Source: Candidatus Staskawiczbacteria bacterium (GTDB taxonomy: Bacteria; Patescibacteriota; Minisyncoccia; Minisyncoccales; Staskawiczbacteraceae). Taken from it: a stretch of DNA of 35,634 nt. Made by a program: the position numbers and the translations under genes. The DNA lies in assembly GCA_903839895.1 (NCBI GenBank), contig CAIMDW010000027.1, forward strand, positions 1 through 35,634. Reading direction: 5' to 3'. The notes under the pieces are model-generated. The model was not told the DNA's origin and did not search any database. It saw only the letters and a list, made by a program, of their open reading frames with translations. Each line of letters opens with the position of its first letter. Positions within the stretch are counted from its first letter, which is position 1. Below, in pieces: positions 1 to 35,634 of the stretch.

Positions 1-58
1 TATAAGATATTAATCAGCATTAGCCCTTTTAGAATTTGAAGTAATGCGGAGGTGTGCT

Positions 59-256
59 ATGAGCAAAGCTAACGATAAAAGGTTAGATGAGCTCTTTCAT
101 CTGCGAAGCAGAAAAAAACAGTTTGAAGTTAGTATTGACAGAACATCGGATTTAGATATTCGCCATGAGCTTCAAAAACGCTTAGAAGGAGTAAATGCCC
201 GCATTGTTTGGCTTGAAGAACGCACCGAAACGTACAAAGAACCGAAAATTGCTTAA
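59..256 (+). CDS. hypothetical small charged/helical protein (65 aa), family not recognised
   Basis: ORF track 44..256. I place the start at the in-frame ATG at 59 because GGAGGTG lies 6 nt upstream (gcGGAGGTGtgctATG). GC-richer than the core genes. A T-run follows the stop. Confidence 0.5.
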   Translation: MSKANDKRLDELFHLRSRKKQFEVSIDRTSDLDIRHELQKRLEGVNARIVWLEERTETYKEPKIA

Positions 257-298
257 TACCCAATGCAAATGCAAAGGGTCTTTTTTTGCTCTAAACTA

Positions 299-327
299 TT
301 GACAAGCTATACATAATATGATATAGT
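299..327 (+). promoter_or_regulatory. sigma70-like promoter, TTGACA-17 nt-TATAGT with TG at -15/-14
   Basis: TTGACA at 299..304, 17-nt spacer 305..321 ending in tga, TATAGT at 322..327. Lies about 70 nt upstream of the SD and ATG at 402. Confidence 0.55.
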
Positions 328-401
328 ATATACAGTTCTTAATACAGCTATTGGTCATATATTCATGGCCAAAGATTACCCGCAGAAGCAGGAGAAGCAC
401 C

Positions 402-1034
402 ATGTTGTGGTTCAAGAAGATGCAGAAGTATTGCTTTTTTGGCGCGATGGCAGTTGTCGCACTGGTCGCAGCATATGTGGCCGGCGTCATGACTCCGATA
501 TTCGGACCTCGCTATTATGGCGGGTTTGACTATGCCATTTTGCCGGGCGAGCTGGTCCAAGTGGTAAGAATCCAGGAGGAATTCACTAAGCCTTGGATGG
601 GCCTCACCGAAGCGAAGAGCCGTCATTGGCTCTATGTTAAAAGGCCGTATTACAAAGGGGATTTTCCCTTTATAGCCACTGACGGTGAGTTAAAGCTCAA
701 GGCTGGCGACTACGCAGTAAAAGAGGCGATAACCGGCAAGTTTTTCAAGGTTTGCTGGACCCCAAAATTCAGCTCTCAAAAAACTTCCCAAGTCGCTTCC
801 CTTAATCTGCCTATGCCTCCTCCGCCGAAGGCAACTCCTACAGATAACTTTCTTTCTCCTGAAAACAGAGAGAGAAATATCAAAGAGTTGGCTCGGACAA
901 AAACCTTTGAAGATGGGATAAAAATCATCAAATCCCACTTTCACCCGGTTCCTTATCCGGTGCCGAGCCCTACCCAAGCTCCCGAGGTTCTTTATGAAAG
1001 CACTTCGGACACGCGAGCAATTGCGAGCAAATAA
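402..1034 (+). CDS. hypothetical membrane-anchored protein with Pro-rich C-terminal half (210 aa)
   Basis: ORF track 351..1034 begins at a TTG. The ATG at 402 is preceded by AGGAGA with a 7-nt spacer. N-terminus MLWFKKMQKYCFFGAMAVVALVAAYVAGV looks like a signal anchor. About 50 percent GC by hand count (31/60 at 481-540). No family recognised. Confidence 0.6.
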   Translation: MLWFKKMQKYCFFGAMAVVALVAAYVAGVMTPIFGPRYYGGFDYAILPGELVQVVRIQEEFTKPWMGLTEAKSRHWLYVKRPYYKGDFPFIATDGELKLKAGDYAVKEAITGKFFKVCWTPKFSSQKTSQVASLNLPMPPPPKATPTDNFLSPENRERNIKELARTKTFEDGIKIIKSHFHPVPYPVPSPTQAPEVLYESTSDTRAIASK

Positions 1035-1061
1035 TTCTAGGTCTGCTATGCAGACAAAAAT

Positions 1062-1096
1062 GGCCCCAAAGCTGAAAAGCAATGGGGCCTTTAAAA
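1062..1096. terminator. bidirectional rho-independent terminator between convergent genes
   Basis: GGCCCCA (1062..1068) pairs with TGGGGCC (1083..1089). Followed by TTTAAAATACTTTTT on plus and by ATTTTTG on minus. Confidence 0.5.
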
Positions 1097-1102
1097 TACT
1101 TT

Positions 1103-3001
1103 TTATTTTATATTAGAACTGAAATAATCTAAAAGATTTCCTTTTACGATTATATTTGAGGCACGCAAATTATTCAGTTGCTGGGTATAAATATTTTGGC
1201 AGGCCGAAATTGCCAGCGCTTCTCCGTTGGGTGTTGTTTTGCAAGATCCATTTATAAAAATTCCGTCTTCGCCGGCCTCATAAGTCAAATCAGGCGACAA
1301 AATTGCGTCAATTCCGCCGGAAACAATTTCAAAATGCGTTTCAATTGGCGTTTTTGTGTTTAATAAATCCTGACCAAAAATTGTTTTTGGCGGTTTTATT
1401 CCTAAAAGATTTGCGATGGTCGGATAAACGTCAAGCTGGCTTGAAGGTTCGGAATTTATTCCTTGCAAGCCTGAATTTAAAATGATAAATGGAACCTGGC
1501 TGTTTTGCAATTCTGGCAGAATATTTTCGCCAAGAGCCGAAGAAATATTGGTGAAGCTTCCGTGGTCACCCCAAATCATAATTACCGAATTATCGTACAG
1601 GCCGTCTTTCTTTAGCCCGCTGATGAACTCGCCGATTGCTTTGTCTGTGTAATGGGCGGCCTGCAAATATTCCCATTGGGTTTCGGTCAAATTAGTTTGC
1701 GCAGGAATTTCCAGAGTCTGCAGATTTTCTGGCAGAATAAACGGCGTATGCAAACTCATTGTAATGACAGTTGCCATAAACGGCTGTTTAAAACCTTCCA
1801 ACCTGGGCAACGATTGGCTGAACAAATCTTCATCCCCCAAATCCGACGGGCCTTTGCCCACCGGCGAAGTTACAGTGTAATCGGCCAAACCAAAAGCTTT
1901 CTGGTAGCCCAACTGCGGATAAATGTTCGACCGGTTCCAAAACGTAGGCACGTCGCCATGCATGGAATAGGTTTTGTAGCCGTTATTCACTAAAAGCTGA
2001 GGCAATGCGCTGTAAGTATTTTTTGCGTAATCGATAAATGCCACATCGTTTGCCAGAGGATACAAGGAATTCATAGTGGAAAATTCTGTGTCGGCTGTAT
2101 TCCCAGGGCCAATCTGCGCATAAAAATTATTAAAATATAAGCCGTCTTTTGCCAGCTGATTTAAATTTGGCGTGATTTCTTGGCCGTTTATAGTTTTATT
2201 TATTACCGTATTTTCTAAAGATTCCACCTGTATGATTATCAAATTTTTGCTTTTTGCATTTCCAAAATATTTTGGCTTGGGTGTTTCTGCGGCTTTATTT
2301 TGAGCATAATTTTTCAAAAAGGCTTTGTCTGCATCCGAAATAAGATTTCTTCTGGAAATATATTTAAATGAATCTTCCAGGAAAAAATTCATGATTCCCA
2401 TCTTGCCCACTAATGCCTTCAAATCATAAACATCCGTGTAAAGCCTGCTGGTGCTTCCCCACTCCTTTTTTTCAGTGGATAGCAAATATTGGTAGCCAAA
2501 AAATACGATTGCGACACAAGCCAAAAAAAGGATTACTTTTTCCCACACAGGCAAAGAAAAATCAGCGAATTTTCTCCGTTTTGAAATTGTGAATACAGCC
2601 AAAACCAGCAGAAATCCCGCAAAAAACAAAAATAATTCGGGAGTCAGCAGGCTTTTTGCAGTGCCCTCTACGCTGAATGCTTGGTTTATATATCTTATAG
2701 CCGAAAATTGCAGGAAACTTTGCGAATACCTGTAATAAAGAAACTGGGCGGAAAAAAGCGCAGAAACCAAGAATGAAATTATAAAAAGGTAAATGTATGA
2801 ATATTTTCTTTTGAAAAGCAAAGCCGGCCCGTAAAAAACAATTCCCAGAGCCAAGGTCACCCAGAACAGCCTAGCTGAATAGTCGCTTGAAAAAATCTTC
2901 AGCCAAATGTTGAACACGAAATTTTGCGCAACAAATAAAAAAATCAGGGTTAAGGGCAACCCTAAGGTTTTTGCGTAAAGAATTATTTTTTCTTTAGACA
3001 T
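1103..3001 (-). CDS. LTA synthase-family sulfatase/phosphoglycerol transferase-like membrane protein
   Basis: 632 aa. About five N-terminal hydrophobic segments, then a sulfatase-type domain (IIIQVESLEN, MHGDVPTFWNR, IWGDHGS), the architecture of LtaS/MdoB-family enzymes. Confidence 0.8.
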   Translation of the reverse strand: MSKEKIILYAKTLGLPLTLIFLFVAQNFVFNIWLKIFSSDYSARLFWVTLALGIVFYGPALLFKRKYSYIYLFIISFLVSALFSAQFLYYRYSQSFLQFSAIRYINQAFSVEGTAKSLLTPELFLFFAGFLLVLAVFTISKRRKFADFSLPVWEKVILFLACVAIVFFGYQYLLSTEKKEWGSTSRLYTDVYDLKALVGKMGIMNFFLEDSFKYISRRNLISDADKAFLKNYAQNKAAETPKPKYFGNAKSKNLIIIQVESLENTVINKTINGQEITPNLNQLAKDGLYFNNFYAQIGPGNTADTEFSTMNSLYPLANDVAFIDYAKNTYSALPQLLVNNGYKTYSMHGDVPTFWNRSNIYPQLGYQKAFGLADYTVTSPVGKGPSDLGDEDLFSQSLPRLEGFKQPFMATVITMSLHTPFILPENLQTLEIPAQTNLTETQWEYLQAAHYTDKAIGEFISGLKKDGLYDNSVIMIWGDHGSFTNISSALGENILPELQNSQVPFIILNSGLQGINSEPSSQLDVYPTIANLLGIKPPKTIFGQDLLNTKTPIETHFEIVSGGIDAILSPDLTYEAGEDGIFINGSCKTTPNGEALAISACQNIYTQQLNNLRASNIIVKGNLLDYFSSNIK

Positions 3002-3665
3002 TTGGCGAAATTGCGCGAGTTTCGCCCGGCTTTAAAATTCCGAGCTTTATATCCCCTATACGTACGCGCTTCAATGAATTGATTGTTAAATTCATTTCAC
3101 TAAGCATAACCCTTATTTGGTGGTGCTTGCCTTCATTTAAAATTATGCGCAGCTTTTTATCGCCCGCAAGCTGAGTTTTGGCCGGCAATAATTTCCCCAG
3201 GGCTTCTGTCTCCATCCCCTGCTGAAAAATTCTGACAATGCCTTCGTGAATCGGCTCTTTTACAGTTGCTAAATATTCTTTTTCCCATTTTTTATCTGCC
3301 GACAAAACTTTTCTGGCAAACCTGCCGTCATTTGTAAGCAATAAAAGCCCTTCAGAACTTTTGTCGAGCCTTCCAATTGGATAAATTCCTTGTTTGCGCC
3401 AGTCTGTAATTACAGATCTCTGCCCCGGCAAATCTTGCGTGGGCAAATCTCTTGGCTTGTAGTAAGCCAAATATTTGTATTCTTTGGGAATTAAGCCTTT
3501 GGGTTGTCGCACAATAACTTTGTCTTTTTCAGTTACCAATAATCCGTTTTCAGCCCTTTTCCCGTTCACAAAAACCAGCCCGGCAGCCACCAGCCTGTCA
3601 GCCTCCCTGCGCGAAGCCAAATCCATATCCCGCAAATATTTGTTGATTCGTATAGGATAAATCAT
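2994..3665 (-). CDS. pseudouridine synthase, RsuA/RluB/RluF family (S4 domain plus catalytic GRLD)
   Basis: S4-like N-terminus RINKYLRDMDLASRREADRLVAAGLVFVNG and catalytic motif GRLDKSSEGLLLLTNDG. Start set at the ATG at 3665 (MIYPIRINKYL). The longer track ORF to 3797 runs through a terminator into the upstream gene. Overlaps the LtaS-like start by 8 nt. Confidence 0.85.
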   Translation of the reverse strand: MIYPIRINKYLRDMDLASRREADRLVAAGLVFVNGKRAENGLLVTEKDKVIVRQPKGLIPKEYKYLAYYKPRDLPTQDLPGQRSVITDWRKQGIYPIGRLDKSSEGLLLLTNDGRFARKVLSADKKWEKEYLATVKEPIHEGIVRIFQQGMETEALGKLLPAKTQLAGDKKLRIILNEGKHHQIRVMLSEMNLTINSLKRVRIGDIKLGILKPGETRAISPNV

Positions 3666-3689
3666 TAAATTATAATACCAGAAAAACCG

Positions 3690-3721
3690 CAAAAAAAGAA
3701 GGCTAGAACTAATTTCTAACC
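3690..3721 (-). terminator. rho-independent terminator after the purH-like gene
   Basis: Minus strand reads GGTTAGAA-atta-gTTCTAGCC followed by TTCTTTTTTTG. Confidence 0.55.
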
Positions 3722-3727
3722 TATTTA

Positions 3728-4771
3728 TTAATGCCCGAAAAATCCTCGGGCCTTGGAATCTGGCAATTGGTAAAGCGTGACGCCCCTGTCGATGCATAAT
3801 TGCTGGACCAATCCGTCGTTGATGCTGCCCGAAGTGCTGAAAATGGCTTTGATTCCATGGCGGATAAGAACATCCACGGCATCGGTAAATGGGAAAAACG
3901 AGTCGCTGTATGCAACAGCTCCGTCAAGCTTAAGGATATGCCCGGCATCGCAGGCTCTTTTAACTGCTAGTTCAGCAGCGCCAACGCGGTCTTGCTGGCC
4001 AACTCCATTGCCAATCAGCATGCCGTCGTTGACAAGAGTAATTGTGTTGCTGTTGGATGTGCACCCAATTGCCCAAGCCAGCAATAAATCTTTTTCATCG
4101 CTTTTGCACCTTTTGCCGAAAACCTGCATTTCATGATCTTTGAAATCTAAAATGTAGGTGTAATTTGGCTGAGCTAGGAATCCTCCGCGAACATAACGGA
4201 ATCGCGAGGCATTATCCAGCACATCCGAACATGAATAAAGATTTTGATTTTCCATTAATCGGCATTTCCCTTTTGCGCGGGAAAGTATTTTGACCGATTC
4301 TTCCATAAATTTCGGGGCAATGACGCCGTCAAACATTGTTTTTCCGTTGGGCATAACGTCTGCCATAATGCCGGCGAGTGCCTCGGTCATTGGGAAGTTA
4401 ATCATAACAAGCCCGCCAAAAATCGCGCGCTTATCTCCTTGAACCATTTTTTGGGCCGTGGTGCATGGCTGGTCATAACTGACCGCCGCGCCACACGGAT
4501 TGCCATGTTTACCACCGATGGCGATGAATGGAGCTTTGCCGTAATTCAGCTTCCAGGCCGCCGATATGTGCGTCATGGTCTGCAGAAGTCGGTCCACATC
4601 GCACCAGTTGTTGTAGCTGGGCTCGGACCCTTCGATGACTTTGAATTTGTGGAGCGCCAACGGATCATCTGTGCCGCGGCCGTAGAGCGCAGCCGGGCTT
4701 TGCGGACCGTTTTCGCCCTTAAATTCGCAAGTCTTAATTCCCGCAATCTCCCTTGTTTCCAAGCTCATCAT
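3728..4771 (-). CDS. purH: AICAR formyltransferase, the C-terminal half of PurH only; no IMP cyclohydrolase/MGS domain
   Basis: 347 aa. GGKHGNPCGAA matches the PurH KHxNPCG motif, and the C-terminal ...SKARGFFGH matches the PurH ...RHFRH end. Length fits the AICARFT domain alone. SD AAGAGGT lies upstream of a tandem ATG ATG, so the start may be 4768. About 53 percent GC in the sampled line. Confidence 0.85.
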   Translation of the reverse strand: MMSLETREIAGIKTCEFKGENGPQSPAALYGRGTDDPLALHKFKVIEGSEPSYNNWCDVDRLLQTMTHISAAWKLNYGKAPFIAIGGKHGNPCGAAVSYDQPCTTAQKMVQGDKRAIFGGLVMINFPMTEALAGIMADVMPNGKTMFDGVIAPKFMEESVKILSRAKGKCRLMENQNLYSCSDVLDNASRFRYVRGGFLAQPNYTYILDFKDHEMQVFGKRCKSDEKDLLLAWAIGCTSNSNTITLVNDGMLIGNGVGQQDRVGAAELAVKRACDAGHILKLDGAVAYSDSFFPFTDAVDVLIRHGIKAIFSTSGSINDGLVQQLCIDRGVTLYQLPDSKARGFFGH

Positions 4772-4855
4772 TTACCTCTTTCATTATAAATTTTGCGTCT
4801 ATTTTCAACGAGCACGCGTAAACATACCTTAACAAAAATATTAATTTAGTCAAAT

Positions 4856-4897
4856 AAAAACCCTCCAGAAGTCTCTCGTTTCTTCTGAAGGGTTTTT
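4856..4897 (-). terminator. rho-independent terminator, structurally bidirectional
   Basis: CCCTCCAGAAG (4861..4871) pairs with CTTCTGAAGGG (4882..4892) with one mismatch. Flanked by AAAAA on one side and TTTTT on the other. Separates 4922..5677 from the purH-like gene. Confidence 0.7.
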
Positions 4898-4921
4898 ACC
4901 GACGTTATTTTATTTTCAAAA

Positions 4922-5677
4922 TTAGAATCCGAACAGGTGTTTGAAGAAGCTTCCAATACCATGCATCATTCCGCCGAATCCACCTTGCGGCTTTGTTTTG
5001 TTTTCTGCATTATCTCCTGTTCCGGCAGGCTTTGCTTTCTGGTCAATCACCGACGAAGCCGTTACTGCATTTCCATTTATTATTCCTTGCACAACAACGC
5101 TGTCTCCTACTGCCACATTCGAAATTGTGGGATTTACAACGCCGTTTACTGCAAATTTTGCATTTGTGGCGTCAATTGTATAAGTGACATTGCTGGCGTT
5201 GGTAATTGTAATTGAGCTTCCGCTGAGTGCAGTAACCTTTCCTGCCACAATCGGCTGGCCGTTACCCTGTATTTGCGAAAGATCTTGTTTTTCCAAACCT
5301 GGCCTGACCCCGTCCCTAATGGCTGTTGCCACAATATTTGTCCCGGTGATTGTTCCTTGGACCATTATTGTATCCCCAACCGCAATTGCTGAAATTGCTG
5401 ATGTCGCGCCATTTTTTGCCACAGTTGCTTTTGATGCGTCAACCGTATAAATTGTCGTAGTTTGCGTTCCCGCAGAGCCTTCTGACTTCATTTTATTCTT
5501 GCTTGTTACCGTAATTGTCGTTCCGCTTACTGCTGAAACCATTCCCACAATACCCGGTTTGCCCATCATCCCTCTATTAAAGCCAGAATTTCCTTGAGCA
5601 AAAATTGGAGCCGCAAATGCAAACCCTCCTACTATTACTGCCGCCATCATAAACGAAATAATTTTTTTGTTTTGCAT
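4922..5677 (-). CDS. secreted protein with two internal beta-rich repeats of about 75 aa (DUF5666-like) and a Gly/Met-rich tail
   Basis: Start set at the ATG at 5677 (MQNKKIISFMMAAVIVGGFAFAAPIFAQG, a signal peptide). This removes the overlap with the exonuclease gene. Repeats: ...TIYTVDASKATVAKNG...AVGDTIMVQGTITG... and ...VTYTIDATNAKFAVNG...AVGDSVVVQGIING... Confidence 0.7.
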   Translation of the reverse strand: MQNKKIISFMMAAVIVGGFAFAAPIFAQGNSGFNRGMMGKPGIVGMVSAVSGTTITVTSKNKMKSEGSAGTQTTTIYTVDASKATVAKNGATSAISAIAVGDTIMVQGTITGTNIVATAIRDGVRPGLEKQDLSQIQGNGQPIVAGKVTALSGSSITITNASNVTYTIDATNAKFAVNGVVNPTISNVAVGDSVVVQGIINGNAVTASSVIDQKAKPAGTGDNAENKTKPQGGFGGMMHGIGSFFKHLFGF

Positions 5678-5757
5678 GTATTGGTTTTTAATTTTATTTA
5701 CATTAACCAATACGCGGCCATTGGCGCACTCGGTGCATTTTAGGTCCGTTTTCACCC

Positions 5758-6339
5758 TTAAATTCCAAATTTCTTCAATTCCCAAAAACATTTTGCTGTA
5801 GCTTCTGCATCGGCTAATGCGTTGTGAGAGCCCTCGAATCCGCAGCCGAATAATTTCATATGGAGCTCTGAAAGCTTAGGCCACTTATAACCTCCGTAGC
5901 CATTAGTGGCAGGTATTGCGCAAAAATTTGTGGACATGTCTTTCGTACAAATTTTATTTTTTCTGGCTAGGCAGGTTTGGATGCCTTTTCTGATGAATTC
6001 TGCTCCGACTACCATTTCGTCAAAGCTGATATTATGGGCAACAAGAAAATCTGACTCTGCAGCAAAACTTTCAAATTTATCCAATGCTTCCTCCAACGGA
6101 ATCCCCTCTTTTTCAGCTTGCTCGGTTGTAATTCCGTGTATGTTGGAAGCCTCAATGGGTATCTTAAAATTTTCGGGCTTGATTATCATATCTGAACTGC
6201 TGATGCAGGCGCCATTTTTATAAAATACCCAGGCAATCTGGACTAATCTTGGCCAATTTTCCAAATCACTTATCGGGGCGCGCCAGTTGCGTGGCAATCC
6301 GGTGGTTTCCGTATCAAAAAATAAATATGCTTTGTCCAT
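5758..6339 (-). CDS. DnaQ-like 3'-5' exonuclease (DEDDh, DNA polymerase III epsilon family)
   Basis: Exo I FFDTETTG, Exo II LVAHNISFDEMV, Exo III HNALADAEATAKCF. Confidence 0.85.
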   Translation of the reverse strand: MDKAYLFFDTETTGLPRNWRAPISDLENWPRLVQIAWVFYKNGACISSSDMIIKPENFKIPIEASNIHGITTEQAEKEGIPLEEALDKFESFAAESDFLVAHNISFDEMVVGAEFIRKGIQTCLARKNKICTKDMSTNFCAIPATNGYGGYKWPKLSELHMKLFGCGFEGSHNALADAEATAKCFWELKKFGI

Positions 6340-6351
6340 ATATGTGGCGTT

Positions 6352-6927
6352 CTATAAAAAACTCGCAATTATGTTTGATAATTCATCTTTCCCTTCGTCT
6401 GTTTTTGCCGAATATTCTAAAATTTGAAGGCCCTGCGCTTCTTGGATTATTGAGGAAATTTTTTCGGCCCTTTTGGCTTTTGCCAGCTTGTCGGCTTTAT
6501 TGGCAATTATAATAATCTTATGATTATTCTTTTTGACTATTTGGAGCATTTCCCAGTCCAATTTGGTCAATCCGACATTAGCATCAATAACTAAAAAGAC
6601 CGCTTTAGGCCTTATGTTTGAGAATTCTAAATACCAGAAAATCCTTTTAACCATCCGGTTGCGGTCTGCTATGGAACGCCTGGCGTATCCGTATCCAGGA
6701 AAATCAACAAGATAAAAAGAATCATTCATCCTGAAAAAATTCGCCTCAAGCGTTTTTCCGGGAACCTTGCTGGATTTTACAAAGTTTTTTTTGCCGGTCA
6801 GAGAATTAATCACGCTGGATTTGCCAGAATTTGACCGCCCTAAAAAAGCAATCTGGGGAAAACCATCTCCCGTACTATAATCATTCCCGATAACTCCTCT
6901 GGCAAACTCTGTCTTCAATATTTTCAT
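6352..6927 (-). CDS. engB: ribosome biogenesis GTPase EngB/YsxC/YihA
   Basis: G1 GRSNSGKSS, G3 DFPGYGYA, G4 NKADK. The spacing of the N-terminus to G1 is typical of EngB. Confidence 0.9.
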   Translation of the reverse strand: MKILKTEFARGVIGNDYSTGDGFPQIAFLGRSNSGKSSVINSLTGKKNFVKSSKVPGKTLEANFFRMNDSFYLVDFPGYGYARRSIADRNRMVKRIFWYLEFSNIRPKAVFLVIDANVGLTKLDWEMLQIVKKNNHKIIIIANKADKLAKAKRAEKISSIIQEAQGLQILEYSAKTDEGKDELSNIIASFL

Positions 6928-6929
6928 TG

Positions 6930-7000
6930 CTGCGGGACTTGGACTCGAACCAAGATACCAGCCTTCAAAGGGCTGTGTCCTACCTTTAGACGATCCCGCA
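6930..7000 (-). tRNA. tRNA-Gln (anticodon UUG)
   Basis: Hand-folded cloverleaf on the minus strand: acceptor UGCGGGA/UCCCGCA, D arm GUCU-AAAGGUA-GGAC, anticodon arm CAGCC-CUUUGAA-GGCUG, variable GUAU, T arm CUUGG-UUCGAGU-CCAAG, discriminator G. 71 nt; CCA is not encoded. U1:A72 is typical of bacterial tRNA-Gln. Confidence 0.9.
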
Positions 7001-7012
7001 AAATATTATATT

Positions 7013-7041
7013 ATAATATCATTTTTCTGAAGTTTTTTCAA
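7013..7041 (-). promoter_or_regulatory. candidate promoter for tRNA-Gln/engB, TTGAAA-17 nt-TATTAT
   Basis: On the minus strand, TTGAAA (7041..7036), a 17-nt spacer, then TATTAT (7018..7013), 12 nt upstream of the tRNA 5' end. The -35 lies inside the 3' end of the capA-like gene. Confidence 0.35.
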
Positions 7042-7990
7042 CCGTTTGGCCATTGGCTTCCAAATGGAAATATTTATCGGCGAATTCCATTTGCTTTGTT
7101 TTTTTGTTTATTTTTACCTCGACTCCCAATCCATTTTGCACACCTTGGTTGAAGCGCTGGTCAAAAATGAAGTTTCCCAGCGAATAATAAATTTTCTTTC
7201 CATTATATATTTCAGTCGTTTCAATTACGTGCGGATGCGAGCCGATAATCAGGTCAGAGCCCGCATCTATGAGTTCATGCGCCAAATTGCGCTGAGGATC
7301 TATTGGCTGGGTCGAAAATTCCTTTCCCCAATGGCAATAAACAACCACAATATCAGCATATTGCCGCACTTGCTTTGTTTTGGCAAGAGTTAAATTTTGC
7401 TCTATTTCATCGGCCTTGCTGTCTGCGTATTTATTATAGCTGACAAATGCAATTTTTAATCCGCCTATTTCTTTAATTATGCTCCGATTGTTTCCGCCAA
7501 AAAAATTGACTTGGGATGCAGACAAATATTTTTCAGTGGATTCTAGGCCTGCTTGCTTAAAGTTCAGGGCATGGTTATTGCCCAAATCAACCAGCCTTAT
7601 ATTTTGTTTGTAAAGAGTGCCCGCGAGGCTGGGATCAAATGTAAAAGTTATGTATTTGGGATCAGATTCGGCAGCTCCCACGCTGACCGACGGATTGTCA
7701 GTAAGCGGACCCTCCAAATTTGCCACTGCCAAATCTTCTTGAGCAAGCAGCGGAGAAATTTTTTCAAAGATAAAATCATTTCCATTTGCTTTGGCCGCTT
7801 GCCTTATGGTCCGGTCAAACATCATATCTCCCGCAAAAAGTATTTTTACGTATGAATTTTCAGCAGGAATTTGCAATATTAGCGGAAGCTTTTTTGGAAA
7901 AAACAAAAAACAAACAGCTGCTGCAAGCGCAACAGCTGTTAAAATTGCAAAATAAATCTTTATTTGCAGGCGGTTTTGTATGTAAGGCAT
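7019..7990 (-). CDS. CapA/PGA_cap-family metallophosphoesterase-like membrane-anchored protein
   Basis: N-terminal TM, then motifs FAGDMMFDR, VANLEGPLT, DLGNNHALNF, HWGKEF, GSHPHV, characteristic of the CapA family. Confidence 0.8.
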   Translation of the reverse strand: MPYIQNRLQIKIYFAILTAVALAAAVCFLFFPKKLPLILQIPAENSYVKILFAGDMMFDRTIRQAAKANGNDFIFEKISPLLAQEDLAVANLEGPLTDNPSVSVGAAESDPKYITFTFDPSLAGTLYKQNIRLVDLGNNHALNFKQAGLESTEKYLSASQVNFFGGNNRSIIKEIGGLKIAFVSYNKYADSKADEIEQNLTLAKTKQVRQYADIVVVYCHWGKEFSTQPIDPQRNLAHELIDAGSDLIIGSHPHVIETTEIYNGKKIYYSLGNFIFDQRFNQGVQNGLGVEVKINKKTKQMEFADKYFHLEANGQTVEKTSEK

Positions 7991-9531
7991 TGCGTTGTTC
8001 CCAAGAGATTATTTTTATCAACGCAAAGATAAGTTCCATTGGGCAATTTTGTTGAAACGCAGAAGTCTTGGGCCGCAGACAAGCAAGCCGGATTGCTGCT
8101 TCCATTTTTTATCAAATCTGAAACCGCAGAAATAAGCGACGGACTTTGTGAAGCTCCCTTCGGGGCCTTTATATATCCGTTTGTTGCACAGAGCAATAAA
8201 TATTTCTGGGTTTCAGCAAAAATCGCTTTGGCTGAGTTTCCAATTGCCTGAATGTCAATTCTAATTTTCTCTGCTTTTAAGAAAGGAAGCGCCAAATCTT
8301 CAAATTTGCCTGCGCCTGCGGGTTCTGCAACAGTTATTTGCTTGTTGAAATTGGAATTTGCAATATTAGCTTTTATTTTTGGACTGTCAATTTTTATTTG
8401 ATAAAGCAAATAATCTGTTTTTCCAATCCAAATTTCTGCATTCGTATCTCCAACCAAGTTTGCAATTTGGTCAGCATAAGCTGAAAGTCCGGATTTTGCC
8501 AGCATGGCGCTTGTTTTAGCTTTTGTTACGGTGGCAGAATAATGATAAGTGTCCTGGCCGCTTATAATCTGGCTGCCAAGCTGCTTTAAATTGCTGAATA
8601 AATTTGTGAAATCCAAATTCAGGTTTGGAGTTGGAATTTGTGTTCCTTGCGCTGTCGCCAAGGTTTTTATAGAGTTCTGATCGATTTTAAGCCATTTTCC
8701 TATGACTTTTGCTTTGTCATCGCCAAAAGAAATAGTATTTGAAGGATCGGCAAGTTCATTTACTTTGAAATAAAATACTCCATTCACAAAAGCCATATTT
8801 ATGCTTCCGGTGGCCGCTTGTCCCGCTGCCTGCGAAAAGTTAAACGTGAAATTTCCGTCGGCTTTCGGATTTGAAGCATCTGTAAAATCTGTTTCGCTGT
8901 TTGCATTTATAGCGAATTTTCCAATTTCTATGCTAGTTATAGAATGCATTGCCTTCACATTTTTTGTGGCCGTAACCATATTGTCAACAATTGTCTGGGA
9001 ATTAGGCGAAAATATGCTCCACAAGTAACCTGAATATGGCAAATTCACATATTGTCCGGCAGTGAAATAGATTCCAACCAAAGCAATTAAAATTACTAAA
9101 ACAATTGATAATTTCGCAATAAAATGCGACCTCGGCTTTTCGCTTAAAGTGTACATTGATTGCACAGGCGCTGTTTTTACAGTTTGGATTGGCTGGGCTT
9201 GCGGCTGCTGAACTGGAGTATTCTGCAAGATTACAGACTGGAAAGAAGGCTCGGCCTGGACCTGTGGCTGAACTTGAACTTGAGGCTGTGTTTGAGGGCC
9301 TGGTTGGCTGGCAGGTTGCGGCTGGGCCGTTTGAGGCTGTGATTGATTTATAGGCTGGAACTGGGGTTTTGTCTGTAAAACCGTACTTTGGGTTGGCGTT
9401 AAAGCCGACATGGCTTCGACAACCTCGGCTTCTGTCCAGCCATTTTTATACAACAAAGCGCGGCTCTGGTCGTCAGGCTGTTGCGCTTCCCTTGCCTTTT
9501 TTATGTAATCTAACAAAGCTTGCTCTGGCAT
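7960..9531 (-). CDS. hypothetical single-pass membrane protein: small N-terminal helical domain, Pro/Gln-rich linker, TM, large extracytoplasmic domain with a Cys-rich C-terminus
   Basis: 523-aa ORF. Contains the QPQ/PQV low-complexity run and the TM segment FIAKLSIVLVILIALVGIYF. No family recognised. Its 3' end overlaps the capA-like start by 31 nt. Confidence 0.6.
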   Translation of the reverse strand: MPEQALLDYIKKAREAQQPDDQSRALLYKNGWTEAEVVEAMSALTPTQSTVLQTKPQFQPINQSQPQTAQPQPASQPGPQTQPQVQVQPQVQAEPSFQSVILQNTPVQQPQAQPIQTVKTAPVQSMYTLSEKPRSHFIAKLSIVLVILIALVGIYFTAGQYVNLPYSGYLWSIFSPNSQTIVDNMVTATKNVKAMHSITSIEIGKFAINANSETDFTDASNPKADGNFTFNFSQAAGQAATGSINMAFVNGVFYFKVNELADPSNTISFGDDKAKVIGKWLKIDQNSIKTLATAQGTQIPTPNLNLDFTNLFSNLKQLGSQIISGQDTYHYSATVTKAKTSAMLAKSGLSAYADQIANLVGDTNAEIWIGKTDYLLYQIKIDSPKIKANIANSNFNKQITVAEPAGAGKFEDLALPFLKAEKIRIDIQAIGNSAKAIFAETQKYLLLCATNGYIKAPKGASQSPSLISAVSDLIKNGSSNPACLSAAQDFCVSTKLPNGTYLCVDKNNLLGTTQCLTYKTACK

Positions 9532-9598
9532 AAAAATATAAAATTAAAATTATTTATTTATTATACCTTTTTTTCAGCCGTCAAGCATGTGGATAAGT

Positions 9599-10705
9599 CT
9601 AAGACGAATGTGTGATATTTATTATTGCTAGCTCCAGAGGAAGCTGCGAGACTGCGGAATATTTTATTTTGTTTTCGGCGTCTATAAAAAATTCAAGCAT
9701 ATCTTGAATGTCTTTTTGGGTTAGGTCTGCGGTTTGATGTTTCATTTTATCTAATTCGGCATCAGACAGGCCGGAATTCTGCAGGTTTAAAAAAGCAGGA
9801 TTTATTTTTAGAAGCAATTGCTGTCGCAGATAAAAAACCAGGGTTTTTGTGAATTCTTGCAAGTCGACTCCGGCTTCCAGTATGGAATTTATGAATACAA
9901 TTGCGTCTTTGGCGTTTTTGGCCACCAGAAAGTCCACGAATTTGGAAATTTCGGCAACTTCCACAATTCCCAGCAATTCCTTTATATTTTCAGTTGTTAT
10001 GGTTGCATTTGGGCCAGAAAAGCTGATGCATTCGTCCAGCAAAGATTCCGCATCGCGGAAACTTCCGCGTGAATTCAAGGCAATCAGAGACAAGGCCGAA
10101 TCATCAAACTTCACGTTTTCTTTTTTAGAAATAAATTCTAGCTTTTTTATGATTTCTGGCACTTGCAATCTTTTAAAATCAAACTTTTGGCATCTGGATA
10201 AGATTGTCGGAATCATTTTGTGCGATTCTGTGGTAGCAAGCAAAAATATTGCGTGAGCCGGCGGTTCTTCCAGAGTTTTTAGCAAAGCGTTTGCCGCCGA
10301 TTTGGAAAGCTGATGGCATTCGTCAATGATGAATATTTTGTATTTTGATTTTACCGGCGAAAATTTCACGCCTTCAATTAATTGTCGTATATCATCAACT
10401 CCGGTATGCGAGGCCGCATCTATTTCAATCAAATCTATTGAATTTCCACCCATAATTTCTAGGCAGGAAGAGCATTTGTTGCAAGGCTCAAACCCTTTTT
10501 CCGGCTTTTCACAATTAATAGCTTTGGCAAAAAGCCTGGCAATTGTGGTTTTCCCGCTTCCGCGGGGCCCTGAAAACAAATAAGCATGGGAAATATTATT
10601 TCCTTTTATAGAATTGGTCAAAGTCTGCACCACATGCTCCTGCCCCACCACTTCCCCAAAGCTCTGCGGACGATATTTCCTGTATAAAACTAAATTATTT
10701 GCCAT
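9599..10705 (-). CDS. dnaX: DNA polymerase III subunit gamma/tau, short form
   Basis: YRPQSFGEVVGQEHV, Walker A GPRGSGKTT, Zn module CEKPEKGFEPCNKCSSC, Walker B IIDECHQLS, SRC motif LSRCQKF. Confidence 0.9.
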   Translation of the reverse strand: MANNLVLYRKYRPQSFGEVVGQEHVVQTLTNSIKGNNISHAYLFSGPRGSGKTTIARLFAKAINCEKPEKGFEPCNKCSSCLEIMGGNSIDLIEIDAASHTGVDDIRQLIEGVKFSPVKSKYKIFIIDECHQLSKSAANALLKTLEEPPAHAIFLLATTESHKMIPTILSRCQKFDFKRLQVPEIIKKLEFISKKENVKFDDSALSLIALNSRGSFRDAESLLDECISFSGPNATITTENIKELLGIVEVAEISKFVDFLVAKNAKDAIVFINSILEAGVDLQEFTKTLVFYLRQQLLLKINPAFLNLQNSGLSDAELDKMKHQTADLTQKDIQDMLEFFIDAENKIKYSAVSQLPLELAIINITHSS

Positions 10706-10723
10706 AAATTTATTTTAATTGAT

Positions 10724-10757
10724 TATAAAAAAATTAGGGGCTTAAATCAAGTCCCTA
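10724..10757 (-). terminator. rho-independent terminator after the zinc-ribbon gene
   Basis: Minus strand reads TAGGGAC-ttgatttaa-GCCCCTA followed by ATTTTTTTATAAT. The stem includes the TAG stop. Confidence 0.55.
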
Positions 10758-10949
10758 TATTAAATCATATAGGCGCGAATGAGGATCTTCTCCTCGATGC
10801 AAACAGGCAATTGCCTTTAATTCGTGCTGATGAGCATTTCTGTCAGCAACGTGCTGTTGTTCAAGGTCACTTGCGCATTTGGCGCAAACAGTCGCTTGCC
10901 AATGCTCAAGTGGCACTTTTCCGCATTGGACGCAAAATCTCTCGGGCAT
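10755..10949 (-). CDS. small zinc-ribbon-like protein (64 aa, CxxC...CxxC)
   Basis: Start set at the ATG at 10949, preceded by AAGGAGGTG with a 6-nt spacer. Sequence MPERFCVQCGKVPLEHWQATVCAKCASD... The longer track ORF to 11003 would overlap the GtrA-like gene. GC-rich. Confidence 0.55.
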   Translation of the reverse strand: MPERFCVQCGKVPLEHWQATVCAKCASDLEQQHVADRNAHQHELKAIACLHRGEDPHSRLYDLI

Positions 10950-10971
10950 TTTGCACCTCCTTGTAAAAGGA

Positions 10972-11526
10972 CTATTTTTTGAACACAAAAAACTTGTATC
11001 CAATAAAATTCCACAGGCCGGCCGTTATGGCAGCCAGAATTATGCTGAATTCCTGCCAAAGCTTTGCAGGCAAGATTACGGGATTCAATTTTCCGTAAAA
11101 ATAAAACGAAGCGACATTAATTGCCATGCCGCCAAGGGCAATAATAAAAAACTTTATCATTTCCTTGTGCATGCCTTTTGGCTCTGGTTTTTCAAAGCTC
11201 CAATGCTTATCAGAAAAATATTTCACAAATGTTCCAATTATAAAAGAAATTGCCTTGACCGGCAAAGAAAATGGCAGAAATAAGAAAATTAGCTGAAAAG
11301 CTTTTATATCCACAACGTCGGCAAAAGCTCCTGCCAGCACAAATTTCCCTGCCTGATAGATAAAAAGCGCTTTTTGGCGAAGTAGATACAAAATCCAAAG
11401 GCAAAATATTGATAAAATCGGAAAAATTATGAAAGCAATCCAGGCCTTGGAACCAAAAAAATCTATTGCCAGCCAGGAAACCGCCAGCCCGCAAATTGCA
11501 GAAAGAATTACATCTATTTTTTTCAT
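10972..11526 (-). CDS. GtrA-family membrane protein
   Basis: 184 aa, four or more hydrophobic segments. The KHWSFEKP segment and the C-terminal ...WNFIGYKFFVFKK are typical of GtrA-like proteins. Confidence 0.75.
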   Translation of the reverse strand: MKKIDVILSAICGLAVSWLAIDFFGSKAWIAFIIFPILSIFCLWILYLLRQKALFIYQAGKFVLAGAFADVVDIKAFQLIFLFLPFSLPVKAISFIIGTFVKYFSDKHWSFEKPEPKGMHKEMIKFFIIALGGMAINVASFYFYGKLNPVILPAKLWQEFSIILAAITAGLWNFIGYKFFVFKK

Positions 11527-11535
11527 AAGGCTTTT

Positions 11536-11559
11536 ATGCTATATTATCATATATAGCAT
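11536..11559. promoter_or_regulatory. perfect 9-bp inverted repeat in a divergent promoter region; candidate operator
   Basis: ATGCTATAT (11536..11544), 6-nt spacer tatcat, ATATAGCAT (11551..11559). Lies in the 45-nt gap between the divergent gtrA-like and phosphatidyltransferase genes. Confidence 0.3.
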
Positions 11560-11571
11560 AATTTAAACAAT

Positions 11572-12222
11572 ATGGTTTTTGACTGGCTGAAAAATTTCTT
11601 GGAAAAAATGGACCATTATAGAGATGAGTTCCTATTTTTGTTTATAAAACCTTTTTGGCCGAGAAAAATAACCCCAAACCAAATAACTTATGTGCGGATT
11701 GCGGTGGGACTGGTCTTGTTTGTTTTGCTTTTTTTCTTTAATATAGAAAACAAATCTTTGATAGTTTGGCTGTTTATTTTAGGCGTCATAACAGATTTGT
11801 TTGACGGTTCAGTTGCCAGAGGCCTTGGAAAAGTTACCGAATTTGGCGCGATGCTAGATCCAACTGCTGACAGGATTTTGATTTTGCCGATTGCAATTTA
11901 CAGCCTTTACAAATTCCACAGATGGCTTCTGTTGGCATTATTGATAACGGAAATAATAAATGCCATTTTTTCAATGTTTTACAAATCAAAGGAAATTTAT
12001 ATGGAGTCGAATATTTATGGAAAGACAAAAATGGTGCTGATGTGCATCGTGTTTGGCGCCATTCTTATTGTCTGGCCGAATCGTCCGCCAGAAATCTTCC
12101 TGGAAGCGCTTTGGATTTCGCTGATATTTTCGTATTTGAGCATGCTGGCCCGGATAATGGAGTTAAATGAGAAAGGCCTTGTAAAAAATAGAATAATAAC
12201 TAAAGAAATAATTAAAAAATGA
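11572..12222 (+). CDS. CDP-alcohol phosphatidyltransferase (PgsA-like)
   Basis: Exact family signature DLFDGSVARGLGKVTEFGAMLDPTAD, i.e. D-x2-DG-x2-AR-x8-G-x3-D-x3-D. Polytopic membrane protein. Confidence 0.85.
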   Translation: MVFDWLKNFLEKMDHYRDEFLFLFIKPFWPRKITPNQITYVRIAVGLVLFVLLFFFNIENKSLIVWLFILGVITDLFDGSVARGLGKVTEFGAMLDPTADRILILPIAIYSLYKFHRWLLLALLITEIINAIFSMFYKSKEIYMESNIYGKTKMVLMCIVFGAILIVWPNRPPEIFLEALWISLIFSYLSMLARIMELNEKGLVKNRIITKEIIKK

Positions 12223-13613
12223 AAATTTTCAACACGCTTTCAAGAAAAAAAGACATTTTTAAAGCGCGTAAAGGAAAACAGGTGAATTTATTCGTATGCG
12301 GTCCCACAGTCTATGATTATTCGCATTTGGGCCATGCCAGGAATTATGTTGTTTTTGATTCTTTCGCGAAATATTTGAAGTTTTGCGGCTTTAAAGTTTT
12401 TTATTTGCAGAATATCACCGATTTAGACGACAAAATTATTGCCAGGGCGCGTGAAAAGCAAGTCACTCCAAAAGATTTGGCAATTGCATTTGAAAAGGAA
12501 TATTTAAAAGATATGAAGGCCTTGGGAATTACCAGCGTTTCAAAATATGCCAGGGCAACTGACAATATAAAACCAATCATCAGCCAAGTGGAAAGGCTTA
12601 TGGATAAGAAATTTGCTTATAAGATAGAGAACGACGGAATTTATTTTAATATTGCAAAATTCAAGGATTACGGAAAACTGGCTGGCCGGACAACTTTGGA
12701 TGCCGAAGACGCGGTTTCGAGGATTGATTATTCAAAAGACAAAGTAAATCGCGGAGATTTTTGCGTGTGGAAATTTTCAGATGGCGAAGACCAGCCAAGC
12801 TGGCCTGCTCCTTTCGGGCGCGGAAGACCCGGTTGGCACATTGAAGATACAGCAATTACAGAAAAGTATTTCGGTCCGCAATACGACATGCATGGCGGAG
12901 CGCGCGACTTGATATTTCCCCACCACCAGGCTGAAATTGCGCAGATGGAATCTATTTCTGGAAAAAGCCCTATGGCAAAATACTGGATGCATGTGGGATT
13001 TTTGACTGTAAACGGCCAAAAAATGTCAAAATCTCTGGGAAACTTCATCACTTTGAATGATTTTCTGAAAAGATGCCCAGTAAATTATTTAAGATTTTTC
13101 ATTTCAAAAAATTTATGGTCCTCCCCTATCGATTATTCAGAGTCTGCCATGATTGAAGTAAAGTCGGCAGTGGAAAAAATTGAGGAATTTTTGAGGAAAT
13201 TGAAAGCTGTGAAAAACCCGAAATCCGACAAAAGGCTCGACGGAGAAATTAAAATATTCAAGAAAAAGTTTTATGCGGAACTGGATGAAGATTTTAATAC
13301 GCCGAAAGCTTTTGCGGTTATGTTTGAATTCATAAAAAGGGGAAACGAATTGCTTGAACAAAATTTGATTTCCAAAAAACAGGCTGGCGATATTTACAAA
13401 TTTTTCCAGGAAATGGACAAGATTTTTGGCATTATAAATTTCCAGAAAGTAAACAAGGCAATTCCCGCCGGAATAAAAAAACTTGCCGAAGAACGCGAAC
13501 TTCACCGCAAAAACAAAGAATGGCAGAAAGCCGACGAAGCTCGCCTAGCAATTGAGAAGCAAGGATTTACAGTTGACGATACAAAAGACGGCCCTGTAAT
13601 AAAAAGCCTTTAA
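12219..13613 (+). CDS. cysS: cysteine--tRNA ligase
   Basis: HIGH motif HLGHARNY, KMSKS motif KMSKSLGN, CysRS-like WHIEDTA. The start overlaps the upstream stop (ATGA). Confidence 0.95.
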   Translation: MKIFNTLSRKKDIFKARKGKQVNLFVCGPTVYDYSHLGHARNYVVFDSFAKYLKFCGFKVFYLQNITDLDDKIIARAREKQVTPKDLAIAFEKEYLKDMKALGITSVSKYARATDNIKPIISQVERLMDKKFAYKIENDGIYFNIAKFKDYGKLAGRTTLDAEDAVSRIDYSKDKVNRGDFCVWKFSDGEDQPSWPAPFGRGRPGWHIEDTAITEKYFGPQYDMHGGARDLIFPHHQAEIAQMESISGKSPMAKYWMHVGFLTVNGQKMSKSLGNFITLNDFLKRCPVNYLRFFISKNLWSSPIDYSESAMIEVKSAVEKIEEFLRKLKAVKNPKSDKRLDGEIKIFKKKFYAELDEDFNTPKAFAVMFEFIKRGNELLEQNLISKKQAGDIYKFFQEMDKIFGIINFQKVNKAIPAGIKKLAEERELHRKNKEWQKADEARLAIEKQGFTVDDTKDGPVIKSL

Positions 13614-13620
13614 TTTTTGC

Positions 13621-13661
13621 AAAAAAAAGAGACCTTTGGACAAAACCATTGGTCTTTTGTT
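13621..13661. terminator. bidirectional terminator shared by cysS and the convergent orphan operon
   Basis: A8-G, then AGACCTTTGG...CCATTGGTCT (imperfect stem), then TTTGTT. Confidence 0.5.
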
Positions 13662-13666
13662 ATATT

Positions 13667-13969
13667 TTAACCTTCGACTTCTTGCGGGACAGGAACAGAT
13701 TGTGCCTGGATTTTTTGCCGTTTTGAGGCAAAAAAGTGCTGGGCAATAGTCCTTCTTCCGTTATTGTCGGTTTCAACTCCGATTTTTCTCAATAGCAGCC
13801 AAAATGGAGTCAATGAAATAATCGCATTTTCCGATTGGATCTCGGCCAGCATGCCATGGGCATCCAACCAGGCAAATAGCAAGCCTATTGCGCAGACCGT
13901 TTCCGTATCTGGCGTTTGATCTCTTGAAATTTCATCGACTTTTTGAGCTAAGACGGCAAAGGCATACAT
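13667..13969 (-). CDS. hypothetical protein (100 aa, mostly helical), second gene of an orphan pair
   Basis: The track ORF starts at a TTG (13972). The ATG at 13969 is preceded by AAGGAGGG with a 9-nt spacer. Overlaps the upstream gene by 38 nt in another frame. No family recognised. Confidence 0.55.
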   Translation of the reverse strand: MYAFAVLAQKVDEISRDQTPDTETVCAIGLLFAWLDAHGMLAEIQSENAIISLTPFWLLLRKIGVETDNNGRRTIAQHFFASKRQKIQAQSVPVPQEVEG

Positions 13970-14492
13970 CAATGATTCCCTCCTTTTCCTTTATTAAATC
14001 TACTTCGACGATTGCAACCATTTTTTCGTGGTCGTAATCTCTCAACTTTCCAATTGAACATTCCCAAACAGTGTGCTTGGCGTTTGGCTGATTTGGGCTT
14101 TTTGGAGCAACGACAAATTTAACTCCCAGGTCATCACTCGGAATGATTACAGTTTCATTGAATCCCGGAATGAAAGAAAGCGTGTAAAGGCCATTTTCCG
14201 CCGGTATAGCAAGGTCCCGCATAATAAATACTGATACAATGCGGAAATTCCTTACGGGCGCCGTAAAAAGCTCTTTGCGCGGCTGGAAAAAATAATGCAG
14301 GTTTTCGTTTAGCGGCAGACTTGGCCCAACCACAAAGCGGTAAAGGCAACCATGATAGTATTGTTCGCATTCCCACTGCATGCGGCTTGCCGCGCCGTGT
14401 TTTCTGGCAAGAGTAAACATTCCAATCATTTCCGGCAGATCAGCCGGCGGATGTTCAGTTTTTCTAGACACCACAGTCACCTCCATTTCCAT
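13932..14492 (-). CDS. hypothetical protein (about 180-186 aa), first gene of an orphan pair
   Basis: The track ORF 13932..14672 runs across the dnaB promoter and start, so it is trimmed. The first plausible ATG is 14492 (MEMEVTVV...). GGAGGTG at codons 4-5 also suggests a GTG start at 14474 or 14471. About 53 percent GC in the sampled line. No family recognised. Confidence 0.5.
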   Translation of the reverse strand: MEMEVTVVSRKTEHPPADLPEMIGMFTLARKHGAASRMQWECEQYYHGCLYRFVVGPSLPLNENLHYFFQPRKELFTAPVRNFRIVSVFIMRDLAIPAENGLYTLSFIPGFNETVIIPSDDLGVKFVVAPKSPNQPNAKHTVWECSIGKLRDYDHEKMVAIVEVDLIKEKEGIIDVCLCRLSSKSR

Positions 14493-14529
14493 ATTTAATT
14501 TTAAATTTGCTGTTTCTTTAATTTTTGTA

Positions 14530-14558
14530 AAAATAGCATAAAAATACATTGTCGTCAA
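14530..14558 (-). promoter_or_regulatory. candidate promoter of the orphan pair, TTGACG-17 nt-TATTTT
   Basis: On the minus strand, TTGACG (14558..14553), a 17-nt spacer, then TATTTT (14535..14530). Back-to-back with the dnaB promoter. Confidence 0.4.
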
Positions 14559-14561
14559 GTC

Positions 14562-14590
14562 TTGTTCTGCACTTGCGATTTTGCTAATGT
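14562..14590 (+). promoter_or_regulatory. candidate dnaB promoter, TTGTTC-17 nt-TAATGT, with the ATG 6 nt after the -10
   Basis: TTGTTC at 14562..14567, 17-nt spacer, TAATGT at 14585..14590, then taacacATG. No SD. This geometry predicts a leaderless or near-leaderless mRNA. Confidence 0.4.
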
Positions 14591-14596
14591 TAACAC

Positions 14597-15940
14597 ATGG
14601 ATAAATTGCCTCCGCAAAATAACGAAGCAGAACAGTGCCTTTTGGGATGCTTGATGTTGGACAAAGAAGCAATTGTGAAAGTTGTCGATTTTATTCGGGC
14701 CGAAGATTTTTACAAAGGCGGGCACCAGGATGTTTACCAGTCTATGGCCGAACTTTATGAAAGGGGCGACCCGATTGATATTTTGTCTGTTTCCGCCAGG
14801 CTGAAAGAAAGGAATAAATTGGATGACATTGGAGGCTCGGCATATTTAAGTTCTCTCATAAACACGGTTCCAACCGCAACTCATGTTTACAATTATGCAA
14901 AAATTGTCAGGCAAAAGAAAATTTTGAGGGATTTGATTTCAGCTTCGCAAGAAATAGGCTTGTCTGCATTCAATGAAGCCGAAGAAGTTGATGATTTGCT
15001 GGACAAGGCTGAAAAAGCTGTTTTTGGAATTGGCCAGCGCTCGTTGACGCAGACATTTTTACCCATAAAAGACATTTTAGCCGACACTTTTGAAAGGCTG
15101 GACGAATTGTCAAAAAATGCCGGCCAAATGCGCGGAATTCCGACCAGTTTTACGGATCTGGACAAAATTTTAGGAGGTTTGCAAAAATCTGACTTGGTGG
15201 TTTTGGCTGCCAGGCCCTCGATGGGAAAAACTTCGCTGGCCTTGGATATTGCCAGAAACGTGGCGGTTTTGCAAAACAAGCCGGTGGGTTTATTCTCGCT
15301 TGAAATGTCTAAAGACCAATTAGCTGACAGGCTTTTGGCAAGCTTGGCAAACATAAATTTATGGAACATGAGGAATGGCAGGCTGACGCCGGACGATTAT
15401 TCCAGGCTCCAATACGCCATGGGAAGCTTGTCTGAATCGCCTTTATACATAGATGACGCGGGATCGGTAAATATCCTTCAAATCAGGGCTATGGCTCGCA
15501 GGTTGCAGGCAAACAAGGGCTTGTCGCTGATTGTGATTGATTACTTGCAGCTTATGGAACCTATGAATAAATTTGCTTCTCCGGTACAGCAAGTCACAGA
15601 AAACTCCAGGGCCTTGAAAATGCTGGCAAAAGAATTGAATATTCCGGTGCTGGTTTTGTCACAGCTTTCGCGAGCCGTGGAAGCCCGCACACCTCAAATC
15701 CCTCGTTTGGCTGATTTAAGAGAATCTGGAGCCATTGAACAGGATGCCGATGTTGTCATGATGATTTACCGCGAAGACAAGTACAACGAAAATTCGCTGA
15801 ACAAAAATATTGCCAAAGTTTTGATTGAAAAGCACAGAAATGGCCCGACCGGCGGAATTGATTTATATTTTGATGAAAACCGCGTAAGTTTTCGTAATTT
15901 AGACAAAGGCGAATATACATCTGACGGAGCTATGGGTTAA
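14597..15940 (+). CDS. dnaB: replicative DNA helicase DnaB
   Basis: N-terminal PPQNNEAEQCLLGCLM, Walker A ARPSMGKTS, VIDYLQLM, and RESGAIEQDADVV are classic DnaB motifs. Confidence 0.95.
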   Translation: MDKLPPQNNEAEQCLLGCLMLDKEAIVKVVDFIRAEDFYKGGHQDVYQSMAELYERGDPIDILSVSARLKERNKLDDIGGSAYLSSLINTVPTATHVYNYAKIVRQKKILRDLISASQEIGLSAFNEAEEVDDLLDKAEKAVFGIGQRSLTQTFLPIKDILADTFERLDELSKNAGQMRGIPTSFTDLDKILGGLQKSDLVVLAARPSMGKTSLALDIARNVAVLQNKPVGLFSLEMSKDQLADRLLASLANINLWNMRNGRLTPDDYSRLQYAMGSLSESPLYIDDAGSVNILQIRAMARRLQANKGLSLIVIDYLQLMEPMNKFASPVQQVTENSRALKMLAKELNIPVLVLSQLSRAVEARTPQIPRLADLRESGAIEQDADVVMMIYREDKYNENSLNKNIAKVLIEKHRNGPTGGIDLYFDENRVSFRNLDKGEYTSDGAMG

Positions 15941-15944
15941 ATTT

Positions 15945-16553
15945 ATGAACTCAATAGAAAAATTAGCGCAATTATTTAGGAAATTTCCCACGGTTGGCTC
16001 CAGGACTGCCATGCGATTTGCATATTATCTTGCAAAATTGCCCAAAGAAAAAATTGATGAATTGATAAGCGCAGTTTCCGAAGTGAAAAACAAGACAAAA
16101 TTGTGCAAAATGTGCTTTGATTTGTTTGAGCCATTCGACTCCGCTCAAAGCTTGTGCCCTATCTGCCAAAATTCTGCCAGAAATAAAAATTTGCTTTGCA
16201 TAGTGGAAAAAGAAGCCGACCTGATTTCTTTGGAAAGCACAAAAAAATTCAACGGATTATATTTTATTTTAGGCGGGACAATTTCGACAATGCGCAAAGA
16301 CGATATGTGTCACTTAAGAATTGAAGAATTTAAAAACAGAATTAAAAATAATAATTTTTCAGAAATAATTGTAGCCTTAAATCCAACGCCGGAAGGCCGA
16401 ACAACTTCTGTTTTGCTTGAAAACATAATAAAAGAAATTTTACCAAATCCAAACTTCAAAATAACTCACTTGGCACGTGGAATCCCTGTTGGCGGAGAAC
16501 TTGAATACGCCGACGAAGAAACTTTAGAAAACGCCTTGGAAGGCCGAAAATAA
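15945..16553 (+). CDS. recR: recombination protein RecR
   Basis: N-terminal helix-hairpin-helix, Zn finger CKMCFDL...CPICQ, Toprim segment LCIVEKEADL, and a length of about 200 aa. Confidence 0.9.
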   Translation: MNSIEKLAQLFRKFPTVGSRTAMRFAYYLAKLPKEKIDELISAVSEVKNKTKLCKMCFDLFEPFDSAQSLCPICQNSARNKNLLCIVEKEADLISLESTKKFNGLYFILGGTISTMRKDDMCHLRIEEFKNRIKNNNFSEIIVALNPTPEGRTTSVLLENIIKEILPNPNFKITHLARGIPVGGELEYADEETLENALEGRK

Positions 16554-16563
16554 CCAATAAAAA

Positions 16564-16588
16564 ACCGCCAAGGTAGGCGGTTTTTTTA
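16564..16588. terminator. bidirectional rho-independent terminator
   Basis: ACCGCC-aaggta-GGCGGT followed by TTTTTTT and preceded by AAAA. Lies between convergent recR and the giant surface-protein gene. Confidence 0.8.
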
Positions 16589-16595
16589 GTATTTA

Positions 16596-19500
16596 TTATC
16601 TATTTCCTGTTTTTTGGATTTGGGCAATTCTAGCTGTAAGTTCTTTTTCTGCTTTGTAAGTCCTTTTGATTTTTCTTTTGTTGTCAATGAATTTTTCAAT
16701 CCAGAAAAACATTCCAGACCTCCACATCCAAAGCAATAATAAAGTTATGAGCAATGGCAGGAAGAATGAATCAACCCAGAAGTTATTAGTCAAACCTGTT
16801 GAGATTGAGCTGGCTCCCAAAACTCCGGCCCTTGTGACAATCACCGAGGCGATTGCGGTAGGAGTGTTTGCAACAGAGCTTGTCACATAAGCGCTGTTAT
16901 TTAAAGTTGTAGAACCGTATGAGAAATTCTGTGATGGACCGACTTGTGCCTGATAAGTTATTGTAACTATCTGGCCGGCATAAATTGTGCCTAAGTTTAC
17001 CCCAGAGGTTATATCTCCAGTGTAACCGTAGTTGTTTCCATTGCAATTATTGCTTCCATAGTTTCCCGTGCAGGCTACGACAAGCTGGTTGCTGTAAACA
17101 AGGTTTGCAGGCAGATTATCCCTTACAATCACATTCTGGATATTTTGGTTGCCAGTGGCTTGCAAGGTTATCATGAACATAACCATGTTCGAAGGAGCCG
17201 CATATGTGGCAGTTGACCAGCCCGAACCCGATGTAAGGTTCCTTACTGTTTTGCTTACTGACAATGCTCCATTACTATAGTTGCTGTAAATAGTCATATC
17301 CTGGCCGTAAACTGTGTTGCCAGAGCAATCTTGTCCTGCGGCTCTGAAATGATAAGTATTGCTTGTTGTAACATCGTAAATGTTCGCGCTAAATGAACCG
17401 GAGCTTCCGATGTTCTGCCTTGCAGTCTCGCTTCCGTAATTTGTGCTTGTTCCATATTGGAACCAGGCCGAGGTGTTGCAAGTTGAATTACTGTTAGCAG
17501 TTAAGTATCCATTCAATGTTGCTTGGCTGTTGTAAACGTTAGTTGCAGAATTTGTCTGAACGCTTAAATAGCTGTTATTGTTTTGACAGGCATTATTGGA
17601 ACATCCATTCGGGCAATTTTGTATTAATCCTTCCTGAGCTCCGCATGAATTAAACCAATACAAATCACTTCCAGAGCATCTTTGCTGATAATTTGGAGTG
17701 CAGGTATTAATATTTCCATTGCAGGTTCCATTGCCGCATGTCTGGCTTGTTAGGCAGGTTGTCTGCAATTGGGCTTCTGTAGCGTTTGAGCAGAAGGAAC
17801 TTGCCGTTCCTGGGCTATTGCAGGTATAATTCTTGTAATTTTGGTAAACATTGTTGTTCTGGCAGAATAGAGAACCAATAGAGCCGCTTGCTCCGCAGTC
17901 GCTGTTAGTTGAGCATGCGACACCTTGAACCGAACAGCTTCCATTTGTGCATTGCTGGTTTGGGGAGCATGTTTGTGTAAGTTGAGGCGTTGTGGAATTT
18001 GAGCAGAAGCTTGTTGTTTTTCCAGGATTATTGCAAGAATAGGTTATAAAATTCTTGTAAGCATTGCCGGCCTGGCAGAAGGCATTGCCCGTAAGGCTAT
18101 TTGATCCGCAGTCGGAATTGGATCCACATGCGATGTCAGGAGTCGAGCAGCTTCCGTTATCACAGGTTTTATTTGTTCCGCAAGACGAAGTCAGTTGCGG
18201 TACAAGTGTGTTTGAGCAGAAACTTGTGGTTTTTCCAGGTTCATTGCAAAAATATGTGATCTGATTCCTATAAACATTGTTGTTCTGGCAGAATGGATTT
18301 CCTGTTAAGGCGTTGGTTCCGCAATCTGCACTTGCTGAGCAGGCAATATTTTTGTTTACGCAACTTCCGTTGCCGCATGTCTGGCTTGCTGTGCAAGTTG
18401 TTTTCAATTTGGCAACAGTGGAATTTGAACAAGATGAATTGACTGTGCCTGCGTTATTGCAGACATAAGTAATGTAATTTTGATATGCATTTCCGCTTTG
18501 GCAGAATAAACTTCCAGTATAAGCGTCGGTTCCGCATTGTGAATTCGTTGAGCATTTTACTGTGCCGGTTGTGCAAACGCTAGTTGATGTGACGTTTGAG
18601 TCCAAATTCCATGGCAATGAATTCGGATTACCATATGATTGCGTGTCCGACAGAGTATGAGGAGCTGTCTGATACCACAAGTCAGCCTGAGTTTTGCAGG
18701 ATGCATTTGATACAGAAATGTCAGTTGTGCCGGTCTTGTTTATATTTACAAGCGCAGATGATGCATAATATTGCTGAGTTGACATCCAGTTGGCCTCTCC
18801 TCTATTCCTGAACATTTTGTATGTGGCTGCGATCAGCGGAGCTGAACATTTTGTTGTGTTTGTTATATGATAAGTAACTTGGCTCCCGCTGTCAGTGTGA
18901 GTTATTGAAACTTTTCCATTAGCTAATGCCGCGCTCAATTCTGGGGCAGTCATTGTGCTTCCGTTCGCACAGCTGGCGGCAGCGGTTGCCGTTACGCTGA
19001 AATTATTGTTTGAATCGTCATGTGGATTTCCTAAAGCGGCACTGCTTTGATAAACTCCCATCCAAACATGGTAGGCATTGTCGGCTGGCCATGAATTTGG
19101 AACAGTCAAAGTATATGATCCTGTATTCGGCACATTTATAAGGCTATAACCTGCTACTGCAACTCCCCAATTTGAAATAGTCAACTGGGCGTGGGCGGCT
19201 GAATGCGCGCCGGCGGTTGTTGTCCATCGGATAGTTTGGGAAGATCCTTGAGCCCATTGCTCTCCTCCATTTGGATAATTTAATGTAAATGTTCCATAAT
19301 CAACTGCATTATTAACGCATGCGGCATTACTGCAAGTTTGGCTTGTTGTGCAGGCTTGATATAATGTTCCTTGCTTATCGCATGTGTCAAAGTTGTAAAT
19401 GGAATTGCCTACGCACTTTTTGTAATCATTTGCTGTGCATTTTGGCGAAAAAGATACGTTATATGTCACATAAGATCCATTATCTTCATGAGAATGGTCT

Positions 19501-19844
19501 CCTGTGCCGGCAAGACATCCAACTGGCTTTTGAGCTACCTGTACGTAGGATGTATTAAGTCCTGAAATATCAGATAATCCGCTAGCATATTTTACAGCAG
19601 AACGCACACAATAATTTAGCTGACCTGAATCAGGAACGCCAGGAGCACCTTCTCCATCTCCAATAGGGATGCAACTGCCGTTAGTCGGCAAAAGCGCGCA
19701 GTCTGGATCGGCTCCGCCATTATTATCGTAGTTCATTAATATCGACCCGGTTGTGGTGGATGCATTTATGTTACCCACGCACGGCAAAACCAACATCACT
19801 GATAAAATAATGCAGGCAAAAATTATTTTGTTTGCTGTCTTCAT
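16596..19844 (-). CDS. giant secreted Cys-rich repeat surface protein with a C-terminal membrane anchor (1082 aa)
   Basis: Signal peptide MKTANKIIFACIILSVMLVLPCVGNINA. Four tandem 71-aa Cys repeats flanked by related Cys modules. An Fn3/beta-sandwich-like segment (ATLNGYL...WFQYGTSTNYG). A DUF11-like segment (SVSKTVRNLTSG...VRDNLPANLVY). C-terminal TM FFLPLLITLLLLWMW followed by a charged tail of about 40 aa. Confidence 0.8.
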   Translation of the reverse strand: MKTANKIIFACIILSVMLVLPCVGNINASTTTGSILMNYDNNGGADPDCALLPTNGSCIPIGDGEGAPGVPDSGQLNYCVRSAVKYASGLSDISGLNTSYVQVAQKPVGCLAGTGDHSHEDNGSYVTYNVSFSPKCTANDYKKCVGNSIYNFDTCDKQGTLYQACTTSQTCSNAACVNNAVDYGTFTLNYPNGGEQWAQGSSQTIRWTTTAGAHSAAHAQLTISNWGVAVAGYSLINVPNTGSYTLTVPNSWPADNAYHVWMGVYQSSAALGNPHDDSNNNFSVTATAAASCANGSTMTAPELSAALANGKVSITHTDSGSQVTYHITNTTKCSAPLIAATYKMFRNRGEANWMSTQQYYASSALVNINKTGTTDISVSNASCKTQADLWYQTAPHTLSDTQSYGNPNSLPWNLDSNVTSTSVCTTGTVKCSTNSQCGTDAYTGSLFCQSGNAYQNYITYVCNNAGTVNSSCSNSTVAKLKTTCTASQTCGNGSCVNKNIACSASADCGTNALTGNPFCQNNNVYRNQITYFCNEPGKTTSFCSNTLVPQLTSSCGTNKTCDNGSCSTPDIACGSNSDCGSNSLTGNAFCQAGNAYKNFITYSCNNPGKTTSFCSNSTTPQLTQTCSPNQQCTNGSCSVQGVACSTNSDCGASGSIGSLFCQNNNVYQNYKNYTCNSPGTASSFCSNATEAQLQTTCLTSQTCGNGTCNGNINTCTPNYQQRCSGSDLYWFNSCGAQEGLIQNCPNGCSNNACQNNNSYLSVQTNSATNVYNSQATLNGYLTANSNSTCNTSAWFQYGTSTNYGSETARQNIGSSGSFSANIYDVTTSNTYHFRAAGQDCSGNTVYGQDMTIYSNYSNGALSVSKTVRNLTSGSGWSTATYAAPSNMVMFMITLQATGNQNIQNVIVRDNLPANLVYSNQLVVACTGNYGSNNCNGNNYGYTGDITSGVNLGTIYAGQIVTITYQAQVGPSQNFSYGSTTLNNSAYVTSSVANTPTAIASVIVTRAGVLGASSISTGLTNNFWVDSFFLPLLITLLLLWMWRSGMFFWIEKFIDNKRKIKRTYKAEKELTARIAQIQKTGNR
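17703..18554 (-). repeat. four tandem in-frame repeats of 213 nt (71 aa) inside the giant protein gene
   Basis: Residues 431-501, 502-572, 573-643 and 644-714 share the pattern C-x5-CG-x8-FCQ-x8/9-Y-CN-x8-FCSN-x10-C-x5-C-x3-C. Nucleotide strings such as cattgttgttctggcagaa recur near 17855 and 18270. Confidence 0.85.
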
Positions 19845-19946
19845 ATATTTTTTTGTCCTATCAAGTAGGACATTTATTTAGTTAAAAGCTTATGATTCAT
19901 AACCTTACCACATTATACATATTCTTGTCAAGTGGTATTACTGATT

Positions 19947-20633
19947 CTAACTTGTTTGCAATTCTGCTTGCACGGTTATTCTCTGATAATCCTTTCCCGG
20001 CGGCCAGCAACTTATCAAGGTTAGGACATTTTTACTTGCGTCTAATCCGTCCTGCGGAATGTCCGACCCTCTATTAATTATAGTCTTTTTAATAACTACA
20101 TATGTATATTGGACATTATTCATGTCAATTGAGATTTTATCACCTTCAGACAATTTGTCCAGCTGAGAGAAAATCCAGTCATGCTTGATTGTTGGCCATC
20201 CTGGAGGAGCCGAGTGTCCTAAAATAATTATCTGCCCTGTCTGACCTGGATAAACGGATCCCGGGTAATAAACTGCACCTTGGTCCAAATTTTTCATCAA
20301 ATCAGCTTTCACAGTGCTTGTTGCGAAAACAATCGGCACTGAAATGGAAATTTTTGGAATTTCCAAAGTATTTTGTTTTTCTGTATAAACCGTCTGCGCA
20401 GTTATTTTGGCCGGCGCGGCGGTTGTGGAATTTTGACTATGATTTGGATAAAAATACGCATCAATGGAAGTTGCATCAATAGACGGATAAGGATTAAAAA
20501 AATCACTGACCAGCCCATAAACTTCCTTGTAATTGAAAACCCATGAAACATCGTTCCAGTTTATTATTAGAAAGCTGGCAACGTACAATACCAGCGCAAG
20601 TTTCAATACTTTTTTTGCTTGGTCTTTACTCAT
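19947..20633 (-). CDS. sortase family transpeptidase
   Basis: N-terminal TM. Catalytic His in IIILGHSAPPG, Cys in LTLISCWPPG (TLxTC motif), Arg in YQRITVQAE. The start overlaps the stop of the upstream CAP gene by 1 nt (TAATG). Confidence 0.85.
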   Translation of the reverse strand: MSKDQAKKVLKLALVLYVASFLIINWNDVSWVFNYKEVYGLVSDFFNPYPSIDATSIDAYFYPNHSQNSTTAAPAKITAQTVYTEKQNTLEIPKISISVPIVFATSTVKADLMKNLDQGAVYYPGSVYPGQTGQIIILGHSAPPGWPTIKHDWIFSQLDKLSEGDKISIDMNNVQYTYVVIKKTIINRGSDIPQDGLDASKNVLTLISCWPPGKDYQRITVQAELQTS

Positions 20634-21592
20634 TAAATTAAAATTTGGTGAGGAATCAGAGAAATTACTGATCTTTCATTTATTAATGCGGCCGCCCCCA
20701 ATAGTACCACGACTAAAATCGTTTTAAAAGCGAACTTCCTTTCAAAGGTGATATTATTGCTGAAAAATAATAAAACCATTAAAATTCCAATGATCAGAAG
20801 GCAAACCCCATAAATCACGTTTTGTAATAATTTGTCATAATTATAAATTGCATAATTTGCAACTTTCGAAGCTAAATTTGTTTTTGCATTAGTGACTGGC
20901 ACTAATTCGGTCTGACCTGCCAAAACTTTTTCAGGAACCTCAGACGCTTGCGTTGCTGTTGCCGGTTTTATTGCAACCTGCGATATAGGATGCGATTTTG
21001 CCGCTGAAACAGGCTGGCTGTTTTTTACTGCTGGCTGTTTTACTGGCAAAGGACTTGCAAATTCCTGCACAACTACAATGGTATTATTTCCCCCGTAGCC
21101 CGCTAAAACCGCGGTTCCCACCTCGGTGTAATGCGTATTCACAATGTTTGCTTTGTGCTCTGGCGAGTTCAGCCATGCCTGGTAAACCTCTGAGGAATTA
21201 AAAAATCCGACCGCCAAATTTTCTCCGGCAAATTTATAATTATATCCGGCTTGCGAAAACCAATGCCATGGCGAAAGTCCTTGAGGGCTTGTGTGCGCAA
21301 AATAGTTATTCAAAACCATATTTTCAGCTTTCATCTGTGCGGCTTGGTCAAGTTTTGCGTTTTCAACCAAGGGTTTCAGTCCCGCCAATTCCCTGGTCTG
21401 GTTTACAGAATTCTGCAAGAAATTTTTTGTAATATCGGCAAAAAATATATTCTGCGGAAAATTTATTGAAATAAAAATTACCCCGATTTTAAAAATTAAA
21501 AGCAACGTAATAAAATACAGCAAAGCCTTGCTCTGCATGATTTTTTTAAGCATCTCAAAATCGAATTTTGCTTCCGGTAAATTGTAATCCAT
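20633..21592 (-). CDS. CAP/SCP/PR-1 domain protein (YkwD-like) with N- and C-terminal hydrophobic segments
   Basis: CAP motifs YFAHTSPQG, YKFAGENLA, WLNSPEHKANI. Start set at the ATG at 21592 because the track's TTG at 21601 lies inside the -10 box of a consensus promoter. Confidence 0.75.
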   Translation of the reverse strand: MDYNLPEAKFDFEMLKKIMQSKALLYFITLLLIFKIGVIFISINFPQNIFFADITKNFLQNSVNQTRELAGLKPLVENAKLDQAAQMKAENMVLNNYFAHTSPQGLSPWHWFSQAGYNYKFAGENLAVGFFNSSEVYQAWLNSPEHKANIVNTHYTEVGTAVLAGYGGNNTIVVVQEFASPLPVKQPAVKNSQPVSAAKSHPISQVAIKPATATQASEVPEKVLAGQTELVPVTNAKTNLASKVANYAIYNYDKLLQNVIYGVCLLIIGILMVLLFFSNNITFERKFAFKTILVVVLLGAAALINERSVISLIPHQILI

Positions 21593-21600
21593 ATGAATCA

Positions 21601-21629
21601 ATTATACATTAAAATCATATGTTTGTCAA
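21601..21629 (-). promoter_or_regulatory. consensus sigma70 promoter TTGACA-17 nt-TATAAT, 8 nt upstream of the ATG; predicts a leaderless transcript
   Basis: On the minus strand, TTGACA (21629..21624), a 17-nt spacer (21623..21607), TATAAT (21606..21601), then tgattcatATG at 21592. Confidence 0.7.
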
Positions 21630-21648
21630 TAACTATGCATTTTTTCCC

Positions 21649-22482
21649 TTACTTCCTTCCGCAGGTGAAGTTGTCACAGACAATTGCCCGGTCTTTCGGG
21701 CGCAGATCTATATAATATAAGCTTTTCCGCTGATTTTGAGTAATTTCGCCGGTTAGCAAGGAATTAAGCTTTACCAGCTGGTCGTTGGCATTGGAATTCT
21801 CGCTCAAATCAAAATATATCTGCCAGCCTTCGGTGGTTGTTGTATTCAGCCTGATTTGGCTGGCCACAACAGCGGTTTTTAGTCCAATTTGGAATTTATC
21901 CTGCAAATCTTTCTGGGTTTCTACCACTAAATCAACTACGTTTTGCTCTAAAACGGTTTGGCCAATTTCTGCATTTGAAGCTGGGCTCTCTACAATGACA
22001 AATCCTGAATTTTCGCCGTTTGCATTCTCAAAGAGGCTTCCAGTCTTGTCAAAATAAAAACAAGATTCGTCCTGCTGGCAAAAAATCCCGGCAGGAACTT
22101 TTTCGGTTATTTTTACCTCTAAACCTTGCATAAATTGCCTGCTCACATCAGCAACGGCTATTTCAGGGAATTTGCCAGCAATTTCTTTGCTAATTTTTCC
22201 GGCATCAGCCAAAAAAATGCTTCTTGAATTTAAAATGCCTAAAAATTTATGGCTGATATCGGCTAAGACAAGGCTTTCAATATTATCTTTCTGGACCTTC
22301 TGGTTTCCAGAAATTATTATATTGCTGATTTGCCAACCCGAATAAAACAAAATAAAATAACATGCCGAGGATGCCAAAATTACAACTAAAACCAAAATCC
22401 AAAACCACAGCTTTTTATATAGCGGAGTTTTCGGCCTTATTTTATGTATTTTCCCTCTTACGTGGGATTTTCTATAAGACAT
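21649..22482 (-). CDS. ftsQ: cell division protein FtsQ/DivIB-like (TM plus POTRA)
   Basis: Basic N-terminus, one TM (LWFWILVLVVILASSACYFILFY), then a POTRA-like ISNIIISGNQKVQKDNIESLV. Sits at the end of a cell-wall operon. Confidence 0.7.
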   Translation of the reverse strand: MSYRKSHVRGKIHKIRPKTPLYKKLWFWILVLVVILASSACYFILFYSGWQISNIIISGNQKVQKDNIESLVLADISHKFLGILNSRSIFLADAGKISKEIAGKFPEIAVADVSRQFMQGLEVKITEKVPAGIFCQQDESCFYFDKTGSLFENANGENSGFVIVESPASNAEIGQTVLEQNVVDLVVETQKDLQDKFQIGLKTAVVASQIRLNTTTTEGWQIYFDLSENSNANDQLVKLNSLLTGEITQNQRKSLYYIDLRPKDRAIVCDNFTCGRK

Positions 22483-23516
22483 TAAAGTCCTCTTTTAAAG
22501 CGCCTAAACTTTTCTACTAAATAATTCAGCCAGTATTTTTTTGAAATCACAAAGTCCTGCGTTTTTATAAATTCCTGCTTGTATCCGCCAAATCCCATTT
22601 TAAACAAAGTCGGCCCTGCCCAAGGGTGCTTCGGAAATTTTTCGGGATCCGTAAATCCCCAAAAGTCATACACCATGCAATATCTTTTTTTTGCTTCTTT
22701 TATGGCTTCCCACTGCAATAAATATGGAATAGAATATTTTGCAAATTTTCCCAGGGAAGCTGCCTGATGGTAATAAGCAATCCCAGACCAGAAAACTACC
22801 ATGGCTCCAGCCGTAATTTCGCCCTTATATTTGCCGAATAAAAATATCACTTGGCTATCTTTATTGAAAATTTCAAATTCATTTTTTACCGATTCGTCTG
22901 AAAACGGCACAAAATGCTGTCTTTTGGAAACCTCTTTATTTAATTTTTGGTAAATTGCAATGTCAGCCGGATTATTGCTTATTTCAATTGAGATATCCGG
23001 GTTTTCTGAAGCCTTTTTTATTACGTATCTGGTTGTTTTTCGCATATCTTTCAAAAGTTCTTCTTCTTTTGCAAAAATATCGAGCTTCCAAGTTGCCTCG
23101 TAAGCCGAGGCGTGCATTGGCGAATCCTGAAAACCCAAATCTTCAAAAACCATTTTATTTTCTTCATTTTCCAGCAAAATTGGCGAAACTCGTATAAAGC
23201 TGGCATTTTCAGCCTTTGCAATATCGTTCAAATGTAATAAAATCAAAGACAAAATTTCTTTTTTATCTTTTGCAGTCAAATTGGGCTTGATAACCGGCCC
23301 ATGCGGAATAAATAAAAACGTCCCCCGTTTTGCCGAAACTTTCACTACCAAAGCCACCGCCAGCAATGCCCCATCGTAAACCCCCAACCTCCAAATTTTT
23401 GCGCCGTTTTTTTCATTAAACTCCCCCCAATTCCAAGACTGCAGAAACGTCTTTTCCGTGCATTGCAAAAGAAATCCTTCCCATTCCTCCTTATTTGTAA
23501 TTTCGCGTAATTCCAT
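22482..23516 (-). CDS. FemAB-family aminoacyl-tRNA-dependent peptidoglycan peptidyltransferase
   Basis: N-terminal FLQSWNWGEF, a size of about 340 aa, and the ...AYYHQAAS... and DFWG segments are typical of FemX/FemAB/MurM proteins. Confidence 0.85.
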   Translation of the reverse strand: MELREITNKEEWEGFLLQCTEKTFLQSWNWGEFNEKNGAKIWRLGVYDGALLAVALVVKVSAKRGTFLFIPHGPVIKPNLTAKDKKEILSLILLHLNDIAKAENASFIRVSPILLENEENKMVFEDLGFQDSPMHASAYEATWKLDIFAKEEELLKDMRKTTRYVIKKASENPDISIEISNNPADIAIYQKLNKEVSKRQHFVPFSDESVKNEFEIFNKDSQVIFLFGKYKGEITAGAMVVFWSGIAYYHQAASLGKFAKYSIPYLLQWEAIKEAKKRYCMVYDFWGFTDPEKFPKHPWAGPTLFKMGFGGYKQEFIKTQDFVISKKYWLNYLVEKFRRFKRGL

Positions 23517-24770
23517 TTATTTAAAAGTTTTTAAAAAGTTTACTATTCTTTCGGCGTCTTTTTTGGATAAATTTATGTGGGTTGGTAAATTTAAGGTATG
23601 TTTTGCTAAATATTCGGCATTTGGGCAACTGCCTGGCATATATTTTATTTCGGCAATATTAGTATCGCATGGCGCAATTGGGGTTGTATACCAGTCGCCA
23701 AGCAAGATATTCTGCTTGTGCCAGGCTGAATAAATAATATCATGAGCGTCTTTATGTTTTACCGTAAAACGTAAAAATGCGCTTTTTCTATTATCGTATT
23801 TCACAGGTAATCCGAATTTAGTAGCCCTTAGGGCCTCGTAATAATAATTGGCAATATTCTGGCGCTTATTGTTAAATTCATCAAGCTTATTGAATTGGTT
23901 CAAAGCCATTATTGCCAAAGCATTTGGCAAAGCTTTCGGAAAATAATCTGGGCGCTTGCCCTGCTTTTCTTTCCAGCTTACAGCTTTAGACAATATATGA
24001 AGTCCCTGTGACAAAACCAAAAGGACTTTCCCCAAATCCAAAAAATTATAAACCGGCAAAATAATATAATTTAACAAAATGGGATGCAATATTTGTTGCA
24101 TAGTCCAACACATTGACGGCTTTCCAAATTGCTTTTGCAAATCTTGCAACTTTTTCCCAATTTCATCATCGTTAGTCACAGCCATTCCTCCATAAACCGA
24201 AGAAATAATTTTGTCTCGCGAAAAGCTGAAAAATGCAGCCTTGCTGTGCGACCCCACTTTTATTCCATTATATTCAGCGCCCAGGGAATGCGCGCAGTCT
24301 TCTATTAGTATCAAGTTATGTTCGGCGCAGACGGCTCTAATAGCGTCCATATCGGCCGGAAGTCCAAAAGTGTGCTGAACCACCACAACTCGAGTTTTAG
24401 GCGTAATTTTAACTTTTAAATCGTCTGCTGAAATATTGAAATCATCTGTATTGCAGTCTACATAAATTGGCTCCAGGCCAGCCCATAAAGCTGGGTTTGG
24501 CACGGCATTGCACGTAAAAGCCTGTAAAGCCACTCCACTGCCCTTCTCCAAATCCAAAGTTTTTAAAATTGCATAAAAACTGCTTCTGCCAGAATTAAAA
24601 GATACGGCATATTTTACTCCAAGATATTTCTTAAATTCTTCTTCAAGTTTTTCAATTGCCTTTCCCTTCTTCCAAAGCCACGGCCGAATAAGCAAATTCA
24701 GCGCGAGCTTTAAATCGTCTTTTTCCACATTCGGCGACAACGAAATTGATATCGGTTTAAAATAGCTCAT
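23517..24770 (-). CDS. DegT/DnrJ/EryC1/StrS-family PLP-dependent aminotransferase
   Basis: LIEDCAHSLGAEY, and FSFSRDKIISSVYGGMAV containing the PLP lysine. The overall layout matches the family. Confidence 0.85.
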   Translation of the reverse strand: MSYFKPISISLSPNVEKDDLKLALNLLIRPWLWKKGKAIEKLEEEFKKYLGVKYAVSFNSGRSSFYAILKTLDLEKGSGVALQAFTCNAVPNPALWAGLEPIYVDCNTDDFNISADDLKVKITPKTRVVVVQHTFGLPADMDAIRAVCAEHNLILIEDCAHSLGAEYNGIKVGSHSKAAFFSFSRDKIISSVYGGMAVTNDDEIGKKLQDLQKQFGKPSMCWTMQQILHPILLNYIILPVYNFLDLGKVLLVLSQGLHILSKAVSWKEKQGKRPDYFPKALPNALAIMALNQFNKLDEFNNKRQNIANYYYEALRATKFGLPVKYDNRKSAFLRFTVKHKDAHDIIYSAWHKQNILLGDWYTTPIAPCDTNIAEIKYMPGSCPNAEYLAKHTLNLPTHINLSKKDAERIVNFLKTFK

Positions 24771-26371
24771 TTTAGCAATTCAATTAATTTATTTGGGACT
24801 CGGCCTTCCAGCAAAACTGCGTCGCCGGATTTGCAGAATAAAGTTATCAAGGAATAGATGTCTTGCGGTTTGTCGCACAATACGATATTCTTCTCTTTCA
24901 TCCCATTTTCCATAGCTCCTTTTTTAATACTGGCAAATTTATCTTTTGTGGTAATTATCGCCATATTGCAAACCTGTGCGATTTTTCTGCCGATTTTTTC
25001 GTGTATTTCTGCAGATTTTTCGCCAAGTTCTATGATACAAGGCATTACAACAACTTTCTTATTTGGAAAAACTGCCAAATAATCCAAATCTGCCAAAACT
25101 CCGTCGGGGTTTGAAGAATATGAAGAATCTACAATATTTATGCCGTGCATTTCCTTTTTTAAAGAAATTCCTGCTTGCTGTGGCAAAATTTTCTTGCAAC
25201 CATCGGAAATTTCGCCAAAATCCATGCCTAATTTTTTGGCAATCAAAATGGCGCCTAAAAGATTCTGTATATTGTGCTTTCCCAGAATTCTTGCGTCAAA
25301 ATGCATCATCTCACCCGATTTATCAACTGCCAAAAAGGAAATGTTTTCTTGGCGCACCGAAATGCTATCTGACCAGATATCTGAATCTAAAACATTATTC
25401 GTAAAGCTATATAAATGCTTTTTTCCTTCAAATTTCTTGTAAAGCGCTTGGCAATATTTATTGTCGCCATTTACAATTAAAACTCCGTTGTCTGGCAATG
25501 AATCAGCCAACTCTTCGCCCCCTTCAGCTGAAAGCAAGTTTTTTATTGAGCCAAATAAGGCCAAATGCTGTTCATTTACGCCCGTTACCACGCCCAAATC
25601 TGGCTTTACTATATTGCAGACTTCTTTTACTTTTCCCTTGTCATATGCGCCCACTTCGGCAATAAAAATTTGGTGCTCGGGCTTTAAATCGTTCAAAATG
25701 CAGTTTGCTACGCCAATTTCCGAATTTTGGTGCTCTTTTGTGGACAAAACTTTGAATTTTTCAGAAAGTATCGTAGTCAAAAATTCTTTTGTGGAAGTTT
25801 TTCCGTAGCTTCCCGTAATTGCAATTACCTTCAATTTTCCGGCAGATTTTATCTGCGCCATCTTTTCTCCGGCAGTTTTTAAGGTCTTATTCCTTAAAGC
25901 CACAAAAATTGGCTGCAAAACCAGCACAATTATAGAAATGATTATCGGCAACAAGATATCAAATGTTAAAAGCAAGATTGGCTGTACCAAATCTGCGGTT
26001 TTTAAAGTACTGAATAAAAATATTATCACTGCCAGGAAGCTAATAAAAACTAGAAGTGAGGTTTTTTGAGTGCGTTTTGGCTTTAAGACAGACTTTTTTA
26101 TAATTGCTCTTAAATAAATAATTGCCTGGCAGAAATAAACTATAAGCAAAACCGAGACCGCAAAATCAAAAAACGGCTTTAAAATCAGCAAAAAAAGCAA
26201 AACTATTTTTAAAATCCAAACCAAGTTTAGGAATATTTTTTTGCCTTTTTCAGTACGAAAATGATCAATAAATCTGGCAATATGATAATCTTTCAGCTGC
26301 CACAAAAAAAGCCAAAACAGGACGTATTTTAGCATCCACAAAAGCCAAAATGTATCAAGTAATATGTACAT
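24767..26371 (-). CDS. murF: MurF-like UDP-MurNAc-tripeptide--D-Ala-D-Ala ligase fused to an N-terminal polytopic membrane domain
   Basis: P-loop ITGSYGKTSTKEF at residues 185-197, NSEIGVANCIL, EVGAYDKG, TGVNEQHLALFGS. Residues 1-160 are about five hydrophobic helices rather than the usual soluble MurF N-domain. Confidence 0.8.
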   Translation of the reverse strand: MYILLDTFWLLWMLKYVLFWLFLWQLKDYHIARFIDHFRTEKGKKIFLNLVWILKIVLLFLLILKPFFDFAVSVLLIVYFCQAIIYLRAIIKKSVLKPKRTQKTSLLVFISFLAVIIFLFSTLKTADLVQPILLLTFDILLPIIISIIVLVLQPIFVALRNKTLKTAGEKMAQIKSAGKLKVIAITGSYGKTSTKEFLTTILSEKFKVLSTKEHQNSEIGVANCILNDLKPEHQIFIAEVGAYDKGKVKEVCNIVKPDLGVVTGVNEQHLALFGSIKNLLSAEGGEELADSLPDNGVLIVNGDNKYCQALYKKFEGKKHLYSFTNNVLDSDIWSDSISVRQENISFLAVDKSGEMMHFDARILGKHNIQNLLGAILIAKKLGMDFGEISDGCKKILPQQAGISLKKEMHGINIVDSSYSSNPDGVLADLDYLAVFPNKKVVVMPCIIELGEKSAEIHEKIGRKIAQVCNMAIITTKDKFASIKKGAMENGMKEKNIVLCDKPQDIYSLITLFCKSGDAVLLEGRVPNKLIELLK

Positions 26372-27121
26372 TTATATATTTTCCAGGATTTTCTCGGATA
26401 AAATTTCTGGCTGTTCTTTATTTAAGCGATGCCCCGCGCCGGGAATCACAACCAGCTTGGAATTTTTTATCTTATCGTTTATTATTTTGCCTTCCTCAAA
26501 TGGAGTGTCGGCATCTTTGTCTCCCCAAATAATTATTGTTGGAACTTTTGTAAAAGGCAGCTGAAAACCTACATCTTCACTGACAACGTTCAAATAAGTC
26601 TGTTTCATTACGCCATTAGCATAAACGTAGTCTGATTTTCGGATTATGAATTTATAAACGGCTTTCCTGAACAATGGATAATATGGCAAAAAGGAAAACA
26701 AGCCAACAACTTTTGCAATTTTTGCCGAAATCCCTTTTTTAGCGGTTTTTTTCCTTATAATTGCAGCTGAAACCAAGAACAATTTATCCACTTCCTGGGC
26801 ATGCTTTATGGCAACTTTCAAAGCCAAAGCTCCGCCAAAAGAGTGCCCCATCAAATAATAATTCCCCAAATTCAATTCTTTTGCGAATTGCTCAATCCAG
26901 GTTATGTATTTATTGGTATTCCAGGGAACTTGCAAAGGCTCTGATTGGCCAAATCCGGGCAAATCAGGCACAATTACCTTGTATCCTTTATCTGAAAGTA
27001 ACTCGGCCACTGCGGTCCATCTGTCGGAATTGGAATTCCATCCATGCAAAATCAAAAAAGGCTTGCCCTCTCCAAAAATCTGATATCTTGTCGTAATTCC
27101 GTTTATTGTTATCTCTGGCAT
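26372..27121 (-). CDS. alpha/beta-fold hydrolase
   Basis: HGWNSNSDRW, nucleophile elbow GHSFGG, and C-terminal PGAGHRL supplying the catalytic His. Confidence 0.8.
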   Translation of the reverse strand: MPEITINGITTRYQIFGEGKPFLILHGWNSNSDRWTAVAELLSDKGYKVIVPDLPGFGQSEPLQVPWNTNKYITWIEQFAKELNLGNYYLMGHSFGGALALKVAIKHAQEVDKLFLVSAAIIRKKTAKKGISAKIAKVVGLFSFLPYYPLFRKAVYKFIIRKSDYVYANGVMKQTYLNVVSEDVGFQLPFTKVPTIIIWGDKDADTPFEEGKIINDKIKNSKLVVIPGAGHRLNKEQPEILSEKILENI

Positions 27122-27124
27122 TTT

Positions 27125-28411
27125 TTATTTTATTATTTTGAATCCGCAATATTTTTGCAAAACTTTCGGCACTTTTATGCTGCCATCTTTCTGCTGGTAA
27201 TTTTCCAAAATTGCAATAAGAGGCCTTTCTGCAAGAGCTGTGGCGTCGTTTGTATGCACAAGCTCAACTTTCCCTGACTTCCTTCTAACCTTGGTCTGCA
27301 ATCGTCTGGCCTGATAATCTGTCATATAATCTGCAGTATGGGTTTCTCGATATTTATTTTGTCCTGGCAGCCAAACATTGATGTCAACGCCTCGGGCATT
27401 GGGTTTTCCAATGTCAGCAGTGCATTTTAACATAACCTCATAGGGCAGTTCCAATTGTCCCATCAAATATTCTTGGATGGCAATTAGAAAAAGATGTTCC
27501 TCGTAAGAATTTTCGGCAACTGTAAGGCTTTCCATTTCAAGCTTGTTAAATTGGTGCATTCGTAAAATTCCTTCCATATCCTTTCCGTATGTCCCGGCTT
27601 CTTTTCTGAAGCTTGTCGCGTATCCGGCATAACGTATTGGAAATTCATTTTCAGCAATCGTTTCATTCATATGCATTGTGCCTAAAACATGCTCGGCGCT
27701 TCCTTCCAACCACAAGTCCTCGCCCTCTATTTTATAGCGTTCTTCCCTTGGCTCAAGCCTGTCCATGGCCGAATAAGGTTCGGTTTTTATCATAAGCGGC
27801 GGCAAAACGGGCACAAAAGGCTTTGTGCTGACATTTAATTTGGCTTTTTTCGCAATTTTGGCCAAAATTTCCTCATTAGACAGCACATCAAACGCAAAGC
27901 GAAACATAGACAATTCCAGCAAAACAAGCGGACCTTTCAAGTAAGCAAATCTGGAACCTGCGACTTTTGCCGCGCGTTCTTTGTCAATCAAGCCCATTTT
28001 TTCCGCCAATTCCCAGTGATTTTTCGGCTCAAAACCAAAATGCGGCTTTTTCCCAACTGTTTTTATAACTTTATTTTCATCCTCGGTAGTTCCCACCGGC
28101 ACGTCTTCATACGGGATATTTGGCAATTGCAAAAGCAAAATTTGAAGCTCGGCGTCAGCCTTTTCCAACTCGGGCGCCATTGATTTTATTTTTTCTTTTA
28201 TTTCTTTCGCCTGTGCAAAAATTTCTTTGTTTTCGGTTCCGCCTCGGCTGATTTTATTCTGTTCGGCTTTCAGGGTTTCCATTTCGGTCATTATTTCCCT
28301 TTTTTTCTTATCCAAACCTAAAACATCATCGACATTGACTTCGACATTTTTATCTTTGCAGGCTTTCCGGACAACCTCCGGATTTTCCCTGATAAAATTT
28401 AAATCCAGCAT
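27125..28411 (-). CDS. serS: serine--tRNA ligase
   Basis: N-terminal coiled-coil arm and class II motif 2 FRKEAGTYGKDMEGILRMHQFNKLE. The C-terminal ...QQKDGSIKVPKVLQKY is typical of SerRS. Confidence 0.95.
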   Translation of the reverse strand: MLDLNFIRENPEVVRKACKDKNVEVNVDDVLGLDKKKREIMTEMETLKAEQNKISRGGTENKEIFAQAKEIKEKIKSMAPELEKADAELQILLLQLPNIPYEDVPVGTTEDENKVIKTVGKKPHFGFEPKNHWELAEKMGLIDKERAAKVAGSRFAYLKGPLVLLELSMFRFAFDVLSNEEILAKIAKKAKLNVSTKPFVPVLPPLMIKTEPYSAMDRLEPREERYKIEGEDLWLEGSAEHVLGTMHMNETIAENEFPIRYAGYATSFRKEAGTYGKDMEGILRMHQFNKLEMESLTVAENSYEEHLFLIAIQEYLMGQLELPYEVMLKCTADIGKPNARGVDINVWLPGQNKYRETHTADYMTDYQARRLQTKVRRKSGKVELVHTNDATALAERPLIAILENYQQKDGSIKVPKVLQKYCGFKIIK

Positions 28412-28415
28412 AGTT

Positions 28416-28820
28416 TTATTTATTTAAAATTGATGAATGAAATTTTTCGGGTTTATAGGGCTTTAATCTATCTATTTCAATATTCTCCAATCCCCTCTCT
28501 TTCAATTCTTTTTCCAAATTATCAGCATAATTGTGCTGGTCATATCCCAAGCAAATCACATCGGGCTTCAAATTTTCTATAAGCTTATAAGGATCTGTTT
28601 CGTCCCCCAGCAGCGCGTCATCAACCAAATCGCAATCTATCAAATCCCCAACCCTCTGCTCTTCGTCTTTTTTCGGCAAATTTCCCTTCAATTTTTCGAC
28701 ATTTTTATCCCTGCCGGCAACAACAATCAAGTAATCTCCGTATTCCCGAGCCTGCCTGAAAAAATCTAAATGCCCTTCATGCAGTCCGTCAAATGTCCCA
28801 AAAACCATCACCTTTTTCAT
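28416..28820 (-). CDS. cytidylyltransferase-like nucleotidyltransferase (HxGH; RibL/TagD-like)
   Basis: MKKVMVFGTFDGLHEGHLDFF is the canonical N-terminal beta-strand plus HxGH motif. I prefer the ATG at 28820, which leaves a 5-nt gap after lysS. The track start at 28862 would overlap lysS by 37 nt. Confidence 0.7.
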   Translation of the reverse strand: MKKVMVFGTFDGLHEGHLDFFRQAREYGDYLIVVAGRDKNVEKLKGNLPKKDEEQRVGDLIDCDLVDDALLGDETDPYKLIENLKPDVICLGYDQHNYADNLEKELKERGLENIEIDRLKPYKPEKFHSSILNK

Positions 28821-28825
28821 ATTTT

Positions 28826-30346
28826 CTATTGTTTTGGCTTCATTAATGGGAATATTTGGCAATCGCGCATGGGTTTATCCATTAAAAAGGCAAATAACCT
28901 TTCGGAAACTCCGAATCCGCAGGTTGGGGGCATGCCATGTTCTAGGGCTTCCACGAAGTCTTTATCGTATCTTTGGGCTTCGGCATCGCCTGCATCGCGC
29001 AATTTTTGCTGTTCTGTAAATCTTTCTGCCTGGTCTATTGGATCGTTTAATTCAGAATATCCTTTGCCCATTTCAGAGCCCGCCAAAATTACTTGGAATC
29101 TTTGGACCAGTTTTGGATTTTTTTCCATTCTTTTTGCCAATGGTTCCATTATAATCGGCACATTTATTAGGAATCCTGGGCCTGGAATGTTTTTCCTGCA
29201 ATATTTCCACAAGTTATCAATTGCGCGGGTAATATTAAAGCCATTTCGGTCATATTCAATTTTCAACTTCTGCAAAACTTTTTCTATTTCTGACAAGCTT
29301 GCTTCTTCTATGTTTACTCCCGTGTATTTTGAAATTGTGGAATTAAAATCGTATTTTTCCCATTTTTTTCCCAAGTCAACTTCAAATCCGCGGATATTGA
29401 ATTTTAAAGTCCCAAAAGCTTTCTTGGCGACATATTTGTACATTTCTTCCACTAGTTCCATGCCCTGCTCGTAATCTGTGTAGGCAGAATAACATTCCAT
29501 TTGCGTGTAATCCTGCAAATGTTCTGAATCTATTCCTTCATTGCGAAATTGCCTGCCAATTTCAAATGTTTTTTCAAATCCCGCCACCATTAACTTCTTC
29601 TGCCACAATTCGCCAGTGGAAATGCGCAAATAAACATCCATATCTAAGGCATTGTGGTGAGTTTTAAATGGCCTTGCATCGGCTCCGCCTGGAGTTGTTT
29701 CCAAAACAGGAGTTTCCACTTCCAAAAACTTTTTTTCAAGCAAAAATTCCCGCATTGCGCCCCAAAACATTGCCCGTTTCTGAATCATTTCCTTCACTTC
29801 AGGATTAAATATTATATCCAAATATCTCTTTCTTAATTTTTCTTCCACGTCTTGAATTCCATGCCATTTTTCTGGCAAAGGCAAAAGCGCCTTTGAAAGC
29901 ATTTTGTAATCGTCTGCTTCTATGGTTTTTTCGCCTCTTTTTGTTATGAATAAAGTCCCTTTTATTTCCACAAAGTCAGCAATATCAAAAACATCCAGAA
30001 AAAACTGGTAGCCTTTTTCCCCAAGCTTGTCGGTTTTTATAATTGCTTGAATTTTTCCAGTCCCGTCATTTATATCCAAAAAAGTAGCTCCCCCATGCCC
30101 TCGTTGCGCCATAATTCTGCCAGCTATCACAACTGTCTTTTTCTTAGACAAAATTCCACCCGAAAGCTTCTTGAAGTTTTCCAAAACCTCGGCAACAGAA
30201 TGTGTTCGTTTTGTCTTGGCCGGATACGCCAAAATCCCAGCATTTTTCAGCTTCTTTAATTTCTCAATTCTCGTTTGCCGTAATTCTTCAATTGTTGGCA
30301 TGAATTTGCGAGCGAGGCGAGTAAATTCACTTCGCAATTTTAGCAT
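28826..30346 (-). CDS. lysS: lysine--tRNA ligase, class II
   Basis: OB-fold N-domain, motif 2 FRNEGIDSEHLQ, motif 3 region GFGVSERL, and a length of about 500 aa. Confidence 0.95.
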   Translation of the reverse strand: MLKLRSEFTRLARKFMPTIEELRQTRIEKLKKLKNAGILAYPAKTKRTHSVAEVLENFKKLSGGILSKKKTVVIAGRIMAQRGHGGATFLDINDGTGKIQAIIKTDKLGEKGYQFFLDVFDIADFVEIKGTLFITKRGEKTIEADDYKMLSKALLPLPEKWHGIQDVEEKLRKRYLDIIFNPEVKEMIQKRAMFWGAMREFLLEKKFLEVETPVLETTPGGADARPFKTHHNALDMDVYLRISTGELWQKKLMVAGFEKTFEIGRQFRNEGIDSEHLQDYTQMECYSAYTDYEQGMELVEEMYKYVAKKAFGTLKFNIRGFEVDLGKKWEKYDFNSTISKYTGVNIEEASLSEIEKVLQKLKIEYDRNGFNITRAIDNLWKYCRKNIPGPGFLINVPIIMEPLAKRMEKNPKLVQRFQVILAGSEMGKGYSELNDPIDQAERFTEQQKLRDAGDAEAQRYDKDFVEALEHGMPPTCGFGVSERLFAFLMDKPMRDCQIFPLMKPKQ

Positions 30347-30434
30347 GATTTATCAAATATATTATTGCTGAAATTGCGTTGCGACACCTTGCTATTTATA
30401 CATAATACCAAAATTAAAAGCATAGGTAAACAGC

Positions 30435-30463
30435 TTGACGATATCAATCTATTAGTTTAAAGT
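30435..30463 (+). promoter_or_regulatory. candidate promoter of the purO-like gene, TTGACG-17 nt-TAAAGT
   Basis: TTGACG at 30435..30440, 17-nt spacer, TAAAGT at 30458..30463. About 40 nt upstream of AGGAGG and the ATG. Confidence 0.4.
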
Positions 30464-30507
30464 CTATATAAGCCTTTTAGGTGAACCCAAAAAGCAGGAG
30501 GAATATT

Positions 30508-31266
30508 ATGGATTGCTCTAAAGAAGCCCAAAAAAACCTAGAGTGGTTACGGGGAAATATTTACCCGGGACGTGGCTTGGTTATGGGCATGGATGAAACC
30601 GGAGAAAATCTGGTTCAGATTTACTGGATTATGGGACGAAGTGAAAACAGCCGGAATCGTGTTTTTAGCCACGAAGCCGGCCGAGTCTTCACCGAGGCCG
30701 CCGACCCCGCGAAGGTTAAGGACCCGAGCTTGATCATTTACAATGCAATGTGCGAGAGCCATGCCGTCGTCCCGAAATATGGATACCGTTTTTGCGCCGT
30801 AAGCAATGGATGCCAAACCGATGCAATTATCCATCAATGCGACGAGGAAGCCCCTCTGACCAGCGCAATGGCAAAATTCCACTACGAACCGGACGCGCCG
30901 AATTTCACTCCCAGAATCTCTGGCTTATGCAAAGTCAATGGAGTTGGAACTTACAGCGCTGAAATGTCAATTCTCCGCAAATCGCCCTGGACCGACGATT
31001 GTGATAGAGCGCATTACACATATTTCCATATCGCGCCAGGGTTCGGCTATTGCCTAACCACTTATTTGGGCGACGGCGACCCTTTGCCGTCGTTTCACGG
31101 CGAGCCATTGCTGATGCCGATTATCGGCAGTGAAATTGCAATCATGGCTATTTACTGGGATGCGCTCAATAAAAACAATCGCGTTTCCCTGGTTGTAAAA
31201 ATTATCCCGATATCCGGCGGACCAAGCAAGGTTCACATTGTGAACCGTTTCGAAAAAGCAGCTTAA
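30508..31266 (+). CDS. purO: archaeal-type IMP cyclohydrolase (PurO / IMP_cyclohyd family)
   Basis: Start at the ATG at 30508, preceded by AGGAGG with a 6-nt spacer. Segments YPGRGLVMG, IMGRSENSRNR, AVSNGCQTD and YEPDAPNFTPRISG align with the remembered M. jannaschii PurO (YLGRILAVG, SSRSFPNR, VSNGSHTD, YEKDELNTPRIAA). GC-rich, up to 38/60 in one line. Confidence 0.8.
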   Translation: MDCSKEAQKNLEWLRGNIYPGRGLVMGMDETGENLVQIYWIMGRSENSRNRVFSHEAGRVFTEAADPAKVKDPSLIIYNAMCESHAVVPKYGYRFCAVSNGCQTDAIIHQCDEEAPLTSAMAKFHYEPDAPNFTPRISGLCKVNGVGTYSAEMSILRKSPWTDDCDRAHYTYFHIAPGFGYCLTTYLGDGDPLPSFHGEPLLMPIIGSEIAIMAIYWDALNKNNRVSLVVKIIPISGGPSKVHIVNRFEKAA

Positions 31267-31284
31267 CAGCCGCTTCTTTTTTTT
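31257..31284. terminator. bidirectional terminator between convergent purO and PBP2 genes
   Basis: AGCAGC-ttaaca-GCCGCT (one mismatch) followed by TCTTTTTTTT. On the minus strand the same stem is followed by TTTTCG. Confidence 0.5.
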
Positions 31285-31294
31285 GCAAAAAATA

Positions 31295-33208
31295 TTATTT
31301 TGACGTAAAATACCAATTCAAAACTTCTTTGGCGACTGGCAAGGTTACAGCGCCCACGCCATTTACATTTTCTGCTGTGACTACCAGAACAATTTCAGGA
31401 TTGTCGTATGGCGCAAAAACTGATGACCAGACATTGTATTGGTCTTTCAACCCAATTTCAGCTGTTCCAGTTTTGGCGGCTACCGACACGGGCAAGCTTC
31501 GCAGAGTCCCAGACAAGCCATAACTTTCTGTAACGCCGTCTCTCATGCCTTCCCTGACAATTTGCAAATTTGCCGGGTCTATGAAATTCGACCTAATAAT
31601 TTGCGGAGAAAATTCCTGGACGGTTTTTGAAGCGTCAGAAGAAACAACCTTATTTACGATTTGAGGCTTATATAAAGTGCCTCCGTTTGCAATAGCGCAA
31701 TATGCCGAGGCAACCTGCAAAGGAGTCGTCTGTAAATCTGATTGTCCGATAGAAAGGTTGTAAGTATCGCCAAGCACCCAAGAGCTTCCTTTTGTGGATT
31801 TTTTCCAGGCCCTATCAGGAATAAATCCTGAAAATTCGCCAGGCAAATCAATGCCGGTTTTCTGGTTCCAGCCGAAAAGCGAAAGATATTTCTTAATCAA
31901 ATCAGGCCCAAGGCCTTTTTGCCCTTCATATCCCCCGCCTACTGTATAAAAATAAATGTTTGAAGAAACTGCAATGGCTTTTCTCATATCAACCATTCCA
32001 TGAGGTTTTACCCCTCCAAACCGGTAAGTTACGCTTGGGTCGTACTGGCTGCGGACTAAAATATACCCCGGATCATTTATTTCCTTTTCAGGAGAAATTA
32101 TTTTTTCTTGCAAAGCTGCGGAAGCTTCAAACGGCTTTATGGTAGAGCCTGTAGGATATTTTGCAGAAATTACCCTGTCAAAAAGAGGCTGGGAAGGGTC
32201 GCCAATCAAGGTTTTATAATCAGCCTGCGAAATTCCTCCTGAAAACAAATTGTCGTCGTATGATGGATAAGAAACCAAAGCCAAAATGGCTCCTGTGCGC
32301 GGATCCATAGCCACAGCAGCGCCTTTTTTAGCGTTCATTTTTTGGAATGTTGCTGACATTGCGTCGTAAAGATGCTGTTGCAAGTCGGCATCTATATTCA
32401 GCACTAAATTTTCGCCTGACTGGGGTTGGACCGAAACGCCGTTTGGAGAATTCGGATCGGACTTTGAAGTTTTCAGCTGGCCGGGAACTCCGCGCAAATA
32501 GTCTTCATAATATTGCTCAAGTCCGGTTTTTCCAATGTAGTCATTTATAGAATATCCATTTGAAACTCCATATTCATCGCTGTTTATCCGGCCAGTATAA
32601 CCTAAAACCTGCGAAAAAACCGGGCCGTAAACATATTCTCTGGCGGCATTTTGCTGGAGCTTGCAGCCCGCAAAATCATTTATTTTTGACTCGACCAGCA
32701 AAAGCTTTTCGTGGTCCATGTTATTTGCCACCAAAACTTGCGACGCGCTTGCGTTTTGAATTTTTTGAGTTATATCTTGCGCTCCTATTCCTAAAGTATC
32801 GGCAATTTCCTGGGTTTCTTTTGAAATTTCAGCTGAAGAATATGTGAAGCTTGACCTGTCGCAAACCAAATCATAAGCGGGCGAATTTACCACAAGCTTT
32901 TTCATATTCTTGTCGTAAATTATGCCTCGGGGAGGAATAATCAGGTTTACCGAGCCTTTATTATTTTCTGCTTCGGTAAGCAATTTTTTGCCAAGGAAAA
33001 TTTGGAAATATGCGGTCCTTAAGAATAGAATAGCGGTCAAAACAAAAAAAGTTCCGAATAATACATAGGAAATTTTTTCTTTAAGCGGAACTTCAAACTT
33101 TTTTTCGGACAATCCCAGCTCTTCTTCTTTCACTTGGGCAAGCTTGTCTAAAAAAACTTCGTGCGGTTCTATGTCTGAAAATGAATTTTTTAGCCGGTAT
33201 GTTTTCAT
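31295..33208 (-). CDS. mrdA: penicillin-binding protein 2 (elongasome transpeptidase)
   Basis: N-terminal TM, SxxK STIKPF, SxN SSN, KTG KTGTA. Lies directly downstream of mreC-mreD. Confidence 0.9.
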   Translation of the reverse strand: MKTYRLKNSFSDIEPHEVFLDKLAQVKEEELGLSEKKFEVPLKEKISYVLFGTFFVLTAILFLRTAYFQIFLGKKLLTEAENNKGSVNLIIPPRGIIYDKNMKKLVVNSPAYDLVCDRSSFTYSSAEISKETQEIADTLGIGAQDITQKIQNASASQVLVANNMDHEKLLLVESKINDFAGCKLQQNAAREYVYGPVFSQVLGYTGRINSDEYGVSNGYSINDYIGKTGLEQYYEDYLRGVPGQLKTSKSDPNSPNGVSVQPQSGENLVLNIDADLQQHLYDAMSATFQKMNAKKGAAVAMDPRTGAILALVSYPSYDDNLFSGGISQADYKTLIGDPSQPLFDRVISAKYPTGSTIKPFEASAALQEKIISPEKEINDPGYILVRSQYDPSVTYRFGGVKPHGMVDMRKAIAVSSNIYFYTVGGGYEGQKGLGPDLIKKYLSLFGWNQKTGIDLPGEFSGFIPDRAWKKSTKGSSWVLGDTYNLSIGQSDLQTTPLQVASAYCAIANGGTLYKPQIVNKVVSSDASKTVQEFSPQIIRSNFIDPANLQIVREGMRDGVTESYGLSGTLRSLPVSVAAKTGTAEIGLKDQYNVWSSVFAPYDNPEIVLVVTAENVNGVGAVTLPVAKEVLNWYFTSK

Positions 33209-33711
33209 TTGTTAAATAATGACAACTGGCGGTTGTCTTCAGGATTGAAATATTTCTTATAAAAATAAAATAACACTGCAGCCAAAATTATATCATATAT
33301 TATGCTAAAAACCATATCGGAAGGCATTTTGGTTGCGAATGCCAGCAAAAATTTATATGCTGCCAGAAAAATTGCAAAAAGCGGGGCAAAATACAAGAAT
33401 GGATAATTGTCTGACGAATTTTGCAAAAGGTTTTGGGTTTTTTTTATCAGCAAACCGAAAATACCCAGCAGAACTATGGAAGGTCCGAGATTTGCGGCAG
33501 AAAATATGTCCAAGAAAAATCCTGCTGACAAGCCCAGGATAAAAGATGAAAAATAAGCGCTTTTTTTCTCAAAAAATGCCAACAAAAAAAATATTATGAA
33601 AACAAGGTCGGGGTTTGCCCCGAAAAGCGCAAAATAAGAGAAAAAGCTGGTTTGCAGGAGAACCGCAACGTAAAAAAGCAAAATTGCTATGGATATTTTT
33701 TGCCAAACCAT
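33205..33711 (-). CDS. mreD: rod shape-determining protein MreD
   Basis: 168 aa, about five hydrophobic helices. Located between mreC and PBP2, overlapping both neighbours by 1-4 nt. Confidence 0.7.
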   Translation of the reverse strand: MVWQKISIAILLFYVAVLLQTSFFSYFALFGANPDLVFIIFFLLAFFEKKSAYFSSFILGLSAGFFLDIFSAANLGPSIVLLGIFGLLIKKTQNLLQNSSDNYPFLYFAPLFAIFLAAYKFLLAFATKMPSDMVFSIIYDIILAAVLFYFYKKYFNPEDNRQLSLFNK

Positions 33712-34547
33712 TAGTCTTTGTTTTTAAAGTTTGTGATTACAAACAAATTGTCGATTTTGACATCCAAAAACAAATTTACTTCGGCCCGCTGGAACTGCGT
33801 TTGGTCGTTTTGGCTTTTGCTTGTTATTTGCCCGATAAGCAAATCTTTCGGAAAAGATTTATCTATGGCGGAAGTCACCAAAATATCTTGCGAGTTTATT
33901 GCGCTGGCCGCCGGCACCATATCTAAAAATGCGCCCAATCCCCCTTTGCCTTTCAGCATGCCTGAAACTTCGGGAAGAGTTGCATCGGAATTTTGGACTT
34001 TTATAATTACATTGCTTGATTTGCTGGTAATCATCATTACATCGGAAAAATTTTTGTAAACTTTTATGACTTTCCCATACAAAACATTTTGCCCCGATAT
34101 TACCGGCATACCCGCCGCCACTCCGTCGGCCGAGCCTTTATTTAATGACAAAATATCGTTGTCGAGCCCCGTAACGCCTGCCATGACAAATTTATACCCT
34201 GTATTTTGGCAAGTGGCTGAAATGTCGCTTTGCGCCTGGTTTCCTTGCTGAATCGACTGCAAAGCCGCAATTTGCGACAAAAGCATTTGGTTCTTATTTT
34301 TCAAATCCTGGTTTTCCTTGGCAAAATTTCCGGCATTTAAAAAAGATCCCAAAAAATTAGACGAGGAAATTCCTGCTGCCATAAAAGTTTTCTGGATAGG
34401 ATAGGAAACTGCATAAATGTAATTTTTGACCGGTGAAACAAAAATATTCAGCAAAAAAACTAAAAACAAAAAAACAGCCGCGCCAATTAAAATTTTCGGC
34501 AGGCTATTATTTTTTTTATTAACAGAAAAATTTTTAAGCGCTGGCAT
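33711..34547 (-). CDS. mreC: rod shape-determining protein MreC
   Basis: N-terminal TM, coiled coil ENQDLKNKNQMLLSQIAALQ, then beta-rich domains (GMPVISGQNVLYGKVIKV..., LVTSAIDKSFPKDLLIGQI) typical of MreC. Confidence 0.85.
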   Translation of the reverse strand: MPALKNFSVNKKNNSLPKILIGAAVFLFLVFLLNIFVSPVKNYIYAVSYPIQKTFMAAGISSSNFLGSFLNAGNFAKENQDLKNKNQMLLSQIAALQSIQQGNQAQSDISATCQNTGYKFVMAGVTGLDNDILSLNKGSADGVAAGMPVISGQNVLYGKVIKVYKNFSDVMMITSKSSNVIIKVQNSDATLPEVSGMLKGKGGLGAFLDMVPAASAINSQDILVTSAIDKSFPKDLLIGQITSKSQNDQTQFQRAEVNLFLDVKIDNLFVITNFKNKD

Positions 34548-34571
34548 ATTTGAACAAATTTCTTTACCGTC

Positions 34572-34600
34572 ATTTTACCTTGCTCAAAAAATAATTGCAA
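34572..34600 (-). promoter_or_regulatory. candidate mreC operon promoter, TTGCAA-17 nt-TAAAAT
   Basis: On the minus strand, TTGCAA (34600..34595), a 17-nt spacer, then TAAAAT (34577..34572), about 24 nt upstream of the mreC ATG. No SD. Confidence 0.5.
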
Positions 34601-34619
34601 CACTTTTTCTCCACCGCGC

Positions 34620-34648
34620 AAAAAAAAGCCGCCATTTAAAATGGAGGC
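34620..34648 (-). terminator. rho-independent terminator immediately after the orphan gene 34649..34972
   Basis: Minus strand reads GCCTCCAT-tttaa-ATGGCGGC (7 of 8 pairs) followed by TTTTTTTT. Confidence 0.7.
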
Positions 34649-34972
34649 CTAATCGAGAAAATTTTGCGCAAAGGCTTCGGTCATTTCAATCAAGACAAAT
34701 TGTGTGCCGTGGCCGAAATCGCCCATAATTCTTGATGCTGATGCTTCAGAATGTCCTCCCAAAAGTGCCGCCGTCATTCTGGAAAAATCCCGGAGAAGTA
34801 TAATATTGTGTCTTAGATAATCCGGAACAAATTTTCCCAATGGATGACCTTGCTGGTCACGATATTCGCAATCGAGCACAGGTTCGTCGCCCTCGGGCAA
34901 TACGCTCAAAAGCTGGTCGAGACCCTGCTGAAGCCGCACCCGAAGCTGGTTGTACGACATTTTCTCAGCCAT
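34649..34972 (-). CDS. hypothetical protein (107 aa), monocistronic, family not recognised
   Basis: ATG preceded by AGGAAAGGA with an 8-nt spacer. Has its own promoter-like hexamers and terminator. GC-richer than the flanking mreC. Confidence 0.55.
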   Translation of the reverse strand: MAEKMSYNQLRVRLQQGLDQLLSVLPEGDEPVLDCEYRDQQGHPLGKFVPDYLRHNIILLRDFSRMTAALLGGHSEASASRIMGDFGHGTQFVLIEMTEAFAQNFLD

Positions 34973-35018
34973 ATTTCTTATCCTTTCCTAAAAATTTTGT
35001 AAAGTTACTACAATCAAT

Positions 35019-35046
35019 ATACTAACACAGAAATAATAATTTACAA
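35019..35046 (-). promoter_or_regulatory. candidate promoter of the orphan gene, TTGTAA-16 nt-TAGTAT
   Basis: On the minus strand, TTGTAA (35046..35041), a 16-nt spacer, then TAGTAT (35024..35019). Confidence 0.35.
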
Positions 35047-35047
35047 C

Positions 35048-35076
35048 AAAAAAACGGCTCGTTAAAGCCGTTTTTT
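35048..35076 (-). terminator. rho-independent terminator at the end of the rRNA operon, structurally bidirectional
   Basis: Minus strand reads ACGGCT-ttaacg-AGCCGT followed by TTTTTTTG. Lies about 100 nt downstream of the 5S 3' end. Confidence 0.7.
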
Positions 35077-35180
35077 CGCCTAATTGCCCTTGCGGACCTA
35101 AAAAATTTTCAGTCCATGAGTTTTCGAGCAAGAATTTGCCTGCGCAAAGCAAGTTTTTGCCAACAAAAAAATCATGAACA

Positions 35181-35293
35181 CTGTAGGAGAACTACCTACT
35201 CTCGCGCAAAGCACTACCATCGGCCTTGGAAGATTTCACTTCTGAGTTCGAAATGGGATCAGGTGGAGCACTTCCAGTATAGTTCTCTTACAC
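35181..35293 (-). rRNA. rrf: 5S ribosomal RNA
   Basis: The reverse complement contains CCACCTGATCCCATTTCGAACTCAGAAGTGAAA and GCGAGAGTAGGTAGTTCTCCTACAG. These align with E. coli 5S (CCCACCUGACCCCAUGCCGAACUCAGAAGUGAAA...GCGAGAGUAGGGAACUGCCAGGCAU). Helix I closes between about 35292 and 35182; ends are good to a few nt. Confidence 0.85.
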
Positions 35294-35399
35294 TATTCAC
35301 GATTTTTTTCAAAGCTTGCTTCTAAAATACCTAAAATCTATATCTATTAGTTAACTTACGAATGATGATGAATCCGATACGCTCAAATTCTGAGTATAT

Positions 35400-35634
35400 C
35401 GAAGGATAAACGATTTATTAGTACTCCCGGGCTGAACACATTACTGTGCTTACACCTAGAGCCTATCAACCCCGTGATCTGCGGGGAATCTATGAGTTCT
35501 CATCTTGGAGTTAGTTTCGCGCTTATATGCTTTCAGCGCTTATCTATTCCCGACTTAGCTACCCAACGATGCTCCTGGCGGAACAATTGGTACACCAGAG
35601 GTCAGTTCATTCCGGTCCTCTCGTACTAGGAACA
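35400..35634 (-). rRNA. rrl: 23S ribosomal RNA, 3'-terminal part, truncated by the window edge
   Basis: The reverse complement begins TGTTCCTAGTACGAGAGGACCGGAATGAAC (sarcin-ricin loop) and continues ...GATAAGCGCTGAAAGCATATAAGCGCGAAAC...GGTTGATAGGCTCTAGGTGTAAGCACAG...AGTACTAATAAATCG, colinear with the E. coli 23S 3' end. The 3' boundary is approximate, within about 10 nt. Confidence 0.9.

Follow-up and report, generated by a model that had tools for sequence, protein, structure and literature searches.

Shine-Dalgarno-led genes as probable recent imports among backbone genes with A/U-rich leaders in Candidatus Staskawiczbacteria

The DNA analysed here (the window, 35,634 nucleotides in its whole length) is a syntenic stretch of a Candidatus Staskawiczbacteria genome (CPR/Patescibacteria, Parcubacteria) in which two types of genes can be distinguished by their Shine-Dalgarno (SD) signals and G+C content. 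Eight genes in seven transcription units, here called islands (isl1 to isl8), are mostly SD-bearing and GC-richer than the core set of 27 genes. They are absent from the syntenic positions of relatives, one segment is replaced between strains, two genes belong to enzyme families, and the same trend is found in relatives. It is likely that the islands are recently acquired cassettes of one or two genes, located at recombination hot spots and having SDs of donor type, whereas the lineage itself begins translation on A/U-rich leaders. On the best reading, the SD marks these eight inserted genes as recently imported and not as a coordinated host-interaction module.

The backbone gene order is kept in about 60 related loci (L004-L013, L020-L073) and is common to Ca. 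Staskawiczbacteria and other Paceibacteria loci; DnaB has 78-91% identity to its counterparts in Ca. Staskawiczbacteria MAGs. From the left, the backbone comprises the genes for a sulfatase/LtaS-like protein, pseudouridine synthase, an exonuclease, engB, capA-like, dnaX, gtrA, pgsA-like, cysS, dnaB and recR, then a giant surface protein, sortase, CAP, ftsQ, femAB, degT, murF and a hydrolase, and finally serS, a cytidylyltransferase, lysS, pbp2, mreD and mreC. The features of the window are the following.

48-256, plus strand: isl1, SD GGAGGTG at 48-54, spacer of 6 nt, CDS 59-256, helical or charged orphan of 65 aa, GC 0.389.
299-1034, plus strand: isl2, promoter-like TTGACA-17-TATAGT at 299-327 (11/12, TG-extended), SD AGGAGA at 390-395.
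402-1034, plus strand: isl2 CDS, 210 aa, hydrophobic segment at the N-terminus, Pro-rich C-terminus, GC 0.485, GC3 0.53.
1103-34547, irrespective of strand: backbone of 27 protein genes and tRNA-Gln, without SD, A/T-rich leaders.
3700-4787, minus strand: isl3, AICAR formyltransferase-only PurH, TATAAT at 4787-4782, weak SD AAGAGGT at 4780-4774.
4771-3728, minus strand: isl3 CDS, 347 aa, followed by a terminator-like hairpin and T-run at 3722-3700, GC 0.497, GC3 0.546.
6929-7000: tRNA-Gln, adjoining no island.
10755-10960, minus strand: isl4, SD GGAGGTG at 10960-10954, CDS 10949-10755, zinc-ribbon-like (CxxC...CxxC) orphan of 64 aa.
13667-14558, minus strand: two-gene unit isl6-isl5, oriented against both cysS and dnaB, with a promoter-like TTGACG-17-TATTTT at 14558-14530.
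14484-13932, minus strand: isl6, SD GGAGGTG at 14484-14478, GTG start at 14474, stop at 13932, alternative starts ATG 14492 and ATG 14549.
13969-13667, minus strand: isl5 CDS, 100 aa, SD AAGGAGGG with GGAGG at 13983-13979, overlapping isl6 by 38 nt.
30435-31266, plus strand: isl7, PurO-like IMP cyclohydrolase, oriented against both lysS and pbp2, with a promoter-like TTGACG-17-TAAAGT at 30435-30463.
30508-31266, plus strand: isl7 CDS, 252 aa, SD AGGAGG at 30496-30501, GC 0.494, GC3 0.542.
34613-35043, minus strand: isl8 cassette, lying between the terminator of the 5S rRNA and the promoter of mreC; its own promoter region is AT-rich, and a hairpin and T-run are present.
34972-34649, minus strand: isl8 CDS, orphan of 107 aa, GC 0.475, weak SD AGGAAAGGA.
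35183-35290, minus strand: 5S rRNA, bounding the isl8 hot spot.
35397-35634, minus strand: 3' end of the 23S rRNA, bounding the isl8 hot spot.

The eight purine-rich start contexts quoted in a first-pass annotation are all present as written, the gene at 10949 lying on the minus strand, and its six hand counts of G+C in 60-nt lines (31, 32, 32, 38, 21 and 19) are exact. SD strength was calculated as the duplex energy of the region from -22 to -4 with 5'-CACCUCCUUU-3'. The energies are -13.3 for isl1, -7.4 for isl2, -5.2 for isl3, -14.8 for isl4, -12.3 for isl5, -12.5 for isl6 (GTG at 14474), -10.3 for isl7 and -5.7 for isl8; the 27 core genes range from +2.3 to -5.8 with a median of about -0.6 (Mann-Whitney p=2.8e-5). 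GGAGG(TG) is placed 5-9 nt before the start in five of the eight islands (isl1, isl4, isl5, isl6 and isl7, with AGGAGA in isl2) versus 0/27 core genes (binomial 8e-7; Fisher 1.7e-4). The 32 GGAGG of the window are not in excess over chance, and all three GGAGGTG are island SDs. Whole-gene GC is 0.45-0.50 in seven islands versus 0.35-0.44 in the core (p=1.3e-4), above every core gene in these seven. The division into two gene classes, which the annotation had proposed, is confirmed, with exceptions: isl1 has a host-like GC of 0.389, and the weak SDs of isl3 and isl8 do not exceed those of recR and ftsQ, which at -5.8 are the strongest of the core. Codon usage, another of its proposed checks, separates the classes only in part: among the islands it is clearly atypical in isl2 (z=5.2), isl3 (z=4.8) and isl7 (z=3.8), the five short ones show no significant deviation at the low power that short genes allow, and two core genes, dnaB and the one for the giant protein, deviate as well. 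Folding of the start region is stronger in the islands (median -6.3 vs -2.9 kcal/mol, p=0.004).

The absence of islands in relatives was evaluated by tblastn up to a distance of 10 kb from the anchor genes. No match of isl3-isl7 was obtained in any of the loci L004-L013 or L020-L073; at the corresponding junctions, the neighbouring genes are only 28-60 bp apart or are separated by unrelated inserts. In particular, L007 and L009 lack isl3 between the genes for the pseudouridine synthase and the exonuclease, and L007-L013 lack isl4 between dnaX and gtrA. In L004-L013, the cysS-dnaB junction is free of inserts or contains other ones: it measures 58 bp in L011, is larger and GC-richer with other ORFs in L007 and L008, and in L009 consists of a 0.5-kb gap which is not GC-rich and contains an SD-led ORF. 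Between pbp2 and lysS, isl7 has no match in about 50 related loci; this junction is 28-54 bp long in L036, L041, L052 and L067, whereas in L020, L023, L026, L069 and others it spans 0.4-4.6 kb and contains other genes.

Sister strains share 96-99.5% identity with the window outside the differences at isl1 and isl8. In L001 and L002, isl7 lies at the same place, and the isl8 segment is exactly swapped between flanks that are both 99.5% identical; its replacement measures 680 bp and contains two different orphan genes, led by AAGGAGGTG. The exchange of isl8 comprises promoter, SD, ORF and terminator as one unit. The isl1 segment (window 1-293) has no counterpart in L075, in which isl2 is present with an indel; the isl2 junction is testable only in a sister strain. 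ORFs are intact for isl4, isl5 and isl6 in L003 and for isl2 and isl3 in L075. Moreover, isl3 occurs on 1.36-kb contigs that break at both sides, and isl8 on short ENA contigs broken 45 nt upstream of it. The earlier view of the islands as laterally acquired, separately expressed cargo is supported by these data, that is, by the absence of isl3-isl7 at the junctions of relatives, the replacement of isl8 and the missing isl1 segment, as well as by clusters of one or two members for all eight and by the transcription of five islands against both neighbours. Universal syntenic orthologues, which would indicate an ancestral origin, are found for no testable island. The annotation had also suggested that the unplaced genes may share one accessory function, for which the data give no support: these genes co-occur nowhere else, and the same junctions in relatives hold motley unrelated genes.

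In the preferred scenario, native backbone genes would start translation without SD on unstructured A/U-rich leaders, and seven units with eight genes would have been inserted recently and independently upstream of the sulfatase gene and at the junctions pseudouridine synthase-next gene, dnaX-gtrA, cysS-dnaB, lysS-pbp2 and mreC-5S rRNA. These junctions would behave as hot spots, closed or carrying other cargo in relatives and allowing whole-cassette exchange between near-identical strains. Each unit would bring donor-type signals, namely a canonical SD (often the extended GGAGGTG) at a spacing of 5-9 nt, for most units also a promoter and for some a terminator, along with higher G+C in most cases. 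Horizontal acquisition would be the source of the islands, homologous recombination through conserved flanks may account for the spread and swapping of cassettes, and the SD may be a carried-over donor signal which is lost when the gene is retained. Neither an integrase or transposase nor a tRNA-linked att site or flanking repeats were detected at any island among the window ORFs and by repeat search; as mobility genes and repeats are missing, the integration mechanism is one that we infer.

Islands of horizontally transferred genes are common in Patescibacteria (PMC12455944). The units described here resemble such genomic islets and pangenome hot spots in that accessory genes, GC-richer than the core in seven of the eight cases here, lie between core genes, junctions vary in cargo from genome to genome and cassettes are replaced between close strains. 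They differ in their very small size (one or two genes, 0.2-1.1 kb), in the lack of an integrase, tRNA or repeat signature, and in being distinguished by the type of translation-initiation signal, which is not used in PMC12455944. Integron cassettes are likewise small single-gene units swapped at a fixed site, whereas the present units have their own promoters, are scattered over six junctions and share no common Pc promoter. An integron cassette array was rejected, as the cassette ends lack common imperfect palindromes (attC) and there is no integrase ORF.

A phage moron is classically a short orphan gene that brings a promoter, a strong SD and a terminator of its own. The islands are likewise autonomous, orphan-encoding promoter-SD-ORF-terminator units with strong extended SDs and are swapped between strains, and the GGAGGTG core, uniform in isl1, isl4, isl6 and the cassette of L001, is a hint that their sources could be of one type. 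The cassettes might accordingly be remnants of CPR phages or mobile elements (prophage islets or morons) whose SDs reflect a phage translation strategy instead of a cellular donor. We regard this as unlikely, as no PHROG match falls below E=0.01, isl2, isl6, isl7 and isl8 have no relatives in 2.9 million IMG/VR contigs, the window contains no integrase, capsid or terminase genes or att repeats, and plainly cellular genes are present among the inserts of relatives; unlike morons, the units thus have neither a prophage context nor a match to phage families or viral contigs.

Six of the eight islands have no family; five had been declared unplaceable before, and isl3 and isl7 are the two that could be placed. 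All eight fall in 90%-identity clusters of one or two members (about 15 billion proteins), isl1 and isl4 being singletons. Two orphans, searched deeply, gave almost nothing: isl2 has one homologue, 37% identical, among 1.84 billion representatives, and isl6 has none in 5.8 billion clusters except its own strain variant and no match in Pfam, NCBIfam, PHROG or PADLOC. Profile searches with isl4 returned only sub-threshold zinc-ribbon matches. PADLOC matched none of the six orphans or the two genes of the alternative cassette, hence no known defence protein, and single-sequence AlphaFold yielded uninformative, low-confidence models (isl6, isl8). Judged from their sequences, the six orphans are lineage-specific putative genes. 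The description of the islands as self-contained is only partly correct. It fits isl1/2, isl5/6 and isl7, which have promoter-like sites and are antiparallel to both neighbours, isl3 with its terminator and the isl8 unit, but not isl4, which follows gtrA at a distance of 22 nt and probably shares its transcript.

Several orphans might not be genes at all, representing instead foreign DNA of higher GC, non-coding or in decay, with an ORF that by chance follows a fossil SD. Their lack of homologues and domain matches and the poor models of isl6 and isl8 would fit, and a truncated aspartokinase in L040 with an intact SD indicates that dead fragments can keep this signal. This seems quite improbable given that ORFs of 64-210 aa begin exactly 5-9 nt past a strong SD while GGAGG is otherwise random, that five of the ORFs are intact in L003 or L075, and that several orphans are flanked by promoter and terminator signals.

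The same trend in SD and GC is also perceptible in relatives, where non-redundant junction inserts were compared with backbone genes and an SD was called at dG<=-7. It is present in 17/78 inserts (22%) versus 5/245 backbone genes (2%; Fisher 7e-8), and the GC excess is +0.092 in SD-bearing inserts versus +0.026 in the others (p=0.0016). As 78% of these inserts are without a strong SD, the SD is an enriched feature of cargo and not a defining one. None of the seven insert families common to diverged species has an SD, versus 16/56 singletons. The inserts include PEP-CTERM proteins (GC 0.58), a PKD lipoprotein, an NT5C nucleotidase and the aspartokinase fragment; the PEP-CTERM proteins and the SD-bearing fragment speak for a foreign origin of such inserts.

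At each position from -22 to -1, the leaders of 244 non-redundant backbone genes of relatives contain 35-55% A and 5-16% G, and SDs are absent from groES, groEL, dnaG, rpoD and rplU of related genomes. The window includes no 16S, and in the Staskawiczbacteria locus L072 this gene is apparently unlinked from the 23S (called genes). The only 16S recovered, that of the relative L047 and not of the window genome, ends in GGAUCAUUUAAUUU instead of GGAUCACCUCCUUU and lacks CCUCC; L047 nonetheless has an AGGAGG-led, GC-richer insert between pbp2 and lysS. It has been reported that the anti-SD motif is lost in about half of the Parcubacteria, a subgroup (PMC9297842). For Bacteroidia, SD-independent initiation on A-rich leaders has been described (PMC6847099, PMC7797042). 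Core start regions here are similarly A/U-rich, G-poor, weakly folded and without SD, and the relative's 16S is without CCUCC. In Bacteroidia, however, the anti-SD is present and sequestered, and their lone strong SD (rpsU) is native and regulatory, whereas the SD-bearing genes here would be non-native cargo.

Alternatively, the SD-bearing genes could be native, an ancestral class under special translational control in an organism otherwise SD-blind, comparable to rpsU of Flavobacteriia with its lone strong, autoregulatory SD. SD-poor lineages are known to keep a few functional SDs (PMC13000453, PMC7797042), and PurO homologues in two other CPR genomes are likewise preceded by purine-rich motifs, namely AAAGGAGC in L017 and a weak motif in L019. 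The synteny data largely refute this idea and make it very unlikely: all other species examined lack the islands at the corresponding places, near-identical strains differ in two of them, six are essentially without homologues, and the insert families common to diverged species are all without SD. An artefact of assembly or binning, by which GC-rich DNA from other organisms would have been joined to a CPR contig, is extremely unlikely even though chimeric MAG contigs are possible and GC shifts are their classic symptom, because the islands are single genes with collinear core genes at both sides and independent JGI, Logan and ENA assemblies (L001, L002, L003, L075, L074, L076, L077) show the same junctions for isl2-isl8.

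The two islands that can be named are both related to purine synthesis, the only functional link among the islands. In the archaeal type of purine pathway end, an AICAR formyltransferase (AICARFT) domain is combined with the IMP cyclohydrolase PurO, as with PurO from Methanocaldococcus jannaschii. isl3 matches PF01808 (E=4e-41) only over profile positions 82-311, matches residues 218-501 of the PRK00881 model and scores under the NCBIfam purH equivalog cut-offs, and the profile search found no MGS/IMPCH domain; a bifunctional PurH (AICARFT/IMPCH) was rejected in favour of an AICARFT-only protein, as only this part is matched. isl7 matches PF07826 (E=3.8e-38, 131.5 bits, gathering cut-off 28.1) over positions 1-188 of 192. 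With 35.7 and 24.7 bits it is far under the cut-offs of 150 and 158 of the NCBIfam archaeal PurO equivalogs and is for this reason classified as PurO-like, with a predicted function. Its nearest homologues, a large CPR-wide group at 50-59% identity that distinguishes it from archaeal PurO, are from CPR where the source names them and have different genomic contexts. The best-hit list of PurO, which points to no donor lineage, gives CPR names, so isl7 could be a long-standing CPR gene that has only changed its position. The likeness to the archaeal arrangement lies in an AICARFT part alone accompanied by a PF07826 protein, with a predicted conversion of AICAR to IMP; the difference is that the isl3 and isl7 genes are 26 kb apart and share no operon. 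Together, the two enzymes would supply the last two purine steps, AICAR to FAICAR to IMP.

The window (35,634 bp, 40.4% G+C) carries 27 housekeeping and cell-envelope genes, here called the core or backbone, together with tRNA-Gln, 5S rRNA, and the 3′ end of 23S rRNA. Its DnaB is 78-91% identical to proteins from MAGs named Candidatus Staskawiczbacteria, which places the source among the CPR/Patescibacteria (Parcubacteria). A first-pass annotation had set eight further genes, isl1 to isl8, apart from this core as GC-rich, self-contained islands led by Shine-Dalgarno (SD) sites.

isl1: 59-256, + strand, orphan
isl2: 402-1034, + strand, orphan
isl3: 3728-4771, − strand, putative AICAR formyltransferase part of PurH
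isl4: 10755-10949, − strand, orphan
isl5: 13667-13969, − strand, orphan
isl6: 13932 to about 14474, − strand, orphan
isl7: 30508-31266, + strand, putative PurO-like IMP cyclohydrolase
isl8: 34649-34972, − strand, orphan

Rfam searches at gathering and permissive thresholds returned tRNA-Gln, 5S, and 23S as the only RNA genes, with none hidden in the islands and no ZTP or other riboswitch ahead of the purine genes isl3 and isl7.

The eight start contexts quoted in the annotation are all found in the sequence, and its six hand counts of GC in 60-nt lines proved exact. SD strength, measured as the pairing energy of the upstream region with the canonical 16S tail, differs between the 8 islands and the 27 core genes (Mann-Whitney p=2.8e-5), as had been claimed. 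The duplex energies of isl1 to isl8 are −13.3, −7.4, −5.2, −14.8, −12.3, −12.5, −10.3, and −5.7 kcal/mol, respectively, whereas the core genes range from +2.3 to −5.8 kcal/mol. GGAGG is not over-represented in the window (32 observed versus 34 expected); five copies lie 5-9 nt ahead of an island start and none ahead of a core start (binomial 8e-7; Fisher 1.7e-4). All three GGAGGTG heptamers of the window serve as island SDs. Island start regions (−25 to +25) also fold more strongly than those of the core, which are A/U-rich and nearly unfolded (median −6.3 versus −2.9 kcal/mol; p=0.004).

The description of the islands as GC-rich applies to seven of the eight, whose whole-gene GC lies above that of every core gene (0.45-0.50 versus 0.35-0.44; p=1.3e-4), and fails for isl1 (0.389). 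Peaks in 500-nt GC are not island-specific, as the Gln/Pro-rich, low-complexity N-terminal third of a core 523-aa protein (7960-9531) raises local GC to 0.47 (9001-9500). Codon usage is clearly foreign only in isl2, isl3, and isl7, and the core genes dnaB and giant surface protein deviate too. Of all genes in the window, that of the 1082-aa surface protein (16596-19844) deviates most in codon usage (z=7.7); three tandem 213-nt (71-aa) Cys-rich repeats, 65-72% identical, occupy 17785-18347 within it.

Transcriptional independence was likewise borne out in part. The isl1/isl2 and isl6/isl5 pairs and isl7 run against both neighbours and therefore require promoters of their own; isl4, 22 nt downstream of gtrA, probably shares its transcript. 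Good promoter-like sites precede isl2 (TTGACA-17-TATAGT), isl6, and isl7, and a hairpin with a T-run follows isl3. The consensus promoter/terminator scan, which discriminates weakly in this AT-rich DNA (62 promoter-like sites versus 36-47 expected), was taken only as support for individual islands.

Gene order was compared with relatives across 12 GTDB-genome loci and 50 JGI-metagenome loci, around DnaB and PBP2, and in several more obtained by exact look-up. The order dnaX-gtrA-pgsA-cysS-dnaB-recR-giant-sortase-CAP-ftsQ-femAB-degT-murF-hydrolase-serS-lysS-pbp2-mreD-mreC-5S-23S is conserved and persists down to 45-50% protein identity. Syntenic, universal orthologues of the islands, which the annotation had named as the sign of an ancestral origin, were sought in the same loci: isl3, isl4, isl5, isl6, and isl7 have no relative in any of them. 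Some island junctions are closed in relatives, pbp2|lysS measuring 28-54 bp in L036, L041, L052, and L067 and cysS|dnaB 58 bp in L011, and in other relatives they hold 0.4-4.6 kb of unrelated DNA. These synteny data contradict the alternative that the islands form a native, regulatory class of SD-led genes.

Genes were called in all related loci by one rule, each being counted as backbone when homologous to a window core gene and otherwise as a junction insert, with redundancy removed. A strong SD (dG≤−7 at the first ATG) precedes 17 of 78 inserts and 5 of 245 backbone genes (Fisher 7e-8), and the median GC excess over the backbone is 0.092 for inserts with an SD versus 0.026 for those without (p=0.0016). 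An SD is absent from all seven insert families common to diverged species and present in 16 of 56 singletons, a difference that is not significant on its own. The inserts are of mixed content, including PEP-CTERM proteins, a PKD-repeat lipoprotein, an NT5C-type nucleotidase, and an SD-led aspartokinase fragment; such heterogeneity favours repeated uptake of unrelated DNA and not one accessory system. PEP-CTERM proteins with exosortase are a Gram-negative feature, and the pair found at pbp2|lysS (L023:4832-5707 and L026:11961-12884; 53% identical, 58% GC, in CPR genomes of about 40% GC) thus points to transfer from outside the CPR. The aspartokinase fragment (L040:5015-5320) comprises 101 N-terminal residues of an amino-acid (aspartate) kinase. 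It follows a perfect AAAGGAGG SD at the same junction and represents what is left of an imported gene, now dead, that has kept its SD. In other Staskawiczbacteria (L017:14190-16407 and L072:627-2089), orphans of GC 0.48-0.55 with GAAGGAGGT or GGGAGG as SD lie beside backbone genes of GC 0.23-0.33, a stronger contrast than in the window. Two small opposed ORFs flanking mreC-mreD-pbp2 (L072:9739-10017 and L072:13361-13603) share a near-identical upstream sequence, tcggcg[a/g]ggtttcgtgcgattaATG, and may constitute an inverted repeat element.

Exchange is also visible between strains. From serS to mreC, two assemblies match the window at 99.5% identity, except that 34613-35043, which is exactly isl8 plus its promoter, SD, and terminator, is replaced by a 680-bp cassette with two other orphans behind AAGGAGGTG. 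A sister-strain contig aligns with 294-5457 at about 96%, and window 1-293, with isl1, has no counterpart there. Both isl3 and isl8 also occur on very short contigs that stop at the island borders, as would be seen at a fork in the assembly graph; the recurrence of the isl2-isl8 junctions in independent assemblies argues against assembly chimeras. Identity to sister contigs of a single JGI sample varies mosaic-like along the window (294-5457, 95.9%; 6652-19737, 98.8%; 27294-34612, 99.5%), reflecting either the presence of several strains or frequent recombination. Between the window and the sister-strain contig L003, dnaX (9599-10705) differs by 60 SNPs per kb, its neighbours by 0-18 per kb, and the adjacent isl4 by none, a pattern that looks like a recombination tract adjoining the cassette. 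A 54-nt indel near the N-terminus distinguishes isl2 from its sister-strain version.

The data are best explained if the eight genes were gained recently and independently, at hot spots between the genes of a conserved backbone that lacks SDs. The earlier proposal of laterally acquired cargo is thus backed by the relatives devoid of isl3-isl7, the replacement of isl8, and the isl1 segment missing in a sister strain. Imported genes would bring a donor-type SD, usually with higher GC. No mobility genes were found at the islands, nor repeats flanking them in the window, and on this ground we infer that the cassettes may spread and be replaced by homologous recombination through their conserved flanks. 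A phage origin of the cassettes was looked for and not found, a PHROG search giving nothing significant and four IMG/VR scans (isl2, isl6, isl7, and isl8) being negative. The integron reading was rejected, since there is neither attC nor integrase.

The native initiation signal is of a different type. In backbone genes of relatives, each position from −22 to −1 is 35-55% A and only 5-16% G, and groES, groEL, dnaG, rpoD, and rplU of related genomes have no SD. Bacteroidia are known to initiate independently of SDs, and the same has been suggested for some of the Parcubacteria. About half of the Parcubacteria are reported to lack the anti-SD motif (CCUCC) in their 16S rRNA (PMC9297842); the text of Tsurumaki et al. 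is silent on whether Staskawiczbacteria belong to the group lacking it. None of the fetched Staskawiczbacteria loci contains a 16S gene, and in L072 the called genes leave too little room upstream of mreC (L072:4541-8609) for 16S, 23S, and 5S, so that, judged from these gene calls, the 16S gene appears to be unlinked from the 23S. The sole 16S recovered is that of L047, a relative with the same 23S-5S-mreC-mreD-pbp2-lysS arrangement as the window. Its 3′ end (within L047:1780-1960) is GGAUCAUUUAAUUU versus the consensus GGAUCACCUCCUUU, CCUCC being changed to UUUAA. At pbp2|lysS, the junction occupied by PurO in the window, L047 carries an AGGAGG-led, GC-richer lipoprotein gene; cargo SDs can thus exist where the ribosome cannot pair with them. 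The L047 16S contains insertions (1853 nt versus a 1533-position model), and the 23S of other relatives is interrupted by a group I intron in L026 (2160-6212) and by several insertions in L052 (1932-7613).

It seems rather improbable that the ribosomes of the lineage are blind to SDs, possibly through loss of CCUCC as in L047, and that this blindness acts as a translational firewall against imported genes. Little protein would then be made from genes with SD-type leaders; foreign DNA would be cheap to carry, would accumulate at the intergenic hot spots and be turned over there, and domestication would follow only once a leader had been rewritten to the native A/U-rich type. The SD-less state of all seven insert families common to diverged species would fit such a firewall and gives a hint that the SD signal is lost on retained genes. 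If the host 16S ends in GGAUCACCUCCUU, the cassette SDs could work and would be signals of strong translation; if its tail resembles the GGAUCAUUUAAUUU of L047, they would be inert relics, which would support the firewall.

Islets of atypical composition at pangenome hot spots are an established phenomenon, and so is horizontal transfer in Patescibacteria (PMC12455944). New here is a quantified case, from a CPR lineage, of cargo and core being cleanly told apart by the type of initiation signal; in the limited literature searched, no paper describing this was found. In this SD-less lineage, the signal tells recent imports apart from native genes beyond the contrast in base composition, and it could serve as a simple marker of the flexible genome in organisms known only from metagenomes. 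SD-led and A/U-leader genes on one chromosome, with a close relative that has demonstrably lost the anti-SD, constitute a natural experiment. It bears on the fate of foreign mRNAs at ribosomes that lack an anti-SD or make no use of it, and on the amelioration of expression signals after transfer.

The suggestion of one accessory role shared by the islands found no support, as the inserts are mixed and a functional link exists only between the two purine enzymes. Each island falls in a 90%-identity cluster of one or two members. Searches of Pfam, NCBIfam, PHROGs, and PADLOC gave no significant match for the six orphans, nor did PDB sequences for isl2 and isl6, and a defence, phage, or known-domain identity was rejected for them on these searches. 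Besides its own strain variant, isl6 has no homologue in 5.8 billion protein clusters; isl2 has a single distant relative, 37% identical, among 1.84 billion representatives. Single-sequence AlphaFold2 models of isl6 and isl8 (pLDDT 31.5 and 45.9) were too poor for fold searches. By profile matches, isl3 is putatively the AICAR formyltransferase portion of PurH, with the IMP cyclohydrolase domain missing (PF01808, 4e-41, profile positions 82-311), and isl7 is a putative PurO-like IMP cyclohydrolase (PF07826, 3.8e-38). The two genes lie 26 kb apart with nearly equal GC (0.497 versus 0.494) and GC3 (0.546 versus 0.542), and jointly they would convert AICAR to IMP. These predicted functions suggest that the strain gained this ability, which is relevant to the nucleotide dependence of these symbionts. 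A 28-nt direct repeat (24/28 identical), in the 5′ part of isl3 (4699-4726) and at the 3′ end of the exonuclease gene (5738-5765), brackets a gene for a 289-aa secreted protein and is by estimate borderline versus chance. PurO-like genes are frequent in CPR, yet just 50-59% identical to isl7, and stand elsewhere as HIT|PurO|DnaG (another Staskawiczbacteria genome) or NUDIX|PurO|PDDEXK (L019).

Follow-up and report, generated by a model that had tools for sequence, protein, structure and literature searches.

tRNA punctuation, with its leaderless mRNAs, is textbook knowledge for animal mitochondria, where it was reportedly set out by Ojala, Montoya and Attardi in 1981. PMC4633059 and PMC12242768 cover this mitochondrial arrangement. 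In Bacillus subtilis, according to published work (Pellegrini 2003, as cited in PMC1874595 and PMC7479834), precursors of tRNAs whose genes lack CCA are processed by RNase P, then by RNase Z after nucleotide N73, and finally by the CCA-adding enzyme. Leaderless mRNAs that are made directly at the promoter have been described in Mycobacterium (PMC3898074), Deinococcus (PMC4007540) and Caulobacter (PMC8459731). The loss of the anti-Shine-Dalgarno (anti-SD) sequence in a subgroup of Parcubacteria has already been published (Tsurumaki et al. 2022, PMC9297842); that paper contains no discussion of leaderless genes, tRNA junctions, CCA or RNase Z. Our literature search for tRNA punctuation in bacteria or the candidate phyla radiation, or for leaderless mRNAs made by RNase Z, returned only work on mitochondria and on promoter-made leaderless transcripts.

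Here, we analyze a tRNA-Gln(UUG) gene that ends directly in front of the start codon of engB in a Staskawiczbacteria-type Parcubacterium. The window, meaning the whole stretch of DNA that was analyzed (35,634 nt), is contig C27 of a genome of 593 kb in 45 contigs, which is 86% complete (G000). As in mitochondria, the tRNA lies directly against a start codon in what would be a polycistronic unit, the ribosomes work without a Shine-Dalgarno (SD) sequence, and excision of the tRNA would leave an mRNA with a leader of 0–3 nt. Unlike in mitochondria, this would take place in a free-standing bacterial genome with ordinary promoters, in which only some genes are so arranged; RNase P is RNA-based, as in other bacteria, the searches gave no RNase Z/ELAC2 orthologue above threshold, and the engB junction is young and not conserved. 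The locus shares with B. subtilis the un-encoded CCA, RNase P, a CCA-adding enzyme and the expected order of 5′ before 3′ processing. It differs from B. subtilis in that RNase Z was not found, that the trailer is coding sequence, and that all tRNA genes encode C74, with which the CCA motif that blocks B. subtilis RNase Z begins. The promoter-made leaderless systems are alike in three respects, as the genome carries the signature of a −10 box at −12, the engB orthologues have such a box, and the AUG lies in unstructured RNA, whereas the 5′ end of the engB mRNA would here come from RNA processing (5′-monophosphate, leader of 0–2 nt) and not from initiation. As in the anti-SD-less Parcubacteria (PMC9297842), the 16S rRNA tail is without CCUCC.

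The tRNA-Gln(UUG)/engB junction and its promoter

The features at and around the junction are the following.

7019–7990: CapA-like gene, with its stop codon TGA at 7021–7019
7036..7041, minus strand: −35 hexamer TTGAAA, inside the last codons of the CapA-like gene
7013..7021, minus strand: extended −10 element TGA-TATTAT, the TGA of which (7021–7019) doubles as the stop codon of the CapA-like gene
6930..7000, minus strand: tRNA-Gln(UUG), 60.6 bits with the Rfam tRNA model, above the Rfam gathering score
6928..6929, minus strand: C74-A75, the whole spacer to the ATG and the start of a 3′ trailer that is conserved in the clade
6352..6927, minus strand: engB, YsxC/YihA ribosome-biogenesis GTPase of 191 aa, with its ATG at 6927
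5758..6339, minus strand: gene of a DEDD (DnaQ/RNase T superfamily) 3′–5′ exonuclease, 12 nt past the engB stop

Read from the window, the minus-strand letters of the junction are ...TCCCGCA-G-CA-ATGAAAATA..., with the discriminator G73 at 6930, C74-A75 at 6929–6928 and the ATG at 6927. This bears out the first-pass annotation of this DNA, which had described a gap of 2 nt between tRNA-Gln and engB. It had also stated that the CCA end is not encoded and that an SD motif has no room before engB. Both statements stand: the gene reads G73-C-A-A, the last A being the A of the ATG, and only 2 nt lie between the tRNA and the start codon. The tRNA has a cloverleaf with 7 of 7 acceptor-stem positions paired in the acceptor-stem check, including U1-A72. 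ARAGORN calls a tRNA-Gln with anticodon UUG at 6929–7000, the extra base relative to Rfam being C74. Since this single-copy gene is the sole decoder of CAA found in the assembly, the 3′ end of its product must be freed.

The tRNA-Gln fold (−28.1 kcal/mol, z = −3.1) starts 3 nt before the AUG, and the first 48–50 nt of the engB RNA have hardly any structure (−2.1 to −2.5 kcal/mol; 181–192 of 200 shuffles fold more stably). An initiating ribosome would have to melt the tRNA fold unless the tRNA had been cut off. The special feature of this junction is a stable tRNA fold at the landing place of the ribosome.

The start codon of engB was assessed by comparison with orthologues from 4 relatives and 29 public genome or metagenome loci (64–79% identity). 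The gene product matches TIGR03598 (YsxC/EngB) over its full length (161.7 bits, cut-off 124.45, residues 14–187), and ATG 6927 is the first ATG, GTG or TTG after the upstream stop of the reading frame. All 4 + 29 orthologous loci begin with M-K/E-I/T-x-K/S-A/T-E/K-F at the same residue, and similarity ends exactly there; ATG 6927 is therefore the true engB start. A start at the TTG of codon 4 (6918), which is the sole other in-frame start before the G1 motif, is highly improbable and was rejected on this N-terminal conservation, as the first residue is shared by the 33 orthologues, which mostly use ATG (two use GTG) and have no TTG at codon 4. The DEDD exonuclease gene is probably on the same transcript as engB. 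It is linked to engB and tRNA-Gln in the relative G011 too, in a different order (tRNA-Gln, GIY-YIG gene, DEDD exonuclease, engB).

A promoter scan of positions 5500–8200 returned TTGAAA-17-TATTAT with a TG extension (7041–7013), the site proposed in the first-pass annotation, as the best promoter-like site (10 of 12 matches), and reported nothing inside the tRNA gene. TTGAAA, the 17-nt spacing and TGn-TATTAT also precede tRNA-Gln(UUG) in G011. The −10 element ends 12 nt before tRNA position 1, so that a 5′ leader of ~5–6 nt would be expected. No TANNNT occurs within 20 nt upstream of the engB ATG, where positions 6946–6928 are tRNA sequence, and engB is without a −10 box ending 5–7 nt before its start codon, as would be found with a promoter-made leaderless gene. 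The upstream promoter is the only promoter-like site for the tRNA and engB, and a terminator has no space between the two.

Translation starts, tRNA gene ends and processing enzymes in the genus

The 3′ tail of the 16S rRNA reads GGAUCA-UUUUU... in place of GGAUCACCUCCUUA in 15 of the 15 genus genomes where it was found, this genome included. An Rfam small-subunit rRNA search of this genome gave no match, and the 16S 3′ end was then found by a pattern search at a contig edge (G000:C12:15076-15118). The missing anti-SD is the structural cause of a general lack of SD motifs, which the first-pass annotation had asserted for core genes and which the counts confirm: SD-like words before 494 long open reading frames (ORFs) are at background level (11% vs 10%). 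The region from −6 to −3 upstream of these starts is 53–60% A. The pattern TANNNT has a sharp peak at −12, where it occurs at 12% of 358 well-defined starts, compared to 1–8% at neighboring positions and 4–8% for control patterns. Strong −10 boxes in this set of 358 genes are most frequent at −12 (31 genes) and −14 (29 genes), and ~17% of genes have a −10 box placed for a leader of 0–2 nt; these statistics apply to a gene set defined by simple ORF rules in an incomplete genome, and the relatives used for comparison are non-independent samples. A sizeable share of the genes therefore appears to be set up for transcription with a 0–2 nt leader. The lost anti-SD, the lack of SD usage and the −10 peak at −12/−14 together indicate, indirectly, that the translation system accepts leaderless mRNA.

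Side observations concern the same regions. The 16S tail has the general form GGAUCA-U5-8-A..., without CCUCC, in 15 of 15 genus genomes, and its U-tract might pair weakly with the A-rich −6 to −3 leaders. Genome-wide, strong SD-like 5-mers are ~3 times more common at −18 to −4 (7.5%) than in a control window (2.6%). A small subset of genes keeps SD-like motifs despite the missing anti-SD.

C74 is encoded in all 40 tRNA genes of this genome, A75 in 28 of them and the full CCA in only 6, which leaves 34 of the 40 in need of CCA addition. The relatives G014 (C74 in 34 of 35, A75 in 21 of 35) and G001 (34 of 34 and 23 of 34) are similar, and the full CCA is encoded in only 6–7 tRNA genes in each of the three genomes. 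Because C74 is invariant, the CA in front of engB is a conserved tRNA gene end and not free spacer, so that the engB ATG directly adjoins a conserved element of the tRNA gene. tRNA genes that end in C74 alone have, to our knowledge, not been described. Two of the processing components are encoded at the following positions.

G000:C5:29090-29443: RNase P RNA (RF00010, 122 bits)
G000:C23:3183-4652: gene of the CCA-adding enzyme, cca (NF009814, 300.1 bits, cut-off 290)

The L15 strand of the class-A RNase P RNA is A-A-G-U-A, compared to the family consensus G-G-G-U-A, in 23 of 23 genus genomes (this genome and 22 others). In Escherichia coli RNase P RNA, G293 pairs with C74 and G292 with C75 (PMC1874595). 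On this basis the RNase P RNA retains the G that partners C74 but not the one for C75, which matches the tRNA genes. As L15 keeps only the G that pairs with C74, its sequence suggests that RNase P may act on precursors which still carry the encoded trailer, in this case the engB RNA. The same order, with RNase P acting on trailer-bearing RNA, has been reported for the CCA-less precursors of B. subtilis (PMC1874595).

The RNase P protein gene rnpA (75.9 bits) and the genes of RNase Y, RNase J and PNPase are present in this genome, whereas RNase E/G, RNB-family enzymes and RNase Z were not found in it at 86% completeness. The first-pass annotation had recommended a check for RNase Z and a CCA-adding enzyme. 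The latter is present, while canonical RNase Z reaches the TIGR02651 cut-off in 0 of 26 genus genomes, and the RNase Z-type cleavage which had been proposed is thus not supported by gene content. The weak RNase Z matches in this genome belong to RNase J and a Cys-rich MBL protein. An arm-less RNase Z relative of 248 aa (104 bits), without model positions 152–198 (the arm region), occurs in 18 of 25 relatives and is missing from the other seven, six of which are 95–100% complete. In comparisons with solved structures, its full length resembles uncharacterised MBL hydrolases and Apyc1-type enzymes, and the match to RNase Z is confined to the first 100 residues. The C74/A75 pattern is the same in G001, which has this MBL relative, and in G014, which is without it. 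A tblastn search of this genome with the neighborhood of the MBL relative (relA, PAP2, glyA) gave no match, the locus being unassembled; the engB control matched. New here are a genus in which 26 genomes yielded no canonical RNase Z and an invariant C74 with a matching single-G L15 in RNase P RNA.

engB and cca loci in relatives and further tRNA junctions

A conserved junction was sought in 40 relatives and in contigs of public genomes and metagenomes, and none was found. In 0 of 33 related loci does a tRNA lie against the engB start codon, and the junction is unique to this species. EngB/YsxC is essential in model bacteria. Within the genus, the gene was found in 3 of 26 genomes, most of the 26 being 90–100% complete, and is absent from 23, so weak or no expression might be tolerated. 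The 11 closest of the 29 engB orthologue loci (5 distinct sequences, 71–79% identity) have a −10 box of the leaderless type (TAAGAT, TAATAT or TAGAAT) that ends 5–7 nt before the ATG, often just after a T-run. Six loci have a tRNA-Gln (UUG or CUG) 60–1100 nt upstream of engB. Given these engB promoters and upstream tRNA-Gln genes, the junction studied here is best read as a loss of the intervening DNA, engB promoter included. In this genome the conserved tRNA-Gln promoter, together with the tRNA, would thereby replace the leaderless promoter of engB.

The cca gene appears to have undergone the same exchange of a promoter for a tRNA. In 18 of 24 genus genomes, cca has a conserved TTGAAA-17-TAAGAT promoter which ends 9–12 nt before the ATG, and tRNA-Arg(UCG) is divergent or absent upstream. 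In the remaining 6 genomes tRNA-Arg is co-directional upstream and the promoter is gone; the spacers between tRNA-Arg and cca are 7 nt (G000, G001), 10 nt (G020) and 29–30 nt (G006, G008, G014). The promoter-for-tRNA swaps at engB and cca, as read from these loci, are also new here.

The first-pass annotation had asked for a comparison with other junctions between tRNA and protein-coding genes. There are several others within 2–9 nt, including that of the CCA-adding enzyme gene; the seven further tight junctions counted in this genome are listed here with the distance after N73.

tRNA-Val(GAC), CCA encoded, before an RluD-like pseudouridine synthase gene: spacer CC, the ATG using A76
tRNA-Ala(CGC) before an ABC transporter gene: 3 nt
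tRNA-Gln(CUG) before a GIY-YIG protein gene: 4 nt
tRNA-Arg(UCG) before cca: 7 nt
tRNA-Val(CAC) before the gene of a 121-aa protein: 7 nt
tRNA-Gly(UCC) before a ZIP transporter gene: 9 nt
tRNA-Leu(CAG) before the RNase J gene: about 32 nt

In G001, a tRNA-Glu(UUC)-CA-ATG junction precedes the gene of a 499-aa protein. Gaps of ≤10 nt separate 42% of the 377 same-strand pairs of long ORFs in this genome, and tight gaps between tRNA and coding sequence are not enriched over this general gene packing. As these gaps are no tighter than those between protein genes, the spacing itself reflects compaction.

Possible sources of a translatable engB mRNA

We regard cleavage at the 3′ end of the tRNA as the likeliest source of a translatable engB mRNA, with a probability of roughly one half. 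For this locus we infer co-transcription, a cut, the position of the cut and the enzyme. In an organism without anti-SD, in which many genes would start with an mRNA leader of no more than 2 nt, a deletion would have taken out the engB promoter with the rest of the stretch that separated engB from a nearby tRNA-Gln, and the ATG would since then have followed C74-A75. tRNA-Gln(UUG), engB and the DEDD exonuclease gene would form one transcription unit from the promoter at 7041–7013. RNase P would trim the 5′ side first; an endonuclease would next cut behind N73, C74 or A75 of the tRNA and so release two products. One would be the tRNA, to be completed by the CCA-adding enzyme; the other would be an engB-exonuclease mRNA with a leader of 0–2 nt and an unstructured start, which would enter the leaderless pathway and would have the form that suits this translation system. 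In Caulobacter, each extra 5′ nucleotide approximately halves leaderless initiation, and a 2-nt leader causes a ~4-fold drop (PMC8459731); a 2-nt engB leader would therefore work, below the optimum. If 3′ maturation were purely exonucleolytic, the engB RNA would have to decay first, and EngB could thus be made only from the uncut precursor, the translation of which looks sterically unfavorable. The cleavage reading is weakened by the lack of a canonical RNase Z, the unconserved junction, the presence of engB in only 3 of 26 genus genomes and the commonness of tight gaps.

Several of these points are what would be expected if the junction were a tolerated scar of genome shrinkage, in which the promoter has been lost, the tRNA is trimmed by 3′–5′ exonucleases alone, once the RNA behind it has decayed, and engB is poorly or not translated because EngB is dispensable in the genus. 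A gene retained in 3 of 26 genomes, a junction unique among 33 related loci and a genome that leaves ≤10 nt between 42% of its same-strand gene pairs all fit such a history. The tRNA-tRNA spacers of 3–5 nt (e.g., Arg-CAT-His) fit it as well, as such short trailers need exonuclease trimming anyway, and so do PNPase and the DEDD exonuclease, which are present, while no RNase Z or RNase E/G was found. However, the intact engB retains every GTPase motif and exceeds the family cut-off, its start region is unusually unstructured, as expected of a leaderless start that is in use, and the non-dispensable cca gene is similarly placed, 7 nt after tRNA-Arg in G000 and G001, with 34 of 40 tRNA genes needing CCA addition. 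We consider the scar, which is the main alternative, rather doubtful, though still to be reckoned with.

Two other accounts keep engB translated without a cut at the tRNA end, and both are quite improbable. A promoter inside the tRNA, AGGACA-18-TGG-TATCTT (6981–6952), would place the transcription start near 6945, and engB would have an 18-nt leader without SD that owes nothing to tRNA processing. It has 8 of 12 matches plus a TG extension, and the organism needs no SD, but the site scores too low for the promoter scan to report it, its TATCTT is part of the conserved variable-loop/T-stem sequence and is also found in the G014 tRNA-Gln with no gene behind it, and such a leader would be rich in G+C, whereas leaders in this genome are A-rich. 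Alternatively, engB might be translated on the uncut precursor while the tRNA is unfolded or misfolded, each transcript serving as either tRNA or message. This would agree with the fact that our searches identified no 3′ endonuclease, and it conflicts with the order of events on the transcript, in which the tRNA comes first and adopts a stable fold (−28 vs about −2 kcal/mol for the start region), and with the 2-nt spacing, which leaves no single-stranded landing site.

Extending the reading of cleavage at the tRNA 3′ end to the whole genus is a more tentative step. The genus may run a bacterial tRNA punctuation without canonical RNase Z, comprising C74-only tRNA genes, a matching G in L15, a nuclease acting at positions 73–75, and a tRNA end that replaces the promoter in providing a 5′ AUG. 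Such a replacement would explain why a simple deletion or inversion can produce junctions such as tRNA-Gln/engB and tRNA-Arg/cca without loss of function. Should the cut be real, the making of mRNA 5′ ends by tRNA processing, so far a mitochondrial hallmark, would extend to free-living-type bacteria that lack the SD system, tRNA supply would be tied to the expression of downstream genes, and the candidate phyla radiation would seem to have a new tRNA 3′ endonuclease or to put a familiar one to an unusual use. If the scar reading holds instead, the locus captures the gradual loss of a dispensable GTPase of ribosome assembly. A practical use lies in the annotation of starts and operons in such genomes.

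Further observations were made on the surroundings of tRNA genes. The genes of RNase J, RNase Y, PNPase and the CCA-adding enzyme all lie near or adjoin tRNA genes (G000:C39:4876-6776; G000:C4:15217-16719; G000:C23:75-1124). cca is part of a string (G000:C23:3102-6697) with the order tRNA-Arg, 7 nt, cca, 13 nt, tRNA-Pro, 14 nt, tRNA-Ala, 3 nt, ABC transporter gene, and in about 15 of 24 genus genomes the distance between the cca stop and tRNA-Pro is ~5–25 nt. The small GIY-YIG nuclease gene (G000:C16:2080-2424) starts 4 nt past tRNA-Gln(CUG), and in G011 a GIY-YIG gene follows tRNA-Gln(UUG) across a G+C-rich stretch of ~100 nt with inverted repeats. At the edge of the window, the minus strand of 35183–35634 carries the 5S rRNA and the 3′ end of the 23S rRNA.

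Follow-up and report, generated by a model that had tools for sequence, protein, structure and literature searches.

Which kind of genetic unit do two small overlapping genes form when they lie, on the opposite strand, between cysS and dnaB in the chromosome of a minimal bacterium? This question was raised by an original prediction, made from the DNA sequence alone, which described the pair as a discrete operon with its own signals and likened it, on architecture, to toxin-antitoxin, effector-immunity and small defence modules. The stretch analysed (35,634 nt in full, referred to as the window) comes from Candidatus Staskawiczbacteria, a member of the CPR/Patescibacteria, and its DnaB protein is 78-91% identical to the DnaB encoded on eight Staskawiczbacteria-type MAG contigs. 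The gene order pgsA-cysS-dnaB-recR, followed by the gene of a large Cys-rich surface protein, is common to the window and to related contigs. The genes cysS (12219-13613, plus strand) and dnaB (14597-15940, plus strand) are separated by a spacer of 983 nt, and both of the overlapping minus-strand ORFs were found within it as predicted. The features of the spacer are the following.

13608 to 13625, plus strand: left copy of the 18-nt direct repeat CTTTAATTTTTGCAAAAA, spanning the cysS stop codon
13627 to 13658, unstranded: hairpin separating the stops of the convergent genes cysS and ORF2, with A8 and a T-rich run on its flanks
13667 to 13969, minus strand: ORF2 coding sequence, 100 aa from ATG 13969, with TTG 13972 as an alternative start
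13932 to 14474, minus strand: ORF1 coding sequence, of 180 aa if started at GTG 14474 and of 179 aa if started at GTG 14471
13978 to 13985, minus strand: candidate Shine-Dalgarno (SD) sequence AAGGAGGG of ORF2, inside the ORF1 codons KEKEG
14478 to 14484, minus strand: candidate SD sequence GGAGGTG of ORF1, 5-8 nt ahead of two GTG codons; homologues begin at the equivalent residue
14516 to 14533, plus strand: right copy of the direct repeat, 17 of 18 positions identical, inside the ORF1 promoter
14530 to 14558, minus strand: sigma70-like promoter TTGACG-17-(TG)TATTTT, found by sequence scan, with the same element in four related contigs (L003, L006, L007 and L008)
14560 to 14596, plus strand: block upstream of dnaB (TCTTGT...TTTTGCTAATGT), conserved in the alignment and presumed to hold the dnaB promoter, its exact hexamers being uncertain

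The signals around the two ORFs were read directly from the sequence. The predicted minus-strand promoter is present, with a TG extension, back-to-back with the presumed dnaB promoter. The scan returned four promoter-like sites for 2.6 expected, so that a single site taken alone is not above chance; in the four relatives just named, however, an equivalent minus-strand promoter occupies the same place with 9-12 of 12 matching positions. As had been described, the start of ORF2 is located 38 nt inside ORF1, in another frame, behind AAGGAGGG, whose GGAGG core precedes ATG 13969 by 9 nt and TTG 13972 by 6 nt. With its SD sequence and its start placed inside a non-conserved, low-confidence C-terminal tail of ORF1, ORF2 appears arranged for translational coupling. 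The fold energy of the hairpin between the convergent stops is -14.4 kcal/mol (z -3.55) for the plus strand and -9.8 kcal/mol (z -1.63) for the minus strand. The claim of a bidirectional terminator shared with cysS holds as regards the hairpin itself and its fold energies on both strands, and its use in the two directions is plausible; the hairpin is probably a bidirectional intrinsic terminator. The two ORFs look arranged for transcription that starts at a sigma70-type promoter pointing away from dnaB and stops at the hairpin shared with cysS.

The ORF1 frame is open from 13932 to 14672. Its start was assigned to GTG 14474 or GTG 14471 because both distant homologues begin (MSRK/MSE) at the equivalent position, because the NCBI record of this contig gives a product of 180 aa (P0007), and because the upstream extension scores poorly. 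The GGAGG core at 14484-14480 is 5-8 nt ahead of these codons. A longer call of 205 aa from ATG 14551, made by JGI, is unlikely: the additional AT-rich extension overlaps the promoter and obtains -0.68 with a codon model for which the window served as training set and in which real genes score 0.06-0.34. With the same model ORF1 scores 0.127, the best value being in its own frame, and a frame of at least 179 open codons was obtained in 0.06% of the spacer shuffles (p=0.0006). Taken with its protein-level homologues, these sequence data indicate that ORF1 is certainly a genuine gene.

The ORF1-ORF2 pair was recovered in three near-identical assemblies of one species, namely the NCBI/ENA window, a JGI assembly (L001) and another ENA assembly (L002). 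L001 represents a second strain, 98.8% identical over 13 kb, and L002 a third assembly; both keep the two-frame arrangement, and the overlap region is free of indels across the three independent assemblies. Between the window and the second strain, ORF1 carries three synonymous and two non-synonymous changes, and ORF2 one synonymous and no non-synonymous change. These substitutions are consistent with coding, their number being too small to prove selection.

Relatives of ORF1 were sought by an exhaustive phmmer search of 1.84 billion representative proteins. Two true relatives were found, P0003 (176 aa, 52% identity, E 1e-45) and P0004 (178 aa, 36% identity, E 3e-15); the three proteins align end to end with 41 invariant columns. 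Another match, the repetitive 946-aa protein P0005, was spurious. A word-indexed search of 5.8 billion proteins returned only ORF1 itself, a profile search with the family brought no further members, and a scan of metagenome DNA added one extra copy of the P0003 locus and nothing else. On a contig of about 50% GC (L015/L019), the P0003 gene is flanked on one side by the 3′ end of a gene for a UvrD/PcrA-like helicase and on the other by rsmA/ksgA; the P0004 gene, from another Patescibacteria MAG (L016-L018, L020), has rplA as one neighbour and a dCMP deaminase-kinase-tmk-thyX cluster as the other. Both genes are solitary. Neither locus has room or an open frame for an ORF2-like partner, and no ORF2-like sequence was detected there in any frame by tblastn, even at E=1.

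The original prediction had recognised no family for either protein, and this was borne out. Searches of Pfam, NCBIfam, PADLOC and PHROGs with ORF1, ORF2 and all members of the ORF1 family gave nothing significant (below E=0.01), and searches of the PDB sequences gave no match for ORF1 or ORF2. A PrsW match (E 0.2) and several PHROG matches (E 0.016-0.17) were regarded as noise. The members of the ORF1 family have a neutral to acidic pI (5.6-7.7) and carry neither signal peptide nor membrane segment. Together with the structural model described below, these data delineate a very small patescibacterial family, as yet undescribed, which comprises three clusters out of the billions of proteins searched and whose members are predicted to be soluble all-beta proteins of about 178 aa.

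All three genes of the family lie near genes of DNA or nucleotide metabolism: dnaB and recR in the window, the UvrD-like helicase gene, and the dCMP deaminase/tmk/thyX cluster. Such neighbours would fit a nucleic-acid ligand for ORF1; the same pattern is expected by chance in genomes as small as these. TIGR-Tas systems have been reported from Staskawiczbacteria, and the TasR protein of that study, PateTasR, has 329 aa with RuvC, coiled-coil and C-terminal domains (bioRxiv 10.64898/2026.09.09.750476). A link to TIGR-Tas was discarded: neither ORF resembles PateTasR, and the cysS-dnaB locus holds no array.

The AlphaFold models agree with the predicted beta-rich character of the first protein and helical character of the second. 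The AF2 model of ORF1, computed from the three-sequence alignment, is all-beta (pLDDT 71, pTM 0.62) and comprises 11 strands that read as two consecutive five-stranded units. Residues 166-179 fall below a pLDDT of 50, and the overlap with ORF2 encodes just this non-conserved tail. The AF2 model of ORF2, computed from the single sequence, shows five helices (pLDDT 74), and Foldseek found no fold match for it (best E 2.8). For the ORF1 model, too, Foldseek gave no significant match (best E 6e-3, other matches to 0.5, TM-scores 0.2-0.3 and at most 0.32). Its best matches in the PDB and in BFVD, all of them weak, are mostly OB-fold nucleic-acid binders. In the PDB these are CST/POT1, HIN-200 domains, RNase II/Dis3L2, RPA DBD-A, ribosomal uS12 and the Thermus SSB, and in BFVD LEF-3, S1, the OB domain of DnaE and phage SSBs. 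The three family members matched no SSB, S1, CSD or tRNA-anticodon OB family of Pfam at E up to 10. Furthermore, a weak internal repeat hints faintly at a duplication within ORF1: its two halves align at two invariant W-E/x-C (WEC) motifs, whose cysteines are C35 and C138 (hhalign E 0.011, probability 4%).

ORF1 resembles the tandem OB-fold binders, such as RPA70 DBD-A/B, CST, HIN-200, the two-OB SSB of Thermus/Deinococcus and the baculovirus LEF-3, in size (about 180-200 aa) and in the two consecutive five-stranded beta units, which for ORF1 are predicted. It differs from them in that the model has no helix between strands 3 and 4 and no acidic C-terminal tail of the SSB type, and its neutral to acidic pI is atypical of nucleic-acid binders. 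We regard the OB-like fold as a weak lead given by the model, and not as an assignment.

The cysS-dnaB spacer was then compared among the related contigs. Its length is 43 nt in L011, 51 nt in L010, 81 nt in L012, 384 nt in L003, 490 nt in L008, 593 nt in L006, 983 nt in the window and 1027 nt in L007. The junction is almost empty in some relatives (43-81 nt), and close relatives (DnaB 87-91% identical) do not carry the pair. Each of the five long spacers has, adjoining the conserved block upstream of dnaB, a near-consensus minus-strand promoter (in L007 a perfect TTGACA-17-TATAAT), and no such promoter was seen in the three short spacers. Minus-strand ORFs occupy four of the five long spacers (the window, L006, L007 and L008): L007 has two abutting ORFs of 132 and 116 aa, the shorter one with a CxxC...CxxC zinc ribbon, and L006 and L008 have membrane-anchored ORFs of 120 and 97 aa, respectively. 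The fifth, L003, has the promoter and no ORF longer than 48 aa. No pair of spacer ORFs from different lineages gave an E-value below 0.09 with phmmer, and the spacer DNA shared across lineages in blastn comparisons is restricted to the dnaB-proximal 40-60 nt or so, that is, the conserved block and its immediate flanks. These protein and DNA comparisons rule out that the ORFs of the relatives are diverged copies of ORF1 or ORF2. When the spacer, the whole window and the relatives were searched against Rfam, none of the spacers matched an RNA family, with E-values of up to 1 allowed. Comparison of the contigs thus depicts the cysS-dnaB spacer as a variable slot, which appears either nearly empty or furnished with a divergent promoter and, in three relatives, with unrelated small minus-strand ORFs. 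The predicted discrete two-gene unit, with its own signals between housekeeping genes, was confirmed as a lineage-specific unit between conserved flanks.

Several data bear on how the cassette reached this slot. The 18-nt direct repeat has two matches in the 35.6-kb window, for 0.05 expected. Its copies bracket a 908-nt unit with the terminator, ORF2 and ORF1, and excision of this unit, one copy of the repeat included, would leave a spacer of 75 nt, like the empty sites. The repeat may be an insertion scar; it is AT-rich and could also be a coincidence. The original prediction had further stated that both genes are GC-rich relative to their flanks. This holds against the window as a whole (0.45 for both ORFs against 0.405), and it barely holds against dnaB (0.438). 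The value of 0.45 exceeds that of 26 of the 28 window genes, whose median is about 0.39, and the enrichment is real but modest. The closest homologue of ORF1 is, as mentioned, encoded on a contig of about 50% GC. Three of the four long inserts of the relatives are likewise GC-richer than their own genomes. Because of the bracketing repeat and of a GC content above that of the host, we propose that the ancestral spacer was short and that the cassette entered it by insertion.

No integrase, transposase or phage gene was found in the flanks of the window, no relatives of the cassette proteins were detected in tblastn scans of phage GenBank entries or in IMG/VR, and a search of the viral structures of BFVD gave no significant match. 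No comparable flanking repeats were found at the inserts of the relatives. With its conserved core flanks, variable and lineage-specific content, raised GC and empty sites, the locus resembles the chromosomal integration hotspots or genomic islets. However, its inserts measure just 0.4-1 kb, come without an integrase, transposase, tRNA or other mobility gene and, unlike the hotspot pattern, show a flanking repeat in the lineage of the window only.

Whether the region encodes two proteins at all can be judged against three other readings. The spacer could be non-coding, for instance a structured RNA made from the divergent promoter, with both ORFs as artefacts. The high GC of several relatives' spacers (0.50 in L006 against 0.37 for its genome) and the promoter without an ORF in L003 speak in its favour. 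Yet ORF1 has homologues at the protein level, at 36-52% identity and in different genomic contexts, the spacers have no DNA similarity beyond the dnaB-proximal promoter region, and Rfam is silent at the permissive threshold given above, so that this reading is very improbable. More improbable still is that ORF1 and ORF2 are two pieces of a single gene, separated by a sequencing frameshift within the overlap at 13932-13969, an alternative that the original prediction had itself put forward. Its sole support is that two frames overlap, and it is refuted by the full length of ORF1, whose 179 aa reach to the same end point as the homologues of 176 and 178 aa, by the identical arrangement in three independent assemblies, and by the lack of any ORF2 counterpart downstream of the ORF1 homologues. 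The third reading, that ORF1 alone is a gene and that the frame of ORF2 stays open by chance, within a long 3′ untranslated region or decaying insert DNA, deserves more weight. A word-indexed search of 5.8 billion proteins retrieved ORF2 from its own species only, a procedure that distant relatives may escape. Moreover, the ORF1 relatives function without an ORF2, a 100-codon open frame is common enough anywhere in the 983-nt spacer (17.5% of whole-spacer shuffles), and a single nucleotide difference is all there is to judge selection by. On the other hand, ORF2 is preceded by a correctly spaced AAGGAGGG, its codon score of 0.151 makes its own frame clearly the best of six (the others reach 0 or lower), and only 1.6% of the shuffles of its own region keep at least 100 codons open (p=0.016). 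The single-sequence model with its five helices argues in the same direction, the terminator directly follows the stop of ORF2 and not that of ORF1, and an untranslated tail of 270 nt would be unusual in a compact CPR genome. A chance frame is thus rather unlikely and ORF2 is probably a real gene, which database searches and modelling depict as a species-specific helical ORFan.

If both are genes, the pair could still be what its architecture had suggested, a novel toxin-antitoxin, effector-immunity or small anti-phage module in which the overlapping partner neutralises a harmful product. Like the type II modules (RelBE, MazEF, HigBA), which are patchily distributed between housekeeping genes, it consists of small, co-oriented, coupled or overlapping genes with their own promoter. 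The strong internal SD, the discrete cassette in a variable site, and the two abutting small ORFs of L007 at the same site would also agree with such a role. However, the pair does not co-occur outside one species, and the two other lineages with an ORF1 homologue carry it alone, none of their frames holding an ORF2-like sequence. PADLOC, Pfam and NCBIfam gave zero matches for either protein, which show neither sequence nor fold similarity to toxin or antitoxin families. ORF1 (179 aa, all-beta) is larger than typical type II components, and ORF2 has no recognisable DNA-binding domain of an antitoxin and no fold match. Relatives in phages, in plasmid-like elements or in IMG/VR are lacking. The surroundings are purely of the housekeeping and cell-envelope kind (pgsA, cysS, dnaB, recR, dnaX, a sortase gene, FemAB and similar genes), with no defence island. 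The reading as a conflict module fails because conserved pairing, family homology and genomic neighbourhood are all negative, and we consider it improbable; a toxin-antitoxin call made on architecture only does not survive the co-occurrence test. A broader version, in which the spacer is a dedicated expression slot, with exchangeable lineage-specific cargo under a strong and conserved promoter pointing away from dnaB, and the pair a new two-component conflict module, made of an OB-like sensor of single-stranded nucleic acid and its helical partner, is hardly more than a slim prospect. If the cargo did consist of conflict systems, the locus would join a very short list of comparable loci known from CPR bacteria.

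The reading that we prefer, with a probability of roughly 0.45 for the whole of it, is that of a lineage-specific accessory operon in the Staskawiczbacteria chromosome, including its proposed insertion, an OB-like ORF1 and a helical partner, ORF2. According to this scheme, a once short spacer, at which small genes come and go repeatedly, would have received the cassette as an insertion, and the promoter facing away from dnaB would drive its expression. ORF1 would be a non-enzymatic binding protein with two OB-like barrels, as the model suggests, its ligand being most likely single-stranded nucleic acid or another oligomeric ligand. ORF2 would be a young, lineage-specific helical protein that is produced at a constant ratio to its partner ORF1 and may bind or modulate it. 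We infer that the unit is dispensable and serves neither as an addiction nor as a defence module. All told, the cassette is of the ordinary orphan kind seen in CPR genomes, accessory and located in a variable slot, a role in conflict not being supported.

In this respect the pair is comparable to the ORFan genes of the CPR/Patescibacteria, which are small, have no Pfam domains, occur in few MAGs and are located among core information-processing genes. The slot is nevertheless more structured than a random CPR orphan gene, owing to its conserved divergent promoter and to the unrelated minus-strand ORFs in several sister lineages. A new protein family together with an ORFan is a kind of finding common in CPR genomes, and it adds to their large pool of uncharacterised genes. 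ORF1 nevertheless represents a tiny and structurally tractable all-beta family, restricted to Patescibacteria and described in no database. The slot beside the replicative helicase gene offers a small natural system for following the gain, expression and loss of genes in minimal, host-dependent bacteria. In two further relatives (L004 and L005, DnaB 88-89% identical), dnaB has no cysS upstream and is preceded instead by a divergent gene whose membrane-anchored product exceeds 1000 aa.

The spacer between cysS and dnaB is a variable slot in the Staskawiczbacteria. Its length ranges from 43 to 1027 nt in the window and the seven relatives compared (L-numbered contigs of related MAGs), at the following positions:

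Window 13614-14596, cysS-dnaB spacer
L003 5614-5997, cysS-dnaB spacer
L006 5408-6000, cysS-dnaB spacer
L007 4971-5997, cysS-dnaB spacer
L008 5508-5997, cysS-dnaB spacer
L010 4500-4550, cysS-dnaB spacer
L011 5955-5997, cysS-dnaB spacer
L012 5920-6000, cysS-dnaB spacer

All long spacers carry a near-consensus sigma70 promoter on the minus strand, and it stands back-to-back with the block that is conserved upstream of dnaB. Minus-strand ORFs were found in four of the five long spacers, and between lineages these ORFs are unrelated. At this same site, L007 holds a different two-gene cassette (5023-5771, minus strand), in which an ORF of 132 aa is followed by one of 116 aa with an overlap of 1 nt. 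The second product bears a C-terminal CxxC...CxxC zinc ribbon, which matches Zn_ribbon_IS1595 weakly (E 4e-4, under the Pfam cut-off). The spacer of L003 has the promoter and no ORF longer than 48 aa. Downstream of the minus-strand promoter, at 5791-5874, it has a few tandem copies of the 8-nt unit CGGAGCAT and also a palindrome of about 70 nt; this region may specify a small RNA or be the remains of a decayed cargo.

In the window, the two-gene cassette is flanked on both sides by an 18-nt direct repeat, CTTTAATTTTTGYAAAAA, whose copies are identical at 17 of 18 positions:

Window 13608-13625, direct repeat, cysS side
Window 14516-14533, direct repeat, dnaB side

Two matches to this repeat were observed in the window, versus 0.05 expected. 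It is possibly a scar of insertion, or else a coincidence of AT-rich DNA.

The cysS-dnaB junction is also a breakpoint of synteny, since cysS is absent upstream of dnaB in two further MAGs and is replaced there by a gene divergent from dnaB:

L004 1-3230, region upstream of dnaB
L005 1-2061, region upstream of dnaB

The product of this gene exceeds 1000 aa in L004 and 630 aa in L005 and bears an N-terminal membrane anchor. Both MAGs are labeled 'Saccharibacteria', yet their DnaB proteins are 88-89% identical to that of the window, and the labels look wrong.

On the dnaB side of the slot (window 14582-14599), the conserved block TTTTGCTAATGT stops just 6 nt upstream of the dnaB ATG (14597), while the corresponding distance in the relatives is 20-40 nt. 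Judged from this 6-nt gap, the dnaB mRNA of the window species may be leaderless or near-leaderless.

Further to the left, dnaX (9599-10705) differs from its counterpart in L001, a second strain of the species, at 71 positions (6.4 per 100 nt; 57 synonymous and 14 non-synonymous); all neighboring genes show 0-1.8 differences per 100 nt. By this pattern dnaX resembles a tract acquired through recombination with a strain less closely related. The gene lies a short way left of a switch in gene orientation at 11526/11572, from the minus strand on the left to the plus strand on the right. The cumulative GC skew, profiled over 10-19 kb only, reaches its minimum close by, near 11.3-11.5 kb, and the site could be an origin-like strand switch of replication.

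Other features of the window are as follows:

6929-7000, tRNA-Gln(TTG)
16596-19844, minus strand, gene of a 1082-aa protein
35183-35290, minus strand, 5S rRNA, at the right contig edge
35397-35634, minus strand, 3' end of 23S rRNA, at the right contig edge

The 1082-aa protein has an N-terminal signal or anchor, a C-terminal membrane anchor and many repeats of Cys-rich modules (CS.N..CG.....G..FCQ..N.Y); its sole Pfam match is a weak one to Kre9/KNH Ig-like. Its gene adjoins those of a sortase (19947-20633) and of a CAP-domain protein, which makes it a probable surface protein anchored by sortase.

Follow-up and report, generated by a model that had tools for sequence, protein, structure and literature searches.

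A sortase of one Patescibacteria order and a candidate non-canonical sorting signal on the surface protein encoded beside it

What does a sortase act on, when the large surface protein encoded beside it has no LPXTG in front of its C-terminal membrane segment? The question was raised by a locus in a 35,634-nt stretch of DNA from Candidatus Staskawiczbacteria (the whole stretch analysed, called the window here). Sortases have been reported in more than half of the CPR/Patescibacteria genomes (PMC6744442). Our literature search found no paper that defines what these sortases recognise.

The locus is a unit of three genes on the minus strand. It opens with a sigma-70-type promoter, TTGACA-17-TATAAT (21601..21629), which matches the consensus at 12 of 12 positions, as the initial annotation had it. 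This is the sole perfect match within the 6.3 kb from 16300 to 22600, where about 0.009 sites would be expected by a rough estimate from base composition. A CAP/YkwD gene, a sortase gene and the gene for a 1082-aa surface protein follow in this order. The CAP stop and the sortase start overlap in TAATG, with base 20633 common to both ORFs, and the surface protein ORF starts 102 nt past the sortase stop. The overlap and a distance of about 100 nt had both been described before. A strong bidirectional intrinsic terminator (16559..16586; 11-bp stem with 5 GC pairs, T-runs on both strands) sits between the convergent surface protein gene and recR, and closes the unit. One promoter would transcribe all three genes, for the CAP-domain protein, the sortase and the secreted surface protein.

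An 8-bp inverted repeat in the spacer between the sortase and surface protein genes (19854..19872) ends 10 nt before the ATG of the latter. It was ruled out as a terminator, since A's, not T's, follow it on the coding (minus) strand.

The listed ORF of the CAP gene (20633..21601) starts with a TTG at 21601. This codon lies inside the -10 box, and the ATG at 21592 is the likelier start. The -10 box ends 8 nt before this ATG, so that the transcript is probably leaderless or nearly so.

The sortase (19947..20633, minus strand; 228 aa) matched PF04203 with 68.7 bits (cut-off 26.6, E 5e-19) and TIGR01076 with 51 (cut-off 39.35). It is composed of an N-terminal TM anchor (residues 3-24), a conserved juxtamembrane stretch, INWxDVSWxFNY, and a catalytic barrel (81-225). 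His140 (LGHSAP..WP), Cys209 and Arg218 (SCWPPGKDYxR) were invariant in 28 sortase homologues, and aligned with the catalytic part of C. perfringens SrtC. The AF2 model (pLDDT 82.6) displayed a sortase fold, the eight-stranded beta-barrel, with a membrane anchor. Foldseek paired this model at probability 1.0 with many sortases, the top ones being of class C and class E (E ~1e-10), and the PDB profile matches were SrtC and SrtD. The predicted catalytic residues and the fold indicate an intact enzyme with putative transpeptidase activity.

None of the NCBIfam sortase class models (A-F) reached its cut-off for this sortase. The best was the LPxTATN-specific SrtD (59.1 bits, cut-off 140), followed by class C (56.8, cut-off 160), class D (52.3, cut-off 165), class E (49.2, cut-off 160) and class F (31.8, cut-off 166). 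The genome also encodes a second sortase, which is class-F-like.

The presumed substrate (16596..19844, minus strand) starts with a signal-peptide-like sequence and contains 58 Cys in its 1082 aa, in agreement with the Cys-rich secreted protein first described. Four tandem 71-aa repeats with 8 Cys each occupy residues 431-714 (17703..18554); the repeats can be aligned, and their Cys return with a period of 71 residues. They are followed by an Fn3-like beta domain (residues 760-852, 17289..17567; strands 2-93 of the 323-aa piece in AF2 model md595fa2540c4) and a DUF11-type beta-sandwich stalk domain (residues 861-1005, 16830..17264; AF2 strands 102-246), all on the minus strand. The DUF11 matches were borderline, at 26.7 bits against 24.6 with PF01345 (C-terminal piece) and 25.1 against a cut-off of 24 with TIGR01451. 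Among 76 homologues, 55 matched DUF11, with a best E of 7e-20. The C-terminal module also gave a weak match to an RrgB isopeptide-domain model (27.9 bits, cut-off 30). In relatives, the C-terminal ~240 aa are kept beside the sortase and the N-terminal part is variable.

The C-terminus reads ...GASSISTGLTNNFWVDSFFLPLLITLLLLWMW, followed by a 41-aa tail (R1042-R1082). The candidate sorting motif is A-S-S-I-S-T-G-L-T-N-N (residues 1011-1021, 16782..16814), with the presumed scissile bond between T1016 and G1017. It runs into the hydrophobic membrane segment FWVDSFFLPLLITLLLLWMW (residues 1022-1041, 16722..16781; AF2 helix 263-284), which carries a conserved D-S-F-x-L-P-L, the Pro being invariant and the D and L at least 90% conserved. 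The basic, putatively cytoplasmic tail (residues 1042-1082, 16599..16721) was predicted as a single long helix (AF2 287-321). A conserved W and a K-x-L..I..I pattern in it recur among homologues, and its length bears out the unusually long charged tail of about 40 aa that had been pointed out. In the AF2 layout, the DUF11 domain leads to a disordered motif loop, the TM helix and the basic helix. The loop is of low confidence (pLDDT <50 at piece residues 252-258) and lies just before the predicted helix, with the T-G 5 residues ahead of the helix.

The initial annotation had found no LPXTG or LAXTG in this protein. This held at the sorting position, and did not hold internally, where LAGTG (111-115) and VPNTG (238-242) are present. 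Both lie about 800-900 residues away from the C-terminal TM helix.

An alignment of C-termini, which had been suggested as a check, revealed a shared motif before the TM segment. The T-G of ISTG was invariant in 27 homologues (alignment A2, T257/G258), and the invariant columns of the conserved module were P, T, G, P and L only. The motif has the form A-(S/T)-x-(V/I)-(S/P)-T-G-(L/I)-T-N-N, and the TM helix and the basic helix of about 41 aa come after it. The order-wide consensus reads (V/A)xGA(T/S)x(V/I)(S/P/A)TG(L/I)TNN. Column conservation was 0.78 in the motif, the highest of the module, 0.64 in the TM helix, 0.60 in DUF11 and 0.53 in the tail.

T-G was present in all 68 unique order-wide tails, which had a median length of 41 aa and a median net charge of +7. 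The position of P in LPXTG was taken by V or I in 56 of the 68, and that of L was polar and variable. Among 1.84 billion representative proteins, the signal occurred in 355; in the best 150 of these it was at the extreme C-terminus, and 148 of these 150 contained T-G. The two exceptions read TA and AG, which are known variants of sortase sites. VNTA and VSTA were read in divergent proteins that are encoded next to the sortase and had escaped the profile.

Compared with the signal described by TIGR01167, the LPXTG pentapeptide is replaced by S-I-S-T-G. The T-G dipeptide just before the hydrophobic segment is present. The protein also ends as that signal does, in a hydrophobic helix and then a basic tail, though an atypically long one. 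A 79-aa tail query gave no match to NCBIfam models even at E <= 10, and none of the NCBIfam or Pfam sorting models, LPXTG-type or other, matched the signal.

The proteins that carry the signal, as their extreme C-terminus, range in length from ~200 to 2200 aa, and their heads are diverse, with PKD, Big_9, DUF4114, cadherin-like and CBM35 domains among them. This genome contains a second candidate substrate (contig C44, ~335 aa), in which a TM helix and a short, 14-aa basic tail come after TISTGQTNYFLTDSFFLPL.

Of the 201 genomes sampled from the same order, 66 had the signal. The sortase subfamily (SCWPPGKDYxR) accompanied it in 62 genomes, while 4 had the signal only (2 of them weak matches), 21 the sortase only and 114 neither. 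As related genomes are not independent of each other, the Fisher p-value for these counts overstates the association. The both-or-neither pattern was repeated in the per-family tallies. Signal and sortase were at most 8 kb apart in 43 of the 62 genomes having both. At 27 of 36 loci, a gene no more than 6 kb downstream, in the orientation of the sortase gene, encoded a tail with the pattern of (V/I/A)-x-T-(G/A), Pro and basic residues; in 21 it was the next gene. Genomes with the signal had one to three carriers of it, usually one or two.

In the phylum sample, 330 of 401 genomes had sortase-domain matches, and the signal was absent from all 400 genomes other than this one. In 4 genomes of the genus, the neighbour of the sortase has a different tail without TG, and the ISTG-type protein is encoded elsewhere. 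A 'type-2' tail was restricted to one family and unlinked to the sortase. Neither this genome nor four near-complete relatives yielded convincing canonical LPXTG tails.

Two outcomes had been named in advance as contrary to a non-canonical signal: canonical LPXTG substrates elsewhere with an unconserved STGL-type segment, and a sortase and giant protein that do not co-occur. Neither was observed; convincing LPXTG substrates did not turn up, and sortase and signal do co-occur. The initial annotation had left two alternatives. One of them, a non-canonical motif at the S-T-G-L stretch, gained support from the conservation, the disordered loop, the co-occurrence with the sortase and the conserved three-gene neighbourhood. 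The other, with the substrates elsewhere and the giant protein simply membrane-anchored, was not supported.

The first gene of the unit encodes a polytopic membrane protein of the CAP/SCP (YkwD-like) type (20633..21592, minus strand; 319 aa counted from the ATG at 21592). It contains an N-terminal TM segment, an extracellular CAP domain, a variable P/T/S/Q linker and two C-terminal TM segments, and its end, IPHQI(I/L)I, is conserved in the family alignment. A match to PF00188 with 64 bits (cut-off 21.1, E 3e-17) places it in the CAP superfamily; the matches to TIGR02909 YkwD (106 bits, cut-off 171) and to the DalA model (E 4e-16) were under the cut-offs. At 30 of 35 related loci, the CAP gene is the direct upstream neighbour of the sortase gene, and most of the gaps measure -14 to +30 nt. 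Whether the three-gene neighbourhood is kept had been asked at the outset; it is, both within the genus and in other families. No CAP partner was seen beside the inspected sortase homologues from outside the order. In this genus, the CAP gene adjoins ftsQ and cell-wall genes. The bacterial CAP-family lipoprotein DalA binds peptidoglycan (PMC10470522), and the CAP protein here is a probable wall-binding or positioning partner of the sortase.

We propose that the locus represents a dedicated sortase system of one Parcubacteria-type CPR order, in which a non-canonical three-part signal would have an adhesin covalently bound to the wall. We put the probability of this reading at about two in three. 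The TM helix and the basic tail would halt Sec export, and the flexible, exposed motif would be offered to the sortase. Cys209 would cut between T1016 and G1017, and the Thr carboxyl would be moved to an amine of a peptidoglycan precursor, by which the adhesin would become covalently wall-bound. The genes for MreCD, PBP2, a Mur ligase, FemAB and FtsQ in the window show that there is a peptidoglycan wall and, with it, a possible cross-bridge acceptor. The candidate motif peptide for cleavage or transfer by the sortase is GASSISTGLTNN. In the surface protein, a conserved DUF11 stalk would bear a variable, adhesin-like head. An adhesion module would fit the heads of the homologues, which vary and include PKD, Big_9, cadherin-like and CBM types. 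The signal points to lineage-specific wall fixation of proteins.

Several observations speak against this reading. The motif is without both the Leu and the Pro of LPXTG, and we know of no characterised sortase that takes V or I at the Pro position. The DUF11 stalk is common to all carriers, so that the conservation of the tail may in part reflect common descent rather than a portable signal. There are also the 21 genomes with a sortase and no detected signal, and the 4 genomes of the genus with a TG-less tail beside the sortase. Finally, conservation is much stronger in LTNN..DSFxLPL, in the TM helix and in the 41-aa tail than is usual for a discarded sorting peptide, and such conservation past T-G fits a protein that keeps its anchor.

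The giant protein might accordingly be a permanent type I membrane protein, with a TM segment and basic helix that are functional, for example in docking to cytoplasmic or divisome components. Rather than being cleaved, ISTGLTNN would then serve next to the membrane as a hinge, or as the place where the CAP protein or the sortase makes contact, and the sortase would have another target or a non-proteolytic partner role. With values of 0.64 and 0.53, the conservation of the TM helix and the tail is indeed about on a level with that of the folded domains, and at W and L positions it reaches 90% or more across 76 proteins. Usual sortase tails are four to eight times shorter than this one, and the motif at which cleavage is presumed has no L or P. 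We still consider this explanation unlikely. Sortase substrates have this layout, in which a T-G, invariant here, sits in a disordered loop some 5 residues ahead of a TM helix and its basic tail; the few departures from T-G read TA and AG. Nor does the sortase co-occur with another class of candidate substrates, be it LPXTG tails or the unlinked 'type-2' tail of one family. The long helix appears dispensable, because the tail of the C44 paralogue has only 14 aa. A linkage that is coincidental or merely regulatory, with the tail cut by another membrane protease or acting only as a stop-transfer anchor and the sortase serving unrelated, undetected substrates, would draw on the single stalk family of all carriers, whose common ancestry could explain the tail, on the 21 of 83 sortase-bearing genomes of the order without a detected signal, and on the second, class-F-like sortase. 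It is very unlikely in view of the presence of the sortase subfamily in 62 of 66 signal genomes, within 8 kb in 43 of the 62. Sortase domains are also widespread in the phylum sample while the signal is confined to this genome, and the CAP partner is missing beside the inspected homologues outside the order.

The closest solved relatives of the sortase by sequence and fold are of class C (C. perfringens SrtC, E 2e-14; A. oris SrtC2, E 8e-11), as they would be for a pilus-type polymerase. Such an enzyme would join DUF11-stalk copies head to tail, from the motif T to a lysine of the next subunit, and yield a fibre instead of, or before, wall anchoring. The C-terminal module resembles tandem Ig-like pilin or adhesin stalks, with the weak RrgB match mentioned above, and an F-N-P-Y stretch (sortase residues 44-47) bears a loose resemblance to the lid motif of class C. 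This stretch, however, is present in close relatives only and is not kept across the order. The sortase stops right after the barrel with no C-terminal TM segment, and scored 56.8 of the 160 bits set for the class C model. The conserved module has no invariant Lys or pilin motif in the 27-homologue alignment, and the few signal-bearing genes of a genome, usually one or two, have very different heads. The combination of a Lys motif, several pilin genes, a lid and a C-terminal TM segment that marks sortase-assembled pili was thus not found, and we regard a fibre as highly improbable.

Our preferred reading, the dedicated sortase system, may extend further, although we hold the extension to be doubtful. 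The polytopic CAP protein would be obligatory, binding the wall or presenting the substrate, and the signal would be an extended module of ~70 aa. LTNNFWxDSFxLPL and the basic helix would be read, within the membrane or below it, by the TM segments of the CAP protein or by the INWxDVSWxFNY helix of the sortase, and V/I-x-T-G would be cleaved. This might constitute a new, CPR-specific sortase class that displays fast-evolving host-attachment adhesins. Such a three-component sorting machine is not known to have been described for sortases.

For one large order of uncultured bacteria that probably live attached to hosts, the locus supplies a fixed partner protein and a concrete, testable motif of the substrate. 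If the proposed sorting is true, wall-anchored surface proteins, likely the molecules of host contact, could be predicted from CPR genomes. It would also widen the known range of sortase recognition sequences, which is relevant to sortase-mediated ligation tools, and link a bacterial CAP domain to the sorting of cell-wall proteins. The sortase paradigm would be left standing.

With class A sortases and LPXTG (S. aureus SrtA), the system has in common a short motif with T-G at its end, a hydrophobic helix, a positive tail, a membrane-anchored His/Cys/Arg enzyme and a Sec-exported substrate with Ig-like stalk domains. In contrast, the motif here, (S/T)-x-(V/I)-(S/P)-T-G, lacks the Leu and the Pro, and the residues past the G (LTNN..DSFxLPL) are strongly conserved. 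The tail is helical and about 41 aa long, compared with 5-10 aa. SCWPPGKDYxR replaces TLxTC...R, no class cut-off is reached, and the one or two substrates per genome are encoded beside the enzyme.

Sortases with variant motifs include class B (NPQTN), C. difficile SrtB ((S/P)PxTG), class D (LPNTA(TN)) and class E (LAxTG). Together with the NCBIfam 'marine'/class GN sortase and its adjacent target, these pairs share with our locus a sortase beside one or a few cognate non-LPXTG targets. To our knowledge, the second motif position is Pro or Ala in all of them, whereas it is Val or Ile here. The present system also differs in its CPR lineage, in the CAP-domain membrane protein as a fixed partner, and in scoring 59 against 140 bits with the SrtD model. 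Class C sortases and Gram-positive pilins provide the closest solved structures and sequences and a similar Ig-like, pilin-resembling stalk. They differ from our system in the conserved pilin lysine, the pilin gene set, the C-terminal TM segment of the enzyme and the conserved lid, all of which are missing here.

The bacterial CAP superfamily, represented by the B. subtilis YkwD family and by Rhodobacter DalA, a peptidoglycan-binding divisome lipoprotein (PMC10470522), likewise has its CAP domain outside the cytoplasmic membrane. Here, the scores with the YkwD and DalA models are under the cut-offs, the CAP domain has one TM segment on its N-terminal side and two on its C-terminal side, and translational coupling ties its gene to that of the sortase.

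The genes for the CAP-domain protein, the sortase and the 1082-aa Cys-rich giant surface protein follow one another on the minus strand. The stop of the CAP gene (20633-21601 as the listed ORF; Pfam CAP, E 3e-17) shares one base with the start of the sortase gene (19947-20633; Pfam Sortase, E 5e-19), and 102 nt separate the sortase stop from the start of the giant gene (16596-19844 in the ORF listing). The unit is preceded by a TTGACA-17-TATAAT promoter (21629-21601, minus strand), which matched the consensus at 12/12 positions and was the only perfect one in 6.3 kb. The overlap, the spacing of about 100 nt and the promoter were thus as the initial annotation had described them. A strong bidirectional terminator (16559-16586, both strands) lies at the end of the unit, and recR and dnaB on the plus strand are convergent with it.

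The listed TTG start of the CAP ORF falls within the -10 box. Translation likely starts at the ATG at 21592, which would make the mRNA nearly leaderless; only 8 nt lie between the end of the promoter and this ATG (21590-21629, minus strand). No evident Shine-Dalgarno-like sequence was found upstream of the giant gene. The spacer between the sortase and giant genes contains an 8-bp inverted repeat, TGTCCTA...TAGGACA (19854-19872), 10 nt 5' of the giant start codon. The repeat does not qualify as a terminator on the coding strand; it might affect how the giant gene is translated.

From the N- to the C-terminus, the giant protein consists of a signal-peptide-like segment, a Cys-rich head (four 71-aa repeats with 8 Cys each), an Fn3-like domain, a DUF11 beta-sandwich, a loop, a TM helix and a basic helix. 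In the predicted structure, S-I-S-T-G is in the low-confidence loop (pLDDT below 50), and the end after the TM helix is a single long basic helix of 41 residues, in agreement with the charged tail of about 40 aa noted previously. The reported lack of LPXTG or LAXTG held true near the membrane anchor. It did not hold for the interior of the protein, where LAGTG (residue 111) and VPNTG (residue 238) occur far from the anchor. No NCBIfam or Pfam model recognized the tail at E <= 10, and nothing relevant was among the matches. When the fold of the C-terminal module was searched, the matches were no more than generic tandem Ig-like ones, and their TM-scores were low. A stalk stabilized by CnaB-type isopeptide bonds was ruled out: KTVRN lacks a conserved Lys, and the match to the RrgB domain was under the cut-off.

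A shared motif ahead of the TM helix, which the initial annotation had proposed to look for in related genomes, was found. In an alignment of 27 C-terminal modules, invariance was limited to the motif's T and G, one Pro of DUF11, the Pro within the LPL of the helix and a single tail Leu. Column conservation peaked at the motif (0.78), followed by the TM helix (0.64), DUF11 (0.60), the tail (0.53) and the Fn3-like domain (0.43). The consensus of 68 unique tails from many families was (V/A)-x-G-A-(T/S)-x-(V/I)-(S/P/A)-T-G-(L/I)-T-N-N-(L/F)-(L/F/W)-x-D-S-F-(F/L)-L-P-L. Searching 1.84 billion representative proteins with the tail profile gave 355 matches, 273 of them at E <= 1e-10. Among the best 150 of the 355, the match lay at the very C-terminal end, in proteins about 200-2200 aa long, and T-G occupied the site in 148; the remaining two had T-A and A-G.

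The assembly itself (45 contigs, 593 kb in total, completeness 86%) encodes another carrier of the signal. This protein of about 335 aa (contig C44, about 20-1040, plus strand) has a TISTG...DSFFLPL signal like that of the giant; near its end, ...TISTGQTNYFLTDSFFLPL precedes a TM helix and a tail of 14 aa. The protein is likely a second substrate. Its short tail shows that the long one is not required.

The distribution of the signal was compared with that of the sortase in 201 sampled genomes of the order Minisyncoccales. The tail profile matched 66 of them, mostly once per genome, and the window-type sortase subfamily was present in 83. Both occurred in 62 genomes, the signal only in 4, the sortase only in 21 and neither in 114, an association whose nominal p-value is inflated by the kinship of the genomes. 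Family-by-family tallies repeated the pattern. The sortase and the giant-type protein therefore did not fail to co-occur in relatives, an outcome the initial annotation had allowed for: 62 of the 66 signal-bearing genomes had the sortase, and two of the 4 others were weak matches containing stops. When both were present, they lay within 8 kb on one contig in 43/62 genomes. In two sortase-only genomes, adjoining proteins had V-N-T-A or V-S-T-A ahead of a TM helix; the motif has thus diverged there and is not gone. In a phylum-wide sample of 401 genomes, 330 had sortase-domain matches, and the signal was found in the window genome only.

The gene order, whose conservation had also been raised as a check, is retained within the genus, and further families of the order show it too. 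Named genomes supplied 43 loci; of the 35 that extended far enough upstream, 30 had CAP immediately before the sortase. A (V/I/A)-x-T-(G/A) tail with Pro and basic residues was encoded on the same strand within 6 kb downstream in 27 of 36 loci, and by the very next gene in 21. The proteins at this position vary in length and N-terminal domains and have the last ~240 residues in common; heads on the common DUF11 stalk include PKD, Big_9, DUF4114, cadherin-like, SprB, CBM35 and F5/8-C domains. FemAB (22482-23516) and ftsQ (21649-22482), both on the minus strand and confirmed by Pfam (the latter by its FtsQ POTRA domain), were not counted as part of the system, since the loci retrieved from other families did not show this neighborhood.

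In the sortase, an N-terminal TM helix precedes a confidently predicted beta-barrel (pLDDT 82.6). Among solved structures, Foldseek placed class C and class E sortases closest to the enzyme (E about 1e-10), and its closest relatives by sequence profile were C. perfringens SrtC and SrtD; it scored below every NCBIfam class cut-off (at best 59 bits vs 140 required). His140 (LGHSAP..WP), Cys209 and Arg218 (SCWPPGKDYxR) did not vary across 28 homologues. In seven homologues from other orders of the phylum, the motif was of the more usual kind, TC(T/W/Y)P.GT..(K/R)R(L), and the ~1.5 kb searched on each side of them contained no CAP match.

A juxtamembrane segment of the sortase, INWxDVSWxFNY (residues 23-37; gene 19947-20633, minus strand), is strongly conserved: N25 never varies, and conservation is at least 90% at W26 and N34. 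Its composition is similar to that of the conserved LTNNFWVDSF after T-G in the substrate. Both are expected at the outer membrane face and may form a docking pair. A second sortase of 170 aa, only distantly related to the first (E 7e-6 between them), is encoded on contig C17 (1769-2281, plus strand), between an upstream 272-aa ORF with a signal-peptide-like N-terminus and a downstream 359-aa repeat protein. Neither neighbor had an obvious sorting tail.

The CAP protein spans the membrane several times and ends in a conserved IPHQIII. It was ruled out as a second substrate: no conserved T-G-type motif precedes its C-terminal TM segments. A wall-binding or positioning role is weakly suggested by how tightly it is coupled to the sortase and by the binding of peptidoglycan by the CAP-family lipoprotein DalA (PMC10470522).

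Other anchors were also looked for. A regular expression for an LPXTG-like motif plus a hydrophobic segment, applied to all ORF tails of the 593-kb assembly, returned spurious ORFs only. TIGR01167 gave marginal matches, to the hydrophobic part only, in the assembly and four near-complete relatives; this search was uninformative, because all 14 control genomes matched likewise. In 4 genomes of the genus, all of which also carry an ISTG-type protein, a 'type-2' tail (..SGFWEFLKRWYLWIL..FRRLSSE) adjoins the sortase. Its carriers are paralogous Cys-rich DUF11 surface proteins whose ends lack TG and read (S/T)SGFWEFLKRWYLWIL, then a TM helix, then FRRLSSE. They are encoded outside the window, at C22:18296-19411 (minus strand) in this assembly and at L038:5705-7966, L039:8096-9778, L046:7114-8259 and L052:5982-7472 elsewhere. 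As an alternative signal for the sortase it was rejected: strong matches were confined to the Staskawiczbacteria family, and outside those 4 genomes it was unlinked to the sortase. The tail could represent another type of C-terminal anchor or of sorting signal.

A peptidoglycan wall is clearly present, since MreC, MreD, PBP2, a Mur ligase, FemAB and FtsQ are encoded in the window. The envelope-rich stretch of these genes (22482-34547, minus strand) also includes LysRS, SerRS, an alpha/beta hydrolase and a DegT aminotransferase; an LtaS-like sulfatase-domain protein (1103-3001) and a PGA_cap protein (7019-7990) are encoded elsewhere in the window. This gene set fits a monoderm-type wall. Two minus-strand ORFs had no Pfam match, one of 523 aa (7960-9531) and one of 246 aa (13932-14672); the latter overlaps with the start of dnaB and is possibly not a genuine gene.

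The data agree with a dedicated sortase system whose putative recognition motif is specific to the lineage. By analogy with characterized sortases, the enzyme would cleave the giant between T1016 and G1017 and transfer it to a peptidoglycan amine. The main rival is that the giant keeps its membrane anchor uncleaved, and the conservation of the TM helix and tail, far above the usual level for a discarded peptide, speaks for it. On the other hand, most of the tail is missing from the C44 paralogue, and no other substrate class follows the distribution of the sortase. The resemblance to class C also suggested a pilus polymerase, yet class C features, a conserved lysine and a multi-pilin locus are all absent.

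Sortases are common among CPR bacteria (PMC6744442; PMC7143001), and in the literature searched, no paper was found that defined their sorting signals. What is predicted here is a variation on known sortase systems, in which the motif is non-canonical, the signal is extended and a CAP-domain protein is the partner. Like LPXTG signals, the signal in the window keeps the presumed T-G scissile pair and the three-part layout. It differs from them in that a variable polar residue takes the place of Leu, Val or Ile that of Pro, and the tail is unusually long.
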